A stretch of DNA of 64,000 bases from an uncultured delta proteobacterium (GCA_963706575.1 CAVPNL010000005.1:128001-192000), one strand, 5' to 3'; counted from the stretch's first letter, positions 1 to 64,000 are shown. The notes: a model not told the origin generated them from the sequence alone. A program made the numbers and translations.

Positions 1-1
1 G

Positions 2-253
2 GTTTACGCCGTGCGGCAGAATCCTGTGCTGTATGCCAATCTGCTGGCCGCCTTGGAAGATAAAGACCTTGAAGCCTTTCAGCCCCAGGATATCTATCTT
101 TTAATTTATAATTTAGGCAACGGAACCGGTATTTTTTATCGAGGCAGCTGGGTTTGGAAAGGCAGGTTGATATTTTTTCTCAAAGATTATATCGATCGCA
201 AATTTATGCGCAAATTTCAGGTTTCCGGTGAAACGGCCGAGGCTGCAGCATGA
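2..253 (+). CDS. 3' end of FAD/NAD(P)-dependent oxidoreductase (NDH-2/SelD-N-terminal-like), truncated by window edge
   Basis: Frame open from window start; VYAVRQNPVLYANL...LKDYIDRKFMRKF resembles the C-terminus of this flavoprotein family. Confidence 0.65.
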   Translation, partial: VYAVRQNPVLYANLLAALEDKDLEAFQPQDIYLLIYNLGNGTGIFYRGSWVWKGRLIFFLKDYIDRKFMRKFQVSGETAEAAA

Positions 254-427
254 TGCCCGATGCCGATATCACAAACTTTTTATAGCCCTCTATTCCGCAG
301 CGCGATGTCAAAACAACCCGTATTCCAATATTCCATCATTCCAATTTTAGAGAAATCATTTTCAGGATATTGATAACGTCAACTATCAGCATTATGTTCC
401 TTAATTATAACCTATAGGGAGGTTCCC

Positions 428-1264
428 ATGATCAGTCTGAAAAAGCTTTTTACACCAGTAAAATCCATCAACAGAGAAGAAGCCAAAAAGTTTATGGCCG
501 GAAAATCGGAAGGCGATTACACTCTTCTGGATGTGCGTCAGCCGGGTGAATATGAAGCCGAGCACATTCCCGGCGCTAAGCTCATCCCCCTCCCGGGCTT
601 AAAGGATGGACTACGTCAGCTGGATAAACAAAAGCCGGTCCTTGTTTACTGTGCGAGCGGCGGTCGCAGCCTGGCGGCGGCGCAGCTATTATCCGGCCTG
701 GACTTTAACGTAATCTACAATCTTCAGGGCGGCATCAAAGCCTGGCAGGGTCAGAAGGCTTCGGGGCCGAAAGAGTTAAACCTTGAGCTGGTGCGCGGCG
801 ATGAAAAACCGGCTGAGATGATCGCACTGGCCTATGGCATGGAGATGGGACTCGGAATCGTATACCTTAATATGATTGAACGATCTGATGATCCTGAGGT
901 TAAAAGTTTACTGGCAAAGCTGGCCGACATCGAGACCCTCCATAAAAAAAGACTTCTTGAAATACTTGCCGCGATCGATTCTGCGATCAGCGACACGGAT
1001 GCTTATGAGGCGGAACTCCGGTCGTCGATTCTCGAGGGCGGTTTTGGTCTGGATGATTTCATCAAAGAAAATGAATCTTTTTTTGGCTCCGTGCAGGGTG
1101 TTCTCGATCTGGCGATGATGCTGGAAACCCAGGCGTTGGACCTATACCTGCGATTCGCTGAGAAAAGTGGCGATGAACGAACGCAAAAGGTACTTTTTTC
1201 CATCGCAGATGAAGAAAAAGCCCATCTCGGTTCCCTGGGGGATTTGATGGATAAAAAGATTTGA
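428..1264 (+). CDS. Rhodanese domain plus ferritin-like (rubrerythrin-type) domain protein
   Basis: LLDVRQPGEY...HIPGA...YCASGGRS rhodanese motifs; C-terminal ETLH and EEKAH (ExxH) motifs; GGGAGG RBS. Confidence 0.85.
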   Translation: MISLKKLFTPVKSINREEAKKFMAGKSEGDYTLLDVRQPGEYEAEHIPGAKLIPLPGLKDGLRQLDKQKPVLVYCASGGRSLAAAQLLSGLDFNVIYNLQGGIKAWQGQKASGPKELNLELVRGDEKPAEMIALAYGMEMGLGIVYLNMIERSDDPEVKSLLAKLADIETLHKKRLLEILAAIDSAISDTDAYEAELRSSILEGGFGLDDFIKENESFFGSVQGVLDLAMMLETQALDLYLRFAEKSGDERTQKVLFSIADEEKAHLGSLGDLMDKKI

Positions 1265-2257
1265 TCACAAAACTGCGTTCATGCGCTTCAAGTCTTCCTT
1301 TTTGCCAATCACGACAATCACATCGCCGGCTTCAAGTTTTTCTGAAGGCGTTGGGTTGAATACCATGTCTCCGGATTGCTTTTTGATGGCAACAATGATG
1401 ACACCGTAATCTTTGCGCAGATGGCTGTCGATCAGGTTTTTGCCGATCAGGCTGGAATTGTCTCCGATTTTGGCTTCTTCCATCATCAGCCCAAGATGCG
1501 ATCCCATCATGGCAATATCAATAAAGTCCACCACAGTTGGTTTTTTCAGCATTTGGGCAATACGCCGTCCGCCGATCAGGTAAGGTGATACGACCCGGTT
1601 TGCGCCGGCTCGGAAAAGTTTGGCTTCGTTTTTTTCTTCAGAAGCCCGGGCCAGGACAAAAACATCGGGACGAAGACTCTTGGCGGTCATCGTAATAAAT
1701 ACGTTATTGGCATCCGAATTAACGGCGGTAACAATTCCTTTGGCCTCCATTATCCCGGCCTGCATCAGCGCTTCTTCAGTTGTTGCATCCATCTCAATGT
1801 AAAGGTATTTTCGGGATTCGATATACTCGATGACTGACGGCTCCTGTTCGATGACGACAAAATCAATATCGTCGGCATCCAGTTCGCTGCAGATTATTCG
1901 GCCGATGCGCCCGAATCCGCAGATGATAAAATGATTTTTTAATCCGGAAACCTGTTTTTGCACTTTTCTCCTCCCAAAAATTTTGACCAGCTCACCTTCC
2001 ACAAGGGCCCTGACCAGCATGCCAATCGTGTAAGCACCGACACTGATGCCCAGGACGATGATAACAACTGTTATGGAGCGCCCGACATGGGAAAGGGGGA
2101 TAACCTCCGAGAAACCAACCGTGGATAGCGTGATGATGGTCATGTAAAACGCTTCAAAAAGCGGCATGTGTTCAATGAAATAGTATCCAAAAGTGCCGAA
2201 GGCAATAATTCCGAACAACATCAGCAGCGCATATCGCAGTCTTTTCGTGTCCATCAT
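1265..2257 (-). CDS. Potassium channel protein (2TM pore + TrkA_N/RCK_N + TrkA_C/RCK_C)
   Basis: TLSTVGFS filter-like motif, CGFGRIG Rossmann motif, C-terminal IIVAIKK...FNP...GDVIVVIG RCK_C. Confidence 0.9.
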   Translation of the reverse strand: MMDTKRLRYALLMLFGIIAFGTFGYYFIEHMPLFEAFYMTIITLSTVGFSEVIPLSHVGRSITVVIIVLGISVGAYTIGMLVRALVEGELVKIFGRRKVQKQVSGLKNHFIICGFGRIGRIICSELDADDIDFVVIEQEPSVIEYIESRKYLYIEMDATTEEALMQAGIMEAKGIVTAVNSDANNVFITMTAKSLRPDVFVLARASEEKNEAKLFRAGANRVVSPYLIGGRRIAQMLKKPTVVDFIDIAMMGSHLGLMMEEAKIGDNSSLIGKNLIDSHLRKDYGVIIVAIKKQSGDMVFNPTPSEKLEAGDVIVVIGKKEDLKRMNAVL

Positions 2258-2342
2258 AACTCAAATAATAGCAGATACCTCAAAAAAATAAAAATTAAAC
2301 TTTCGGTTCCAATGAAAGATTATTTGCGGGGCCTTAAAATTG

Positions 2343-2372
2343 CAGCGGCAGAGCCTAAAGGCTCTGCCGCTG
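2343..2372. terminator. Strong hairpin downstream of HU gene (probable terminator)
   Basis: CAGCGGCAGAGCC-TAAA-GGCTCTGCCGCTG perfect 13-bp stem; U-tract weak. Confidence 0.55.
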
Positions 2373-2446
2373 ATATCACGAGATGGCTATAATGAAGATC
2401 CTGATTTAAAATCGTTTTTTAAACGATACGTAAACAGGCCAATGGC

Positions 2447-2716
2447 CTAATTAAGGAAATCTTTTAATGTTTTACTGGCAACAAACTTGGGCGCCTTGGA
2501 TGCTTTAATTTTTATTGCCTCGCCGGTCTTGGGATTTCGGCCCTTTCGCGCTTTTCTTTTTGTAACTTTGAAGCTGCCAAATCCCGCAATGGTGACCGAG
2601 CTGCCCTTCTTGATGGCTTTGGGGATGCATTTAAATACACAATCTACGGCGGCCTGCGCTTCCTTTTTGGTGCTGACAACTTTGGCGACTTCGCTGATAA
2701 GATCTGCTTTGTTCAT
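2447..2716 (-). CDS. hup: HU family DNA-binding protein
   Basis: MNKADLI...GFGSFKV..RKARKGRNPKTGEAIKI signature; AAGGAG RBS. Confidence 0.95.
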   Translation of the reverse strand: MNKADLISEVAKVVSTKKEAQAAVDCVFKCIPKAIKKGSSVTIAGFGSFKVTKRKARKGRNPKTGEAIKIKASKAPKFVASKTLKDFLN

Positions 2717-2753
2717 TTAATTCTCCTTTCGCAAATTTGAGTTTTACACTCGC

Positions 2754-2951
2754 TTAAAGGCTGTTTTTACAGAGGGGACAAAATTTTCGAGGTGTGCCTC
2801 TTCCAATCCAATGAAAATTGATAATGTGGCGTTCGCCACATTTTGGACAGATACACTCGACTGCAGTTTTGTTGGGATCCGATCGCTCGCCCAGTTCCTT
2901 CTCTGTCATGCTGAGTGGCCCTTCATTTTCCATCCTAATTTTTTCTCCCAA
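2754..2951 (-). CDS. Small putative zinc-ribbon protein
   Basis: CICPKC...FCPLC cysteine pairs; abuts dksA; start may be the second Met. Confidence 0.6.
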   Translation of the reverse strand: MGEKIRMENEGPLSMTEKELGERSDPNKTAVECICPKCGERHIINFHWIGRGTPRKFCPLCKNSL

Positions 2952-2954
2952 ACT

Positions 2955-3317
2955 TCAGGTGCCCATTATTTTTTCCAAAGCTTCCTGTTTGGTTTTACAT
3001 TGTATGCAATGCCTGGCAATCGGCCTTGCCTTCAGACGCGCCAACGTGATTTCTCTACCGCAATCTTCACAGATGCCATAATCTCCATTTTCGATGTCCT
3101 CTAAAGAATCGCGAATTTTTTTGATAAGCATGCTTTCACGGTCACGGATACGAAGAGCAGTACTCCTGTCGGATTCAAAAGAGGCACAATCCAGAAAATC
3201 GGCCGAAATCGCTTCGACGTTTAACAACCCTTCAACCGTATTGATCGCAGAATGTTTCAATTCTTCCAACCAGGCTGTTAAAAGGTTTTTAAAGTATTCC
3301 AATTCGTTTTCTTCCAT
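2955..3317 (-). CDS. dksA: RNA polymerase-binding protein DksA
   Basis: Coiled coil with DFLD tip, LRIRDRESMLIKKI, YGICEDC...RLKARP...CIQCK C4 zinc finger; start set at MEENEL. Confidence 0.9.
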   Translation of the reverse strand: MEENELEYFKNLLTAWLEELKHSAINTVEGLLNVEAISADFLDCASFESDRSTALRIRDRESMLIKKIRDSLEDIENGDYGICEDCGREITLARLKARPIARHCIQCKTKQEALEKIMGT

Positions 3318-3336
3318 TTTCAGAAGTCCCATCTGT

Positions 3337-3519
3337 TTAATTTTCAAAAAGGAAGTCATCTTCCGGAAGCAAATCTTTTGAACTCGAGATGTTTTCATCA
3401 TCAACCGGATCTATCTCATCATCATAAGAGAAATCGGATCCGTATAGATCTTCGAAGCCGAATTCTATTGCGGGATCCAGTGAGAATCTGGAAAGATATT
3501 TCCTGTCAGAATCATACAT
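3337..3519 (-). CDS. Small highly acidic hypothetical protein (60 aa)
   Basis: AGGAGG RBS before ATG; D/E-rich; co-oriented with neighbours. Confidence 0.55.
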   Translation of the reverse strand: MYDSDRKYLSRFSLDPAIEFGFEDLYGSDFSYDDEIDPVDDENISSSKDLLPEDDFLFEN

Positions 3520-3531
3520 GGTTCTTCCCTC

Positions 3532-3744
3532 CTAAAATTCAAAATCATATTTAACTGCAATACGGTAATTTCGTTTGCGGTCTTTCTGTTTTTTTTCCTC
3601 TTGAAAATCCTTTGTCCTGAATCTTTCTTTGCGACGCATCGGACTTCGCTTGGGTTCGTTTAAACCAGAGCCGCTGTAATTGTCAGGTTCATCATATGAT
3701 TCATCTAATTCGTCTCTATTCCGAAAGTATGTTTCTTTTTTCAC
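3532..3744 (-). CDS. Small charged hypothetical protein (70 aa)
   Basis: GTG start after AAAGAGAG; stop adjoins RBS of next gene. Confidence 0.5.
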   Translation of the reverse strand: MKKETYFRNRDELDESYDEPDNYSGSGLNEPKRSPMRRKERFRTKDFQEEKKQKDRKRNYRIAVKYDFEF

Positions 3745-3809
3745 CTGGTCTCTCTTTCAGTCGACTTGAATAATTTTCAGCCGAATACCTTGTTGGGTCC
3801 AAGACGTTT

Positions 3810-3853
3810 TTAACTTGATAATTCCCTGCAGCTTGCTGCAGGGAGGTTCATTA
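3810..3853. repeat. 44-bp hairpin repeat, IS200/IS605-end-like (copy 1)
   Basis: TTAACTTGATAATTCCCTGCAGCTTGCTGCAGGGAGGTTCATTA; 42/44 identical to 40702-40745. Confidence 0.75.
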
Positions 3854-3865
3854 ACAAAAAAATGA

Positions 3866-4168
3866 TTAGACTTCCTTTACACTCGTCACGCTATTCTCCG
3901 GCTCATCATTTATGATCTGGTACTGTCGAACACTGAGAATTGCCCGACCATTCAGTTGTTCTCTGAGTTTACCCTGAACCGACACTTTCTTATACGTCAG
4001 ATTCAATAATTCCTTGCCGGCGCCGCTGAAGTCGATCTGATATTCTTTCTGGTTGTCCGTATGGATGGCAATTCGGGCCGGTTTGCCCCGTTCGTTCCAT
4101 CTCGATGGCAAGATGATTCCTATTACGGGTGGTGGAGCGGATTTCTTCTTGTGGTTTTTGATGTGCAA
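3866..4168 (-). CDS. Small basic OB-fold-like hypothetical protein, paralog of 8206-8442
   Basis: GIILPSRWNERG...EYQI...KVSVQG aligns with GIIIPAKWDNKG...EYLI...EVKIKG; GAGGTG RBS before TTG. Confidence 0.7.
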   Translation of the reverse strand: MHIKNHKKKSAPPPVIGIILPSRWNERGKPARIAIHTDNQKEYQIDFSGAGKELLNLTYKKVSVQGKLREQLNGRAILSVRQYQIINDEPENSVTSVKEV

Positions 4169-4233
4169 AGTTCACCTCGATGTGAATATAGTATCTATAG
4201 TTTGCAGAGGATAAAACGGTGAAATGGCTATTT

Positions 4234-4521
4234 TTATTCCGGAATAGCTTTAAATGACTTCACTGTAATTATTTTCATCTCATCTTCTTCTTTGACGGTT
4301 CCGGTTACCTGCACTTTTACAGCGATATAGTTAAATACCAAGTCATCGCCCTTCGGCGTATTGGCAACCTCATAGATTTGACCATCCGCCACGATCTGAT
4401 GGGCATCATTCACCTCGCCGACAATGGTAATATCGCCTGCGAAGGATATATATGAAAAAAATAAAAACGCTACCGTAATGCACAAAAGACCGGCAAATAT
4501 GATTTTATTTCGTTCTTGCAT
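4234..4521 (-). CDS. Small exported OB-fold-like protein, paralog of 7858-8145
   Basis: Signal-peptide-like N-terminus; ITIVGEVND...KVQVTGTVKE...KIITVKSFK. Confidence 0.75.
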   Translation of the reverse strand: MQERNKIIFAGLLCITVAFLFFSYISFAGDITIVGEVNDAHQIVADGQIYEVANTPKGDDLVFNYIAVKVQVTGTVKEEDEMKIITVKSFKAIPE

Positions 4522-4620
4522 TGGAAAATTTTCTCATTATTCCATTTTTAGATGAGCGAGCTCAGGTGCAAGTCTGTCTCCTGTTTGAAGCATGAGCGGA
4601 CATCATCCGGACGAATATAT

Positions 4621-4636
4621 AGCAACTGTTGTGCCA
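4621..4636 (-). promoter_or_regulatory. Sigma-54 promoter (-24/-12)
   Basis: TGGCAC-AACAG-TTGCT on minus strand; IHF-like TTTCAGTAAGTTA at 4643-4655. Confidence 0.85.
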
Positions 4637-4690
4637 ATTTTATAACTTACTGAAATTACGTTTAAAAATAATATTTTTAAGCAAAAATGG

Positions 4691-4833
4691 GGAACCGGTT
4701 GTTCCGAAAACAGTTGCGGAGTAAGGCAATGCGGGGGCAACGGGAAAGGATATTATCTAAGCTTTTGGAATAATTGATAATAAAATCGGAATCCTAAATT
4801 CCGATTTTATATCAGGTAGGAATTGAAAGTTCC
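4691..4833. promoter_or_regulatory. Three GGAA-N7-TTCC palindromes (putative activator sites)
   Basis: 4691-4705 GGAACCGGTTGTTCC, 4788-4802 GGAATCCTAAATTCC, 4819-4833 GGAATTGAAAGTTCC. Confidence 0.75.
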
Positions 4834-4839
4834 TGTAAA

Positions 4840-6102
4840 CTAAAGGGTCACACCAAAAAAATTGGCTAGCATAATATTCAGCCATCTGCGGAGTACGGCA
4901 TAGGCGTAATGCCGTGAAGCCACCTCATAATTGGTATTTACCATTTTTGTCCGACGATCCGGTGATTCCAGAACTTCTTTGACGGTTAACACCGTTTTGC
5001 CCGTCAGGTATCCATCCATAACGATTAAATCAAATCCTTTCGGCTCGATATCCTGCACAAACGTAGCATAGCGGTTGATCAGCAGCGGTTTTTTAAAATA
5101 AACGGCCTCTAAAAATGCATTACCGAAACCCTCATATAAACTCGGGTAGGTAATCAAATCGGCGTGCGGATAAACATCCCAGAGCGAACAGGTTTCTTTG
5201 TCGTTCACATCCGGATTCATCGGATCGGACATATGGATGTTGACCAGGCGCAGATCAACACCGCGTTGTCTGGCGTCTTCTTTGAGCCATTCTAAATACT
5301 CCCATCCTTCATCGCCGGCTTCATGGGATATAATCAGTTTATAGCGTGGATCATTTAGTTTTTCGACCAATTCGATGGCATGCTCGATACCCTTGCGCTG
5401 AATGATTCGGGTGGGTTGTAATATCTTAACATCATCCGTTTGCAACCCGATGGATTGCCAGAAGGCGTCGGTGTGCCTTTCGTTGATTTGGGGTGGATTT
5501 TCAAAATCGAGCACGTTGGGGATGATAATGGAGGATATTCCTGTGCGCAGGGCGAGTTCTTCCTGTGCGGCCGAATTGATGACCACATGTTCAATAGTGG
5601 GCAGTTTCGGCGGAAACGCCATTCTGAGATAATCGCCGACGGCATTGACCGCAAAGCGGGTCCTTTCCCAGTAAAAATCATGATGGTGGGCAATGGTGGC
5701 AATCTGAGTCTCTGCAATTATTTCGGTCAGCGCAATACCCAGAGGGATGTGAATTGGAATGGTCAGGATATTTTCAGCTACCAGAAGATCGATCTCAAAT
5801 GTTCGGATAAATTCTTTAAGCTGTTTTTTTAGATGGGTTTTTAAATCGTAAATCGCGTCGGTAACAGCTGAATCGCGTCTATTTTTGCCGAATATCTGCG
5901 AGTTGATCCATTTGTTTTTTTCATGCTGAAAAAATGCTTCGGGAACCAGAAAGCTGCGCTCCGGACTGCGGTCCAGCAACCCTCCGAACCAGAAATAGCG
6001 ATGTCCACATTGCTTGAAAACTGAGGCCCATTTACTGGCTTCTAAGGTAACCCCATCTGTTCCCGCAAAACGGGTTGATACGAATCCGATATTTTTTTGC
6101 AT
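4840..6102 (-). CDS. GT4 family glycosyltransferase (mannosylglucosylglycerate-synthase-like)
   Basis: GFVSTRFAGTDGVTLE N-terminus, HHHDFYWER, PTRIIQRKGIE, YPSLYEGFGNAFLEA GT-B motif. Confidence 0.8.
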   Translation of the reverse strand: MQKNIGFVSTRFAGTDGVTLEASKWASVFKQCGHRYFWFGGLLDRSPERSFLVPEAFFQHEKNKWINSQIFGKNRRDSAVTDAIYDLKTHLKKQLKEFIRTFEIDLLVAENILTIPIHIPLGIALTEIIAETQIATIAHHHDFYWERTRFAVNAVGDYLRMAFPPKLPTIEHVVINSAAQEELALRTGISSIIIPNVLDFENPPQINERHTDAFWQSIGLQTDDVKILQPTRIIQRKGIEHAIELVEKLNDPRYKLIISHEAGDEGWEYLEWLKEDARQRGVDLRLVNIHMSDPMNPDVNDKETCSLWDVYPHADLITYPSLYEGFGNAFLEAVYFKKPLLINRYATFVQDIEPKGFDLIVMDGYLTGKTVLTVKEVLESPDRRTKMVNTNYEVASRHYAYAVLRRWLNIMLANFFGVTL

Positions 6103-6341
6103 CGTTTAAGGTCGACCTCCTTTTTCAATCTGCCGGTTGCGGGCGGGTATTCCTTATTTCCCGTTTACGAATACAATGTATTATCATATAATTAAACTTT
6201 ATGTTGAAAAAATTCGGTTAAGGCCTCGTTTATGTTAATTTTGGAAGGCACCCAAGTCAATACGAAAGGATTCGCGTTTTTATGTTATTTCGTGAAAGCG
6301 ACATTGTAAAAATTAAACGGATGATGACATCCAGGTGGTTG

Positions 6342-7385
6342 ATGAACAAACGATTTGCTTTCATACTATCTGTTTTCCTAGCATTTGGCGCTGTATACGG
6401 TAACGCTGAGGTTGCCGATGATTATTCACGCCTTCTTGAACTTATTCAACTCGATGATCAACAACAGCCGCTGTACGTTTTTAATGATTTTGAGGAAGAA
6501 TTCGATAAGGCCTGTCATCGGGCAACGCGACAGTATTTTAAAGAACATCCCGGTTTGATTCAGCGCATTAAAGCTAAACTTGAAGGCGGAAAGCTGCGGT
6601 GGAAACTCAGAAATCTGAAACATCGGCTGCTGTTTGTACCTGAAAACCGAACCGAATACGCCGCCCTCTACAAAAACTATTGCCTCGATGTCATCGATAC
6701 GATTCTGGACAAAACAGGATTCGATAATCCCTATGACAGCATTCAAACCTTAAGCCGCAGCAAACCTGTACGTCATGAAAAAAATGAGGGCGTCACTGCC
6801 TATATCGTTCATAATCTGGCCAAAGAATATGTCGGCACCTATATTTTTTCGAATCAAACCGATAAAAAAGCAAAAATTGAACTGGAAGGTAAACTCTATA
6901 GCGGTGATGTCGGCGCCTATACGAGCACCTTAATTATGAACGAAAACGGAACCATAGAATTCCTTAAAGACAAATATACCATCTGGCAAAACAGCGCCGC
7001 TAACCCTTACACGGCGTTAATGGTACCAGCTGAAGAGACCTTGCACATTACATTAAGAGGGTTCACCGAGAGCGCCATTGAACAGGCCCTTGAGCAGAGA
7101 CATCACAACAGCTTAAAAATCATGGAAAAAATTGTGGAAGACTGGATGGCTGTTGAAGAGGCGATTGTCGGGGGCATCGTCTATCAGCTGTTGCCGCATA
7201 TCCTGGAAGAACACTTCAAGGATCTGTCGGCGTCCCACATCGAAAAGGATATTTTAGCTAAACGCCAATTTGAAAAATATCGACATCTGGCAAAAGGAAT
7301 CACTGTTGTAGAGGAAATCGGTTATAGGGAAGCCATCCGGATGTATTCAAAAGATCCGGCGGCATTCAGAGACCTTCTGTTATAA
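6342..7385 (+). CDS. Exported hypothetical protein
   Basis: Long ORF; signal-peptide-like MNKRFAFILSVFLAFGAVYGNA after AGGTGG RBS. Confidence 0.7.
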   Translation: MNKRFAFILSVFLAFGAVYGNAEVADDYSRLLELIQLDDQQQPLYVFNDFEEEFDKACHRATRQYFKEHPGLIQRIKAKLEGGKLRWKLRNLKHRLLFVPENRTEYAALYKNYCLDVIDTILDKTGFDNPYDSIQTLSRSKPVRHEKNEGVTAYIVHNLAKEYVGTYIFSNQTDKKAKIELEGKLYSGDVGAYTSTLIMNENGTIEFLKDKYTIWQNSAANPYTALMVPAEETLHITLRGFTESAIEQALEQRHHNSLKIMEKIVEDWMAVEEAIVGGIVYQLLPHILEEHFKDLSASHIEKDILAKRQFEKYRHLAKGITVVEEIGYREAIRMYSKDPAAFRDLLL

Positions 7386-7423
7386 TCGGGTCCGCACGGA
7401 TCCGCCTTCATCGATTAAAATTC

Positions 7424-7786
7424 TTACGCGGCCTTATCTGCGGTTCTTTTAATATCAACCCAACCGCTGTCTTTGTGGAAACAACCCTCAAACAGAATCA
7501 TTTGCGGGAAATTATCTAAGGAGTTAAAGTCCCTAACTGACACATCACTGATGACGGCATCCTTGGGATCGAAAATCCTTATTTCAAATTTGCGTTTTTC
7601 TGTTGTTGGTCGCATGACTCCCTTCAACGACCAAACCCAATCCGGGTCGAGCTTTAACTGCGTAACCAGATACATTCCAATTCGATCCGGCAAATCTTTA
7701 GGTTTCGGCAATTTTGAAGACCTCTGGTTTAAACTCTGGTCATTTTTATTATCAGTTTTCCAGAATTTCCAGTTCATCAGTTTCAT
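7424..7786 (-). CDS. Hypothetical protein
   Basis: 120-aa ORF with AAAGGA RBS; globular-looking PKDLP...DPDWVWSLK...IRIFDP core. Confidence 0.7.
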   Translation of the reverse strand: MKLMNWKFWKTDNKNDQSLNQRSSKLPKPKDLPDRIGMYLVTQLKLDPDWVWSLKGVMRPTTEKRKFEIRIFDPKDAVISDVSVRDFNSLDNFPQMILFEGCFHKDSGWVDIKRTADKAA

Positions 7787-7812
7787 CTCGTTTTTCCTTT
7801 TGATGTCTTGAC

Positions 7813-7843
7813 AAAAGAGAGGGGGACCTCCCCCCTCTCTTTT
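7813..7843. terminator. Intrinsic (bidirectional) terminator
   Basis: AAAAGAGAGGGGG-ACCTC-CCCCCTCTCTTTT stem with A/T tracts, 14 bp after stop of 7858-8145. Confidence 0.8.
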
Positions 7844-7857
7844 CTTAAGTTAAAATT

Positions 7858-8145
7858 TTATTCTTCAATAACTTTAAAAGACGAGATGGTTATGATCTTT
7901 GTCCCCTCAGACTCCATCACCGTCCCCTTTACGGTAACTTTACTGCCGACCATCTCCATGATCTGATCGCCTTCTTCACTTTCGGCAATATCGTAGGCCA
8001 TACCGTCATTATCGACCAGCTGACCGTCTTCGTTAATGACGCCGGAGATGCTGACTTCCGCACCGGCTATTGCGGTTCCTGAAAGAAAGACGGTTAGACC
8101 GATGATTAAAATTCCTAAAAAGATCTTCTTCATGTTTTTTTCCAT
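7858..8145 (-). CDS. Small exported acidic OB-fold-like protein, paralog of 4234-4521
   Basis: GGAGG RBS; signal peptide ending AIA; VSISGVINEDG...KVTVKGTVME...KIITISSFK. Confidence 0.75.
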   Translation of the reverse strand: MEKNMKKIFLGILIIGLTVFLSGTAIAGAEVSISGVINEDGQLVDNDGMAYDIAESEEGDQIMEMVGSKVTVKGTVMESEGTKIITISSFKVIEE

Positions 8146-8205
8146 TTTGCGTTCCTCCATGGTGCAGGTTGTTGACGTTGTCTTTAAAGACAAATTTTTG
8201 ATGTG

Positions 8206-8442
8206 TTAGACTTGGTTTTTCAGTTTGCTGAATTTTTTGACTTTAATAATCTTTTTCCCTTCTTTGGTTCGCAAGATTCCCTTTATCTTCACCTCCTGTC
8301 TTAAAAATGATTTTAATCTGGCAACCTGGTCTTTATCCCTAATCAGATACTCCTCTTCATCGCGAGCTGCGAGAACCAGGTCAACCACGTTGCCTTTATT
8401 ATCCCATTTGGCAGGAATTATGATGCCTTCTACACAGATCAT
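8206..8442 (-). CDS. Small basic OB-fold-like hypothetical protein, paralog of 3866-4168
   Basis: Start reset to MICVEG because the longer ORF start overlaps the sigma-54 promoter; similarity to 3866-4168. Confidence 0.7.
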   Translation of the reverse strand: MICVEGIIIPAKWDNKGNVVDLVLAARDEEEYLIRDKDQVARLKSFLRQEVKIKGILRTKEGKKIIKVKKFSKLKNQV

Positions 8443-8503
8443 TGTGGCCTTCAATTTGCCGTTTGCGGTCCCATTTTTAGTTGCATGCTGACACCCATGT
8501 TTC

Positions 8504-8519
8504 AGCAACCACCATGCCA
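8504..8519 (-). promoter_or_regulatory. Sigma-54 promoter (-24/-12)
   Basis: TGGCAT-GGTGG-TTGCT; IHF consensus TATCAAATAGTTA at 8526-8538. Confidence 0.85.
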
Positions 8520-8573
8520 ACTTAATAACTATTTGATATTAAATAATATATTTAATTTGACCGAATTGCGGCC

Positions 8574-8722
8574 GGAACTGCCAGTTCCCAAATTTATAAA
8601 GTGGCAACCACAGATACACATGAAAAGTGGAGAGAGAGAACACAAATGGGTGGTCTGCTAAAGGAAAATACGGACAGGAAATCTGAATTCCGAAATTAAT
8701 CGTTCTCGGAATCACCGGTTCT
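8574..8722. promoter_or_regulatory. Three GGAA-N7-TTCY palindromes (putative activator sites)
   Basis: 8574-8588 GGAACTGCCAGTTCC, 8677-8691 GGAAATCTGAATTCC, 8708-8722 GGAATCACCGGTTCT. Confidence 0.75.
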
Positions 8723-8751
8723 GATTTTAAAAAAACAGCTGCTGGAGGGGT

Positions 8752-10155
8752 TTACAGGGATTTAAATTCTTCTTTTTTGATCCCGTATTTATTCATCAGC
8801 TTGTTGAGCTGGCGGGTGCTGATCCCGGCCGCCTCAGCCGATTCACCAATCTTTCCTTTATGGTGGGCCAAAACATCTTTTAAATAGTTTCTTTCAACCT
8901 CTTCAATCCCGCGCTGCCGCGCCTGGGTCAATGTCAGGTCCTCACTTGATGGGATAAATACGGGGGTGGATTCGGATGCAAAGAGTTCGTTGGGAAAACT
9001 TTCCGGAGTTAGCACGTCTGAAGTTTCCAGTATATAAGCCCGTTCGATTAAATTTTCCAACTCCCGGATATTACCCGGCCAGGAATACCTGCTGAAGGCT
9101 CCCAGCACGTGGGGATGCGTTGAATGTATTTTTTTCAAAGAAAAATTATTCAGTTTTTTTAGAAAGGTCTCGATAAACAACGGGATGTCTTCAACTCGTT
9201 CGCTTAATGCCGGTATTTCGATGGGAAATACATTCAGTCGGTAGTAAAGATCTTTTCTAAATTGTCCCGCGTCGCACATCCTTTGCAGGTCGGCATTGGT
9301 GGCGGTTATTACCCGGACATCCGTTTTAAGGGTTTCTTCACCGCCCACGCGTTGAAAGGTTCCATCCTGCAGAACCTGCAATAATTTGATCTGGGCTGAA
9401 GGCGTAATCGTACCGATCTCATCCAAAAAAATGGTTCCGCCGTGGGCGATTTCAAACTTTCCTAATTTTCTTTTTATGGCTCCGGTGAAAGCGCCCTTTT
9501 CATGTCCGAACATCTCACTTTCAACCAGCGTGTCCGGAATTGCGCCGCAATGGACACAGATGAATTGAGCATCCCGACGGTTACTGTGTTGATGAATCAG
9601 TTTTGCCAGAACACTCTTACCGGTTCCCGTATCTCCCGCAAGCAATACCGTGCTTTTAGTTGGGGCAACGGAGCGGATTTTGTCGAATGTTTTTTTCATT
9701 GCAGCGTTTTTTGTCTGCACAAGCTCAAGCGCATCAACGTCCCAGAATTGATCTCGTAAATAATCAAGCTGCGATTGTATCATTATGGACTCTGCAATGC
9801 TATCAGCGACATGCGTTACTTCCTCTGGATCTGCAGGCAAGGGAAGATAGTCACTCGCACCGGCTTTCACTGCTTTTATGGCTTTGTGAATCTGATTATT
9901 AGGGGCCATAATGATTATTTTAATTGTTGAGTATATTTGCCAGAAAGGCTGCATGGCCTCTTTGTAGTTTTCATCAGGTACTTCTTCAATAAGGATGTCC
10001 AGGTCAATGAATATAAGGTCGTAGCGTCTTTTAGGTAGTAATTCCACTGTCTGGTGTTTGGTAGACGCACGATCCACACGATAACCCGATGGGAAGCAAG
10101 AACGTATGGTATGGAACAATTTTTGTTCGGAGGTGGTAACCAGAATAGATTTCAT
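8752..10155 (-). CDS. Sigma-54-dependent transcriptional activator (NtrC-family bEBP) with atypical receiver domain
   Basis: GDTGTGKS Walker [44 protein letters not shown]-terminal Fis-type HTH. Confidence 0.95.
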
Positions 10156-10183
10156 ATTTTTCCTTGATTCCGAAAACGCTAAA

Positions 10184-10420
10184 TGAGCTAAAATTAAAGA
10201 TGATCTAAAATGTCTAAAATTAAGATTGCGCTCGCGCTGTGCCAGCGCTTACGCGGCGTGTACGCCAGGTGGGCGCTACATCTTTTATTATAAATAGGAA
10301 AGAATTCCTCAACTTTAGGCATTTTAGATCATTTTAGGCATTTTAGGCAATTCTAAATTTAGAGCACCGTGGAAACTTTTTTTCTCTGTCTTCCAAGGTC
10401 AACTGCTAATTTTGAGATAG
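10184..10420. repeat. Dispersed MITE-like repeat with (CTAAAATG)/(CATTTTAG) inverted arms, copy 1
   Basis: Both flanks align with 19266-19462; the centre differs between copies. Confidence 0.75.
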
Positions 10421-10675
10421 CTTTTAATATCTTTTAACGAAATGTCAACAAAATTAGATCATCAATCATTTCGGTCAATTTGATTGGGTGTTTTCAACCC
10501 GGGTGCTTTGCACCCGGATACACCCGCACCGATTAAGGCTCTGGCGTGCCTTTGCTTTTTCCCGCCTATGGCGGAAAAATCCAAGCCACCCGCTCTGCGG
10601 GTGGTCGGTGACCCAAACCTTTTTCAAGTTGGATACAAACTGCAATTTTTTAATAGAGCCTAACCGGATAAGAAG

Positions 10676-10822
10676 TGAATTATCGATTCTCAAGTTTTTA
10701 ATTTCGGAACCGGTACTTCTTAACTTAAATAATTTAGTAATTACAGCTTATTAGCGCTGGCGATGTGGCAATTAATCATATCAAAAAAAGCGATTTGACA
10801 AAAAATCGGAATATCAAGTTCC
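10676..10822. promoter_or_regulatory. Putative activator palindromes upstream of ptsP promoter
   Basis: 10676-10690 TGAATTATCGATTCT (degenerate), 10706-10720 GGAACCGGTACTTCT, 10808-10822 GGAATATCAAGTTCC. Confidence 0.7.
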
Positions 10823-10876
10823 GGTAGAATTTTGCTGTAATTAAGAATACGGTTAAATTTCAACAAGTTACGATTT

Positions 10877-10891
10877 TGGCATATTTGTTGC
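10877..10891 (+). promoter_or_regulatory. Sigma-54 promoter (-24/-12)
   Basis: TGGCAT-ATTTG-TTGC; IHF-like TTTCAACAAGTTA at 10858-10870. Confidence 0.85.
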
Positions 10892-11118
10892 CTTACTTAA
10901 GGGCCAGACATATTTGGCCATCTGGCGGTATCGTTATTTGAAGGCAGGGGTGCTGGAGATCAAAATCCCCAAGCCGGACAAACAAAAGCCGAAGCAGGTA
11001 GATATTAGGTAACTGTAAATCATATCTTATAACATTGACGGGCTGCTCCGAGATGAAAGTGGTTCCCTTTTACAGGGAACTATCTTTTTGAGATGGCTTC
11101 CAAATAGAAAATTTTGAG

Positions 11119-13410
11119 ATGAAACAAAAAGACCGCCGCCACCTTCATCTGTTGTGTGATATCAGTGAACTTATCGCTTTATTGACTGCAAGCGAAGATA
11201 TTGAAAATTTTTTGCAGCGCACAGTAGAGATGATCGCCCGTCACATGGACGCTGATGTATGCTCAATTTATTTATATGATGAAATATCCACCGATCTGGT
11301 GCTGAACGCCACCATCGGATTAAATCCAGCCGCCATCGGCAATGTCCGCATGAAGATCGGCGATGGTCTGGTCGGAACCACTCTGGCCAAACGGGAGCCG
11401 CTAAACGAAGGATGTGCCAGGCGTCATCCCGGGTTTAAATATTTCAAAGAGGCCCACGAAGATCCTTTTGATTCTTTTCTGGCTGTACCCATTCTCAGAG
11501 GTGATGAAAAAATTGGTGTCCTGGTTGTTCAGCATAAGGAACGCGATTACTTCTGTGATGTTGATATTCGAGTCATGCGGGGGATCGCCTCCCAGCTTGC
11601 CGGTGCCATCGGCAACGCACGCCTGTTGATCGAAAGCAATCTGCAAAAAAAAGGTCAGGCTCACGATTACCGTGTGGTTGAACCCTTAAGATTAATTAAG
11701 GGGAAAATGGCTGCTGGAGGACATGCTTTTGCGCCGGCTTTTGTTTTCGAGAAAAGCCACGCAGGACTGCTTGATGCGCATCAAGATGAATGCGATGAGA
11801 AATCTCACAGCCTGACTGATTTTCAAAGGGCGATTCAGGCAACAGCCGAACAGCTTAAAGAATACCAGGAACGATTTGCCCGGCGCCTGCCTGAAAGTGC
11901 CTCGTTGATTTTTTCGGCCCATCTCATGATCCTCAAGGATGTTCGATTTATGCGTGAGATGGAAAAGAGAATATCGGAAGGCGCGCCGCCTGCCACCGCG
12001 ATACGGGCGGTTGCTGGGCATTACATGGAACTTTTTTCTTCCAGTTCCCATGCCCATATCAGGGAAAAAGCCAATGATGTTCAGGATCTTGCCGGTCGAA
12101 TCCTGAAGAATCTGGAACACAAAGATGAGATAGATCCAACTTTAAGAAGAGATCGGATCGTGATTGCCCGGGGGCTTTATCCTTCCGATGTCTTGCGGCT
12201 TGCTTCTGAAGATGTTAAAGGTATAATTCTGGTGGGCGGCGGAGTCACTTCCCATGTGGCCATCCTGGCACATTCGCTGCAGATCCCTCTGATGATTGCC
12301 GACGAGCCGCAATTGCTGGGTCTTGCTGAAGACACACCCGTAATTATGGACGCGGAAAACGGCAGTATCTATGTAAAACCATCTGAGGAAGTTGTCAGTG
12401 AATATCAATCAGGAGAGAAGACGCTATTAGCACAAGAAATTTCATCCCAGGAGGTATCCCCGGAGACGTACAGCCGGGACGGGAGTCGAATTCGACTCCT
12501 TGCCAACATCAGTCTTTTGCGCGACCTCAAATTTGCCCGTGAGTTGAAAGCCGAGGGGATTGGGCTTTATCGCTCCGAGTTTCCGTTTCTGATTCGATCT
12601 GCAGTTCCTTCCGAGGAGGAGCAATTTTTTATCTATCAGCGGCTTTTTGATGAGATGCCTGGAAAAGATATTACCATTCGTACCTTGGATATCGGCGGTG
12701 ACAAGCTGCTGGCCTATCAAGATCTAAAAGGTGAAGCAAATCCGGAATTGGGATTAAGGGGCATTCGGTTCTCTTTACGCCACAGGGATATATTCCATCA
12801 ACAGTTACGAGCAATACTACAAGCTGCTACAAGCACAAAAAAATTGCGGATCATGTTTCCCTTGATTTCTTCTTTGGATGAATTTCAACAGGCCAGACAG
12901 GCAGTATACGACTGCATGCTGGCACTTGAAATCGAAAATCTGCCCCACCATCAACATCCATTAATTGGTGTATTGGTTGAATTGCCTTCAATTGTGGAAA
13001 CCATTGATGAATTTGCAGCTGAGGCCGATTTCCTATCGATCGGCACCAACGATTTTGTCCAATATATGCTGGCGGTTGACCGCACAAATGAAAAGGTCGT
13101 CGATTACTACCAACCCTATCATCCTGCGGTTTTAAGAAGCCTGGCAAAAATTGTGAAGGCGGCAAATAAACAAAATAAAGAAATATCTGTCTGCGGTGAA
13201 TTGGCACATGAAAAAGATTATATCCCGTTTTTGCTAGGGATCGGGGTTCGAATTTTGAGCGTCTATCCCAAATTTTTGCCGTCTGTTCAAAATATTATTT
13301 CAAGTTTAAAGATTTCAGAGGCCGAAGAATACGCCCAAAGACTTTTATCTGAGGCAACTATCCAGGCGGTGCATCGCGCAATTGATGAATCGAACCAGAA
13401 GCCATTTTGA
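11119..13410 (+). CDS. ptsP: GAF-domain phosphoenolpyruvate-protein phosphotransferase (EI-Ntr-like)
   Basis: N-terminal GAF; TSHVAI phospho-His; GIGLYRSEF, RTLDIGGDK, NPELGLRGIR, SIGTNDF, VCGE. Confidence 0.92.
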   Translation: MKQKDRRHLHLLCDISELIALLTASEDIENFLQRTVEMIARHMDADVCSIYLYDEISTDLVLNATIGLNPAAIGNVRMKIGDGLVGTTLAKREPLNEGCARRHPGFKYFKEAHEDPFDSFLAVPILRGDEKIGVLVVQHKERDYFCDVDIRVMRGIASQLAGAIGNARLLIESNLQKKGQAHDYRVVEPLRLIKGKMAAGGHAFAPAFVFEKSHAGLLDAHQDECDEKSHSLTDFQRAIQATAEQLKEYQERFARRLPESASLIFSAHLMILKDVRFMREMEKRISEGAPPATAIRAVAGHYMELFSSSSHAHIREKANDVQDLAGRILKNLEHKDEIDPTLRRDRIVIARGLYPSDVLRLASEDVKGIILVGGGVTSHVAILAHSLQIPLMIADEPQLLGLAEDTPVIMDAENGSIYVKPSEEVVSEYQSGEKTLLAQEISSQEVSPETYSRDGSRIRLLANISLLRDLKFARELKAEGIGLYRSEFPFLIRSAVPSEEEQFFIYQRLFDEMPGKDITIRTLDIGGDKLLAYQDLKGEANPELGLRGIRFSLRHRDIFHQQLRAILQAATSTKKLRIMFPLISSLDEFQQARQAVYDCMLALEIENLPHHQHPLIGVLVELPSIVETIDEFAAEADFLSIGTNDFVQYMLAVDRTNEKVVDYYQPYHPAVLRSLAKIVKAANKQNKEISVCGELAHEKDYIPFLLGIGVRILSVYPKFLPSVQNIISSLKISEAEEYAQRLLSEATIQAVHRAIDESNQKPF

Positions 13411-13512
13411 GATGGCTTCTAAAGATGCCTGGCGACATAAGCAAGAATAAAACCATTATTGGTTGAAGTAAAATTCGAGACCTAAACCGATAACTCAAGT
13501 TTAGAGGGAAAA

Positions 13513-14631
13513 ATGCACGATCAAAATAACGCGGTTGAAGATCGATCAGGAGGCGAAAGCAAGCATTACAATTTGATGGACGGAGCCACCGGCGAAGGCC
13601 TGAAGGTGATCAGGGAACTTGACGAGCAGCGCAAAATTTCAGCCGATTCCGACATGCCAATGGATGAGCGTCTGGAGGCCTATGAAGACATATTTGATTC
13701 TGAAGTTGGCGATACCTCGCTTGTGCGCGCCCGCAATATTGAAAGAGAAGTGGGTCTGCGCCAAATTTTCCTTAAATTCGAAGGCGGCAACCCGACCGGT
13801 ACGCAAAAGGATCGGATTGCGTTTGCCCAGGCCATGGATGCCCTGCGGCGGGGTTTTGATGCCATCACGATGGCGACATGTGGAAATTACGGCGTCGCAA
13901 TGGCGCTGGCCGCCTCCTTCGCCGGGCTGCAATGCCGGATTTGCATTCCCGAAAACTACCATACCAACCGGATAAAAGAAATGACCGAGCTCGGAGCAGA
14001 AATTGTTCGGGTTGCCGGGGATTATGAAAAAGCGGTAGCTGTTTCCCAGGAGTTGGCCCAGAAAAACGAGCTTTACGATGCCAACCCGGGTGGAGATAAT
14101 ACCGTTACCCAGTTGCGTGCTTATGGGCAAATTGCCCATGAGATTTACGATGAACTGCGGGACGCACCTCTGGCACTTGCAGTCCCGGTCTCAAACGGCA
14201 CCACGCTTTCCGGGATTTACAGGGGTTTCTTGAGCCTGTATCGGCGCGGCAAAACCTCTCGCATGCCGCGCATCATCGCCGGGTCTTCATTCCGTAAAAA
14301 CCCGATTGTGCAGGCATTTTTAAAGAATATGCGGACCTGTGAAGACCTTAATCCCGCGCAAATCAGGGAAACCAGCGTAAATGAACCGTTGATTAACTGG
14401 CATGCCATTGATGGAGATGTTGCCCTGGATGCGATCCGCCAAACCCATGGTTGGGCGGCCAATGCCTCGGATAAAGCGATGCTCTCCTATTCGAAATTAA
14501 TTCGTGAGAAAGAAGGTTTGCAGGTTTTGCCGGCCTCGACCGCCGGCTTGATCGCTTTGATGGAACAGCATCAAAAAGAGCCACTCGCAGGTGATCGTTA
14601 TGTCGTTATGTTAACAGGGAGGAAATCATGA
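13513..14631 (+). CDS. PLP-dependent enzyme, fold type II (threonine synthase-like)
   Basis: KFEGGNPTGTQKDR PLP-lysine motif, ATCGNYG, PVSNGTT. Confidence 0.85.
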   Translation: MHDQNNAVEDRSGGESKHYNLMDGATGEGLKVIRELDEQRKISADSDMPMDERLEAYEDIFDSEVGDTSLVRARNIEREVGLRQIFLKFEGGNPTGTQKDRIAFAQAMDALRRGFDAITMATCGNYGVAMALAASFAGLQCRICIPENYHTNRIKEMTELGAEIVRVAGDYEKAVAVSQELAQKNELYDANPGGDNTVTQLRAYGQIAHEIYDELRDAPLALAVPVSNGTTLSGIYRGFLSLYRRGKTSRMPRIIAGSSFRKNPIVQAFLKNMRTCEDLNPAQIRETSVNEPLINWHAIDGDVALDAIRQTHGWAANASDKAMLSYSKLIREKEGLQVLPASTAGLIALMEQHQKEPLAGDRYVVMLTGRKS

Positions 14632-15703
14632 ACCAACTGCCGGAGGGAAATGCCATCGTATATTGTGAGGGGGCCTTCAACACGCCTAACGGTAAAACGG
14701 CTCATGGTTTGGTCAGGTTCACGAACCGATATCGTCTACTTTCGGTTGTCGATTCGCGCTATGACGGCCGGGATGCCGGTGCTGTATTGGACGGTAAAGC
14801 AAACCGAATTCCGATTTTTGGTTCCCTCGAACAGGCCGTAAAGGAGGCCGACAGTCATACGCATCCGGCCACACACTTCGTTGTCGGCCTGGCCCCGGAC
14901 GGCGGCCGCCTGACTTCAAAAGCGCGGCAGGATGCCAAAAATGCCGTCTCATTTGGCTTGAACGTGGATTGCGGTCTGCACGATTATCTCTCGGAAGATC
15001 GCGGAAATGAAGAAGCTTGCTGCTCAATATGATGTTAAAATTCGAGATATTCGAAAACCGCCGCGAATCCAAAAACTTCATTTTTTCAGCGGTAAAATCG
15101 AGGAGGTCAAGGCCCTGAAGATCGCTGTGCTGGGAACCGATTCGGCGATCGGTAAACGCACAACGGCCTGGTTGATCGTCAACGGCTTCAAGGAACTGGG
15201 GCTGGAGCGCGGAGATGATCGGCACCGGTCAGACCGCCTGGATGCAGGGAGTCAAATACGGGATTATCATGGACTCTCTGGTGAACGATTTTGTTGCCGG
15301 TGAAATTGAGCATGCGGTGTGGAGCGCCTGGAAAGAAGAAAAACCGGATATCATCGTCATTGAGGGGCAGGGCAGTTTAATGAATCCGGCTTATCCCGGC
15401 GGCTTTGAAATCCTGGCTGCCGGTCGGCCCGATATCATTATACTTCAACACGCGCCCGCACGGCTTGAATATGACGGGTTTCCCGGCTATGCGATCCAGC
15501 CCCTGACCCAGCAAATTCAGGTGATCGAAATGCTATCTGGAAAGCCGGTGGTGGCGGTTACCATCAACCACGAGGGCCTGTCCTTTGATCAAATTCCGTC
15601 GATTTGCGATGCGATCCAAAAAGAAGTCGGTCTGCCGGCTTTTGATGTTCTCAAGGATGGGGCCGGTGCTATTATAAAAATTTTAGAATCGTATCTTAAT
15701 TAA
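14628..15703 (+). pseudogene. DUF1611 / DgcN-like protein split by two +1 frameshifts (probably sequencing errors)
   Basis: GKTAHGLVRF, GLHDYL, GTDSAIGKRTT, GTGQTAWMQG, IEGQGSL in three successive frames; extra bases near 15000 and 15205. Confidence 0.85.
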
Positions 15704-15721
15704 ATTATAGAAAGAAACGTC

Positions 15722-18121
15722 ATGGCTTCAAAACAAACGCAACCGAAACCCAACCGGAAATCAGCTTCCGGAAAAAAAGCGCACGACGCGCTTTCAGCGC
15801 TGCAGGTCTTTGACCGGCTGGAAATTGGTCCGGTTAAATATGAACCCAGAAGGCTGATGGCGCCTTATCGCCTTTTTTGGAACGGACGCGAAGATCGAAC
15901 CGAACTGATTTACAGCTATGAGGAAACGGTATTTGATCCTGCGGAGCTGGAATCGCGGAATTTAGCGGATATGATTGCCGCCCAGGTGGCCCTCAATTAC
16001 GGGTTGTTTTGTCGATCCATCGTTTTCCACGGGACCTTCGACGAGCTCGATCGCCGCTTCATCCAGGATATGGCCGAAAACACCGCCCGGGAAATTTATG
16101 TTAAAAAATTTCTTGAGCCCAACCCCTTTTTGAGCGGTGCGATCAGGCAGTTGCCGGCGGTGAAAATGCAAAAATATCTACGCGCCACCTTGGAATTTCC
16201 GGAAACCCCGGCGCTGAAATCCAAATCAAAGTGGCAGCTGTGGTCTTCTGATAAACATCGACATTGTATCCTGTCCAGCGGCGGCAAAGACAGCCTCTTG
16301 AGCTACGGGTTGGTCAATGAAATCGGTCGCGAAGTCCATCCGATTTTTGTAAACGAGTCGGGGCGGCACTGGTTTACAGCTCTGAACGCTTACCGGTATT
16401 TTAAAGATAACATTCCCAACACGGCCAGGGTGTGGGTCAATTCCGATCGGCTGTTTGCCTGGATGCTTCAGCGCATACCGTTTATCCGCAAGGATTTTGC
16501 CCATATCCGCTCCGATGAATATCCGATACGGCTGTGGACCGTGGCGGTTTTTCTATTCGGCGTTTTACCACTTCTACGCAAACGCGGTATCAGCCGTCTG
16601 CTGATCGGCGATGAATATGACACTACGGTGCGCAAGACGACCCACGGCATCTCGCATTATGACGGGCTCTATGATCAAAGCATTTATTTTGATCATGCGC
16701 TTTCGAGGTATTTTATGCGCAAGGGTTGGAATATCAGTCAGTTTTCCGTACTGAGACCGTTATCCGAGCTGCTCATCGAAAAGATACTGGTTGAGCGCTA
16801 TCCGGATCTTCAGCGTCAGCAGACCTCCTGTCACGCAACCCATAAGGAGGGTGAGCGGGTGTACCCCTGCGGGCATTGTGAAAAGTGCCGCCGCATTATC
16901 GCAATGTTAAAAGCCATTGGTGCCGATCCGGTTCAATGCGGCTATTCTCCTTCTCAGATTCAGGATGGCCTTAAAAAATTGCCCCATAAGCGCGTTTCTC
17001 AGGAAGCAGCCGGCGTAAGGCATCTGTTTCTCATGCTGGCGCAAAAAGGGCTAATCAATCCAAAAGAACTGCCCCCAAAGGCCGCCAAAGAACATCCGGA
17101 AATTTTAAAATTACGATTCGATTCGAAGTCTTCTCCCATCAATGCGATACCGACCGATCTCCGTAAACCGCTTTTCCGAATTTTTCTCAAGTATGCCGGC
17201 GGAGCGGTGCTGCGCAGCGGGCGCAGCTGGAAAAAAGTGGATGTGCTCAAGGATCCGGCTGTTGATGCGACCTTTCCTTTTGAATTTGATCCCCTCTCAT
17301 CGGGAAACGAGGCCAATCACACCTTGAAACCATCCGGCGCGGGCAGTTACCTGTGGGGTGAGCTCACCTGGCGCCAGGCCAGAACGCGAATTAAAAATAT
17401 GGATGTTGTTTTGCTGCCGGTGGGTGCGGTCGAGCAGCACGGGCCGCATCTACCGCTGGATACCGATGCATTTGATGCCGATTATCTGGCGCGCAGGGTC
17501 GCGGAAGCCTGCAGCGATCCCAAACCGCTGGTGCTGCCCCCGATCGCTTATGGGGTGTCCTATCACCATGCTGATTTTACGGGAACGGTCAGCATCTCCA
17601 ATGATACGCTGGCCAAAATGATTTATGAAATCGGGATGAGTGCTGCGCGTAACGGTATCCGGAAGCTGGTGATTATCAACGGTCATGGCGGCAACAGCCC
17701 GGCACTGAATTATGCCGCCCAGATGATCAATCGCGATGCCCGCATTTTTGTCTGTGTCGACACCGGGGAGACCAGTGATGTGGATATCGACAAAATTGTA
17801 GAGACACCCAACGATGTGCATGCCGGTGAAATTGAAACCAGCACCTGCCTGGCAGTGCGCCCCCATCTGGTTAAGGTGGATCGGGCCAAAAAGCATATTC
17901 CGAAATTCTCCAGCAGATATCTGGACTTTACTTCCAAACGTGGCGTATTATGGTACGCTTACACCCGAAAAATTTCGCCCAGCGGTGTGATGGGCGACCC
18001 GACCAAAGCCAGTGCCGCTAAAGGGGAAAGGATATGGGAAATGATGATTGCTCACCTGGTGTCCCTGGTTGAGGATCTGAAGAACCTTACCCTTGAAGAA
18101 ATCCATCATCGGAATTACTGA
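15722..18121 (+). CDS. Fusion of PP-loop (QueC/MurL-like) adenylating domain and creatininase-family amidohydrolase
   Basis: SSGGKDS PP-loop, TSCH...CGHCEKC; C-terminal [38 protein letters not shown]. Confidence 0.85.
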
Positions 18122-18123
18122 TA

Positions 18124-19191
18124 ATGAAAATTACCCGTCTGGAAATCTGGCCGGTCGAAATGCGATTGGCTGAACCCTATACCATTGCCTATGAACGGAT
18201 TGAGGCGACCACCAACATTTTTTTGCGCCTCGAAACCAATACCGGCATCGTCGGATATGGTTGTGCCGCACCGGATAAGCAAGTTACCGGTGAAACCCCC
18301 GAGACCGTCATAAAAGTTTGCCAAGAAGTGATTAAACCGGTATTAAACCTGTCGGATCCCCTGCGGCTTGCTTTGATTACCGAAAAGCTATCTTCGATAT
18401 TAGCCGCAAATCCATCTGCAGTGGCCATGGTGGATATGGCGCTGCATGATATCCTGGGCAAAGTCTGCGGACTGCCAATTTATAAGCTGCTAGGCGGCTT
18501 TCGCACGCGCATAAAGACCAGTGTCACTATCGGCATAAATCCTCTATCTGAAACGATTGCCAGAGCCAGAGAATGGATCAAGCAAGGATTCAGATCCCTG
18601 AAAATCAAAGGCGGGCGAAATGTTGATGAGGACATAGAGACGGTCTTAAAGCTGCGTGAAAAAGTGGGCAATAAGATCGAGCTGCGCTTTGATGCCAACC
18701 AGGGATATACAGAGGAAGAGGCACTGCGCTTTGTTAGCGCAACGCGTTCGGCCAGACTCGAATTGATCGAACAGCCGACAAACAAGGCGGATTTTGACCT
18801 TCTGGGGAAAATTACCAATGTCGTGCCGATACCGGTGATGGCTGATGAGAGTATCATGAATCTGCGAGATGTTTTTCGACTGGCCCGCAAAGATCTGGTG
18901 GACATGGTCAACATCAAATTGATGAAGGTCGGCGGGATTGCCGAAGCCACGCGGATAAATGCGGTGGCCCGCGCCGCCAGCCTCGAGGTGATGGTCGGAT
19001 GCATGGACGAATCGGCGTTGGGCATCGCGGCCGGTCTGCACTTTGCCCTGGCGCGGCCCAATGTGATTTATGCGGATTTGGACGGCCATCTGGATCTATT
19101 GGATGATCCAGCCCGAGGAGCGGTTATTTTAAAAAAAGGAATTCTTTATCCAACATCAAAGCCCGGTCTGGGAGTTGAATTAAAGTACTAA
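18124..19191 (+). CDS. Enolase-superfamily dipeptide epimerase / N-acyl amino acid racemase (L-Ala-D/L-Glu epimerase, DgcA-like)
   Basis: [35 protein letters not shown] motifs. Confidence 0.9.
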
Positions 19192-19466
19192 GAACCTATC
19201 TCCAAAATGCATTTAACACCCAATCGTAAAGCTTTAAACCGATAAAAAGTGTGTATAATAATAAGTGAGCTAAAATTAAAAATGATCTAAAATGCCTAAA
19301 ATTGATGAGTTCAATCATATTTATAATAAAAGATGGAGCGCGAGCGAAACCTTAACTTTAGGCATTTTAGCTCATTTTAGGCATTTTAGGCACTTCTAAC
19401 TTTAGAATACCTTTGGAACTTTTTTTCTCTGTTTTTGAAGATTAACCGCTATTTTTAAGATAACTT
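19191..19466. repeat. Dispersed MITE-like repeat, copy 2
   Basis: 19266-19462 aligns with 10184-10420; left end AGAACCTATCTCCAAAAT resembles TIR of 31515-31714. Confidence 0.7.
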
Positions 19467-19474
19467 AAAGTGAA

Positions 19475-20344
19475 ATGTTACTCAAAAAAATTGCAATAAA
19501 AGAGACATCAACCGTATTATGGAATCTGTTGCTGATTTCCGCAGGCAGCGTTATTTGCGCAGTTGGCATTAAAGGGATTCTGGTTCCCAAACATTTTCTG
19601 GCAGGTGGTGTTACCGGACTGGCCTTGCTCGCCCATTATGTCTTTGCATCCCTGCCGATCGGATTTCTCTATTTTCTGCTGAATATCCCCCTGTTTGTCA
19701 TCGGCTGGATGTTCGTGGGCAAGCGCTTTTTCTGGTACAGCCTGGCGGGGATGATAATCTTCTCGGCGGTGATATTTTGGCCGTTTCCGGTCTTCCCGGT
19801 TGAAGACATGATTCTCAATGCGCTGACAGCCGGAATTATCACGGGACTTGGCTCGGGTATGATTTTGAGGTCGCTGGGTTCCGCCGGTGGACTGGACATT
19901 CTTTCGATCATTTTATTTAAACGCTTCTCCGTACGTCCTGGTACCACGGTGATGGCGTTCCACGCCATCATGCTGCTCATTGCGCTGTTCCGTCTGCCGA
20001 TGGAGCGCGTGTTGTACACATTGATTTATTTCTTTATCAACGCATACGTCGTTAACCTGGTTGTCATCGGGCTCAGCCAGCGCAAAGCCATAATGATCAT
20101 TTCCCCCCAATGGAAAGAGATTTCCCGACAAATAATGGAAAAACTGCAAAGGGGTGTAACGGTGGTGCAGGGTGAAGGCGGATACTCCGGGCAGCAATTG
20201 CATATACTTTATTCGGTCATCACGCTTACCGAGCTTTCCCGTTTCAAGGAAATGGTTCGCAAAATCGATCCACATGCTTTCGTGGTGGTGACCGAAACTC
20301 TGGAGGTTATGGGAAAAGGGATCGGTAATCAGCCGCACTGGTAA
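19475..20344 (+). CDS. YitT family membrane protein (with C-terminal DUF2179 PII-like domain)
   Basis: GGVTGLA, LNIPLF, GSAGGLDI, RGVT...GGYS...IDPHAF. Confidence 0.9.
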   Translation: MLLKKIAIKETSTVLWNLLLISAGSVICAVGIKGILVPKHFLAGGVTGLALLAHYVFASLPIGFLYFLLNIPLFVIGWMFVGKRFFWYSLAGMIIFSAVIFWPFPVFPVEDMILNALTAGIITGLGSGMILRSLGSAGGLDILSIILFKRFSVRPGTTVMAFHAIMLLIALFRLPMERVLYTLIYFFINAYVVNLVVIGLSQRKAIMIISPQWKEISRQIMEKLQRGVTVVQGEGGYSGQQLHILYSVITLTELSRFKEMVRKIDPHAFVVVTETLEVMGKGIGNQPHW

Positions 20345-20392
20345 AAATTCCATATGCGGGGCAGGAGTTCATTCAACCATAATGGATTGATC

Positions 20393-20923
20393 ATGAAAAG
20401 TTTAAGCTGGATAATAAAAGTTATTTTTTTAGTTTTATTATTTTTAAGCGATGCGCCGGTTTTCTCGGAAGTCGCCCCTTCAAATAAAGACCTGCTGGTG
20501 GCCGGCTGGGTGGAGAATGTCAGCCTTTTCCCGGGCAATTTGAAGATCAAAGCCAAGCTTGACACCGGCGCCAAGAATTCATCTTTAAATGCAAAGTATA
20601 TCGAGGACTTTGAGCGCGACGGGGAGAAATGGGTGCGCTTCAAGTTGAAAAATTGGAAAGGACGGACGGAGAAATTTGAAGCCAGGGTAATTCGCACGGC
20701 CACAATCAAACAGCACGAGACCGAATCGGTAACGCGCCCCGTCATTCGCCTTGGAATCTGCCTGGGGAATATTTATAAAGAGGTTGAAGTCAATCTGCAG
20801 GATCGCAGCAAATTTAATTACCAGCTGCTTATCGGGCGCAGTTATCTCCAAAATTCAATTTTAGTAGACTCCTCTGCGACGCTTACCGTTCAACCTGACT
20901 GCCAGGGAGCAATTCATAAATGA
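20393..20923 (+). CDS. RimK-associated retropepsin-like peptidase (so-called ATP-dependent zinc protease family), exported
   Basis: Signal-like N-terminus; GWVE, AKLDTGA, RPVI, DRSKFNYQLLIGR. Confidence 0.85.
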   Translation: MKSLSWIIKVIFLVLLFLSDAPVFSEVAPSNKDLLVAGWVENVSLFPGNLKIKAKLDTGAKNSSLNAKYIEDFERDGEKWVRFKLKNWKGRTEKFEARVIRTATIKQHETESVTRPVIRLGICLGNIYKEVEVNLQDRSKFNYQLLIGRSYLQNSILVDSSATLTVQPDCQGAIHK

Positions 20924-22455
20924 CCAGACGGCATCTAATCTTCCTGACGCTGACATTAACACTTATCGGGTCAATTGTCTTTTTGTACAAGGCGCTGGTA
21001 TTGAATTTTCCGCTGGTACCTGAAGTTCGATCCGATATCTGGGCGGTTGAGGCCCACCTGACCTTTGTCTCCGACAATAAACCCATCAAGGTTTCAATGA
21101 ACCTTCCTCGCAATTCCCGCCGATTTGCGATCGTGAATGAGAATTTTATTTCCCGCGGGTATGGCGTCAACGTCGTAACCGAAGATGGGAAACGCAAGGT
21201 TCATTGGTCGATTCGCAAGGCCAGGGGAGCTCAAAATCTCTATTACCGTGCTTCGGTGCGCCGGATGGATAGAGACATCCCCCCAAAAACGCCGCAAGGA
21301 CCCGGCCCTGAAAAACCCGATCTCAAAGGCGCTTATCGTGAGGCCTCCGAGGCCCTTGTCTCGGAAGCGCGCGAAAAATCCGCCGATATAGACGGCATCA
21401 TCATCGAGTTGTTGCATCGCCTTAACACCCCGCGGCCGGGGGATAATGCCGCGCTGCTGCTGGGCAAAAAGGCCTCGGTCCAGAAGAAAGTGGATCTATC
21501 CGTTCAATTACTGGCACTAGCCGGTATTCACGCCCGCAGCGTGCATGGTATAGGACTGGAAGATCAAAAGCGCAATTCACCAATTATCCACTGGTTGGAA
21601 ATTTACGATAAAAAGCAGTGGGTATCCTATGATCCGGTTACCGGAAAGCAGGGAGTGCCCGAGGGTTACCTGATCTGGTGGCGGGGCATGGAGCCGCTGT
21701 TTGAGTCCCAGGGAACGAAAAACCTTGCCGCAACCGTTTCGGTGTCTCGCAGCGAGGAGCCGGCCGTACAGGCGGTCTTAGAAACCGGTGAGCTTAAAAA
21801 ACCATTTTTACTGGGCTTTTCGCTGTTCAGTCTTCCAATTGAGACCCAGGCCGTATATCACGTGATTTTAATGGTGCCGGTCGGTGTTTTTCTGCTGGTT
21901 ATCCTGCGCAATGTCATTGGTATCCGGACCTTCGGCACTTTTATGCCGGTGCTCATTGCCCTGGCATTTCGAGAAACCCAACTTTTATGGGGTGTCATTT
22001 TATTTTCCAGCTTAATTGCTTTAGGCCTTGTCATTCGGCTATATCTGGCTCACCTGAAGTTGCTGGTGGTGCCTCGACTGGCTGCCATTTTAATTGTCGT
22101 GATTTACCTGATGGCCCTGTTCAGCATTTTGACGCACAAATTCGGTTTGGAACGCGGACTTTCCGTCGCGCTTTTCCCCATGGTGATTATGACCATGACC
22201 ATTGAACGAATGTCCATTGGCTGGGAAGAGCTGGGGGCCTTGGAAACCCTGAAGCAAGGTGCATGGTCGATGGTTGCAGCGATGCTGGCTTATTTAGTGA
22301 TGACCATCAAGCACATTGAACACTTGTTGTTTGTTTTTCCGGAGCTATTGCTTATTCTGCTGGCCGGAACCTTATGGCTGGGGCGCTACACCGGGTTCAG
22401 GTTACTGGAGCTGCCGCGTTTTAAATCACTGACAAAGATAAGACCTGATGTTTAG
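20920..22455 (+). CDS. Inactive transglutaminase fused to 7TM domain
   Basis: ENFISRGYG, WSIR, LRNVIGIRTFGTFMPVLIALAF, FPMVIMTMTIER, GRYTGFRLLEL. Confidence 0.88.
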   Translation: MTRRHLIFLTLTLTLIGSIVFLYKALVLNFPLVPEVRSDIWAVEAHLTFVSDNKPIKVSMNLPRNSRRFAIVNENFISRGYGVNVVTEDGKRKVHWSIRKARGAQNLYYRASVRRMDRDIPPKTPQGPGPEKPDLKGAYREASEALVSEAREKSADIDGIIIELLHRLNTPRPGDNAALLLGKKASVQKKVDLSVQLLALAGIHARSVHGIGLEDQKRNSPIIHWLEIYDKKQWVSYDPVTGKQGVPEGYLIWWRGMEPLFESQGTKNLAATVSVSRSEEPAVQAVLETGELKKPFLLGFSLFSLPIETQAVYHVILMVPVGVFLLVILRNVIGIRTFGTFMPVLIALAFRETQLLWGVILFSSLIALGLVIRLYLAHLKLLVVPRLAAILIVVIYLMALFSILTHKFGLERGLSVALFPMVIMTMTIERMSIGWEELGALETLKQGAWSMVAAMLAYLVMTIKHIEHLLFVFPELLLILLAGTLWLGRYTGFRLLELPRFKSLTKIRPDV

Positions 22456-23389
22456 CCTAAAAAAGCAACTCACTGGGATCGGTGTGCTGGGGATCAACCG
22501 GCGAAACGCCGAGTACACCTTTAAATACAACTCGCGCGATCGCTATCCGCTGGTGGATGACAAGTTGCAAACCAAGAAACTTGCCACCGAGGCGGACATC
22601 GCCGTACCGGAACTCTATGGTGTTATTGAAACCGAATACCAGGTTCGTCACTTCGCTGAGATGATTAAACCCTATGCTGAGTTCGCAGTCAAACCATCCA
22701 GAGGCTCGGGCGGAAAAGGGATTCTGGTTATCGTCGGGCGCTCAAAGGATATGTACCGTACTGTCGATGGCTCGCTGCTGACCCGAGAAGAAGTCGGTTA
22801 TCAACTGTCTAATGTCATCAGTGGCATGTATAGCCTGGGGGGACAGCCGGATAAAGCGTTAATTGAATATCGGGTGAAGTTTGATCCGGTGTTTGAAACT
22901 ATCAGTTATCAGGGTGTACCCGATATTCGAGTCATTGTTTTTCTTGGAGTGCCGGTCATGTCCATGGTCCGATTACCCACGCGTATGTCCGGTGGCAAAG
23001 CCAACCTGCATCAAGGAGCCATTGGCGCCGGAATCGATATTGCTACCGGTACAACCCTTACGGCGGTCTGGCGCAATTCGATTATCAGCGAGCATCCGGA
23101 TACCGGCAATCCGGTCACCGGTGTAAAAATTCCCAATTGGGAAAAATTGTTAAAAATTGCCGCTCAGTGTAATGCACTTGCCGGACTGGGATATATCGGC
23201 GTTGATCTGGTTTTAGATAAAGAAAAGGGGCCTTTAATCCTGGAAATGAACGCACGCCCGGGTCTTAACATCCAGATTGCCAACCGAGCCGGCTTGTTGC
23301 CGCGCTTGCGCCTTGTTGAACAGCATCAGCAAGATTTGTCCAATATCGAAGACCGCATCGCTTTTTCCAGACAGCACTTTAGGGCATAA
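22448..23389 (+). CDS. Alpha-L-glutamate ligase-like ATP-grasp protein (RimK-like)
   Basis: GINRRN, VDDKLQTK, KPSRGSGGKGI, GVPDIR, ANLHQGA, EMNARPGL. Confidence 0.9.
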   Translation: MFSLKKQLTGIGVLGINRRNAEYTFKYNSRDRYPLVDDKLQTKKLATEADIAVPELYGVIETEYQVRHFAEMIKPYAEFAVKPSRGSGGKGILVIVGRSKDMYRTVDGSLLTREEVGYQLSNVISGMYSLGGQPDKALIEYRVKFDPVFETISYQGVPDIRVIVFLGVPVMSMVRLPTRMSGGKANLHQGAIGAGIDIATGTTLTAVWRNSIISEHPDTGNPVTGVKIPNWEKLLKIAAQCNALAGLGYIGVDLVLDKEKGPLILEMNARPGLNIQIANRAGLLPRLRLVEQHQQDLSNIEDRIAFSRQHFRA

Positions 23390-23417
23390 TTTTTATATAT
23401 CTTCCAAGGAGGGCTTC

Positions 23418-23621
23418 ATGATTCGAAATATTATTTTTTTATGTCTGATTGGAGTGGTTGTCATCTTTGTGCTACAAAACACCCAGGTCGTTGAAGTCCG
23501 GTTTCTCTTCTGGACCATTTCGATGTCTCGGGCTTTAATGTTATTCGGGACTTTGGCGATTGGATTAGTCGGGGGATGGCTGATAACATTACCCAGGCGT
23601 GGGAAAACGCCAAAAAAATAA
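23418..23621 (+). CDS. LapA/DUF1049-like small membrane protein
   Basis: AAGGAGG RBS; IFVLQNTQVVEVRFLFW pattern with two TM segments. Confidence 0.8.
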   Translation: MIRNIIFLCLIGVVVIFVLQNTQVVEVRFLFWTISMSRALMLFGTLAIGLVGGWLITLPRRGKTPKK

Positions 23622-23632
23622 GGAGAAGTGGT

Positions 23633-24235
23633 ATGAATATACGGCAAAGATGGTTTTTTTCAATCTTTACCATTATCGCATTGATAGCAATATCACCGAT
23701 TGATTTGTGCCATGCAGACGACAGGGCCAGAGACCGCAAAACGTTGCAGGGTATTCAGTCGGTGGTCGTAAAAGTTCACTCAGTAGAGGCGGAGTGGAAG
23801 ACTGAGCTGGCAAAGGTGGGGCTATCTGAAAGCGCTCTGCAGTCATCCATTGAACATCAACTGCAAAAGGATGGCATTCAGGTTGTTTCCGAAGAAGCCT
23901 CGAATCGATCGGCATTTGAAGGCATTTTGAATGTGCGGCTGAAATTTTCGGACCCCGAACCCGCTAAGAAACAATTTCCAACCGATGACAAAAGCGGAGA
24001 CATCATCGAAAAAGTCGATGTGAAAAAGAGATATGTTTATGCCATCCGGCTCAACCTGCGCCAGCTTGTTTCGCTGAAGCGCGATCCGTCTGCTGAGGCT
24101 TTTTCAATTACCTGGCAGGCTGAATCCGTCGGAATGCGACGTCTGACGCTTATTAAGGACGATATTAAAAGCCTGGTGGATGTATTTATTGAGGCTTACA
24201 CTTCTGAGAATCCGGCGCCGCTAAAAACAAACTAG
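23633..24235 (+). CDS. Exported hypothetical protein
   Basis: AAGGAG RBS; signal-peptide-like N-terminus. Confidence 0.7.
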   Translation: MNIRQRWFFSIFTIIALIAISPIDLCHADDRARDRKTLQGIQSVVVKVHSVEAEWKTELAKVGLSESALQSSIEHQLQKDGIQVVSEEASNRSAFEGILNVRLKFSDPEPAKKQFPTDDKSGDIIEKVDVKKRYVYAIRLNLRQLVSLKRDPSAEAFSITWQAESVGMRRLTLIKDDIKSLVDVFIEAYTSENPAPLKTN

Positions 24236-24354
24236 AAGTGTGTAATTCCCGAAAGTGCGTCGTAGCCGGTGCACGGAGTATGCTTCAAAGCTGAGGCCGT
24301 TTGTCGCAAAATTCGTATTTAAAATTCGATTAAGCAATCCTTTGGAGGAAAGCC

Positions 24355-26076
24355 ATGGCTGTGGATGTTTCGATTCGCATTGCGGGTCAGGCAGGTCAGG
24401 GAATCCAGTCAATCAGCGCCATTATGGGAAAGATCTTCATCCGTCATGGCTACTACGTTTTCATCAATCAAGATGCCGAATCCCGCATTCGGGGTGGGCA
24501 TAACTTTGATCAGATTAGGGTCAAAGATCAGCCGGTTTATGCGATTGACGACAAAGTGGACTACTTGATTTGTCTGGACGGAAATGCCGTGGATTCCGAT
24601 CTGCCGAATCTGGCCGAAAACGGGATTATGATCTATGATGGAGAGTCAGATTTTCGATCCGACAACCCCCAGCATTTCTCAATTCCGCTTGAGCAAATTG
24701 CCGAGCAGGTCGGCAAAAAAAAGATTATGGTGAATTCGGTGGCCACCGGCGCGGCATTTGCACTGATGGGGTTTGAATTGCAGCCCTTGCTGGACCGTCT
24801 TAAAGAAGAATTTGCAGCCAAGGGTGACGAGATCGTCGAAAAAAATCAAAACTGCGCCTCAAACGGTTACCGTTACGTCAAAGAAAATTTTAGAGGTGTT
24901 TCAGCTGATCAAATACCGACAGGATCATTTTCGAGACGAAAAATGCTTCTCAACGGCAGTCAAGCCATGGCGCTGGGCGCTGTTTGTTGCGGATTGAAAT
25001 TCTTTTCAGCCTACCCGATGTCGCCCGCGACACCCATTATGGAATTTATCGCTTCAGTGGCAAATCAATATAACATTATCCTCGAACAGGCCGAAGACGA
25101 AATTGCCGCTATTAACATGGCTATCGGGGCAGCGTTTGCCGGTGTAAGGGCGATGACGGCTACTTCCGGTGGCGGTTTCAGCCTGATGGTTGAAGGACTG
25201 GGTTTAGCCGGAATGACCGAGACACCGGTTGTCGTTGTGGTTGCCCAGCGTCCGGGCCCCGCCACCGGGCTGCCCACCAGAACCGAACAGGGTGATTTGC
25301 AATTTGTCATCCATGCTTCTCACGGAGAGTTTCCCCGGGCGGTTCTGGCACCGGGCCATGCGGAGCAGGCCTTTTATCTGATGGCCAAAGCTTTCAATCT
25401 GGCCGAAAGCTATCAGACGCCGGTAATTGTTTTAGGAGACCAGCATCTCAATGATTCATATTATACGTTAGACCATTTAGATCTGGATCAAACACCCATT
25501 GATCGCGGCGACATTAATTTGGACCATCAGATATCTTCAGTGAAAGATTACAAACGTTACGCCTGGCAGGAGACTGGCGTTTCGCCCAGAATTTTACCGG
25601 GCCGGTCTAAGGCCGTGTTGTATGCCGACAGTGATGAGCACACGGAAGCGGGACATATCACGGAAAGTGCCGAGATACGAACCCGGATGGTCCGCAAACG
25701 GATGCGGAAACTGGAGGGGATACGCAGCCAGATGGCGTCGCCCCAAATTTTTCCATCAAAGAAAGCGGATATCGTGCTTCTGGGATGGGGATCAATTTAT
25801 GGCGCGATGAAAGAAGCAGTGAATATTTTGAATCATGAGGGCATCGCCGCCCAAATGATCCATTTCAGTGAGCTTTTTCCATTCAGCGCAGTCCCATTTT
25901 TAACGAAGATAAAGAAGAAGGCAAAAATATTTGCTATTGAAAGTAATTTTACCGGGCAATTTGCAAATTTCTTCACTGCTGAGGCAGGGCGTCCCGTTTT
26001 TCACAAAATATTAAAATTCAATGGGAGGCCGTTTGCGCCCCGGGAAATCGTCATGCGGGTGAAAGAACAGATATGA
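24355..26076 (+). CDS. korA: 2-oxoacid:ferredoxin oxidoreductase alpha subunit (gamma-alpha fusion)
   Basis: GQAGQG, SRIRGGHN, AYPMSPAT, QAEDEIAA, TSGGGFSLM, QRPGPATGLPT; substrate not determinable. Confidence 0.9.
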   Translation: MAVDVSIRIAGQAGQGIQSISAIMGKIFIRHGYYVFINQDAESRIRGGHNFDQIRVKDQPVYAIDDKVDYLICLDGNAVDSDLPNLAENGIMIYDGESDFRSDNPQHFSIPLEQIAEQVGKKKIMVNSVATGAAFALMGFELQPLLDRLKEEFAAKGDEIVEKNQNCASNGYRYVKENFRGVSADQIPTGSFSRRKMLLNGSQAMALGAVCCGLKFFSAYPMSPATPIMEFIASVANQYNIILEQAEDEIAAINMAIGAAFAGVRAMTATSGGGFSLMVEGLGLAGMTETPVVVVVAQRPGPATGLPTRTEQGDLQFVIHASHGEFPRAVLAPGHAEQAFYLMAKAFNLAESYQTPVIVLGDQHLNDSYYTLDHLDLDQTPIDRGDINLDHQISSVKDYKRYAWQETGVSPRILPGRSKAVLYADSDEHTEAGHITESAEIRTRMVRKRMRKLEGIRSQMASPQIFPSKKADIVLLGWGSIYGAMKEAVNILNHEGIAAQMIHFSELFPFSAVPFLTKIKKKAKIFAIESNFTGQFANFFTAEAGRPVFHKILKFNGRPFAPREIVMRVKEQI

Positions 26077-26948
26077 AGGACTATAAAATGGTTTCTACGC
26101 AAGATTTTGAAAGCGATGATCCGATTGCCTGGTGTCCCGGCTGCGGAAATTTTTCGATTCTCAAAGCCCTCAAACAGGCATTCGTTGAATTGGGTAAAGA
26201 GCCCCATGAAATTGCCATCGTATCCGGGATCGGGCAGGCCCCGAAAACGCCGCATTATCTTCGATGCAACGCGTTCAACGGCCTGCACGGCAGAACACTG
26301 CCGGTGGCCACAGGAATTAAGCTGGCCAACCATGAGTTGACGGTGTTGGCCGAAGGCGGAGACGGTGACGGATATGCGGAGGGCGGCAACCATTTTCTGC
26401 ATGCCATGCGACGAAACATCGATATTACTTACCTGGTACATAACAATCAGGTCTACGGCCTCACCAAAGGCCAAACTTCACCGACCAGTGGATTGGGTTT
26501 TGTCAGCAAAACCTCCCCGACCGGTTCAACCAGCCCGCCGCTGAATCCGTTGCTGCTTGCAATTGCTTCGGATTGCAGCTTCGTGGCCCGAGGATTCGCC
26601 GGAGAGGTCGAACACCTTACCAGATTGATAAGAGCAGCAATAATGCACCGCGGTTTCGCATTTATTGACATTCTGCAGCCCTGTGTTTCATTTAACCGGG
26701 TCAATACGTTCAAATGGTATGCCGAGCGGATCTACTCTGTCGATGATGATACTAATTTCGATCCATCGGATGCCATGACGGCATTTGCCAAAGCTCAGGA
26801 GTGGGGGGATCGAATTCCGATTGGAATCATTTACTGCAAACAGCGGCCGACGCTGGATGGTCAGCAATCCGCAATTAGCGGGAAAAGCTTGATAAGACAG
26901 AAGCTCGATCCTGCCGGCTTCAGCAGCATATTTGAAGCCTTCAAGTGA
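26073..26948 (+). CDS. korB: 2-oxoacid:ferredoxin oxidoreductase beta subunit
   Basis: WCPGCG, SGIG, LHGR, GDGD TPP motif, NNQVYGLTKGQTSPT. Confidence 0.9.
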   Translation: MKDYKMVSTQDFESDDPIAWCPGCGNFSILKALKQAFVELGKEPHEIAIVSGIGQAPKTPHYLRCNAFNGLHGRTLPVATGIKLANHELTVLAEGGDGDGYAEGGNHFLHAMRRNIDITYLVHNNQVYGLTKGQTSPTSGLGFVSKTSPTGSTSPPLNPLLLAIASDCSFVARGFAGEVEHLTRLIRAAIMHRGFAFIDILQPCVSFNRVNTFKWYAERIYSVDDDTNFDPSDAMTAFAKAQEWGDRIPIGIIYCKQRPTLDGQQSAISGKSLIRQKLDPAGFSSIFEAFK

Positions 26949-27082
26949 GAATTTTTGGGTTCACGCCTTCATCCAGCTTTCGGGTGTCAACCGAAACAAT
27001 CCGGGTCGTTTTTTTGAAAAATCCAATCCAACATCAAATACCTGCACAATGAACACGATTTGAACCGAAAGGAATACTGCAG

Positions 27083-29212
27083 ATGAACGATTTTCAGAAC
27101 GAGTTTCCCAACTTGCCGGAGCGTATTGCCGGTTTAGGTGAGCTGGCAGAAAACCTGTGGTGGAGCTGGCAGCCGGCAGCTCGCATGCTGTTCAAGACCT
27201 TGGATCGTCAGGCCTGGAAAGAAAGCGTGCACAATCCTGATAAAATGCTCAAAGAGCTGCCCGGGGAAATTTTCGATCGGGCCCCCGCCGATGGGCAGTA
27301 TTTGCGAAATTATGATGTGGTGATGTCTCAGTTCAAAAAATATGTGGAAACGAAGGGATGTCCGCTTTTGCCTGAACTGCCGGATGTGGGGAATTCCAAG
27401 ATTGCCTATTTTTCAGCTGAATACGGATTGCATCGGTCGCTGCCGTTTTATGCCGGCGGATTGGGGTTTTTAGCCGGAGATCACCTCAAAGAATGCAGTG
27501 ACTTGAACATACCTTTGGTGGCCGTGGGCTTTATGTATCCGCAAGGATATCTTCACCAAACCATTCGGGAAGACGGCTGGCAAGATAATATCACTGAAAC
27601 GCTCGATCGGGATGCAGCGCCCATTTTAAGAGTTTTGGGCGCAGATGGAAACCAGTTGATTGTCAGGGTTCCTCTGATCGACCCGGCCATTCACGTGGCG
27701 GTTTGGAAGGTGACAGTTGGACGGGTGCCCCTTTATCTCATGGACACCGATATCGAAATGAACGACCCGTGGAATCGTGGCATATCCGCGCGACTTTACA
27801 CCGGCGACCTGGAGCAACGCCTGCGCCAGGAGATCGTCCTGGGAATCGGCGGTGCCGAAGTGCTGGAGACATTGGGGATTAAACGCTTTGTCTTGCATTT
27901 GAATGAAGGTCATGCCGCATTTGCCCTGTTGGAACAGATTCGGGACCGGATTAACCAGGGGATAAATTATCAGGAGGCTTTGGAATGGGTGCGAAATACT
28001 TCTATTTTTACGACCCACACCCCGGTGCCTGCCGGCCACGATGTCTTTCCGTTTTATCTAATTGAAAAATATTTTCACGCCTACTGGCCGGCGCTGGGGT
28101 TGGATCGCGACGTGTTTCTAAAACTTGGCGTTCATCCGCAAAAACCGGAAGCCGGGTTTAATATGACCGCGATGGCGCTGAGGCTTTCCAAATACCGCAA
28201 TGGTGTCAGCAAAAAGCATGGAGAAGTATCGCGCCGGATGTGGCAAAGCCTCTGGACGGAGTTTCCCGAAGGTGAAAGCGCCATTGATCATATCACCAAT
28301 GGCGTTCACGTTCCAACCTGGATTGAACCCAAGATGCAGCTTCTTTTGGATAAATATCTGGAGCCTGGATGGCTGACGGATCACGATAATCCCCTCATCT
28401 GGGAATCGATTGAAAAGATACCGGATGAGGAATTCTGGAAAACCCATTATTGGATGAAGATCAAGCTGATTGATGCCATCCGGGAAAGATCCCGTCTGCG
28501 CTGGACCCAGGACCGGGCCAATCCGTCTGTTGTTTTAGCCGGTGGGGCCCTGTTGGATCCTTCAGTCCTTACCCTCGGTTTTGCGAGGCGCTTTGCCACA
28601 TACAAACGGGCGGATTTGCTTTTTTATAATTTTGAAAGACTCAAAATGCTTTTGAATGATCGCTGGCGCCCGTTTCAAATTATTTTTGCAGGCAAGGCGC
28701 ATCCGGCCGACGATCCGGGGAAGCGAATTTTACAGCGGATTTTCAATGTCAGTCGCGATCCGGATACAGGGGGGCGCATCGCCTTTATCGAAGATTACGG
28801 CGAGCAGCTGGCCCAGTATCTGGTTCATGGCGTAGACGTGTGGCTCAATACGCCAATTCCACCGATGGAGGCCAGCGGAACCAGCGGCATGAAGGCGGCG
28901 CTAAACGGGGTGCCGCAACTGAGCATCTTGGATGGCTGGTGGCTGGAAGGTTACAATGAAAAAAACGGTTGGGCGATCGATCATCCATCAGTCGACGGTA
29001 ATCGAGATCAGGCCGATGCCGGCGAAATATACCGAATTTTAGAAGAAGAAATTATACCCCTGTATTACGATGTTTCAGAAGAGGGCATACCTTATAGGTG
29101 GGTAAAACTAATGAAAGAATCTATAAAGAGCAATGCCGCCAAATTTTCGGCCCGACGAATGGTTAAGGAGTATGTTGAAAAGTTTTATAAAAAGGCATTA
29201 AAAAACATATAG
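27083..29212 (+). CDS. glgP: Alpha-glucan (glycogen/starch) phosphorylase
   Basis: YFSAEYG, GGLGFLAGD, HLNEGH, FARRFATYKR, EASGTSGMK PLP motif. Confidence 0.95.
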   Translation: MNDFQNEFPNLPERIAGLGELAENLWWSWQPAARMLFKTLDRQAWKESVHNPDKMLKELPGEIFDRAPADGQYLRNYDVVMSQFKKYVETKGCPLLPELPDVGNSKIAYFSAEYGLHRSLPFYAGGLGFLAGDHLKECSDLNIPLVAVGFMYPQGYLHQTIREDGWQDNITETLDRDAAPILRVLGADGNQLIVRVPLIDPAIHVAVWKVTVGRVPLYLMDTDIEMNDPWNRGISARLYTGDLEQRLRQEIVLGIGGAEVLETLGIKRFVLHLNEGHAAFALLEQIRDRINQGINYQEALEWVRNTSIFTTHTPVPAGHDVFPFYLIEKYFHAYWPALGLDRDVFLKLGVHPQKPEAGFNMTAMALRLSKYRNGVSKKHGEVSRRMWQSLWTEFPEGESAIDHITNGVHVPTWIEPKMQLLLDKYLEPGWLTDHDNPLIWESIEKIPDEEFWKTHYWMKIKLIDAIRERSRLRWTQDRANPSVVLAGGALLDPSVLTLGFARRFATYKRADLLFYNFERLKMLLNDRWRPFQIIFAGKAHPADDPGKRILQRIFNVSRDPDTGGRIAFIEDYGEQLAQYLVHGVDVWLNTPIPPMEASGTSGMKAALNGVPQLSILDGWWLEGYNEKNGWAIDHPSVDGNRDQADAGEIYRILEEEIIPLYYDVSEEGIPYRWVKLMKESIKSNAAKFSARRMVKEYVEKFYKKALKNI

Positions 29213-29460
29213 AACAAACTTTGGAATTGTCTATTATTTAAATTTGCAATGATAAAATTAGAATAAATGTGCAGCCGATAATTCGATTGTCCGGATAAGA
29301 AGTTAAGATTCCGTTAAAAGAAATATAGGAACTGCCAATCCTTGTTTTTTTTTGTTTAGATTTCAATCAATTAGGTAAATAATCGTACACGCCGCGATCG
29401 TTTCTCACCTAAATTTATTACCGCAACCAGTCACGCCAGTTCACAGGCATCACCGGTTTT

Positions 29461-31332
29461 TCACGAGATCGTTACCTGTGAGCGCAGGAGCCTCAACAGA
29501 TACCGTTGCGCCAGCAGATCGGAGCTGATCACACCCAGGACGGTTCCGTTTTCCACAACCGGCATCGCTGAAATTTGGTTTTGTTCCAGATCGGTTACAA
29601 TATCCAGAATACTGTCGCCAGGGTTTGCCGAAATCACCTTGCGGGTCATAATCTTTTCTACGCTGTCTTCGCCAACGCCCCCGGCAGTGGCGCGGGTGAT
29701 GTCCCAGGTGGTGACGACGCCTGCAAGCTTGCCATCCTGTGAAAGCACGGCGATAATATGGCTCTGGGATTCGACGATCAGTGCAGCGGCTTCCTGCATT
29801 TCCGCTTGGACGTTGACAGTGGGTATCGATTCCATGATGTCTTTGGCCGTGCGTTCTTTTTCTTTTTCGGTGAGACGATGGAGGCTGATGCGTTCTGCGG
29901 CCTGGCAGGGCAGCAACTCCGAATCGGAGGCCAGCAAGTCGACCAGCTCTGTCATGTTGCGTCGAATCGACTTTTCTCTAAACGCCATACCGGCTTCCAG
30001 GCGCCTGGCGGAAATCTCGTTCAATTCGGCAGCATTTTTAGAAAGCCAGTTTTCGACTGACTTGCGTTTGCCGAGTATTTTGGGGGGAATCTGAAGGTGC
30101 GCAGGCGTTGGGATAATGTGTTCCTGGGCAGCAAAAATGACTCCGCCTGAGTTGACCAAATAGTCGTTGGCAATCATCACGCCTTTTTGACGGTAGACTT
30201 CTTGCTCCATGCGGGTGCGCGCTGCCTTGCGGTTGGGATCCGGCGAGTAGGTGTTGGCGCCCTCAATAATCAGTGACCATTTTCCCATGCGGTCCACACT
30301 CATCGAGCAGGCCTCTGTCGGAAGCACCCCCAGGTAATTAAACATGGGGGCTGCCGGTATAAAACAGAAGGCCGACTCTCGCAGCAGGTTGTTGGCATCC
30401 GTCGAAAATTTAGTGGAATGACGATGCCCCTGCGATGCAATCTCATTCTCATAGTATTGACGGGAAACCAAACCCTGCTGCTTTGCCAAAATCAAAAGCT
30501 TGTCGATTGATAAACCGGTCCTGTCGTAAAGGTACCCCTGGAGATCATTGACTCCGATGACGTTTGCCGCTGGAAATTTTTCGAGCAGCAGCCGGGCGGC
30601 ATGTGCGCCGACCGCCCCGAAGCCCTGGATAATAACGCTAAGCTCCTCAGGGGAAGGCATTTCTAATTGGCCGAACTGAGGCAGGACCGTAAGACGCGGC
30701 ATTATTTCCAGCAGTCTCTCAAGGGCAATGATCAAACCACCGGCGGCGGCCCCTAACTCGTCGATGCGGTTGCCGCCCATATCGGCGGGCTTGGATACGG
30801 CACTGTCGATACCATTTTCTATGGAAATGGTTTTCATGTCGGCGTCATTGGTGCCGACATCCGGACCGGGCACATAGATGTCCCGGTAACGCCGAAGCAG
30901 GCGTGCAAATCTCCTGACCAGCTCGGTGCGTTCCTGCGGTGGCATGTCAGGCTCGGCCACAATGCCTGATTTACCACCGCCGTAAGGCAGGCCGGCCGCC
31001 GCGTTTTTAAGCGTCATGCCGCGGGCCAGATTGTGAACCCCAGCCGGGGTGATGTCGGGAAGCATGCGGATTCCTCCCATGGACGGGCTTCCCATGGCCA
31101 GATTATCCACCACCAAAAAGCCCCCGACTTCCAGGGAGGAGGCCTCATCCCACATACAGGCAACCAGTCTGGGGCCAAGGCGGTCGCAATTGATCCCGAT
31201 GCGGGAAAGAAGATATTCGTCAATATAGCCCAGCTCCAGAAAACACCTCCCATTTTCCCGCTGGGTGCGGTTTTCAATGGCGGTTTCCGGGATATGCGCC
31301 ATCAGGTATGCTTCCAAATTTTTGGGGATCAT
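29461..31332 (-). CDS. Glu/Leu/Phe/Val dehydrogenase family protein with C-terminal CBS pair
   Basis: GGIR, MTLK, GGGK, PGPDVGT, GFGAVG, EGAN, NSGGV; C-terminal AKDIM...LAGVVTTWDI...IMTRKVI...MPVV CBS repeats. Confidence 0.85.
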   Translation of the reverse strand: MIPKNLEAYLMAHIPETAIENRTQRENGRCFLELGYIDEYLLSRIGINCDRLGPRLVACMWDEASSLEVGGFLVVDNLAMGSPSMGGIRMLPDITPAGVHNLARGMTLKNAAAGLPYGGGKSGIVAEPDMPPQERTELVRRFARLLRRYRDIYVPGPDVGTNDADMKTISIENGIDSAVSKPADMGGNRIDELGAAAGGLIIALERLLEIMPRLTVLPQFGQLEMPSPEELSVIIQGFGAVGAHAARLLLEKFPAANVIGVNDLQGYLYDRTGLSIDKLLILAKQQGLVSRQYYENEIASQGHRHSTKFSTDANNLLRESAFCFIPAAPMFNYLGVLPTEACSMSVDRMGKWSLIIEGANTYSPDPNRKAARTRMEQEVYRQKGVMIANDYLVNSGGVIFAAQEHIIPTPAHLQIPPKILGKRKSVENWLSKNAAELNEISARRLEAGMAFREKSIRRNMTELVDLLASDSELLPCQAAERISLHRLTEKEKERTAKDIMESIPTVNVQAEMQEAAALIVESQSHIIAVLSQDGKLAGVVTTWDITRATAGGVGEDSVEKIMTRKVISANPGDSILDIVTDLEQNQISAMPVVENGTVLGVISSDLLAQRYLLRLLRSQVTIS

Positions 31333-31491
31333 GGATTCATTGCTCCTTCTTTTTAAAACCAGTGTCCGGTCTGATGCCGATTGTCTGAATCATTTCACAG
31401 GTGTCAAGGGTTTGGCAACCGACATCTGCAATCAAACAGAATTATTGCCAAGATCTTCAATTCGGGTATAAATTGCAAACAGCTATAATGA

Positions 31492-31507
31492 AGCAACAGA
31501 CGTGCCA
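31492..31507 (-). promoter_or_regulatory. Sigma-54 promoter (-24/-12)
   Basis: TGGCAC-GTCTG-TTGCT upstream of the dehydrogenase-CBS gene. Confidence 0.85.
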
Positions 31508-31514
31508 ATTATAT

Positions 31515-31714
31515 AATATGAACCCATCTCAAAAATAGGATTTTGATTCAAGATTGCGGCGGGGCCGAGCTTTCCAGCGTTGCTGGACTTCCCGCCTGAT
31601 TAAATCCTCTTTGTGGGTCGTAAACCGGAGGCATACTGTTGTATGTTGAGGGTTTAAAGCCAGGCTCCAACAAAGATATTGGGCCAAAAGACATTTTTGA
31701 GACGGGTTCATATT
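31515..31714. mobile_element. MITE-like non-autonomous element (about 200 bp)
   Basis: Terminal inverted repeats AATATGAACCCATCTCAAAAAT / ATTTTTGAGACGGGTTCATATT (21/22); no transposase. Confidence 0.75.
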
Positions 31715-31850
31715 GAATTATAGTGAAATATAGACTTATCGGATGCCGTCCGAAAGATTTTTCGGACTAAATCCGTATTCGGAGGCTGCAAAGAAGCCTT
31801 TGAAATCGTATCCTTTTTCTAACCTTTTGAATAAATACGATTTATTGTTG

Positions 31851-31896
31851 AGAAGAAGAAGTTCCTTTTTCATACTAAATCGGAACTCGCGGTTCT
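31851..31896. promoter_or_regulatory. Paired putative activator palindromes, 31 bp apart
   Basis: 31851-31865 AGAAGAAGAAGTTCC and 31882-31896 GGAACTCGCGGTTCT. Confidence 0.6.
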
Positions 31897-32090
31897 TATA
31901 GAATTGTCGAGTTTGCGTACATCTTCGAGTCATTCATCCAGTACCGGCAACGTAAAGCAGTGGTGTTCGACTATGTATTGCAATTGTAATCAGAATTTGC
32001 TTGATCTAGTCTTTCAAATGCAGGATCATCTTTGGACTAAACTCAACTGATGAGCGCAAAATCGATCGGTCCATTCTGAAAGGCCAAAAA

Positions 32091-33783
32091 GTGTTATTGA
32101 GTTTCTCAAAACTAAAAATTTGGGGTATTGTTTTTCCAATTTTCTTTGTCATCATTTTTAAGGCTTTGCCGTCACAGTCGATGGCATCGCCGATTCAGGA
32201 GCTCCTTAGAAACCGAATTGAATCCGGAGGGATCCCGATCAAGCTATCTGTCGGTAAAGAGACCATTTATGCGGCAGTCGTATTGCCGGTCTTTTATGAA
32301 CGCCGAACCTTTCGCCCGGCCTGGGTCAATGAAAAAGGGCCTTTGCCTCAGGCCAAATCCTTGCTCCAGGCCATCCTAACGGCTGACAGGGAGGGATTGC
32401 GGCCCGATGACTATCACCGGAATAAAATCGAGCACCTCTTGTCAGAGATCCGGCAGACGCGTAGGATTTTTAGACCGCCGAACCCCCGGTTGCTGGTCGA
32501 CCTTGATCTGTTGTTAACCGATGCCTTTTTAATTTATGGTTCCCATCTCATTGCCGGCAGGATCAATCCGGAAAGGATTGATCCCCAGTGGTTTGTCAGT
32601 CGGCGTGAAGCTGATCTGGTAAAGGTGATTGAAAAAGCCCTTTCGTCCGCCGAATTCGAAAAAGCTTTACAATCGCTGCTTCCGCTGCACGCCGGCTATG
32701 AAAGGCTGCGTAAAACATTGGCCCTTTATCGCAAAATTGCCGCAAACGGAGGTTGGCCTTCTGTTGCGGCAGATCTCCGGGTGAAGAAAGGAGATCTGGG
32801 CGATCAAGTTTCTATTTTAAGACAGCGCCTGGCATCCGAAGGATTTATTGAAAAACCAACTTCGGCCCCCAGTCCGTTATTTGATGATGAGCTGGAACAG
32901 GCGCTCAAAAAATTTCAGATCCAAAATGGGCTTGAACCGGATGGTGTTTTAGGCAGGCAGACAATAAAAGCGTTGAACATCACCGCTGAAGAACGGATCA
33001 GACAAATCATCGTCAATTTGGAGCGCTGGCGCTGGCTGCCGCAAGATCTTGGCAGCCGCTATATCCTGGTGAACATCGCCGGTTTTTATCTAGATGTCAT
33101 TGAAAACCAAAAGCCGGTTATGGATATGCGAGTCGTTGCCGGCAAAACCTATCGACGCACACCGGTATTTTCGGATAAAATAACTTATTTGGTCATGAAC
33201 CCCTATTGGGCGGTTCCCAAAACCATTGCTGAAGAAGATATTTTGCCGGTGGCCAAAAAAGACCCCGCCTTTCTGGAAAAGCAAAAAATCAGGATTTTCC
33301 AGGGCTGGGGAACAGATACCAAAGAAATCGATCCCGGCACGGTTGACTGGCAGGCTGTGACAGCAGCCAATCTAGACCTTCGCTTTCGGCAGGAACCCGG
33401 CCCCCAGAATGCGCTCGGTCGCGTTAAATTCATGTTTCCCAATCAGTTTGACGTTTATTTGCACGATACTCCCTCACGAGAGGCTATTTGCCAAGGCCCG
33501 CAGGGATTTTAGTTCCGGCTGTATTCGAATCGAGAAATCAACTGAACTGGCCGAATATCTTTTAAGAAACCATCCGGATTGGCCGGTGGAAAAAATTCGA
33601 CTTGCGCTCACGGGTGATGAAAGCGTTGAAAAAACCATAAAACTGCCTGAACCGGTCAATATCCATATCCTGTACTGGACGGTGTGGGTTGGCAAGGATG
33701 ATTTGATTCACTTTAGTCCGGATATCTATGATCGCGATAAAGCGTTAGATGAAGCCATGCAGGAGCCGCCGCCGGGCGCCTAG
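32091..33783 (+). pseudogene. YcbB/LdtD-like L,D-transpeptidase with one +1 frameshift (probably sequencing error)
   Basis: PG-binding FQIQNGLEPDG, NLERWRW, VNIAGF, QEPGPQNALG, YLHDTP then SSGCIR in next frame; extra G near 33483. Confidence 0.88.
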
Positions 33784-33829
33784 CTTGCCAATCGATTTGA
33801 TTCGAAAAATAAAAGAGGCAACCACAGCG

Positions 33830-34799
33830 ATGCGAAATTTCATTGGTTTTTTCTGGTTAAATCTTATGGTCGTTCTTTTTTGGGTTCATCCGTCTGTGGC
33901 GGATTGCCAACAATTTTCGTCTCAAAGAGCCGGCTTTTCCATAAACGTCAACCATATCGAAAACCCCTATGAGATTATGACCGTTTTTGCGTTACCCAAT
34001 GAAAGCCTCAAAATTGAGGTCAAAAAAAAGAACGCAGCAGATGAATATCGGCTTTATTCTCCAGAGGGTAAAATTATTCCAGCGGCAAGCCGTCACTGGG
34101 ATTGGCGCGTTCCAGCCAAACCGGGCCGCTACCTACTGAAAATTGCAAATGTTGATCATCAGCGTACCATGTCATTGAATGTTTTTGTCATGGTGCCATT
34201 TGACCGCATAAAAGGAGAATATTTAAACGGATTTCAGGTCGGCAAATACCCGCAAATTGCCTTTAAGAGGCTTGCCATCTATAAACCCCCACGGGGCTTT
34301 GTTGAAGTGACCCCGCAAAATGAAGACACATTCATTTCCCCGCATTTCAAATTAAAACAATTTCTGTGTAAGCAGAGTGGCGGATACCCCAAATATCTGG
34401 TTCTGAAAGAAAAGCTGTTGCTCAAACTGGAACTGATTCTATCAAAAGGTCAATGAAAAGGGCTATCGCTGTGATACCTTTCACGTTATGAGCGGCTATC
34501 GGACGCCTTATTACAACAACGCCATCGGCAACGTAAAATACAGCCGGCACATCTACGGTGGGGCTGTGGACATTTTTATCGATGAAAATCCGAAAGACGA
34601 CATGATGGACGATTTAAACCAGGATGGAAAAATCGATTACAGGGATGCGGCGGTTATATACCGGATCATCGATGAACTGTATGGAAAAAAGTTTTATGAT
34701 CCGTTCCTAGGAGGGCTGGCCCGGTATAAAAAAACCAATAACCACGGTCCCTTCGTCCACGTTGATGTCAGGGGTCGGCGCGCTCGCTGGGGCTACTAA
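33830..34799 (+). pseudogene. Exported peptidase M15A (YcbK/MepK-like) with one +1 frameshift (probably sequencing error)
   Basis: ISPHFKLKQFLC then SGYRTPYYN...SRHIYGGAVDI...FVHVD; extra base near 34448; EF-hand-like DLNQDGKID insert. Confidence 0.82.
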
Positions 34800-34841
34800 A
34801 AAAAGATAGGTTGTTTTTTTAATGCGTTGCAGTGCTTTATC

Positions 34842-35843
34842 CTATCGCATTGGCAGCGGCAGAAGATGCAACAGATACCAGATCAAAGCCGCGACGACGG
34901 CGGTGCCGGGAATGGTCAGTATCCAGGCCCATACGATCCGGTAAGCCACTCCCCATCTGACGGCCGACAACTTGGTGGTCGCGCCAACCCCGATGATGGC
35001 TCCCGTAATGGTGTGGGTGGTTGAGACGGGAATGCCGCCGACCGTTGAAAGCAATATCGAGGATGCCGCCGCCGTCTCGGCACAGAATCCGTGAACCGGC
35101 TTGAGCTTGGTCACTTTCATTCCGAGGGTCTCGATGACACGCCAACCACCGGCCAGGGTACCCAGCGCGATGGCGGCATGGCAGATCAGAACCACCCAGA
35201 AAGGCACATGAAATTCGCCTTTCAAATAACCGGTGCTGTAAAGCAGCACCGTAATGATTCCCATGGTCTTCTGGGCATCGTTGGTGCCGTGACCGAGGCT
35301 GAATGCGGCTGCGGAAATCAGCTGCAGTCGTCGGAACCAGCGGTCCACCCGTTGGGGGGTGCGGCGACGGCAGATCCAGTAAACGGCAACCATAAACAGA
35401 TAGCCCAGAATGGTGCCGACCAGCGGTGCCAATACGATAAAAACAGCGATTTTCAGCAATCCGTGCCAGACCAGGGCATCGAGGCCGGCCTTTGCCATGC
35501 CTGAGCCCACCAGCCCACCGACCAGCGCATGGGAGACGCTGATCGGCAGCCCGATATACGTGCAGGTGTAAGTCCACAAAATGGCGGCGCATAAGGTGGA
35601 AAGAATCAGGACGGCATCGACCACACCGGGATCGACGATCCCTTTGCCGATGGTGGTGGCAACATGGACGCCGAAGAAAAAGGCAGCGACCAGATTAAAA
35701 AACGCGGCCCATAAAACCGCCAGCCGCGGAGACAGCACGCGGGTGGAGACCACTGTGGCAATCGAGTTGGCGGCATCGTTCATGCCGTTGAGAAAGTCGA
35801 ATATCAGGGCGACCATAACGATGAAGATAATAAAAGCCAGCAT
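34842..35843 (-). CDS. pit: PiT family inorganic phosphate transporter
   Basis: NGMNDAANSIAT and GHGTNDAQK signatures, PISVSHA, PVSTTH; start reset to MLAFII. Confidence 0.92.
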   Translation of the reverse strand: MLAFIIFIVMVALIFDFLNGMNDAANSIATVVSTRVLSPRLAVLWAAFFNLVAAFFFGVHVATTIGKGIVDPGVVDAVLILSTLCAAILWTYTCTYIGLPISVSHALVGGLVGSGMAKAGLDALVWHGLLKIAVFIVLAPLVGTILGYLFMVAVYWICRRRTPQRVDRWFRRLQLISAAAFSLGHGTNDAQKTMGIITVLLYSTGYLKGEFHVPFWVVLICHAAIALGTLAGGWRVIETLGMKVTKLKPVHGFCAETAAASSILLSTVGGIPVSTTHTITGAIIGVGATTKLSAVRWGVAYRIVWAWILTIPGTAVVAALIWYLLHLLPLPMR

Positions 35844-35860
35844 GGCGTCAGATTCCCCGC

Positions 35861-36491
35861 TCAAGCATTCTCCAGAACAATGCCTTCGATAATGTCGGCC
35901 ACATCCTCGCATTGGTCGGTGGCTGTCTCGATGTGTTCCAGAATATCCTTCCACTTAATCAATTCTTTGGGGTCATCTTCTTCTTGAAACAAACGGGCAA
36001 TGGCCTGTTGATACGCCCGGTCGGCTTCATTCTCCAGGTGATTCAGTTCAACGGCCAGCGCCAGGAGACGATCGGACTGTTTGCCCAGCTGTCTTAGAAG
36101 GCCGACCATCACCGCTACCTTTTCTGTGCCCTGGACCAGCAAGTCGGCCAACCGGATGGCCTCTTGCATGGCATTGCGGGGATTATATAATTCAAGCAGG
36201 GAAGAAACGGCTTCGGTCGTGTCGAGAATATCATCCAGGCCAACGATCAACCGCAGAATGTCCTGCCGATCAAACGGCGTAACAAAGGTCTTGTGCAGGG
36301 TTGCGATGCTGCGATGGGTCAGTTCATCGGCTTCAGATTTCGATGCTTTTTATGCGGCGCGCGGCTTCATCATAAGGGCTACCTTTTTCGAGCATGGTTC
36401 GGAGATCTACGGCCGCCTGCGTCATCAGGGTGCAGATCTTCTCGAAATTGTCAAAAAAGACCTCCTCCCGTGGAATGATGGAACGAAACAT
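35861..36491 (-). pseudogene. DUF47 (PhoU-like phosphate transport regulator) with one +1 frameshift (probably sequencing error)
   Basis: MFRSIIPREEVFF...IKSIE | SEADELT...TFVTPFDRQDI...ENEAD...LETATDQCEDVA-like; extra base near 36339. Confidence 0.85.
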
Positions 36492-36617
36492 GGCTCACCT
36501 CTTTGCTAATCGATTCACTTTCACGACGCCAAAAAAGCCCAAAAATGGTAGAGGAATAAGTGAAGAATCTAAAATTAGATGTGTATTCGCTTGGTTGAAG
36601 TCGGAATGGTCATGGTA

Positions 36618-37085
36618 TTAACTTTGACCATCTTCTTCACGAACACTGAGCAGCGGTACCGGGCAATGACGAAACATCTTTTCAGCCTGAGAACCGAACA
36701 GTATTCCGGCGATATTGCTGCGCCCTTTGGTACCCATTACCACCATATCTACTTTTTCCGCTTTGGCTGTTTCGATCAGCTCTGCAAAAGGTACCCCCTT
36801 TTTGATCAAAAACCGATTGGGGATCCGGGTGCAGTTCGTCTCTTTCAACAGGCGCTGCATTTGCTCGGTACGATCATCTATGAGACCATTGATGTAATCT
36901 TTCAGCGATATCTTATCCGTGTGGATCGTGATTTGATTGACCATGTCAATATCCCGCTGATTGATGACGTTGACAAAAATCAGTTCCGAATCTAAGTCCT
37001 CCGCCAGACGACCTGCGTGATCCGTGATTTTAGCTGAAAATTCAGAAAAATCGACCGCGACCATGATTTTTTTAACTTTGCCCAT
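36618..37085 (-). CDS. Universal stress protein
   Basis: KIMVAVDFS...DMVVMGTKGRS...LFGSQAEKM...PVPLL. Confidence 0.92.
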   Translation of the reverse strand: MGKVKKIMVAVDFSEFSAKITDHAGRLAEDLDSELIFVNVINQRDIDMVNQITIHTDKISLKDYINGLIDDRTEQMQRLLKETNCTRIPNRFLIKKGVPFAELIETAKAEKVDMVVMGTKGRSNIAGILFGSQAEKMFRHCPVPLLSVREEDGQS

Positions 37086-37245
37086 TTTGCTTCCCTCCAG
37101 CTAATTTTGTAAGTATATGTTCGCTGTTCGCAAAAATGTATCCGTTCTCTCTAAAAAGCGCTTCATCTATTATTTGAATACCCCAGCCGAGATTTTTTAA
37201 TTCCTGATTGATGTGAAAATCGCCTGGTTATCTTTTGAGCTTTAT

Positions 37246-37692
37246 TTATTCAGCCCACCGTGACCGAACAATAAAAAGCGGGCGATCTACCCGGTTTAAA
37301 ATGCCGGCGGCAACACTGCCGTAAAAAATGCGGGAAAGCCCTCCATATCCATGACTCGTCATCGCGATGAGGTCTACATCTTCAGTGTTTGCGGTCTCAA
37401 TTATCTTTTCTACAACCGGTCCATGCGCAACCAGCGTTTTGCAGGCAATACCTTTATCCCGGAACTTGGATGCAATACCTTCGAGGTATAATTCGTTATC
37501 TTTCAATTTTGCGTTGAAAGCTTTCTCACTGATGATAGTAAAAGTTTCTCCAATACCATCGGCGTAAATAGGTTCGATAACCTTAATAAGGACGACAGTT
37601 GCCTGAAATCGGCTCGCCAACTCTCTCACATGGGGACGTATCATTTCCGCTCTTTTCGATCCGTCTAAAGGAACCAGGATTTTCTCGTACAT
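37246..37692 (-). CDS. Universal stress protein
   Basis: KILVPLDGS...DLIAMTSHG...YGSVA. Confidence 0.92.
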   Translation of the reverse strand: MYEKILVPLDGSKRAEMIRPHVRELASRFQATVVLIKVIEPIYADGIGETFTIISEKAFNAKLKDNELYLEGIASKFRDKGIACKTLVAHGPVVEKIIETANTEDVDLIAMTSHGYGGLSRIFYGSVAAGILNRVDRPLFIVRSRWAE

Positions 37693-37893
37693 GGTTAGAC
37701 TCCTTTGTTATTGTCTTCTGATCGGCGTTCATTAACCCAATAAAACACAAAACGAAAATAATCACAAATCCCGATATGTATCGTTTCAAATCAAATTATA
37801 GAAAAATGCCATCGATCAACGTGAATAGGGTCGTGGTGCGAAAAGAATGGCCGTTTACCAGATCGTTCTTCGTTCCCAAGGCAAAAATATATG

Positions 37894-37909
37894 AGCAAAG
37901 CATGTGCCA
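37894..37909 (-). promoter_or_regulatory. Sigma-54 promoter (-24/-12)
   Basis: TGGCAC-ATGCT-TTGCT upstream of usp-usp-DUF47-pit; palindrome AGAACTGGGAGTTCT at 38126-38140. Confidence 0.85.
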
Positions 37910-38170
37910 ATTTAAGGACGATCCAGGGGTGAATTTTATGATGCAGAAGAATTCAAATCGGCGGACAGCATATTTAGGATAAATATCCAAGAGTTTGCGC
38001 ATTAGATAAAATTGTTTGTTTCTGCGACGCGATAATTTTTTTTGCAGACTGCTAATGCTGGCTTAAATAGGCGCTGATAGACGTTTGAAAACGAGATAAA
38101 TTGGTTCTGCTTTCATATTTCAATCAGAACTGGGAGTTCTATATTCGCATCCAGCAGAAACTTGTCTATT

Positions 38171-38330
38171 GAAGAAAAATATAACTGGTGCTTTCCCAAG
38201 TGCTTGTGGAAAAACAAATTTAGCTATGTTAGTATCAACAATTCCATTGGTACAAAAACAGATTAAGATAAATTGCCTGCGGAATTAGCTGCACAGCTTG
38301 AAGCATTAGAAAAAGGGATGAATGGCTATG
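38171..38330 (+). pseudogene. pckG: Relic of GTP-dependent phosphoenolpyruvate carboxykinase
   Basis: 38181-38246 translates ITGAFPSACGKTNLAMLVSTIP (PEPCK-GTP signature); followed by C-terminus-like DKLPAELAAQLEALEK in another frame. Confidence 0.8.
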
Positions 38331-38735
38331 GAAAGCCAAATCTCGAAGACAAAACCGTAATGAGCTGAAGCCACAGGAGCCAATATTTCATTGAATTTGG
38401 ATTTATGGAAATCGCTTCCCTGTGCTGGTTAACCGCTTATTTACCCAGTCATGCCGGATGCAAATATACGGCATGAAGGACTTGCTGCTTTCCCAGGAAC
38501 AAATCAGCAATTTCGACCGTGCCATGGACGTAAAAGAAATCATGGACGCGGAAAAGAAGAAAATAAAAGACTGATTCTGAACGGCAAAAAAAAATATAAA
38601 ACCGAATTTGAAAAGGTAGGCGTGGCAGGCTTCTTCGGTAGTAAAGCGCGCGTCGAAGGCAGCTTGGTTGCCGGGAAGGTCCCCGGTAATCGTGGATAGG
38701 GCTCTATTTGCGGAGCGCTTCCGCATTTGCTGCCG

Positions 38736-39509
38736 TCAAGGCACGATATCGCCAACGCCGTCCAGTATATAGCGGGGGCGGTAGGCAAAGCGCTCAAGAT
38801 CCGCCCGGCTGGTTACACCGCTTAGGACCAGGACGGTTTCGATCTCCGATTCGATGCCCGCAATGATATCGGTGTCCATGCGGTCGCCCACAATGGCTGT
38901 CTCTTCGCGGCGGCAGCCCAGCTTTTTCAGGGCATGGCGCATCATCAAAGGGTTGGGCTTGCCGACAAAGTAGGCCTTGGAGCCGGTGGTGAGCTCGATC
39001 GGCGCGATGAGCGCTCCTGTGGCCGGCACAATCCCGTTTTCGGTCGGATCGGTCAAATCCGGGTTGGTACCGATCAGTTTTGCCCCCTTGCGGACGAGAT
39101 GGACGGCACGCTCCAGCCTCTCATAGCTGTAGTTCCGCGTCTCGCCGACCACGACATAATCGGGATTGGTGTCGTTCATGGAAAAGCCGGCGTCATACAG
39201 CGCGTTGGTGAGACCGGCTTCTCCGATCACAAAGGCGCTGCCGCCCGGACACTGCCGCGATAGAAATCCGGCGGTGGCAAGTGCGCTGGTGTAAAAGTTA
39301 ACCTCGTCTACTTGCATCCCCAGGCGGATCATTTTCTCGTGAAGTTCCCTGGGCGAACGCTCACTGCTGTTAGTCAGGAATAGAAACTCTTTGCGCTCTA
39401 TTTTTATCCAGTCCAGAAATTTTATTACCCCCGGCAGCAGCCGGTTACCGTGGTAAATTACCCCGTCCATGTCGCAGACAAAGGCTTTTTTTGCGCGTAA
39501 GGCATCCAT
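38736..39509 (-). CDS. nagD: HAD-IIA family hydrolase (NagD-like phosphatase)
   Basis: DMDGV, LTNSS, TNPD, GKP, GDRMDTDI, VLSGV. Confidence 0.9.
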   Translation of the reverse strand: MDALRAKKAFVCDMDGVIYHGNRLLPGVIKFLDWIKIERKEFLFLTNSSERSPRELHEKMIRLGMQVDEVNFYTSALATAGFLSRQCPGGSAFVIGEAGLTNALYDAGFSMNDTNPDYVVVGETRNYSYERLERAVHLVRKGAKLIGTNPDLTDPTENGIVPATGALIAPIELTTGSKAYFVGKPNPLMMRHALKKLGCRREETAIVGDRMDTDIIAGIESEIETVLVLSGVTSRADLERFAYRPRYILDGVGDIVP

Positions 39510-39647
39510 GGGGAAATCCTTTCAGTTTTGTCTCAGGTATGTATTGCTGTTCGGGTCTGGTTTCAGATTACCGGTAAAGATTTTTTTGATAATGAAAAGA
39601 TTATATTGAAATTGGTTTTGTGCGTCAATCGAGCAAAGGATTTTATA

Positions 39648-40667
39648 ATGGACACAATATTTTTAATGAGTTTGCTTACCTGGATCGGGATTTTTTTCTG
39701 CATATCCCAATCCGCCATGTTTTCCGGCATGAATCTGGCTCTTTTCAGTATCAGTCGACTCAGGTTGGAAGTGGAAGCCGACCTCGGAAATAGTGATGCT
39801 TCCATAGTTCTGAATATGCGAAAAGATTCGAATTTTTTATTGACAACGGTTCTTTGGGGAAATGTTGGAGTCAACGTCCTGCTGACGCTGCTTTCCAATT
39901 CGGTACTGGCTGGAGTTTTTGCTTTTTTATTTTCCACCGTGATCATCACCATCATCGGCGAAATTATGCCACAGGCTTATTTCTCCCGTCATGCCTTGCG
40001 CGTGGCTTCAATGCTGGCACCGATATTAAAATTTTATCAGATCCTGTTATATCCGGCTGCCAAACCGACTGCCAAAATATTGGACGCCTGGCTGGGGGCT
40101 GAAGGAATCCAATATTTCCGGGAGCACAGCCTCAGGGAAGTCATCAAAAAGCACATTGAGGCCGATGTGTCCGATGTGGATCGCCTGGAAGGGATCGGAG
40201 CGCTGAACTTTTTGGCCATCGACGATCTGCTGGCCGTTGAGCAAGGCGAGCATATTGATCCGAACAGTATGATATCATTGGAATTTCAAGAAGATTTGCC
40301 TGTCTTCCCATCATTTGAAAGATCAACCTCGGACCCCTTCTTGAAACAGATAGAAGCCAGCAAGAAAAAGTGGGTTGTACTTACTGATTCGAACGGAGAA
40401 CCGCATTTTACGCTGGATTCCGATGCATTTCTGCGGGACGTGCTTTTTGAGGAAACACCGATAAACCCTATAGGATATTGCCATCGCCCGATAATTATTA
40501 AAGATCCAAGCGTGCCACTGGGCAACGTCTTATGTCAACTCAAAGAGTGCGTGCATTGCATGCGGGATGATATTATAGATCGGGATGTGATTCTCATATG
40601 GGGGCACGAGGAAAACCGCGTTATCACCGGGGCAGATATTCTGGGCAGGTTGTTAAAAGGAATATGA
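39648..40667 (+). CDS. DUF21/CNNM domain membrane protein with degenerate CBS region
   Basis: SAMFSG, LTTVLWGNV, GEIMPQA; C-terminal VITGADILGRLL. Confidence 0.85.
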   Translation: MDTIFLMSLLTWIGIFFCISQSAMFSGMNLALFSISRLRLEVEADLGNSDASIVLNMRKDSNFLLTTVLWGNVGVNVLLTLLSNSVLAGVFAFLFSTVIITIIGEIMPQAYFSRHALRVASMLAPILKFYQILLYPAAKPTAKILDAWLGAEGIQYFREHSLREVIKKHIEADVSDVDRLEGIGALNFLAIDDLLAVEQGEHIDPNSMISLEFQEDLPVFPSFERSTSDPFLKQIEASKKKWVVLTDSNGEPHFTLDSDAFLRDVLFEETPINPIGYCHRPIIIKDPSVPLGNVLCQLKECVHCMRDDIIDRDVILIWGHEENRVITGADILGRLLKGI

Positions 40668-40701
40668 CGAATACGCAAGAGATTGCATCCAAAGAAAGGG
40701 A

Positions 40702-40745
40702 TTAACTTGATAATTCCCTGCAACTCGCTGCAGGGAGGTTCATTA
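40702..40745. repeat. 44-bp hairpin repeat, IS200/IS605-end-like (copy 2)
   Basis: 42/44 identical to 3810-3853; overlaps stop codon of the USP gene. Confidence 0.75.
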
Positions 40746-41279
40746 TTTTGCTGTGTTTTTCAGATAATTAGCGTCAAAAAGATAAAGGGGCCGGAAAAGA
40801 GCAGCGCCTCCCGTTTGATGATCTCTTTCACGAATGCTGAGGAGCGGCACCGGGCAGCGGCGAAACATTTTTTCAGCCGTCGAGCCGAATAAAATTCCGG
40901 CGAGATCGCTGCGTCCTTTGGCCCCCATGATCACAATATCAACTTGCTCTTCTTCGGCGGCAGTTATTAATTCTATGAAAGGGATTCCCGTCCTAATCAC
41001 TACCCTGTGGGTGATATTGGTGCAGCTTGTCTTTTCCATCAATTTTTGCATTTTTTCAGCTCTTTCGCGCTTGAGCTTGCTGATATAATCATCCACCGAC
41101 AGGTTTTCTGAATGATAAACAAACGCTTGCTTGATGGCATTGATATTCAGCTTATTGATGACGTTGACAAATACCAATTTTGCTTTTAAATCCTCTGCAA
41201 CACCTCTGGCATATTTCACAATTTGCACCGAATATACTGAAAAATCGACAGCTACCAATATCTTTTTAATTCTACTCAT
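40743..41279 (-). CDS. Universal stress protein, paralog of 36618-37085
   Basis: KILVAVDFS...IMGAKGRS...LFGSTAEKMFRRCPVPLL. Confidence 0.92.
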   Translation of the reverse strand: MSRIKKILVAVDFSVYSVQIVKYARGVAEDLKAKLVFVNVINKLNINAIKQAFVYHSENLSVDDYISKLKRERAEKMQKLMEKTSCTNITHRVVIRTGIPFIELITAAEEEQVDIVIMGAKGRSDLAGILFGSTAEKMFRRCPVPLLSIRERDHQTGGAALFRPLYLFDANYLKNTAK

Positions 41280-41344
41280 TTCGTCTCACCATAGTTGAAT
41301 GAAACCATTACGTGCTTCATGAGCGCCGTTATGAATGAAATGGA

Positions 41345-42589
41345 TCAGGCGCTTTTTGCGGTTGGTTGATAAGCCACGATAGGTTTTCCCTGACCCACAA
41401 CCACATCCGCAGTGATGATGCATTCGTGAACATATTTCATGGACGGCAGTTCGTACATGATATCCAGCAGGCAAGCTTCCAGAATCGTGCGCAAACCTCT
41501 GGCCCCTGACTTGCGCTGGGTGGCTCCGGTGGCAATCGTCTCGAGTGCGTCTTCCGTAAATCTTAAGTTTACTCCCTCCATTTCAAAAAGCTTCTGAAAT
41601 TGTCGGATCAAGGCGTTTCTGGGTTCTTTCAATACCCGAATCAAGGCCTCTGCGTTTAAATCGTGCAGCGGTGCGATCACCGGCAGGCGACCCAAAAACT
41701 CCGGAATAAAACCGTATTTCAACAGGTCTTCCGGCTGGACTTCCTTGAGAATGTCACCGATACTACCTGCTTTGTCGTGCGCGATTCTGGCGCCATACCC
41801 CATAACTTTTGAGCCCATGCGGCTTTGAATAATTTTCTCCAGTCCGGTAAACGTGCCGCCGCAAATAAACAGGATGTTGCGGGTGTCAATCTTTATGAAG
41901 TCCTGCTGAGGATGTTTGCGGCCGCCTCTGGGCGGCACACTGGCGACGGTGCCTTCGAGGATCTTCAAAAGCGCCTGCTGGACCCCTTCACCCGATACAT
42001 CCCTACTGTCTGAGGAAGCGCCTGTCTTCCTGGCGATCTTGTCGATTTCGTCTATGTAGACAATTCCCTGATGGGCTCTGTCGATATTGTAGTCAGCGTT
42101 TTGCAGCAAATACAGGATGATGTTTTCGACATCCTCGCCGACATAGCCGGCTTGCGTTAACGGGGTTGCATCGGCGATCGTAAAGGGCACATCTAGAAAC
42201 CGGGCCAGGGTTTGGGCCAGCAAGGTCTTGCCGCTGCCGGTCGGCCCGATTAAAAGTACATTGCTTTTTTGGATTTCGACGTCCGCGCCGTGAATACCGC
42301 TGTCAAGACGCTTGTAATGGTTAAAAACAGCTACCGATAGGATCTTTTTAGCCGTTTCCTGCTCAATCGCGTATTCATCCAGTTTTTCTTTGATTTCTTT
42401 TGGCGTCAGCCTGTGCGGTAATTTTTTTGTACCCCCTTTTTTTTCTTCTTCTAAAAGTTTATTGCACAGGCGGACGCATTCGTCACAGATATGCACCGCC
42501 GGCCCGGCAATTAATTTTTTTACTACGGATTGTTCCTTGCCGCAAAATGAGCAAAACAGGCTGTTACCGTAATTATTGTCCTCTAACAT
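41345..42589 (-). CDS. clpX: ATP-dependent Clp protease ATP-binding subunit ClpX
   Basis: CSFCGK...CDEC zinc finger, [47 protein letters not shown]. Confidence 0.95.
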
Positions 42590-42654
42590 TACATCCAGCC
42601 TTCTACTTCTCTAGTCCAATTTGTGTTTTCGCCATAAATACGTTTTATTGTTGC

Positions 42655-43647
42655 CTAAAATAAGGACCCGCTATGCGAGCCAGGCCAATTGACAGATGGA
42701 TTCAATACGGATCTTTTTCGACCCACCGTAAATTTATGGGTCCACGTCAATAGTTTTCTGCGAAATGGATGAGCGAGTAATCTCTTAATATTTTCGATTT
42801 GGGACTCCGCAGCTTTTTCTCCCTGCAAGATGACCTCTTCATAGTTCATAAAATTGGCCCAATCCACCTGCCTGACAGCTGGTTCTATCAGAAGGTCGGC
42901 GGATTCTCGCCCCCGACGACTCAAATGGTAACCCATGATTTCCGTGGCACGGGTTATCGCATCAATACCGTCTCTGATGGAAGTGGATTGCTTAATGCTC
43001 AATCCGACATCCACCGCGACAATAACGTCTGCTCCAATGTCTCCTATCAGATCCGCCGGCAGGGGATTAGCAACACCACCGTCCACCAGTAACCTTCCGT
43101 TCCAGGGCATGGGTGGCATAAAACCGGGTACCGCGCAACTTGCCATTACTGCCGCAATCAGCTGTCCCTGGTTCAGGACAATTTGTTCACCTGTATAGAG
43201 ATCGACTGCCAACGCGTTAAACGCAATGGCTGTTTGCTCGATGTTGATATCCGCTACAAAGGCTTCAACGGCATCTCTCATATCTTTCTTAGAAAACAAG
43301 GCATTTCTAAACATGGCCAGGCTGACAAAAACTTCTTTCTGTGCAAAGCGATAAATCCGATCGAACCAGTCGGCTTTTGTGCCGTCGTCCCATTGCATTC
43401 TGCAGAGCAATTTGAGATTCTTTGCATTATTACCATCTGATCCAAGAACTTCCAGGAGCTTTTGTTTCAATGCCTCGGCATCGGGGTTTGTGGCATAGGC
43501 GGCTCCCACCAAAGCCCCGATACTTGAGCCTACGATCATATCAATGGGGATATCGTTACGCTCGAGCACTTTTAAAACACCAATGTGGGCCAGTCCCCTT
43601 GCGCCGCCGCCGCCCAGGGTCAATCCCAGTTTGATGCGTTTACGCAT
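42655..43647 (-). CDS. Patatin-like phospholipase
   Basis: GGGGARG, GSSIG, DGG motifs; start reset to MRKRIK. Confidence 0.92.
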   Translation of the reverse strand: MRKRIKLGLTLGGGGARGLAHIGVLKVLERNDIPIDMIVGSSIGALVGAAYATNPDAEALKQKLLEVLGSDGNNAKNLKLLCRMQWDDGTKADWFDRIYRFAQKEVFVSLAMFRNALFSKKDMRDAVEAFVADINIEQTAIAFNALAVDLYTGEQIVLNQGQLIAAVMASCAVPGFMPPMPWNGRLLVDGGVANPLPADLIGDIGADVIVAVDVGLSIKQSTSIRDGIDAITRATEIMGYHLSRRGRESADLLIEPAVRQVDWANFMNYEEVILQGEKAAESQIENIKRLLAHPFRRKLLTWTHKFTVGRKRSVLNPSVNWPGSHSGSLF

Positions 43648-43712
43648 TGGCTTGAATATCTCCAAAAAATGGTGAGAAAAAACGGGGAAGGGTTGAATTT
43701 TGAAAGAACGCT

Positions 43713-43735
43713 AATCCTATTTTTGAGATGGATTC
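43713..43735. repeat. Isolated MITE terminal repeat of the 31515-31714 family
   Basis: Reverse complement GAATCCATCTCAAAAATAGGATT matches 31520-31542 at 22/23. Confidence 0.65.
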
Positions 43736-43850
43736 TAGTCGTTTTCCCGCGTTCCACATACGATACTTCTTTTTTCTTTGCCCCGCCAAAAAAAATGTTC
43801 GCCCACGGATCCCGGGAGTTAAATTCGGGTGCACCATGCTCTATATGCAC

Positions 43851-43866
43851 AGCAATCCATATGCCA
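43851..43866 (-). promoter_or_regulatory. Sigma-54 promoter (-24/-12)
   Basis: TGGCAT-ATGGA-TTGCT; IHF-like TTTCAGCAGGTTA at 43873-43885. Confidence 0.85.
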
Positions 43867-43920
43867 AATATTTAACCTGCTGAAATCAATATGATTAATT
43901 TTTTTTATGAATCGCGGATC

Positions 43921-43966
43921 GGAACTTGCAGTTCGGGTATCGAAAAAAATCGGAATCGGGAATTCC
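43921..43966. promoter_or_regulatory. Paired putative activator palindromes between divergent sigma-54 promoters
   Basis: 43921-43935 GGAACTTGCAGTTCG and 43952-43966 GGAATCGGGAATTCC, 31 bp apart. Confidence 0.75.
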
Positions 43967-44117
43967 CCTCCGGCGAGGGTTTTGACTTCACAGCCTTCCT
44001 TAGGAACATTTTCCTTAAAAAGATTTTATTTGGCAGTAGCTATTTTCTCATAAGATTCAGGTACTTTTAAGGCGCATCCATTCCTTTGCGTCATGTATTT
44101 ATGCCCTGTGATAAAAT

Positions 44118-44132
44118 TGGCATATCAATTGC
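44118..44132 (+). promoter_or_regulatory. Sigma-54 promoter (-24/-12)
   Basis: TGGCAT-ATCAA-TTGC about 50 bp before 44183. Confidence 0.85.
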
Positions 44133-44182
44133 CTATGAAAGATATTTTTGATCCTGATTTTAAAATTTGAACGAAATGGAGA

Positions 44183-44617
44183 ATGGGAATGAAAGCCTAT
44201 CAAAAAAATTATGTCGGTCTCTGGCTGGACCATCGCCAGGCAGTTATTGTGTCCATCACAGATGACGCTGAAACCATCAAGCGTATCGGTTCCGACATCG
44301 AACGCAAAGTCAGATTGTCCGGCGGGTCTCGCACCGCTAAAACGCCCTATGGGCCCCAGCAGGTTTCGGTTGACGGCAAGCAGCAGGAACGGATAAATAG
44401 ACAGTTGCACCAGTACTATCAACAAATCATTAGAAGAATTCGAGATGCCGCTAAAATCCTGATTTTGGGTCCGGGAGAGGCAAAAACCGAACTAAAAAAA
44501 GAAATGGAAAAATCCAGGGAACTCGCGTCAAAAAAAATTACGGTGGAGCCGGCAGATAAAATGACCGAAAGGCAAATTGCCGCCAGAGTCAGACAGTTTT
44601 TTACGGGTTCCCAATAA
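44183..44617 (+). CDS. eRF1/host-attachment-like (baeRF-type) small protein
   Basis: VGLWLDHRQAVIV...ILILGPGEAKTEL...EPADKMTERQIAARVR pattern. Confidence 0.7.
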   Translation: MGMKAYQKNYVGLWLDHRQAVIVSITDDAETIKRIGSDIERKVRLSGGSRTAKTPYGPQQVSVDGKQQERINRQLHQYYQQIIRRIRDAAKILILGPGEAKTELKKEMEKSRELASKKITVEPADKMTERQIAARVRQFFTGSQ

Positions 44618-44730
44618 AATCGTATTCGCCTTCGCCAGAATACTTCAAGGAAAACCGGCGACTCGACGGAGCTTGTCGAAGTCAGCAAGATGGATCCCCT
44701 GTTCCTATTTTTAAACCTGAATAAAAAAAT

Positions 44731-45396
44731 GTGATGGAGTCTGTTATGCTAGAATTTTTTTTCAAAAAAGAGCGCCAGCTCGAATCGCTGATTTACAGTT
44801 ACCTGGAAAATATGGGCAAAATTCAAAAACATTTTGCCAAGGCCATGAATATTTGCCTGAAAGAGGGTGTCAGTGACGATTTTTGTTTTCTGATGGATCA
44901 GACCCACAAATTTGAATCCAGAGCGGACGACCTGCGGGACGAAACCAACGAGTTGATGTATAGTCGTGCCCTGATTCCAGAATCGCGGGAGGACATCATG
45001 GCACTGCTCGAACGCGTTGATGGGATTCCGCGATCTTTTGAGCAAATCTTAAATATGATCCGGACCCAAAAACTCTCTTTCCCCGAATTTCTGATTCTTG
45101 ACATTCAGGAACTCATCCGGGTTTCAATGGAAAGCTGCGACCTGATGGCCAAGCAGATTGATGTGTTGCTAAAGAAAAAAGAAGGTATCAGAGTGCTGAT
45201 GTCGACAATCGATCAAAACGAGAGCCATTGCGATCATATTGAGCGACGGATTATCACCAAGATTTTTGATTCGGATCTCGAGCCTTTCTTAAAATTGCAA
45301 TTAAAGGAAATGGTCATCGTTATGGGCGAAATCTCGGATCAGGCCGACAGAGTATCCAAACGGATAAACATTATGACCATGAAAAGGCGGATATAA
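44731..45396 (+). CDS. DUF47 / TIGR00153-like phosphate transport regulator
   Basis: ESRADDLR...LIPESREDI...ESHCD...ISDQAD; overlaps pit start. Confidence 0.85.
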   Translation: MMESVMLEFFFKKERQLESLIYSYLENMGKIQKHFAKAMNICLKEGVSDDFCFLMDQTHKFESRADDLRDETNELMYSRALIPESREDIMALLERVDGIPRSFEQILNMIRTQKLSFPEFLILDIQELIRVSMESCDLMAKQIDVLLKKKEGIRVLMSTIDQNESHCDHIERRIITKIFDSDLEPFLKLQLKEMVIVMGEISDQADRVSKRINIMTMKRRI

Positions 45397-46340
45397 TGCT
45401 GTCGCTTCTGGGAGGAATCTTTCTGGGCTGGTCCCTGGGCGCCAATGATGCATCCAATGCCTTCGGTTCAGCAGTGTCGTCACGCATGGTGAAGTTCTGG
45501 ACAGCTGCGATTTTAGCCTCGCTTTTTGTGGTGCTGGGAGCCATCCTCGAGGGCCGGGCCGGAATCGAGACATTGCAAGGTCTGACCGGGTTGACACTCA
45601 AAATGGCGGTTGTCTCATCGGTTGCCGCCGCTGTCACGGTCTCCATTATGACCCTGCTGGGTCTGCCGGTGTCGACTTCCCAGGCGGCTGTCGGCGCCAT
45701 TTTAGGCATCAGTTTTTTGAACAAACAGCTGAATGTTGCCGGTTTGGGCAAAGTGGTTGCATGCTGGTTCGGCACTCCGATCGGCGGCCTGCTGCTGGCG
45801 ATCCTACTTTATAGGGTACTGGCGGTGTTTTATAATCGCAGCCGAATGGATATGTTCGAATCCGACATCCTGCTGCGTCTGGCTTTGATTGTTGCCGGGT
45901 GTTATGCGGCCTACGCCCTGGGAGCCAACAATGTTGCCAATGTAACCGCTGTCTTTGTGGGAGCCGGGCAGTTGACTGTTTTCAGTGCTTCGGTGGTGGG
46001 CGGTTTGAGTATTGCCCTGGGTATTCTGACCTTCAGCCGCAGAGTCATGGAAACGGTTGGGAAAAAGCTGGTGCGTCTGGATCCTTTTTCGGCCCTTGTG
46101 GTGGTCCTGGCCGAAGGCCTTACGGTTCATTTTTATACATTTGTCGGGGTTCCGGTTTCGACGTCCCAGGCGGTGATCGGGGCCGTGTTAGGCGTGGGAG
46201 TCGTCAAAGGGATCAACACGGTCAGCCGGCGGACGCTAAGCAATATTTTGATCGGATGGTTACTGACACCGGCAATTGCCTGTTTTATTGCTGTTGCGCT
46301 CTATTTTGCCGTTAATCTTCGATTTATGCCTGAGTTCTGA
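45396..46340 (+). CDS. pit: PiT family inorganic phosphate/anion transporter
   Basis: GANDASNAFG and GANNVAN signatures, two PVSTSQA motifs. Confidence 0.9.
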   Translation: MLSLLGGIFLGWSLGANDASNAFGSAVSSRMVKFWTAAILASLFVVLGAILEGRAGIETLQGLTGLTLKMAVVSSVAAAVTVSIMTLLGLPVSTSQAAVGAILGISFLNKQLNVAGLGKVVACWFGTPIGGLLLAILLYRVLAVFYNRSRMDMFESDILLRLALIVAGCYAAYALGANNVANVTAVFVGAGQLTVFSASVVGGLSIALGILTFSRRVMETVGKKLVRLDPFSALVVVLAEGLTVHFYTFVGVPVSTSQAVIGAVLGVGVVKGINTVSRRTLSNILIGWLLTPAIACFIAVALYFAVNLRFMPEF

Positions 46341-46406
46341 GCAAATGGCACTGATCTTCATGCTGAATCATGATGGCCTGCTGATAATTATCACACGAGG
46401 TTAAAC

Positions 46407-47780
46407 ATGCCTGAAAATAAAGTAAAAGATCAACCGCAACCGCTACATTTAGGGGAATTGATTCAATCCAACGACACAGCTCAAATCGAGGCTGTTTTTG
46501 AGGATTTACCGCCTGTAGAAATGGCCCGCATGATTTCCAGCCTCAATAAAGCCGATCACATTCATCTTCTTGAATTGCTGGGGCCGGAGGAATCCGCAAG
46601 CATAATTTCGAAAATATCCGGTCTGGGCGCGGCGGATATGGTTGCGCAACTGACTTCCGAACAGGCGGCACCGATTGTAAGTGAATTGCCACGTCAGCTG
46701 CAGGTCAACCTTCTCAGGCGCATGAGGAAAAATAGAGCCAGCGAGATACTGCACGCCATAAAACCGCACAAAGTCAAGAAGCTCGAAAGACTCATGCGTT
46801 ATCCGGAGAATACGGCCGGCGGATTGATGATCACCGAATATCTTTCATACCCTGAAGGCCTGCGGGTCAAGGCGGTCCTGGATGATCTGCGTGAACACGG
46901 CGAGGCCTATTCTGATTTTGATATTCAGTATGCCTATGTGGTTTCTGAAAGAGGCCATTTAAGCGGTGTGTTGCGGTTGCGGGACCTTCTCATGGCACCC
47001 AGAGACAGGGTGCTCAGCGAAACGATGATCAAAACGCCGCTGCACGTCAACATCAATGACTCCCTGCGGGATTTGAAGGATTTTTTCAGGCAGTATACGT
47101 TTTTGGGAGCGCCGGTAACCGACGATGAAGGCAAACTGGTCGGTGTTATCCGGAGTTCATCTGTGAGAGAGGCGGCCAACCGGCAGAACAACCAGCTGTT
47201 TTTAAAATTTGCCGGTATCGTCGGCGGCGAAGAGTCCAGGAACATGTCGCTGTTCAAGCGATCATCCCGTCGCCTGTCCTGGCTCAGCATCAACATTGTT
47301 CTTAACATTATTGCCGCCAGTGTGATTGCTTTATACCAGGACACCCTGGAAAAGGCGATTGTGCTCGCTGTTTTTCTGCCCATTATATCTGATATGAGCG
47401 GTTGTTCGGGCAATCAGGCCGTTGCCGTAAGTATCCGTGAATTGACGTTGGGGCTTGTGCGACCCCGGGAATTGGCCCGGGTGCTGGCCAAGGAATCTGC
47501 CATCGGTATGATCAACGGGATCGTGCTGGGAATTTTACTTGGAGGCGCGGCCGTCCTCTGGAAAGGAAATCCCTGGCTTGGATTGGTAGTCGGCGTTTCT
47601 TTGGCGGCCAACACGCTGGTGGCGGTGAGTTTCGGCGGACTGGTTCCGTTGATTCTGAGGGGTATGCGCACCGATCCGGCCCTGGCATCTGGGCCGCTTC
47701 TTACAACCGTGACGGACATGTGCGGGTTTTTCTTTGTGTTAAGCTTTGCGTCGATACTGCTTCCCAGGTTGGCAGGATAG
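46407..47780 (+). CDS. mgtE: Magnesium transporter MgtE
   Basis: YPENTAGGLM, CBS pair, RRLSWL, SGCSGNQ, DPALASGPLLTTVTD. Confidence 0.95.
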   Translation: MPENKVKDQPQPLHLGELIQSNDTAQIEAVFEDLPPVEMARMISSLNKADHIHLLELLGPEESASIISKISGLGAADMVAQLTSEQAAPIVSELPRQLQVNLLRRMRKNRASEILHAIKPHKVKKLERLMRYPENTAGGLMITEYLSYPEGLRVKAVLDDLREHGEAYSDFDIQYAYVVSERGHLSGVLRLRDLLMAPRDRVLSETMIKTPLHVNINDSLRDLKDFFRQYTFLGAPVTDDEGKLVGVIRSSSVREAANRQNNQLFLKFAGIVGGEESRNMSLFKRSSRRLSWLSINIVLNIIAASVIALYQDTLEKAIVLAVFLPIISDMSGCSGNQAVAVSIRELTLGLVRPRELARVLAKESAIGMINGIVLGILLGGAAVLWKGNPWLGLVVGVSLAANTLVAVSFGGLVPLILRGMRTDPALASGPLLTTVTDMCGFFFVLSFASILLPRLAG

Positions 47781-47788
47781 GAAGGCTG

Positions 47789-49576
47789 ATGAAAAATATT
47801 AGCAAAAACAGTAAAATAAAAAACTCGAATGATTCAAATTTACGTGCTGATCATGCAGATTGGTCTAACCATTTGGATACAAAAGCATATTTCAGGAAGC
47901 TCAAATTGCGTTTAGGCATCGGCCTCCTGATTTCTTTTGTTGTGCCGTTGATCGCCTTATCTGCGTATTTTCATTTTCAGTTTAACTTTACTTTGAAAGA
48001 GAATGCCAAACTTAATCTGATTGCCGTTTCCGAGAGCCAGAGAAATACCGTCGATCTGTTTCTACAGGAAAGAGTCGTCAATATTTTCAGTCAATTCCAA
48101 AGTGGAGAATTCAGCCTGACACCTTCTCGGCACACCATGGAAAACTATCTGAGAAATCTAAGACGGGTCAGCGATGCATTTATTGACGTGGGTTTTCTAG
48201 ATGAAAAAGGTATCCAGATCGGCTATGCCGGTCCATTTCCCCATCTGCAGGATAAAATTTACGCCGATGAACGCTGGTTTGTAACCCTGATGCAACAGGA
48301 CCGGAACCACTTTATCAGCGACATCTATCTTGGTTTCAGAAATAAGCCCCATTTCACCATTGCCGTAAAGCAGATAATCGACGGCAATCTGTATGTGATG
48401 CGCTCAACCCTTGATCCGGATAAATTTTACATGTTTTTACGGACGATCAATCACGGCAAAGGTGCAGATTCCGCGCTGATAAATGATGAAGGCATCTACC
48501 AGATCGCGGATCCCGGTCGCGGGAAACTATTCGGATTAAGCGATTTCCAGCCTTCGAATAAAACGGGGTCCGGGGTTCAGGAAATTAAAAAAAACGGCAC
48601 TGCGATCCTGGTTGCCTATGCCTGGCTACAGGAGACGCCGTGGGCTTTGATCGTAAGAGAGCCCTTAAACATATCCCACGGGCAGATGTACCGGGCCAGA
48701 CAAATCATTATTGCCAGCACTATGCTAATTATCGTTATTGTTGCCATAGTGATCTGGTTTGCGACCAACAAGCTAATAAAAAAAGCCCAAAATAACGCCG
48801 AAAACCGGGAAGAGCTCCAGCTGCAGCTCCTGCATGCCTCCAAGCTGGCCTCGGTGGGCGAATTGGCCACCGGTGTGGCCCATGAGATCAACAACCCCCT
48901 GGCCATCGTCATTGCCACCACCGGTGTAATCCGGGATATGCTGAACCCGGAGTTTGACCTGGACGCCAGCCCAGAAAATATCCTCAAGGAGCTGGATACG
49001 GTTGATACGGCCGTTTATCGGGCGCGGGTCATTACCCGGCAACTGCTGGATTACGGGCGCAAGAATCCTCCCCGCCCGGTGGCCTGCAATCTGAATCAAC
49101 TGTTGGACGAGGTGATGAGCGGCTTCAAGCAGCGTGCATTTGAAGTCGAAAACATCAAGATAAAAAAACAGTATGACCCTGAATTGCCTTTTGTCCTTGC
49201 GGATCCCGATCAAATCCGCCAGGTATTTTTAAACCTGATCAACAATGCAGGTGATGCGATCAGCGCAGCGGGCACAATCACGATTACCACCACCGGCGAA
49301 GGTGATCACGTGCGGGTGACGATTATCGACAGCGGCCGGGGGATGACTGCCGAGCAGATGAAAAAAATATTCGATCCTTTTTATACCACCAAACCGGCGG
49401 GCAAGGGCACCGGCCTGGGCCTGAGCGTTTCCTTGAGTATTGTGAAGTCCATGGGCGGGTCCATCGATGTTCAGAGCATGCCGGGAGCCGGGAGTTCATT
49501 TACAGTTTCATTGCCAATCGACACAACAGAAAGGGGCAACGATGCAGCGGCAACCAGTGACAGCGGACAAAAATAA
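47789..49576 (+). CDS. Membrane sensor histidine kinase (Cache-like periplasmic domain)
   Basis: Two TM segments; AHEINNPL, QVFLNLINNA, DSGRG, FDPFYTTK, GTGLGL. Confidence 0.93.
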   Translation: MKNISKNSKIKNSNDSNLRADHADWSNHLDTKAYFRKLKLRLGIGLLISFVVPLIALSAYFHFQFNFTLKENAKLNLIAVSESQRNTVDLFLQERVVNIFSQFQSGEFSLTPSRHTMENYLRNLRRVSDAFIDVGFLDEKGIQIGYAGPFPHLQDKIYADERWFVTLMQQDRNHFISDIYLGFRNKPHFTIAVKQIIDGNLYVMRSTLDPDKFYMFLRTINHGKGADSALINDEGIYQIADPGRGKLFGLSDFQPSNKTGSGVQEIKKNGTAILVAYAWLQETPWALIVREPLNISHGQMYRARQIIIASTMLIIVIVAIVIWFATNKLIKKAQNNAENREELQLQLLHASKLASVGELATGVAHEINNPLAIVIATTGVIRDMLNPEFDLDASPENILKELDTVDTAVYRARVITRQLLDYGRKNPPRPVACNLNQLLDEVMSGFKQRAFEVENIKIKKQYDPELPFVLADPDQIRQVFLNLINNAGDAISAAGTITITTTGEGDHVRVTIIDSGRGMTAEQMKKIFDPFYTTKPAGKGTGLGLSVSLSIVKSMGGSIDVQSMPGAGSSFTVSLPIDTTERGNDAAATSDSGQK

Positions 49577-51611
49577 TTTAAAGCCAACGATCCTAATTAT
49601 TGATGACGAGGACCGCTTCCGGCAGGCGCTGGCCCGGCAGCTTGAAGTCAGAGACTTCAACGTCCTGGACACCAGCAACGGCGAAGATGCCATCAAAATC
49701 GTGCGTCACGACAATCCCGAGGTGGTCATCCTGGACCAGAAGATGCCGGGTATGGACGGTATCCAGACCTTAAAGGAGATCAAAAAGATCCGACCCGAAG
49801 TACAGGTGATCATGCATACCGGCCACGGCAACCTTGAAGCGGCCCGGTTAACCGGCAAGCATGATGTTTTTTGCTATCTTGAAAAACCCAGCACCCTGGA
49901 AGATTTGATAAAGGTGGTCAGGGATGCTCTGGAAGAGCGAGTCAATGCCCTTGCCCGTCACGAGATACCGGAAATTCAAAAAAGCGGACTCAAAGATTGG
50001 CTGATCGGCGTGCATAATGCCCGGCCGGGGATCATTCTGCTGGGCCTCATACTTTTTGCGGGCATGGTACTGATGCCGATGCCTCGACAGCTTGAAACCT
50101 TTCTGGTATCCAAAAAAACCGGAGAAATGGGGGAGGCCGTTGCCGGCTATTCCGATTACCGTCAGATGGAGGTCGGCCAGAGCATTGCCGAGTATTATAC
50201 CCGCAAGGCAAAATTGTACACCAAAACAATTGCCCCGGACGGCAAAGTGGTCAAGACTCCCCTTAGCACGGAGCAGGTCGCGCGGCGCGCCAAAGTCATG
50301 GTGGGAATTTTGCTGGTGGCGGCGATTTTCTGGGCCACCGGCGCCGTGCCCATCGGCATTACGGCCCTGCTGGTCGGCGTGCTGATGTATTTCTTCGGCG
50401 TGTTTCCCGCCGATCAGGTGGCACAGGCTTACGCCAAGGATTCGGTCGTTTTCATTTTCGGTGTTTTGGCCCTTGCCGCGGCCATCAGCAAAACCGGGCT
50501 GGATCGCCGCATCGGCATTTTGCTGTTGGGCACCAGCACCTCCCTAGCACGCTTTGCCTTCATTTTCGGACCCCTTTTAGCCGTTACAGCCGCTTTTCTG
50601 TCCGAACATGCCCTGGTGGCCTTCATCGCGCCCATTTTGATGCTTGTCTACCTGGGGGCGATCCGAACTGCCGGCTTAAAAAAGGACAAGAGTCTGGTGG
50701 TCATGCTGCTACTGATGCTGACATTCTGCGGCAATGTCGGCGGGCCCGGATCCCCTGCGGCCGGCGGGCGCAACGCCGTGATGCTGGGTATTTTCTCGGA
50801 TTACGGGGTCAGCCTGTCTTTCGGGCAGTGGGTTAAAATGGGAATGCCGTTTGTACCGGTTATGGCAGTGGTAATCGCGGCCTATTTTTTGCTGGTTTTT
50901 CGGAAAAAGGTGAAGATCAAACCCATCAATATTGCCGCCGAGGTCCGGCGCGAATCCGAAAAAATCGGAAAGATGACAGCCGATGAGTACAAAGCCGCAG
51001 GGGTTCTCATACTCGTTATCGTCTTGTGGACAACTCTTTCCAGCCGGTTTGGCATGGGCGGGCCGGTCATATTGTGCCTGGTGCTGTTGAATATTCTTGG
51101 GGTCCTTCGCTGGCGGGATATCAACAACATTCACTGGGATGTTGTGGCCTTGTACGCGGCGGCCAGCGCCATGGGATATGGGCTGGCCGCTACCGGAGCG
51201 GCCCTGTGGCTGGCCAGCAGCTTTATGTCTGTGCTGCCTGAAATTCTAAAGAGCGGAATCGGTCTGTGCATCTCCACCAGCTTTATCACCGGTGCTTTAA
51301 CCAATTTCATGAGCGACGGCGCCACGGTGGCGGCGGTGGGCCCGATAACCGTTCCTATGGCGACTCTGTCGGGGACCTCGCCGATTATGGTGGGGCTGGC
51401 GACCGCGTTTGCCTCTTCATTTGCCCATATGCTGATCATCGGCACACCCAACAACGCCATTGTTTTCAGCATGGCCAAAGACCCCGATACCGGGGAGCAG
51501 CTGCTGACGATGAAAGACTTTTTCATCCACGGCTTTGCGATTTTTGTTCTCAGCCTGGTGGTATTGTGGCTGTGGGCATTCTTCGGCTACTGGAAATGGA
51601 TAACCTTTTAA
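49542..51611 (+). CDS. Receiver domain fused to SLC13/DASS family permease
   Basis: IIDDE...ILDQKMPGMDG...TGHG...EKP REC; then SEHA, AGGRN, MSDGA, GTPNN transporter motifs. Confidence 0.88.
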   Translation: MQRQPVTADKNNLKPTILIIDDEDRFRQALARQLEVRDFNVLDTSNGEDAIKIVRHDNPEVVILDQKMPGMDGIQTLKEIKKIRPEVQVIMHTGHGNLEAARLTGKHDVFCYLEKPSTLEDLIKVVRDALEERVNALARHEIPEIQKSGLKDWLIGVHNARPGIILLGLILFAGMVLMPMPRQLETFLVSKKTGEMGEAVAGYSDYRQMEVGQSIAEYYTRKAKLYTKTIAPDGKVVKTPLSTEQVARRAKVMVGILLVAAIFWATGAVPIGITALLVGVLMYFFGVFPADQVAQAYAKDSVVFIFGVLALAAAISKTGLDRRIGILLLGTSTSLARFAFIFGPLLAVTAAFLSEHALVAFIAPILMLVYLGAIRTAGLKKDKSLVVMLLLMLTFCGNVGGPGSPAAGGRNAVMLGIFSDYGVSLSFGQWVKMGMPFVPVMAVVIAAYFLLVFRKKVKIKPINIAAEVRRESEKIGKMTADEYKAAGVLILVIVLWTTLSSRFGMGGPVILCLVLLNILGVLRWRDINNIHWDVVALYAAASAMGYGLAATGAALWLASSFMSVLPEILKSGIGLCISTSFITGALTNFMSDGATVAAVGPITVPMATLSGTSPIMVGLATAFASSFAHMLIIGTPNNAIVFSMAKDPDTGEQLLTMKDFFIHGFAIFVLSLVVLWLWAFFGYWKWITF

Positions 51612-51674
51612 TCAAGATCAAAGAAAGCATAATCATTTATTCCGTATAAAAGTATACAGAAAGGAGTTACGATT

Positions 51675-52160
51675 ATGGCCGAACCTAAAATTAACCTTCT
51701 AATTGTAGATGACGAAGAGCAATTTTTGGAATCCATCAGCAAAAGCTTGCAGGTACGGGATTTTAACGTTGTTGCCGTCAACCGGGGTGAGAAAGCCATT
51801 GAAGCTGCCAGAAACAACCCCTTCGACATTGCCCTTGTGGATTTGAAAATGCCCGGAATAAACGGCGAAGAGACGCTCAAGGCCCTCAAAGCAGAGCATC
51901 GGTGGATGGAAGTGATTATACTTACGGGCCATGGAACCATTGACTCGGCCGTTGAGTGTACCAAAAGCGGTGCTTATTCATATCTGCAGAAACCCTGCAG
52001 TTTGGACGAGCTTTTGGAGTCCCTAATAAACGCCTACAAAAACAAAGTCATGAACAAGAAAAAAATCGAGGAAAAGAAAATGACCGAATTGCTGAAAATT
52101 TCCCTGGCCGGCTCTCCAAGAGATATTTTGCGCAGATTGAGAGAGATTGATAAAGGCTAA
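51675..52160 (+). CDS. Single-domain response regulator
   Basis: IVDDE, VDLKMPG, LTGHG, QKP. Confidence 0.92.
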   Translation: MAEPKINLLIVDDEEQFLESISKSLQVRDFNVVAVNRGEKAIEAARNNPFDIALVDLKMPGINGEETLKALKAEHRWMEVIILTGHGTIDSAVECTKSGAYSYLQKPCSLDELLESLINAYKNKVMNKKKIEEKKMTELLKISLAGSPRDILRRLREIDKG

Positions 52161-53602
52161 TGGGAATTTCATCATTTACAATACTGATTAAAGGCGTGAT
52201 CGGCTGGAAAGCGGTGGTGGATATTGTCCTGATCGCTACGGGATTGTTCTTTTTATATCACACCCTGCTTCGGTTAGGGACCTGGCGAATCCTGGCCGGC
52301 ATCATGCTTGCTGCGTTTCTGTTTTTCATCGCCAATGTCATGGACCTCAGAGGCCTGGAGTGGATTTTCGGCAACTTCAGCCATGTGGCCGTCATCGCTC
52401 TGGTTGTGATTTTTCAACCGGAGCTCAGAAAAATATTCGAACGGGCCGCATCGGTCAGGCGATTTGAAATCCGTGATGCCGGGGCTGAACTGTCCCGTAT
52501 GATCATGGATTCCATGATCAAACTGGCCGCGCAACGCCGCGGTGCGATTGTGGTCTTTCCCGGCAAGGAACCTGTTCAGGAATGGCTCTCGGGTGGTTTC
52601 AAACTGGATGCCAGGCCCAGCATCCCGCTTATCATGAGCATTTTCGATCCAAACTCACCGGGACACGATGGCGCTCTGATCATTCAAAAGGGAAAATTTA
52701 CACGTTTTGGGGTGCGCTTACCCATCTCACAGAGCTCAAAGCTTCCGGATGAATTCGGCACCCGCCATCATGCGGCCATGGGTTTGTCCGAAAAGTCGGA
52801 TGCGCTTGCGATTGTCGTTTCCGAAGAACGGGGAAAAATTTCGATATTTAGCAATGGTAAGTTTCGGCAGCTTGATGACCCTGAAAAACTTGAGAGGGCC
52901 ATCACTTCACACTGGAAACACACATCATCGTATCCCTTCGAGCTTCCCGAAGGAAAGAAACGATGGTTGGTGCTTTCACAAATTTTTATCAGCCTATGTC
53001 TGGCGGTTTTTTTCTGGTCGGCACTCATCATTGCTCAGGGAGAAATGCTGGAAAAGATCGTGACGGTGCCGGTGGAATATACGGCCTCGCCTGCGGATCT
53101 CATTTTGGTCGGAGACAAGCAAAAAGAAGTCCGGCTCCATCTGGCCGGTTCGAAGGCAGATCTTGATTCAATCAATCCGGCAGAGTTGAACATAAAAATA
53201 GACCTGTCCAAAGCCGTACCCGGAAAACAGATTTTTCTGATTGGCGGAGAAAATTTGCGATTACCCAGGAACGTAAAATTGCTGGATATGGTTCCCTCCA
53301 GCATGGAGCTCACCCTTGCGCCAATTGTGGAACAGGAAGTCAACATAAAGCCGCAGCTGATAGGAAAACTTCCCGCCGGCCTGAAGATTATTAAAATAGA
53401 AGTGATACCCCCCAAAATAAAGGTCCTTTCTCCTGAAGCCGACGGGAAAAAACAGGTCGTTGATGTCATTACGACACCAATTTATCTGGAGAGCATTTAC
53501 GATGAAACCAGGCTCTATTGTAAAATTATTGCACCGCCGGCTGTTCAGCCGGTAGACAAGCGCTGGCCGGATGTCGAGGTGGTGATCAAGGTGGGGCGCT
53601 AG
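52160..53602 (+). CDS. dacA: Diadenylate cyclase (CdaA/DacA-type) fused to YbbR/CdaR-like domain
   Basis: 3 TM, VIFQPELR, HDGA, GTRHHAA, VVSEERG; extra TM then TVPVEY...P...V YbbR-like repeats. Confidence 0.88.
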   Translation: MGISSFTILIKGVIGWKAVVDIVLIATGLFFLYHTLLRLGTWRILAGIMLAAFLFFIANVMDLRGLEWIFGNFSHVAVIALVVIFQPELRKIFERAASVRRFEIRDAGAELSRMIMDSMIKLAAQRRGAIVVFPGKEPVQEWLSGGFKLDARPSIPLIMSIFDPNSPGHDGALIIQKGKFTRFGVRLPISQSSKLPDEFGTRHHAAMGLSEKSDALAIVVSEERGKISIFSNGKFRQLDDPEKLERAITSHWKHTSSYPFELPEGKKRWLVLSQIFISLCLAVFFWSALIIAQGEMLEKIVTVPVEYTASPADLILVGDKQKEVRLHLAGSKADLDSINPAELNIKIDLSKAVPGKQIFLIGGENLRLPRNVKLLDMVPSSMELTLAPIVEQEVNIKPQLIGKLPAGLKIIKIEVIPPKIKVLSPEADGKKQVVDVITTPIYLESIYDETRLYCKIIAPPAVQPVDKRWPDVEVVIKVGR

Positions 53603-53803
53603 CAATGTTTTTGCGAAAAATCTGCGCAACCGAAGTCATGGACTAAATTTCTTTTCTAAGATTTGCATTTGTATTTCAAAAAAAAAGAAGCTTTTGGAAA
53701 AACAGGACACCCGACAGCAAATTGGCAGGAAGGATTAGCACATGAATCGGATAAAAACCTTCATCGTCGCAAATTCGTGGTAAAATCGAATTTAATATCA
53801 CCA

Positions 53804-55036
53804 TCACCAGCGCATACGGACTTCCTGGATCGCCTGGGGGGTACTGCGCTCAATGGTGAACGAGATCCCCCTTCTTTTGATGACCGTACCCGGTGCGGGT
53901 ATCTCGCTGGATTTTTCTAATAAAAATCCGGCCAGCGTCGCGTATTTTCCCTTGGGGAGTTGGATGCCCAGCTCTTCCTCAAGGCTGTCAACCTCGATGC
54001 GGGCACTCACCATGTAGTCTCTTTTAGAAATTTTACGTACCCATTGCACCGGTTTTTCACCGCTGTCATATTCATCTTCCATTTCTTCCACCACCTCTTC
54101 CATGATATCTTCCATGGTGACGAGTCCGGCCGCACCGCCGAACTCATCGACAACGACCGCCACCGTATCACCGTCCTTGCGCAGATCCAGGAGCAGCTCA
54201 CTGATATTTTTTGATGGCGGGACGAATCGAACCTCGCGGATAAAGGGCTTTATGGGTTGGTGGCCGTCGGCGCCGAGAAGTTCCAGTGCGTTTAATACGC
54301 CCACGACTTTATCTACGCGTTCGGCATATACCGGCAGGCGGATGTGGGCTTCCGCATGTGCCAGCTCAATGGCGTCGCCGCAGGTGGTGTCCTGTTCAAT
54401 GGCGGCCACATCAATCAACGGAATCATTACTTCATAAGCGGTTGTCTCTGAAAAGCTGAAAATGCGCTGGATCATGTCCTTTTCGTCGGGCTGGATATCG
54501 CCTTCGGCAGCCGGCATCTGCAGCATGGTAAGAATCTCTTCGCGAAGGGTGAAGGGATTTTGGATATTTTGCCCGAAACGCCATGTGAGCAGGCGCGTCG
54601 TCAGCGTGAATACAATGAGTATGGGGTAGAACACATAGGAGGCCAGACGCAGCAGAAAAATCGCACGCGGGGTGATCGTGTTGGCGCGCTGCTGGAAAAT
54701 ACTTTTAGGCACAATTTCGCCAAAGATCCAGATCAAAGGCGCCACCAGGACAATGGCAAACCAGCTGTGTTGTTCCCCGAATAATTCGATCATCAAGGCC
54801 GTAACGATGGTGGTGTTGCTGACCACCGCAATATTGGTACCCACCAGCGTAGTGGACAGCAACCATTCCGGTTTTTTAAGCATTTCCAGGGCCAGTTTTG
54901 CCCCGCGGGAACCTTTGGCAGCTTCATGGCGCAGCTTCATCTGATCCGCGCTCACGACGCCGATTTCTGAACCGGAAAAGAAGGCCTCCATCAGAAGGAA
55001 GACCAAAATTAAAATCAGGGTCAACAATATGTCCAT
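53804..55036 (-). CDS. CNNM/HlyC-CorC family protein (DUF21 + CBS + CorC)
   Basis: FFSGSE, LVGTN, GEIVPK, RLPVY, VVDEFGG...EDIMEE, TLAG. Confidence 0.92.
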   Translation of the reverse strand: MDILLTLILILVFLLMEAFFSGSEIGVVSADQMKLRHEAAKGSRGAKLALEMLKKPEWLLSTTLVGTNIAVVSNTTIVTALMIELFGEQHSWFAIVLVAPLIWIFGEIVPKSIFQQRANTITPRAIFLLRLASYVFYPILIVFTLTTRLLTWRFGQNIQNPFTLREEILTMLQMPAAEGDIQPDEKDMIQRIFSFSETTAYEVMIPLIDVAAIEQDTTCGDAIELAHAEAHIRLPVYAERVDKVVGVLNALELLGADGHQPIKPFIREVRFVPPSKNISELLLDLRKDGDTVAVVVDEFGGAAGLVTMEDIMEEVVEEMEDEYDSGEKPVQWVRKISKRDYMVSARIEVDSLEEELGIQLPKGKYATLAGFLLEKSSEIPAPGTVIKRRGISFTIERSTPQAIQEVRMRW

Positions 55037-55093
55037 GGTTTCACTATCGACTCACTTGAAGCAATCCGGTACGTCGGGTGCCTGCCTTGCGGT

Positions 55094-55241
55094 TTAGAAG
55101 TAGTATCAAAACCCCATCTGAGGCCCAATGGCTGCGTTGCAGGCCTCCGATAAATGCTCACATACCCATGTATGCTGCGCTTTCTCGATCGGCCTGCGCC
55201 TTGCCCTTGAACCTGATCTGAGGTTTTGAAATTACTTCTAA
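55094..55241. mobile_element. MITE-like element (148 bp) between the two CNNM genes
   Basis: TIRs TTAGAAGTAGTATCAAAACC / GGTTTTGAAATTACTTCTAA (18/20). Confidence 0.7.
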
Positions 55242-56572
55242 TCATTATCGCCCTGCTTTTGAATTGGATTCTCGGCAGCATCAGGCGGTTTTTCTTCAGT
55301 TGGCGCCACTTCCGGGGTTTTTTCAAACTCCACGGTCTTAATACGGTTTTCTTCTACTTCGATAACCCTGAAGCGGAATCCGTCGATTTCGATTTTGTCC
55401 CCTTCGGGTGGAAGTTCACCGTAATGGTGCAGCAACAGGCCACCGATGGTTTCGCCCCATTCCACAGAAAGATCCGAATCCATTTGCTGATTGAATTCTG
55501 CGATCGGCATACTGCCGTCCACAGCGTAGCGACCCTGACCCAGATCTTTGATGCTGACCTGATCCACCTCGTCCGACGGACTGTGAATTTCACCGAAAAT
55601 GCACTCCAGCAGGTCTTCCATGGTGACCATGCCGGTGATACCGCCATATTCGTCAACGGTGAGGGCAATGGATAATTTGCGCTCCCGGAAGGTGCGGAAA
55701 AGATCGGCGGCCAGTTTGGACTCCGGGACGAAATACGGTTTTCGCAAAAGTCTTTGCAGGCGGTGCGGATCCCGGGAAAATTCCTCGATGTCGATTCCCA
55801 GAAGATCTCTTGCGTGCAGAATACCGCAGACATTATCCCGGTTTTCCTGATAGATGGGGATTTTGGTGTGACGGGATTTGCATACCTCGACGATGATCTC
55901 TTCCAGCGGTATATCCATGGCCAGAAAGAAGATGTCAGATCGGGGTGTCATGACATCTTCCAGGGTCTTGTTGCCAAAGTCAAATATCTGCTCAATAAAC
56001 TGGGCTTCAAAATGATCCAGCGCACCTTCACCGACCGCCTCCCGGGTGAGGATTCTGAACATATCTTCGGTGATGATATTGCCGCGGGAGCGGTCCTTGC
56101 CGATAATAAGTGTAATAATCCAGTCTGCTACCTTGCGCACCACAAATCGTAGCGGCTTGATCAAGCGGGCAAACAACTCTATGAGCTTGCTCTCGAAGCC
56201 GGCAAAGGCAATGTTGTGACGGATGGCCAAAACCTTGGGGGTAATTTCACCCAATAGCAGCAGCAGCGGCACCATAATGAGAAGGTTTATCCATTTTTTT
56301 TCGGCGCCGAGCACCTTTATTACAATGGCTGCTGAGATAACTGAAGCGGTTACATTTACCAGTTCGTTGCCGATCAGGATGGTGATGATGAGTCGTCGGG
56401 GCTGACTTAGCAGACGCTGGATGAGGCCAATTCGGGGATGTTGGTCCCGCCGCATTTGCTCCAATTGTATATCGCTCAGGGAAAAGAGTGAGGTTTCGGA
56501 ACTGGAAAAAAAGCCTGAAAGACCCATCATGACAAGAAAAAGGCCGACTTCAAGCCACAGGACATAATCCAT
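55238..56572 (-). CDS. CNNM/HlyC-CorC family protein (DUF21 + CBS + CorC)
   Basis: FFSSSET, ILIGNE, GEITPK, VMTPR, VDEYGG...EDLLE, TIGG. Confidence 0.92.
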   Translation of the reverse strand: MDYVLWLEVGLFLVMMGLSGFFSSSETSLFSLSDIQLEQMRRDQHPRIGLIQRLLSQPRRLIITILIGNELVNVTASVISAAIVIKVLGAEKKWINLLIMVPLLLLLGEITPKVLAIRHNIAFAGFESKLIELFARLIKPLRFVVRKVADWIITLIIGKDRSRGNIITEDMFRILTREAVGEGALDHFEAQFIEQIFDFGNKTLEDVMTPRSDIFFLAMDIPLEEIIVEVCKSRHTKIPIYQENRDNVCGILHARDLLGIDIEEFSRDPHRLQRLLRKPYFVPESKLAADLFRTFRERKLSIALTVDEYGGITGMVTMEDLLECIFGEIHSPSDEVDQVSIKDLGQGRYAVDGSMPIAEFNQQMDSDLSVEWGETIGGLLLHHYGELPPEGDKIEIDGFRFRVIEVEENRIKTVEFEKTPEVAPTEEKPPDAAENPIQKQGDND

Positions 56573-57007
56573 GATTTGATAAGTACTCGTTTTTTATGGG
56601 GTGGATTAAGAATAAAAAGTGAATTGGTTATCATCCCAGATTTAGTTTAACGTTTCGAAACTTCAAGTAAACGCGAGCAACTAATTAATTTTTATCGAAA
56701 ACAAAGGTGATTGTCAACTCGGTTTTTGCACCGGTGGCGATACTTAAATCCATATGAATATAACGAACGGGCAAGCGCCGGGTTTCCGCCATCTTCAGGC
56801 AAATCGGTCTGTTATTTTCTGTGGCCTAAGATAAAGACCGCCAGAGCGACTATGCCGAAGTCAAATGGAGTCTTTTTTTTATTTTACCTTTTGGTTGATT
56901 TTGGTTTCATTACTGAATAAATTGTAGCAGATCTTTGTTGAATATAATCCATTTTTAATAGAGGGAGAAAAATGACATAATTGTGCTTTTTCATCGATTT
57001 TATAAAA

Positions 57008-57076
57008 TCGCGGCTGGAAGCCGCTCCCACCCCACGAGTCGATCCCTTTCTATGTGGGAGCGGCTTCCAGCCGCGA
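57008..57076. repeat. Inverted REP doublet (GTGG-type REP)
   Basis: TCGCGGCTGGAAGCCGCTCCCAC ... GTGGGAGCGGCTTCCAGCCGCGA perfect 23-bp arms, each with an internal hairpin. Confidence 0.8.
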
Positions 57077-57154
57077 AAAACCGACAATGCATCTGACTTT
57101 TGCATCAATTCATTTAGCAACGGCTTTACTATAACACAAGCTAAACGATGATCC

Positions 57155-58117
57155 ATGTTGACCTACGTGCTTTTTGCCATCGGCTTCGTCTTTTTGATCA
57201 AAGGAGCGAACTTCCTGGTTGACGGCGCTGTTTCTGTTGCCAGACGCCTGAATGTATCCGACCTGGCTATTGGGTTGACGGTGGTTGCCTTTGGTACCTC
57301 GACCCCGGAATTATTTGTCAACATCATTGCCAGTTTCAAGGGCAACAGCGACATTGCCATCGGCAATGTGCTGGGAAGTAACATCGCCAATGTTTTTCTG
57401 ATCCTGGGGATATCCTCGGTCATTTATCCGCTTGCTGTTACAAAGAGTACCGTCTGGAAAGAAATTCCGTTTAGTTTGCTGGCTGCCATTGTCCTGTTGT
57501 TTACGGCCAATGATCAGATCCTCGATGGTGCCGGCGGATCTGTACTGACGAGAATTGACGGACTCATCTTTCTTTGCTTTTTTACGATTTTTATCTATTA
57601 TACATTTTCCATTGCAGCTCGGGTAGAAGGGATGGAGCAGCATGTTCCCGCCAAACATAATGGATGGCTTCGGTCATTGCTGTGTATTATTGCAGGGTTG
57701 GTCGGGTTAACCATCGGCGGGAAATGGATCGTAGACGGCGCCATTGTCCTTGCCACAAAATTGGGGATGAGCGAATCGTTGATCGGATTGACCATCGTCG
57801 CTGTAGGGACATCATTGCCCGAACTGGCCACCTCGGCTGTGGCGGCTTATAAAAAGAATGTGGAAATTGCCGTGGGCAATGTTGTGGGGTCAAATATTTT
57901 CAACATCTTTTTCGTTCTGGGAATCAGCGCCACCATTAAGCCGCTGCCGTTTCAATCGAAGAATAATATCGACCTCGGTGTCGTGATTTTCTCCAGTCTG
58001 ATGCTGTTTTTCTTTATGTTTACCGGGAAAAAGCGTTCTTTGGACCGCTGGGAGGGAATCGTTTGTTTGATACTCTATTTCGGCTATGTCGCATTTCTCA
58101 TTGTTAATGAACCATAA
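57155..58117 (+). CDS. Calcium/sodium antiporter (CaCA, YrbG-like)
   Basis: GTSTPE / GTSLPE alpha repeats, two GNV.GSN motifs. Confidence 0.93.
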   Translation: MLTYVLFAIGFVFLIKGANFLVDGAVSVARRLNVSDLAIGLTVVAFGTSTPELFVNIIASFKGNSDIAIGNVLGSNIANVFLILGISSVIYPLAVTKSTVWKEIPFSLLAAIVLLFTANDQILDGAGGSVLTRIDGLIFLCFFTIFIYYTFSIAARVEGMEQHVPAKHNGWLRSLLCIIAGLVGLTIGGKWIVDGAIVLATKLGMSESLIGLTIVAVGTSLPELATSAVAAYKKNVEIAVGNVVGSNIFNIFFVLGISATIKPLPFQSKNNIDLGVVIFSSLMLFFFMFTGKKRSLDRWEGIVCLILYFGYVAFLIVNEP

Positions 58118-58158
58118 CGCTAAAAGCCTTTATCTTAGTGAAAATAAGGATAAAAGAA

Positions 58159-58687
58159 ATGAAAAAAGTCTTGCTCTTTTTGATCTGTTTGGCAGTCCTT
58201 TTGAGCCCCTGCCCATTATTTGCGAAAGAGAAGCCGGTTCGATTTCTCGGATATTCAGCCTGATCTGGAGTCCGCAATTGGTAAATTGTCTACGTATATT
58301 AATATACTTGAAGACATTCAGAACAAGTTGGATGCATCCGCCAGGGCCAACCAAAATTACAACGAACAGAAAAACCTTTTTCTCTCCTCTCAATTGGCGA
58401 TCACAACCATCACCGCAATCCTGGAGTATAATCGTGACTTGTTGATCCTCTTTGGCGACTTAAAGGAAAAGAACCGCAAAAAATTTTATGAAGTCAGAAT
58501 TGAAAGCCTGGAGACCTCTATTACCCAGATCAACAATATGCATAAACAGATTCAGATTAACTACACGATTTTACCACCCGATTTTTTTGAGCAGGTCCAT
58601 GTAAACACGGAGCGCAAAGTCATCATGTCCTCGATAGCGTCATTGGAAGCGTGTGTTGAGCTCTTAAAATCCGTCAACCAAAAATAA
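58159..58687 (+). pseudogene. Exported helical hypothetical protein with one +1 frameshift (probably sequencing error)
   Basis: Signal peptide MKKVLLFLICLAVLLSPCPLFA from 58159 joins the 58220-58687 frame if one base near 58237 is removed. Confidence 0.6.
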
Positions 58688-58721
58688 AAACGATCCGTGA
58701 CCGGCAAGGAGATGAAAAAAC

Positions 58722-59807
58722 ATGCAAAAAAAGATCAGAAGAACTGCCAAATTTATCAAGAAGTCATCCAAAAAAGCCGGTATGTCCCCCGGAATCCTGG
58801 TACATGTCGGAGAACAGAAGATCGAGACAGCCAGGATCACCTTGATGGGTTACGATCAGGCTCGTTTGGAAGAAAAGCAATTAAAACGCATTGAAGAATC
58901 TTTTGACTTTAAAGACACGCCGCCGGTTAGCTGGATAAACATCGACGGGCTTCATGAGGTCGAGTTGATTGAAAAAATCGGCACCCATTTCAACATTCAC
59001 CCGCTGACTCAGGAAGATATCGTAAATACCGGTCAGCGTCCCAAGGTAGAAGATTTCGAAGAATACGTTTATCTTGTATTTAAGATGCTTAAATTTGACG
59101 AAACGACCGGCCATATCACCTCCGAGCAGGTGAGTCTGATTGTGGGGCCCCATTATTTGTTATCCTTCCAGGAGACTGAAGGTGATGTCTTCAATTCTGT
59201 GCGCGAGCGTATCCGCAAGGGACGGGTTCATATTCGCAAATCCGGGCCCGATTATTTGGCCTATGCCCTGATTGATGCCGTGGTGGACCACTATTTTTTA
59301 ATCCTTGAAAAAGTGGGTGAAAGAATCGAGCACTTCGAGGAGCGCCTTCATGTACAACCGACGCCGGAAATTCTAAAGGACATATATGATCTGAAAAGAG
59401 AATTGATCTATTTCCGCAAGCAGGTATGGCCGATCAGGGAGGTCCTGAGTACCTGGCAAAAGACAGAATCTGCTATTGTTCAAGAAGCCAATAAAGTTTT
59501 TATCCGTGATGTGTATGATCATACGATTCAGGTCATCGATACGATTGAATCTTTTCGGGATATCATTTCGGGTTTGATGGATCTGTACCTGTCCACTGTG
59601 AGCAATAAAATGAATGAGGTCATGAAGGTGTTGACCATCATGGCCACCATTTTCATACCGCTGACGTTCGTGGCCGGCATCTATGGAATGAACTTTAAAT
59701 TTATGCCGGAGCTTGATTGGAAGTGGTCTTACCCGATTCTGTGGATTTTGCTGATTGTCATTTTTTCCGGCATGATGTTTTATTTCAAACGCAAAAAGTG
59801 GTTTTAG
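58722..59807 (+). CDS. corA: Magnesium/cobalt transporter CorA
   Basis: HPLTQEDI...QRPK, MNEVMKVLT, GIYGMNF, MPEL. Confidence 0.95.
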   Translation: MQKKIRRTAKFIKKSSKKAGMSPGILVHVGEQKIETARITLMGYDQARLEEKQLKRIEESFDFKDTPPVSWINIDGLHEVELIEKIGTHFNIHPLTQEDIVNTGQRPKVEDFEEYVYLVFKMLKFDETTGHITSEQVSLIVGPHYLLSFQETEGDVFNSVRERIRKGRVHIRKSGPDYLAYALIDAVVDHYFLILEKVGERIEHFEERLHVQPTPEILKDIYDLKRELIYFRKQVWPIREVLSTWQKTESAIVQEANKVFIRDVYDHTIQVIDTIESFRDIISGLMDLYLSTVSNKMNEVMKVLTIMATIFIPLTFVAGIYGMNFKFMPELDWKWSYPILWILLIVIFSGMMFYFKRKKWF

Positions 59808-59876
59808 GGAAGGGGTAGGATTTTGCAAGCAGGTTTTTGGCAGGGGTCGAAAACCGGACCGAATTCCACTGAATCA

Positions 59877-60896
59877 TTATCTGGCAGACTTCTCGAATTG
59901 CTGCATGACGAATGGTCTTAACGTTGCCTCGCAGTATTCTTTTAAATGACCCTCCAAATTTACCAGGGGAATCTCGGCCCGGGCCATGGCGCGATGGCCG
60001 CCGGCGTTTCCAAAAGGACCGAAGGCTTTGCTTGCCAATGAACCGGCATTTTTTCGAAGGCCGTCATTGCGAATAACGACTACCAGGTTTTTGCGGTAAA
60101 TTCCGAAGACGACTGCCCAGGTTACTTCGTGACATTTCATAAAAAAATCGGCGACGAGCACCAATGTATCCTGGGAATGAACCCGACCCAGATAACTGAA
60201 AATTTTTCCTTTGCGGAGCCGCCTGTTTTCAAGCGCCTGCTGAAAATACGGCAGTTCCGCCAGTCCCATTTCGGCGGTTTCGATTCTGCTCAGCAGGTGC
60301 ATGTTGGCATACGGGAAAAGAAAGTGAAAGGCTTTTACATCCTCCTCCAGGGCGCCGGCCTCAAAATTGCGGGTATCTGCTCGAATGGCGTAGACCAGTG
60401 CGGTAGCCAGACTTTTGGAGGGCCTTATTTTGGCCGCATGCAGGTATTGCGTCATGATAGTGGCGGTTGCCCCGTATTCAGGCCGGATGTCGACAAAGGA
60501 GGCTTTCACCGGCATAACCAACGGATGATGGTCGATAACCGCATCGTATTTAAATTTTGCGAATGATTCATGATGATGGGGTTGGCCGTCAACCAGCAGA
60601 ATTTTGGAATAGTTTTGTGAGTCGATCTTATTGAGTCTTGCCAGGGGGATCTTGAGCAGCCTTTTCATTGTGAGATTGTCAAATCGCCTGATTTCATTGA
60701 AATGTGCAATCGTCACCGTATGGACCCGGCGCCAGAGGATGCGCTTCAGCGCCATGGCTGATGCCATGGAATCCGGGTCGGCATCTATGGTAACCAGGAT
60801 CCTGTCCTTTGGGCTGAAGAGATCAAAGAGCTTTTGGAGGTTATCGCTGATTGACCTCGGTTTGCCGTGTCGCGGTCTGGATTTGTCTGTGGTCAT
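59877..60896 (-). CDS. DHH/DHHA1 family phosphoesterase
   Basis: DADPDS, VDG, IDHH, ADT, AGGH motifs. Confidence 0.9.
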   Translation of the reverse strand: MTTDKSRPRHGKPRSISDNLQKLFDLFSPKDRILVTIDADPDSMASAMALKRILWRRVHTVTIAHFNEIRRFDNLTMKRLLKIPLARLNKIDSQNYSKILLVDGQPHHHESFAKFKYDAVIDHHPLVMPVKASFVDIRPEYGATATIMTQYLHAAKIRPSKSLATALVYAIRADTRNFEAGALEEDVKAFHFLFPYANMHLLSRIETAEMGLAELPYFQQALENRRLRKGKIFSYLGRVHSQDTLVLVADFFMKCHEVTWAVVFGIYRKNLVVVIRNDGLRKNAGSLASKAFGPFGNAGGHRAMARAEIPLVNLEGHLKEYCEATLRPFVMQQFEKSAR

Positions 60897-60959
60897 GGGT
60901 TCACCTGTTTTGCTGCTGTCCCTGATTTCGAGATGTTCCCGCCGGCGAAGTTAGCACAA

Positions 60960-61895
60960 TTATTGGCCTCCAACGATAAGATCATACGGCACGTTCGGAT
61001 CCAGTTGCAGAACCATGGCCCCGCCGGAGAAGGCCCGGACAAAGCCGTCTGTTGCCGAAACGACAATCGCCGTGGCGGCCGTCCGCTTTGTGACGGCGGC
61101 GGCAGCCAGGTGTCGGGCGCCAAAGCCGGGTGGGATTTTCACCTCGACATCAAAGGTGGCCAAAAAAGCTCCGGCGGTCTGAATAAAGCCGTCACCGCGG
61201 AGAACAAAAGCGCCGTCGAGTTTGGATAACTCAACGAGCGCATTCTGGGTATCTGAATCGGTAAGTCTGCGATCGGCGTCCTCGTGACCCTGGAAAGGAT
61301 TGGGAATAAGCTGTTTGGAACCCTTTAAGACTTCAACCGAATCGCCCAGCATGATAATCGTCCCGATGTTCTTTCCGCTGCGGGAGATTTGGCCAATTTT
61401 GCAGGCAACATTAATTGCAACCTCCAGGACGCTGGGCCGAATACCGTCGGTCAGTTTCAGAAGGTCGGAAACCGCGAGATACTCGATGCCCGCTTCTACA
61501 TCTCCCAGCACAACCAGGTCGCCTTTCTCTTTGCGGTAAACATTGCGACCCAACGCGCATAAAGCCAGATCGCCGACAGAAATACGCTGTGATCTGAGGG
61601 TAACCGACAGCATATGTCGAACCTGGTTGTGTCTGTCAATTGCGCGAATGGGCAGTCGTACTGTTTCCAGGCCTTTTTCTGTCAGGGTGTCATAGGTCTC
61701 GGCGTTAGTTGTGGCGGCAATGACCCGAATCTGTTGGGAAAGACTATGGATCTGGATCGCCAAAGCCCCGGTTTCAGTGGCACATATGATAACATCGGCC
61801 GGCGCTGCCTGAGCAATGCGAACAACCATTTTTGCCAGGTCTTCTGCGGAGCGAAGCGTCTCTTTTTTAAGATTATCGAGGCTATGCTGATCCAT
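60960..61895 (-). CDS. Diadenylate cyclase (DisA_N/DAC) with N-terminal pyruvate-kinase-C-like domain (DacZ/CdaZ-like)
   Basis: IICATETG...VIAAT N-domain; ELSKLDGAF, GFGARHLAAAAVT, VVSATDG DAC motifs. Confidence 0.82.
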   Translation of the reverse strand: MDQHSLDNLKKETLRSAEDLAKMVVRIAQAAPADVIICATETGALAIQIHSLSQQIRVIAATTNAETYDTLTEKGLETVRLPIRAIDRHNQVRHMLSVTLRSQRISVGDLALCALGRNVYRKEKGDLVVLGDVEAGIEYLAVSDLLKLTDGIRPSVLEVAINVACKIGQISRSGKNIGTIIMLGDSVEVLKGSKQLIPNPFQGHEDADRRLTDSDTQNALVELSKLDGAFVLRGDGFIQTAGAFLATFDVEVKIPPGFGARHLAAAAVTKRTAATAIVVSATDGFVRAFSGGAMVLQLDPNVPYDLIVGGQ

Positions 61896-62114
61896 ACTTC
61901 CCCCTTTTGTTTGCCGGGTGCCGGAATCCGAATTCCGCTAAATCCGTATCTTTAAAATAATCATGAAATGAAAAAATTTCGACCCGGCATGGACCCCAAA
62001 GTCTTTTTTGTTATAAATAGGGTTGCTTCGCTTGTTATGATGATTAACCTCCTTGTTTAACTATTATCGCGATCTAAAATTATCAACAATTTTTAACTTT
62101 AAGGCCGAATTATT

Positions 62115-64000
62115 ATGGCACCGGAAATCATCCTTGCGCTGTCTATTCTGATCGTTGCGGTTATATTTTTAATAACAGAATGGATCCCGATGGAGGTCAC
62201 CGCCCTGCTGTCGCTTGGAGCGGTTGCCCTAACCGGCCTGGTAACACCGGGTGAAGCTCTGGCGGGGTTCAGCAACCCGGCCGTCATCACGATTTGGGCG
62301 GTATTTATTCTGAGCGGGGGCTTAACCCGAACAGGGGTTGCCAATGCTATCGGCCAGTTTGTGTTGAGGCTGGCGGGCAGCAGTGAAACCCGCATGATCG
62401 TCGTTATCATGCTCAGCGCCGGTGTGATGTCCGCCATCATGAATAACGTGGCCGTGGCGGCTTTGCTGCTTCCGGTGGTCATGGATATTGCGCGCCACAC
62501 GGGAAGCCCGCCTTCAAGGCTCCTGATGCCGCTGGCATACGGCTCACTGCTGGGGGGGCTGACGACCCAGATCGGTACGCCGCCGAACATCCTGGTCAGT
62601 GAAGCCCTGCGGGATGCGGGATTAAAGTCGTTTACCTTTTTCGATTTTACGCCCGCGGGCCTGGCGATTATGCTTTGCGGCACTGCATTTATGGTTTTTG
62701 TGGGGCATCGATTTTTGCCCCGGCGTGATGTTGCCAAAGAATTAACCCACAACAAAACCATCGACTGGGAAAGCCAATCCGATACCGAGGAGCAGCTGTT
62801 CAATATCCGTATTCCGCCCGATTCGATGCTCATAAACAAAACGCTGGCCGAAAGCCGATTGGGGTCGGCCTTGGGCTGGAACGTGGTCGGCATCGTTCGC
62901 AATCAAGAAATACGACCCGCTCCGGGACCCGCTGAAATCCTGCAGGCCGGAGATCAGTTGACGGTTGAAGGCAGCATTGAAAATTTAAGGGAATTGAAGA
63001 ATTGGCAGCAGTTAATTGTTGATAGGGGTGGAATTGATATCCAAGAGCCCTATTCAGGTGACATCAAACTTGGAGAAATAACCCTTGCGGGAAATTCCCC
63101 GCTTATCGGCAAGACGCTAAATTCGATCGGTTTTCGCGGTCGATTCGAAGCCAATGTGCTGGCAGTTCGCCGAAGTGACCGCATCAGACGCACCAATCTT
63201 CAGGACATGCCGCTGGAGCGCGGTGATGTGCTTCTGATTGCCGGGCATCATGAACGCCTGGACGAATTTGAGAATATTTCCGGGTTCGAGCAATTCAGGT
63301 TCGTTTCCCGATCCGAGCTTATCGATATTTATCATCTCGACGAACGCCTGATGCTCATGACGGTGCCGCCGGATTCCGCCATGATCGGAAAATCTTTGAA
63401 AGACAGCCGGCTGGGAGAAAGCCTCGGCAGCCGGGTTCTGGGGATTCAGCGGGGCAACGATCCGATCCTGATGCCGGAACCCTGGGAGACCCTGCAGGCC
63501 AATGACCGGTTGGTGGTCGAAGGGCGTCTGTCGGATTTTGAAATCCTGCGGGAGCTTGAAAAGCTGATCATTGAACGAGGGACCCGTCCGGACATCAAGG
63601 CGCTGGTTGCGGGAAATGTCGGGCTGGTGGAAACCATTCTTTCGCCGCATACGACGATAGCTGGAATGACGCTGCGTCAGCTGAATTTCCGTGAAAAATA
63701 CGGTTTAAGCGTATTATCCATATGGCGTGAGGGAAAGGTCTACCGCTCCAACCTGCGGGATATGGCCTTGCGGTTCGGCGATGCCCTGCTTCTTCTGGGT
63801 CCGCGAAATAAGTTGCAATTGCTGGGCAGTGAGCCTGATTTTATCGTGCTGACGGGAACAGCTCAGGAAGAGCTGCGGCTGGAGAAGATGAAATATTCAA
63901 TTATAATTATGGTCGGCATCTTACTGCCGGTTATCATCGGATGGGTACCGATATACATCGCTGCCGTAATCGGTGCGGCCTTGATGGTCCTTTTCGGGTG
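62115..64000 (+). CDS. SLC13 family permease with multiple TrkA_C (RCK_C) domains, truncated by window edge
   Basis: Read from sequence (absent from ORF track): MAPEIILALSILIVAVIFLITEW, GFSNPAV, MNNV, IGTPPNILV, repeated GKTL...NVLAVRR-type RCK_C units. Confidence 0.88.
   Translation, partial: MAPEIILALSILIVAVIFLITEWIPMEVTALLSLGAVALTGLVTPGEALAGFSNPAVITIWAVFILSGGLTRTGVANAIGQFVLRLAGSSETRMIVVIMLSAGVMSAIMNNVAVAALLLPVVMDIARHTGSPPSRLLMPLAYGSLLGGLTTQIGTPPNILVSEALRDAGLKSFTFFDFTPAGLAIMLCGTAFMVFVGHRFLPRRDVAKELTHNKTIDWESQSDTEEQLFNIRIPPDSMLINKTLAESRLGSALGWNVVGIVRNQEIRPAPGPAEILQAGDQLTVEGSIENLRELKNWQQLIVDRGGIDIQEPYSGDIKLGEITLAGNSPLIGKTLNSIGFRGRFEANVLAVRRSDRIRRTNLQDMPLERGDVLLIAGHHERLDEFENISGFEQFRFVSRSELIDIYHLDERLMLMTVPPDSAMIGKSLKDSRLGESLGSRVLGIQRGNDPILMPEPWETLQANDRLVVEGRLSDFEILRELEKLIIERGTRPDIKALVAGNVGLVETILSPHTTIAGMTLRQLNFREKYGLSVLSIWREGKVYRSNLRDMALRFGDALLLLGPRNKLQLLGSEPDFIVLTGTAQEELRLEKMKYSIIIMVGILLPVIIGWVPIYIAAVIGAALMVLFG

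Follow-up and report, generated by a model that had tools for sequence, protein, structure and literature searches.

Why should one gene cluster of an uncultured delta proteobacterium hold seven consensus sigma-54 promoters, and do they all answer to the same protein? In the window analysed here (the whole 64-kb stretch CAVPNL010000005.1:128001-192000 of assembly GCA_963706575.1, from whose first nucleotide all positions are counted), we propose that the promoters, named P1 to P7, form the predicted regulon of the sigma-54 activator (bEBP) encoded at 8752-10155, which would act as a joint switch for stress, osmotic and ion-balance genes. We hold this reading, which rests on sequence comparison, at a probability of about 0.78.

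Part of the answer was already in print. An RGAA-N7-TTCY motif, in a layout of one site plus two, was predicted for the activator DVU0619 at a single two-gene operon of Desulfovibrio (Nitratidesulfovibrio) vulgaris Hildenborough (Kazakov 2015, PMC4641369), so the original prediction for our locus erred in taking the motif as not described. Among the open literature searched, this is the only paper with DVU0616-0619 in its main text, where the IHF box, the class of promoters with a site pair only and the degenerate receiver appear to go unmentioned ('IHF' occurs zero times). The open literature searched yielded no account of the larger regulon, of its two promoter classes, of the joint movement of IHF boxes with proximal sites or of the degenerate receiver. 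The parts are classical, the motif is published and this is no new kind of system.

Promoters and binding sites in the cluster

All seven TGGCAY-N5-TTGC promoters lie where they had been reported (Table 1), against a mean of 0.49 and a maximum of 2 in shuffled sequences. The genome holds 67 such sites in total, and its densest 40-kb stretch is that of the cluster (n=7). The genome also encodes rpoN, and the targets carry -24/-12 promoters; the extents of the operons behind P1-P7 we infer. The word "island-wide" stands in the sense of a gene cluster only. A mobile genomic island was rejected for the window, which contains no tRNA, shows no integrase among the 53 ORFs scanned and has a GC content (0.43-0.52 per 4 kb) like that of the genome.

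Table 1. Features of the cluster. Gaps are nucleotides between a site and the TGGC of its promoter.
Feature	Position	Strand	Remarks
Second cytoplasmic small OB-fold-like protein	3866..4168	-	predicted
Second likely exported small OB-fold-like protein	4234..4521	-	predicted
P1 sigma-54 promoter, triad class	4622..4636	-	predicted targets: small barrel proteins, dksA, zinc-ribbon, HU-like, K+ channel
P1 IHF-like box	4643..4655	-	7/9 consensus positions
P1 proximal site	4691..4705	.	gap 54
P1 distal pair 4788 + 4819	4788..4833	.	gaps 151/182
Small beta-barrel protein, N-terminal hydrophobic leader, likely exported	7858..8145	-	predicted
Cytoplasmic small beta-barrel protein, DVU0617 homologue	8206..8442	-	sequence comparison
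P2 sigma-54 promoter, triad class	8505..8519	-	predicted targets: cytoplasmic + exported small barrel proteins
P2 IHF-like box	8526..8538	-	9/9 consensus positions
P2 proximal site	8574..8588	.	gap 54; 15-bp core identical to published DVU0619-family site
P2 distal pair 8677 + 8708	8677..8722	.	gaps 157/188; directly behind activator stop codon
Sigma-54 activator (bEBP, P0001, 467 aa)	8752..10155	-	degenerate receiver, AAA+ with GAFTGA, Fis HTH
P3 distal pair 10676 (weak) + 10706	10676..10720	.	gaps 186/156
P3 proximal site	10808..10822	.	gap 54
P3 IHF-like box	10858..10870	+	8/9 consensus positions
P3 sigma-54 promoter, triad class	10877..10891	+	predicted targets: ptsP, thrC-like, dgcN-like, creatininase-domain protein, epimerase
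Orphan site pair 29298 + 29328	29298..29342	.	between convergent glgP and gdh-CBS
P4 sigma-54 promoter, pair-only	31493..31507	-	predicted target: GDH-CBS
MITE-like repeat, 190 bp, terminal inverted repeats	31520..31709	.	between P4 and P4 pair
P4 site pair 31851 + 31882	31851..31896	.	gaps 343/374
P5 sigma-54 promoter, pair-only, weak	37895..37909	-	predicted targets: usp genes
P5 sites 38094 (weak, score 2.9) + 38126 (13.3)	38094..38140	.	gaps 184/216
P6 sigma-54 promoter	43852..43866	-	predicted targets: patatin, clpX, usp (putative operon)
P6 IHF-like box	43873..43885	-	7/9 consensus positions
P6/P7 shared bidirectional pair 43921 + 43952	43921..43966	.	gaps 54/85 to P6, 182/151 to P7
P7 sigma-54 promoter, pair-only	44118..44132	+	predicted targets: 144-aa protein, DUF47, PiT, MgtE, two-component genes, diadenylate cyclase

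The palindromes described as GGAA-N7-TTCC are present, although not in those exact letters at every site (43921, 8708 and 10706 have one mismatch each and 10676 has two), and their consensus is better given as RGAAY-N5-RTTCY (a 17-bp palindrome). The window holds seven exact copies, where shuffles gave a mean of 2.4 and a maximum of 6. Genome-wide, the bare eight-letter motif is mildly enriched, with 152 copies at N7 against 95-145 at spacers N3-N6 and N8-N12, and among the 67 strict promoters of the genome an exact copy within 260 nt is found at five only, all in the window. The signal is carried by the position of the motif, not by its bare count. The palindromes reported at a fixed 55 bp all sit at a gap of 54 nt before TGGC, and the four pairs 30-31 bp apart are equally in place. 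To these we add the pair 31851/31882, site 38126 with its weak partner 38094, and the orphan pair 29298/29328, for which no promoter was found and which is likely a relic of rearrangement. One further site-like match, at 7762, falls inside a coding sequence with no promoter nearby and was set aside.

The IHF consensus used for scoring is WATCAANNNNTTR, with 9 scored positions. The four boxes reported near the -24 element are all found, each 6 nt before TGGC, and the other three promoters of the window are pair-only. Candidates for ihfA and ihfB occur in the genome (three best match alpha and two beta), all below the curated cut-offs.

The activator and its orthologues

The activator has an AAA+ domain (PF00158, E 7e-68) with a GAFTGA motif and a C-terminal Fis-type HTH (PF02954, 28.8 bits, cut-off 22), whose residues R448, Q449, L450 and L453 are invariant in 28 of 28 proteins compared. 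Its N-terminus has a receiver fold, with no GAF sensor domain. Canonical receivers have an acidic pocket after beta-1, a Thr or Ser after beta-4 and a Lys before the Pro of beta-5. Here, the phosphoacceptor D51 is kept in 24 of the 28 proteins, T/S-S-E replaces the acidic pair, position 84 is Ala (Thr or Ser in 13/28) and none of the 28 has Lys at 106. No kinase gene adjoins the activator gene in the window, the nearest being at 47720. Input through normal phosphorylation seems unlikely, and a ligand, a partner protein or the level of the activator itself would be the likely alternative. A riboswitch or other ncRNA upstream of the gene was also sought: Rfam gave zero matches across the window and 20 orthologue loci, with one chance match at E 0.77, and a pile-up of reads upstream of the gene was discarded as an ncRNA signal, being a genome-wide repeat. 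All 22 RNA runs listed were contigs matching at most 0.21 of the words, and the four that were aligned yielded short fragments from relatives.

The activator and DVU0619 are 48-49% identical and reciprocal best matches (E 4e-138 against 1e-86 for the next protein, and 6e-139 against 1e-88), and they share a clade with support 1.0 (14/14). Purification of full-length DVU0619 had failed. NrfR (DVU0621) was rejected as the orthologue: it is 30% identical, lies on a separate branch and has different published sites. The DVU0619 regulon and the one proposed here share an orthologous activator, the motif, a proximal site (gap 53 there, 54 here), a pair spacing of 29-31 and an adjacent target of DVU0617 type, P2 being the counterpart of the DVU0617 promoter; the published DVU0619 sites score 13-16 with our independent matrix. 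They differ in that one two-gene operon was predicted there and seven promoters are found here, and in the distal pair, which lies 126 nt past the proximal site there and 97-103 nt here. At locus L191, with an ORF identical to the published DVU0617, the gaps are 53/179/208.

Distribution of the pattern in the genome and in relatives

A matrix scan of the genome and of related bacteria had been put forward as a check of the regulon. With a matrix built only from orthologue loci of other genomes, P2, P1, P3, P7 and P6 outrank all others among the genome's 776 sigma-54 candidates, in that order, and the pattern recurs in relatives. All six site pairs spaced 29-33 bp in the genome fall inside the window, where five spacings used as controls return 0-2 pairs genome-wide, and 208 control promoters have zero sites at less than 250 nt.

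The orthologue is present in 122 of 301 genomes sampled from the order and in 38 of 251 from the phylum. A strict site-gap-promoter pattern occurs in 46/301 order genomes (reversed control, 2/301), that is, in 42 of the 122 genomes with the orthologue, the other 80 lacking it, against 4 of the 179 without. From this co-occurrence, the local activator is the likely, predicted binder of the palindrome. A pair or a proximal site was found at 24/29 order and 18/28 phylum orthologue loci against 1/72 loci of other bEBPs, where kin genomes are not independent, the order loci are best matches and not a random draw, and L117/L120 repeat the training loci L003/L004; neither element occurs at 5/29 and 10/28 loci, respectively, and L004, L006 and L007 have no triad. 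Comparative genomics (matrix rank, pairs, co-occurrence) favours one activator for all seven promoters, and the protein at 8752-10155 as that activator; it also favours the IHF architecture, with boxes at four of the seven.

An unbiased histogram of gaps peaks at 51-55, 152-159 and 184-190, and in an alignment of the P2 region (n=8) the sites stand out as invariant blocks, while the promoter spacers of the cluster are mutually dissimilar. IHF-like boxes accompany 48 of 64 promoters of the proximal class, 6 of 29 pair-only promoters and 2 of 60 other promoters of the genome, and the gap of the box co-varies with that of the proximal site (rho 0.76). Between promoter, IHF box and third site the distances hardly vary, a tighter arrangement than one would normally expect for sigma-54 enhancers.

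A model for two promoter geometries and its alternatives

By convention, TGGC is counted as -26. With the Fis HTH as the DNA-binding part, activator dimers would occupy the sites, and the distal pair, centred near -185 and -216 and thus 31 bp or three turns apart, would be the basic enhancer, sufficient alone, at long range and in both directions (P4, P5, P7). In the strongest class, that of P1-P3, another site with its centre at -88 and an IHF bend from -45 to -33 may add a third dimer, and dimer and bend together would turn the hexamer onto the sigma-54 polymerase. At P6 the pair itself would occupy the proximal slot. The natural variants (pair-only, bidirectional and MITE-displaced promoters) suit tests of hexamer assembly. 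Two further ideas were dropped: a gap of whole helical turns between proximal and distal sites is not supported by its spread (88-104 nt, then 124-126), and a single DNA wrap round the hexamer, which takes about 130 bp (PMC2831303), would fit the triad span of 128-134 and is not claimed, the sites being unevenly spaced.

The same activator could instead use the site at -88 as a brake or tuning site that, when occupied next to the IHF bend, blocks looping from the distal pair and so provides feedback at high activator levels. Promoters of the pair-only class, such as P4, P5 and P7, show that the proximal site is dispensable somewhere; that site moves with the IHF box and not with the promoter, and at L118, L132 and L137 a single site about 30 nt ahead of the activator's own gene resembles autorepression. 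However, some promoters (L187, L189, L173) have only the proximal site above threshold, P6, L124 and L125 use a pair at 54/85, and activation from a site near -90 that lies behind an IHF box is nothing unusual, one being quoted at -101. We regard a braking role as rather unlikely.

Similarly doubtful is a smaller regulon in which P1-P3, P6 and P7 respond, with P4 and P5 decaying or under another activator. Both lack an IHF box, the inner site of P5 is weak, and the orphan pair shows that relic sites persist. A repeat lies 12 nt from P4, and the P4 pair has been pushed away by this MITE: its removal in silico, with a 2-nt duplication, brings the gaps from 343/374 to 151/182. Against decay, both promoters and their best sites are still near consensus, and G094 and G010 show the spacing of P5 again (183-184/215-216), which is conserved in G224 too. 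At GDH-CBS genes of relatives, an upstream promoter plus pair is found in three of the four genomes that have the activator and in none of the 14 that lack it, some of these loci being incomplete and the promoters 700-800 nt upstream.

Quite improbable is a reading in which another protein, a bEBP encoded outside the cluster or missing from the assembly, binds the palindrome and the local activator is a mere companion of the cluster. The assembly is 91.8% complete and has 30-odd other bEBPs, the four pattern-positive genomes without an orthologue would fit, and a published supplement lists the HTH string of the activator under DVU0621, that is, NrfR, with its GTCA-N8-TGAM-type motif (PMC4641369). 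Against it, activator and motif co-occur almost exclusively and lie adjacent throughout the phylum, and the conflict of labels reads as a one-row shift in the supplement, since at L191 the string listed for DVU0621 is found in the bEBP next to the published DVU0617 sites, and the published NrfR sites adjoin the next bEBP and a kinase. Finally, matches by chance, or a single promoter cassette that was duplicated and passively copied, to which the abundance of the bare motif might point, have a negligible probability given matrix rank, pattern controls, shuffles, pair confinement, a chance rate of about 5e-6 per position (1/200000) for scores of at least 14, intergenic regions that match only themselves (BLAST), and conservation across the phylum, which already refutes this explanation.

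Comparison with known systems

NtrC at glnAp2 acts at a distance from 17-bp palindromes arranged in tandem, with about three turns between them, and is phosphorylated by NtrB. The tandem arrangement is alike here; motif, genes and NtrB phosphorylation differ. For NorR at norVW of E. coli, three dimer sites could assemble one hexamer, the sites being consecutive and all required (PMC2831303), in contrast with the 1+2 layout, 100-nt gap and pair-only promoters of our cluster, where 3/7 promoters have three sites; NorR also has a GAF sensor in place of the receiver-fold N-terminus. The gene of OrpR in D. vulgaris, of the same phylum, likewise lies between outward-facing sigma-54 promoters with IHF (PMC8359166), a likeness by description, while a PAS/Fe-S sensor and a regulon of only two operons set OrpR apart. 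Receivers without active-site residues, which may bypass phosphorylation, are known in FlbD and DVU1063 (PMC3333781), where the targets are flagellar, the motif has 13 bp and the HTH string is different.

Small barrel proteins and a putative stress programme

In relatives, the genes that directly follow such promoters include Hsp20, GroES/EL, DksA and Usp, as well as lysine 2,3-aminomutase-like and arginine decarboxylase-like genes. The proposed regulon likely delivers a programme of the stationary-phase or multi-stress kind. More tentatively, activators of the DVU0619 family might provide Desulfobacterota with a kinase-less sigma-54 general stress or stationary-phase response in an RpoS-like role, tuned by the induced pairs of cytoplasmic and exported OB-fold proteins and graded by two promoter geometries, pair-only or a rigid module of IHF box plus third site; we consider this broader view possible rather than probable. 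RpoS was absent above the cut-off in all five genomes tested. A two-gene prediction of "function unknown" in a tractable sulfate reducer thereby becomes a testable hypothesis of a kinase-less, multi-stress sigma-54 activator.

The product of 8206..8442 is 21% identical to DVU0617 (pairwise E 9e-9), and the candidate second target, of putative DVU0616 type, resembles DVU0616 in position, leader and residue pattern only, with a pairwise E of 0.48. A fold search with the small proteins gave OB-fold neighbours only, none at E <=0.001, and an atlas search gave hypothetical clusters plus DUF5818 at 0.90. Published arrays class DVU0616 and DVU0617 as multi-stress genes, the former up in cold, stationary phase, chromate and peroxide, and the latter up in heat and stationary phase and down in acid and peroxide (PMC2685097). 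The opposite responses of the two genes to peroxide count against a common programme.

Promoters and palindromic sites in the window

All seven TGGCAY-N5-TTGC promoters of the original prediction (P1 to P7, see table) were found where it had placed them, against a mean of 0.49 in shuffled sequence; genome-wide the pattern has 67 copies, and 40-kb stretches outside the cluster hold at most four. Its layout was also recovered, with an IHF-like 13-mer 6 nt before TGGC and a palindrome at exactly 54 nt at four promoters, and palindrome pairs farther upstream, again at four. The palindrome itself, announced as GGAA-N7-TTCC, held in looser form, since 4 of the 11 listed sites are inexact and the consensus is RGAAY-N5-RTTCY. 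The bare motif is barely enriched in the genome (152 copies vs 95-145 at neighbouring spacings), and an exact copy lies within 260 nt of only 5 of the 67 strict promoters, all five in the window.

Coordinates of promoters and other features in the window (gap, nt between a palindromic site and the promoter TGGC)
Feature	Position (strand)	IHF-like 13-mer, match to consensus	Site gaps	Remark
P1	4636 (-)	7/9	54; 151/182	
P2	8519 (-)	9/9	54; 157/188	
P3	10877 (+)	8/9	54; 156/186	
P4	31507 (-)		343/374	
P5	37909 (-)		216; 184	good site (score 13.3); weak site (2.9)
P6	43866 (-)	7/9	54	
P7	44118 (+)		151/182	
Glycosyltransferase gene	4840-6102			mannosylglucosylglycerate-synthase-like, mostly below cut-offs
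Activator gene	8752-10155 (-)			467 aa
Structured repeats	10180-10435, 10480-10610			two more genome-wide repeats, between activator gene and ptsP enhancer
DgcN-like (DUF1611) gene	14628-15703			split in two ORFs
RloA/RloB/RimK-like trio	20354-23389			mostly below cut-offs
Orphan site pair	29298-29342			between convergent genes
GDH-CBS gene	29461-31332			Glu/Leu/Phe/Val dehydrogenase with CBS domains fused at its C-terminus; in 19/301 order genomes
MITE-like repeat	31520-31709			190 bp, with terminal inverted repeats; between P4 and its pair
MITE-like fragment	43713-43740			same family
144-aa protein gene	44183-44617			faint eRF1-domain-2-like scores only; relatives often behind a sigma-54 promoter
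Signalling and transport genes	47720-61895			kinase; receiver-DASS transporter fusion; two diadenylate cyclases; many Mg/Ca/phosphate transporters (MgtE, CNNM, CorA, Na/Ca antiporter)

When the genome was scanned with a site matrix trained on 22 sites from orthologue loci only, five window promoters came out as the top 5 of 776 sigma-54 candidates (scores 55, 53, 43, 34 and 16; next candidate, 12.6). Site pairs 29-33 bp apart with a summed score of at least 20 number six genome-wide, all inside the window, against 1, 2, 1, 1 and 0 at five control spacings. By BLAST, the intergenic regions at 4520, 8440, 29200 and 37690 match nothing beyond themselves, and therefore it is the positions that are conserved, not copied cassettes.

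Subtracting 190+2 nt from the P4 gaps gives 151/182, the same as at P1 and P7; the intervening MITE-like family has 22 full-length copies including this one, flanked by TA/TA in 14 and AT/AT in 3. For P5, three of five loci at 77-90% identity have sites at 183/215, 184/216 and 173/205, L316 and L317 among these five lack a promoter above threshold, and none of 12 distant usp loci has the pair. An upstream promoter with a pair precedes GDH-CBS relatives in 3/4 activator-positive vs 0/14 activator-negative genomes. Locus L242 has, in the equivalent position behind gdh-CBS, a pair that serves a promoter downstream; the orphan pair of the window is therefore likely a relic. The 144-aa gene has a pair at 151-154/182-184 in 3 of 29 other fetched loci, and in genome G028 it lies downstream of hsp20, whose promoter has a pair at 150/180.

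Two promoter classes and a candidate activator

Among 59 larger loci, 96 promoters, chosen by a proximal window of 50-58 and a pair window of 28-33, carry a proximal site or a pair, with peaks at a proximal gap of 54 (27/67) and a pair spacing of 30-31. Across the 93 of good score, the IHF-like box accompanies 48/64 proximal-class promoters vs 6/29 with the distal pair alone; in other genome promoters, searched in a slightly narrower window, it occurs in 2/60. IHF and proximal gaps rise together (rho 0.76), differing by 48 in 24/48. One pair-only site set is often shared by two divergent promoters (43921/43952 here; loci L240, L241, L264 and L266 elsewhere).

The local protein combines a sigma-54 AAA+ domain and GAFTGA with a Fis HTH. 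In 80 related loci there are 8 close orthologues (49-85%), 5 of them with the layout, and the other 72 loci show a site at 52-56 in 0/120 promoters. The strict pattern recurs in 46/301 genomes of the order (reversed control, 2/301); an orthologue occurs in 122, with both in 42, the orthologue only in 80, the pattern only in 4 and neither in 175. A relaxed matrix, counting pairs or proximal sites, gave 24/29 order loci, 18/28 phylum loci and 1/72 control loci, these being best-scoring loci only, with kin not independent and two repeating training loci. A family-level draw centred on G301 gave 28/121 genomes with a looser pattern vs 7 for the control.

We put the probability that the seven promoters form one regulon and that the local activator is its binder, taken jointly, at about 0.78. 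The activator would bind the site pair as a basic enhancer, and a third site plus an IHF bend would boost a subset of promoters.

In the receivers of 28 orthologues, D51 is kept in 24, but the acidic pair is missing, the Thr/Ser position varies, and none of the 28 has the Lys that precedes the beta-5 Pro; no kinase gene adjoins the activator. From these sequences we infer a control independent of phosphorylation. Three loci (L118:1471, L132:1470, L137:1474) have a single copy of the motif some 30 nt upstream of the activator start codon, which suggests autoregulation in some relatives; the window's gene has a half-site only. The two structured repeats beside it, without an Rfam match, may affect its expression. 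In another genome, the orthologous activator has an additional sigma-70-family gene some 16 kb away (G255:C13:431064-431765).

The DVU0619 precedent

The motif, which the original prediction did not recognise as described, is in fact in print: Kazakov 2015 (PMC4641369) lists nine sites of it across three genomes. They were assigned to DVU0619 by co-localisation, are arranged as a proximal site with a pair spaced 29-31, and have a target function given as unknown. Locus L191 reproduces, letter for letter, the promoter and the three sites published for DVU0617, and its ORFs match the published DVU0616/0617 proteins. The activator beside them and that of the window are reciprocal best hits and form a single clade (support 1.0; FastTree, 46 sequences, 414 columns, bEBPs <300 aa excluded). 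The supplementary DNA-binding-domain table of PMC4641369 places the DVU0619-type HTH in the DVU0621 row; judging by gene order and by the NrfR sites in print, the labels DVU0619, DVU0621 and DVU0653 are apparently shifted one row there. According to the supplement of PMC3333781, DVU0619 purification was unsuccessful, which is why that study has no binding assay for it. Because the parts are classical and the motif was printed before, the system is a variant on a known theme.

Predicted targets

In array summaries (PMC2685097), DVU0616 and DVU0617 fall among the multiple-stress genes and have low average expression, with responses that disagree under peroxide. The regulon output would be a multi-stress programme, a role we favour by a narrow margin over its absence. 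Four small proteins of the window have an OB-fold-like predicted structure (pLDDT 79-83), with no structural match at E 0.001; the rest of the genome has no such protein, and they occur at 39/57 and 24/57 orthologue loci vs 0/72 controls. Other putative targets, with operon extents taken from strand alone, are DksA, HU-like, K+ channel, PtsP, ThrC-like, DgcN-like, epimerase, GDH-CBS, Usp, patatin, ClpX, PiT, MgtE and diadenylate cyclase. In relatives, judged from 14 targets chosen by eye, the first genes also include those for Hsp20, GroES/EL and proteins resembling lysine 2,3-aminomutase and arginine decarboxylase. The set of genes is reshuffled across 32 neighbourhoods, and a check of the window found no mobile-island marks.

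The DgcN-like gene, probably split by a frameshift or assembly error, belongs to a block seen again behind such promoters in relatives; the other genes of the block encode a ThrC-like protein, a 799-aa creatininase-domain protein and a DgcA-like epimerase. The RloA/RloB/RimK-like trio and the glycosyltransferase gene, which lack a sigma-54 site of their own, suggest a possible link to osmotic stress. In genome G119, a sulfur oxygenase/reductase-like gene (L218:5492-6559; below cut-off) lies downstream of a full triad promoter.
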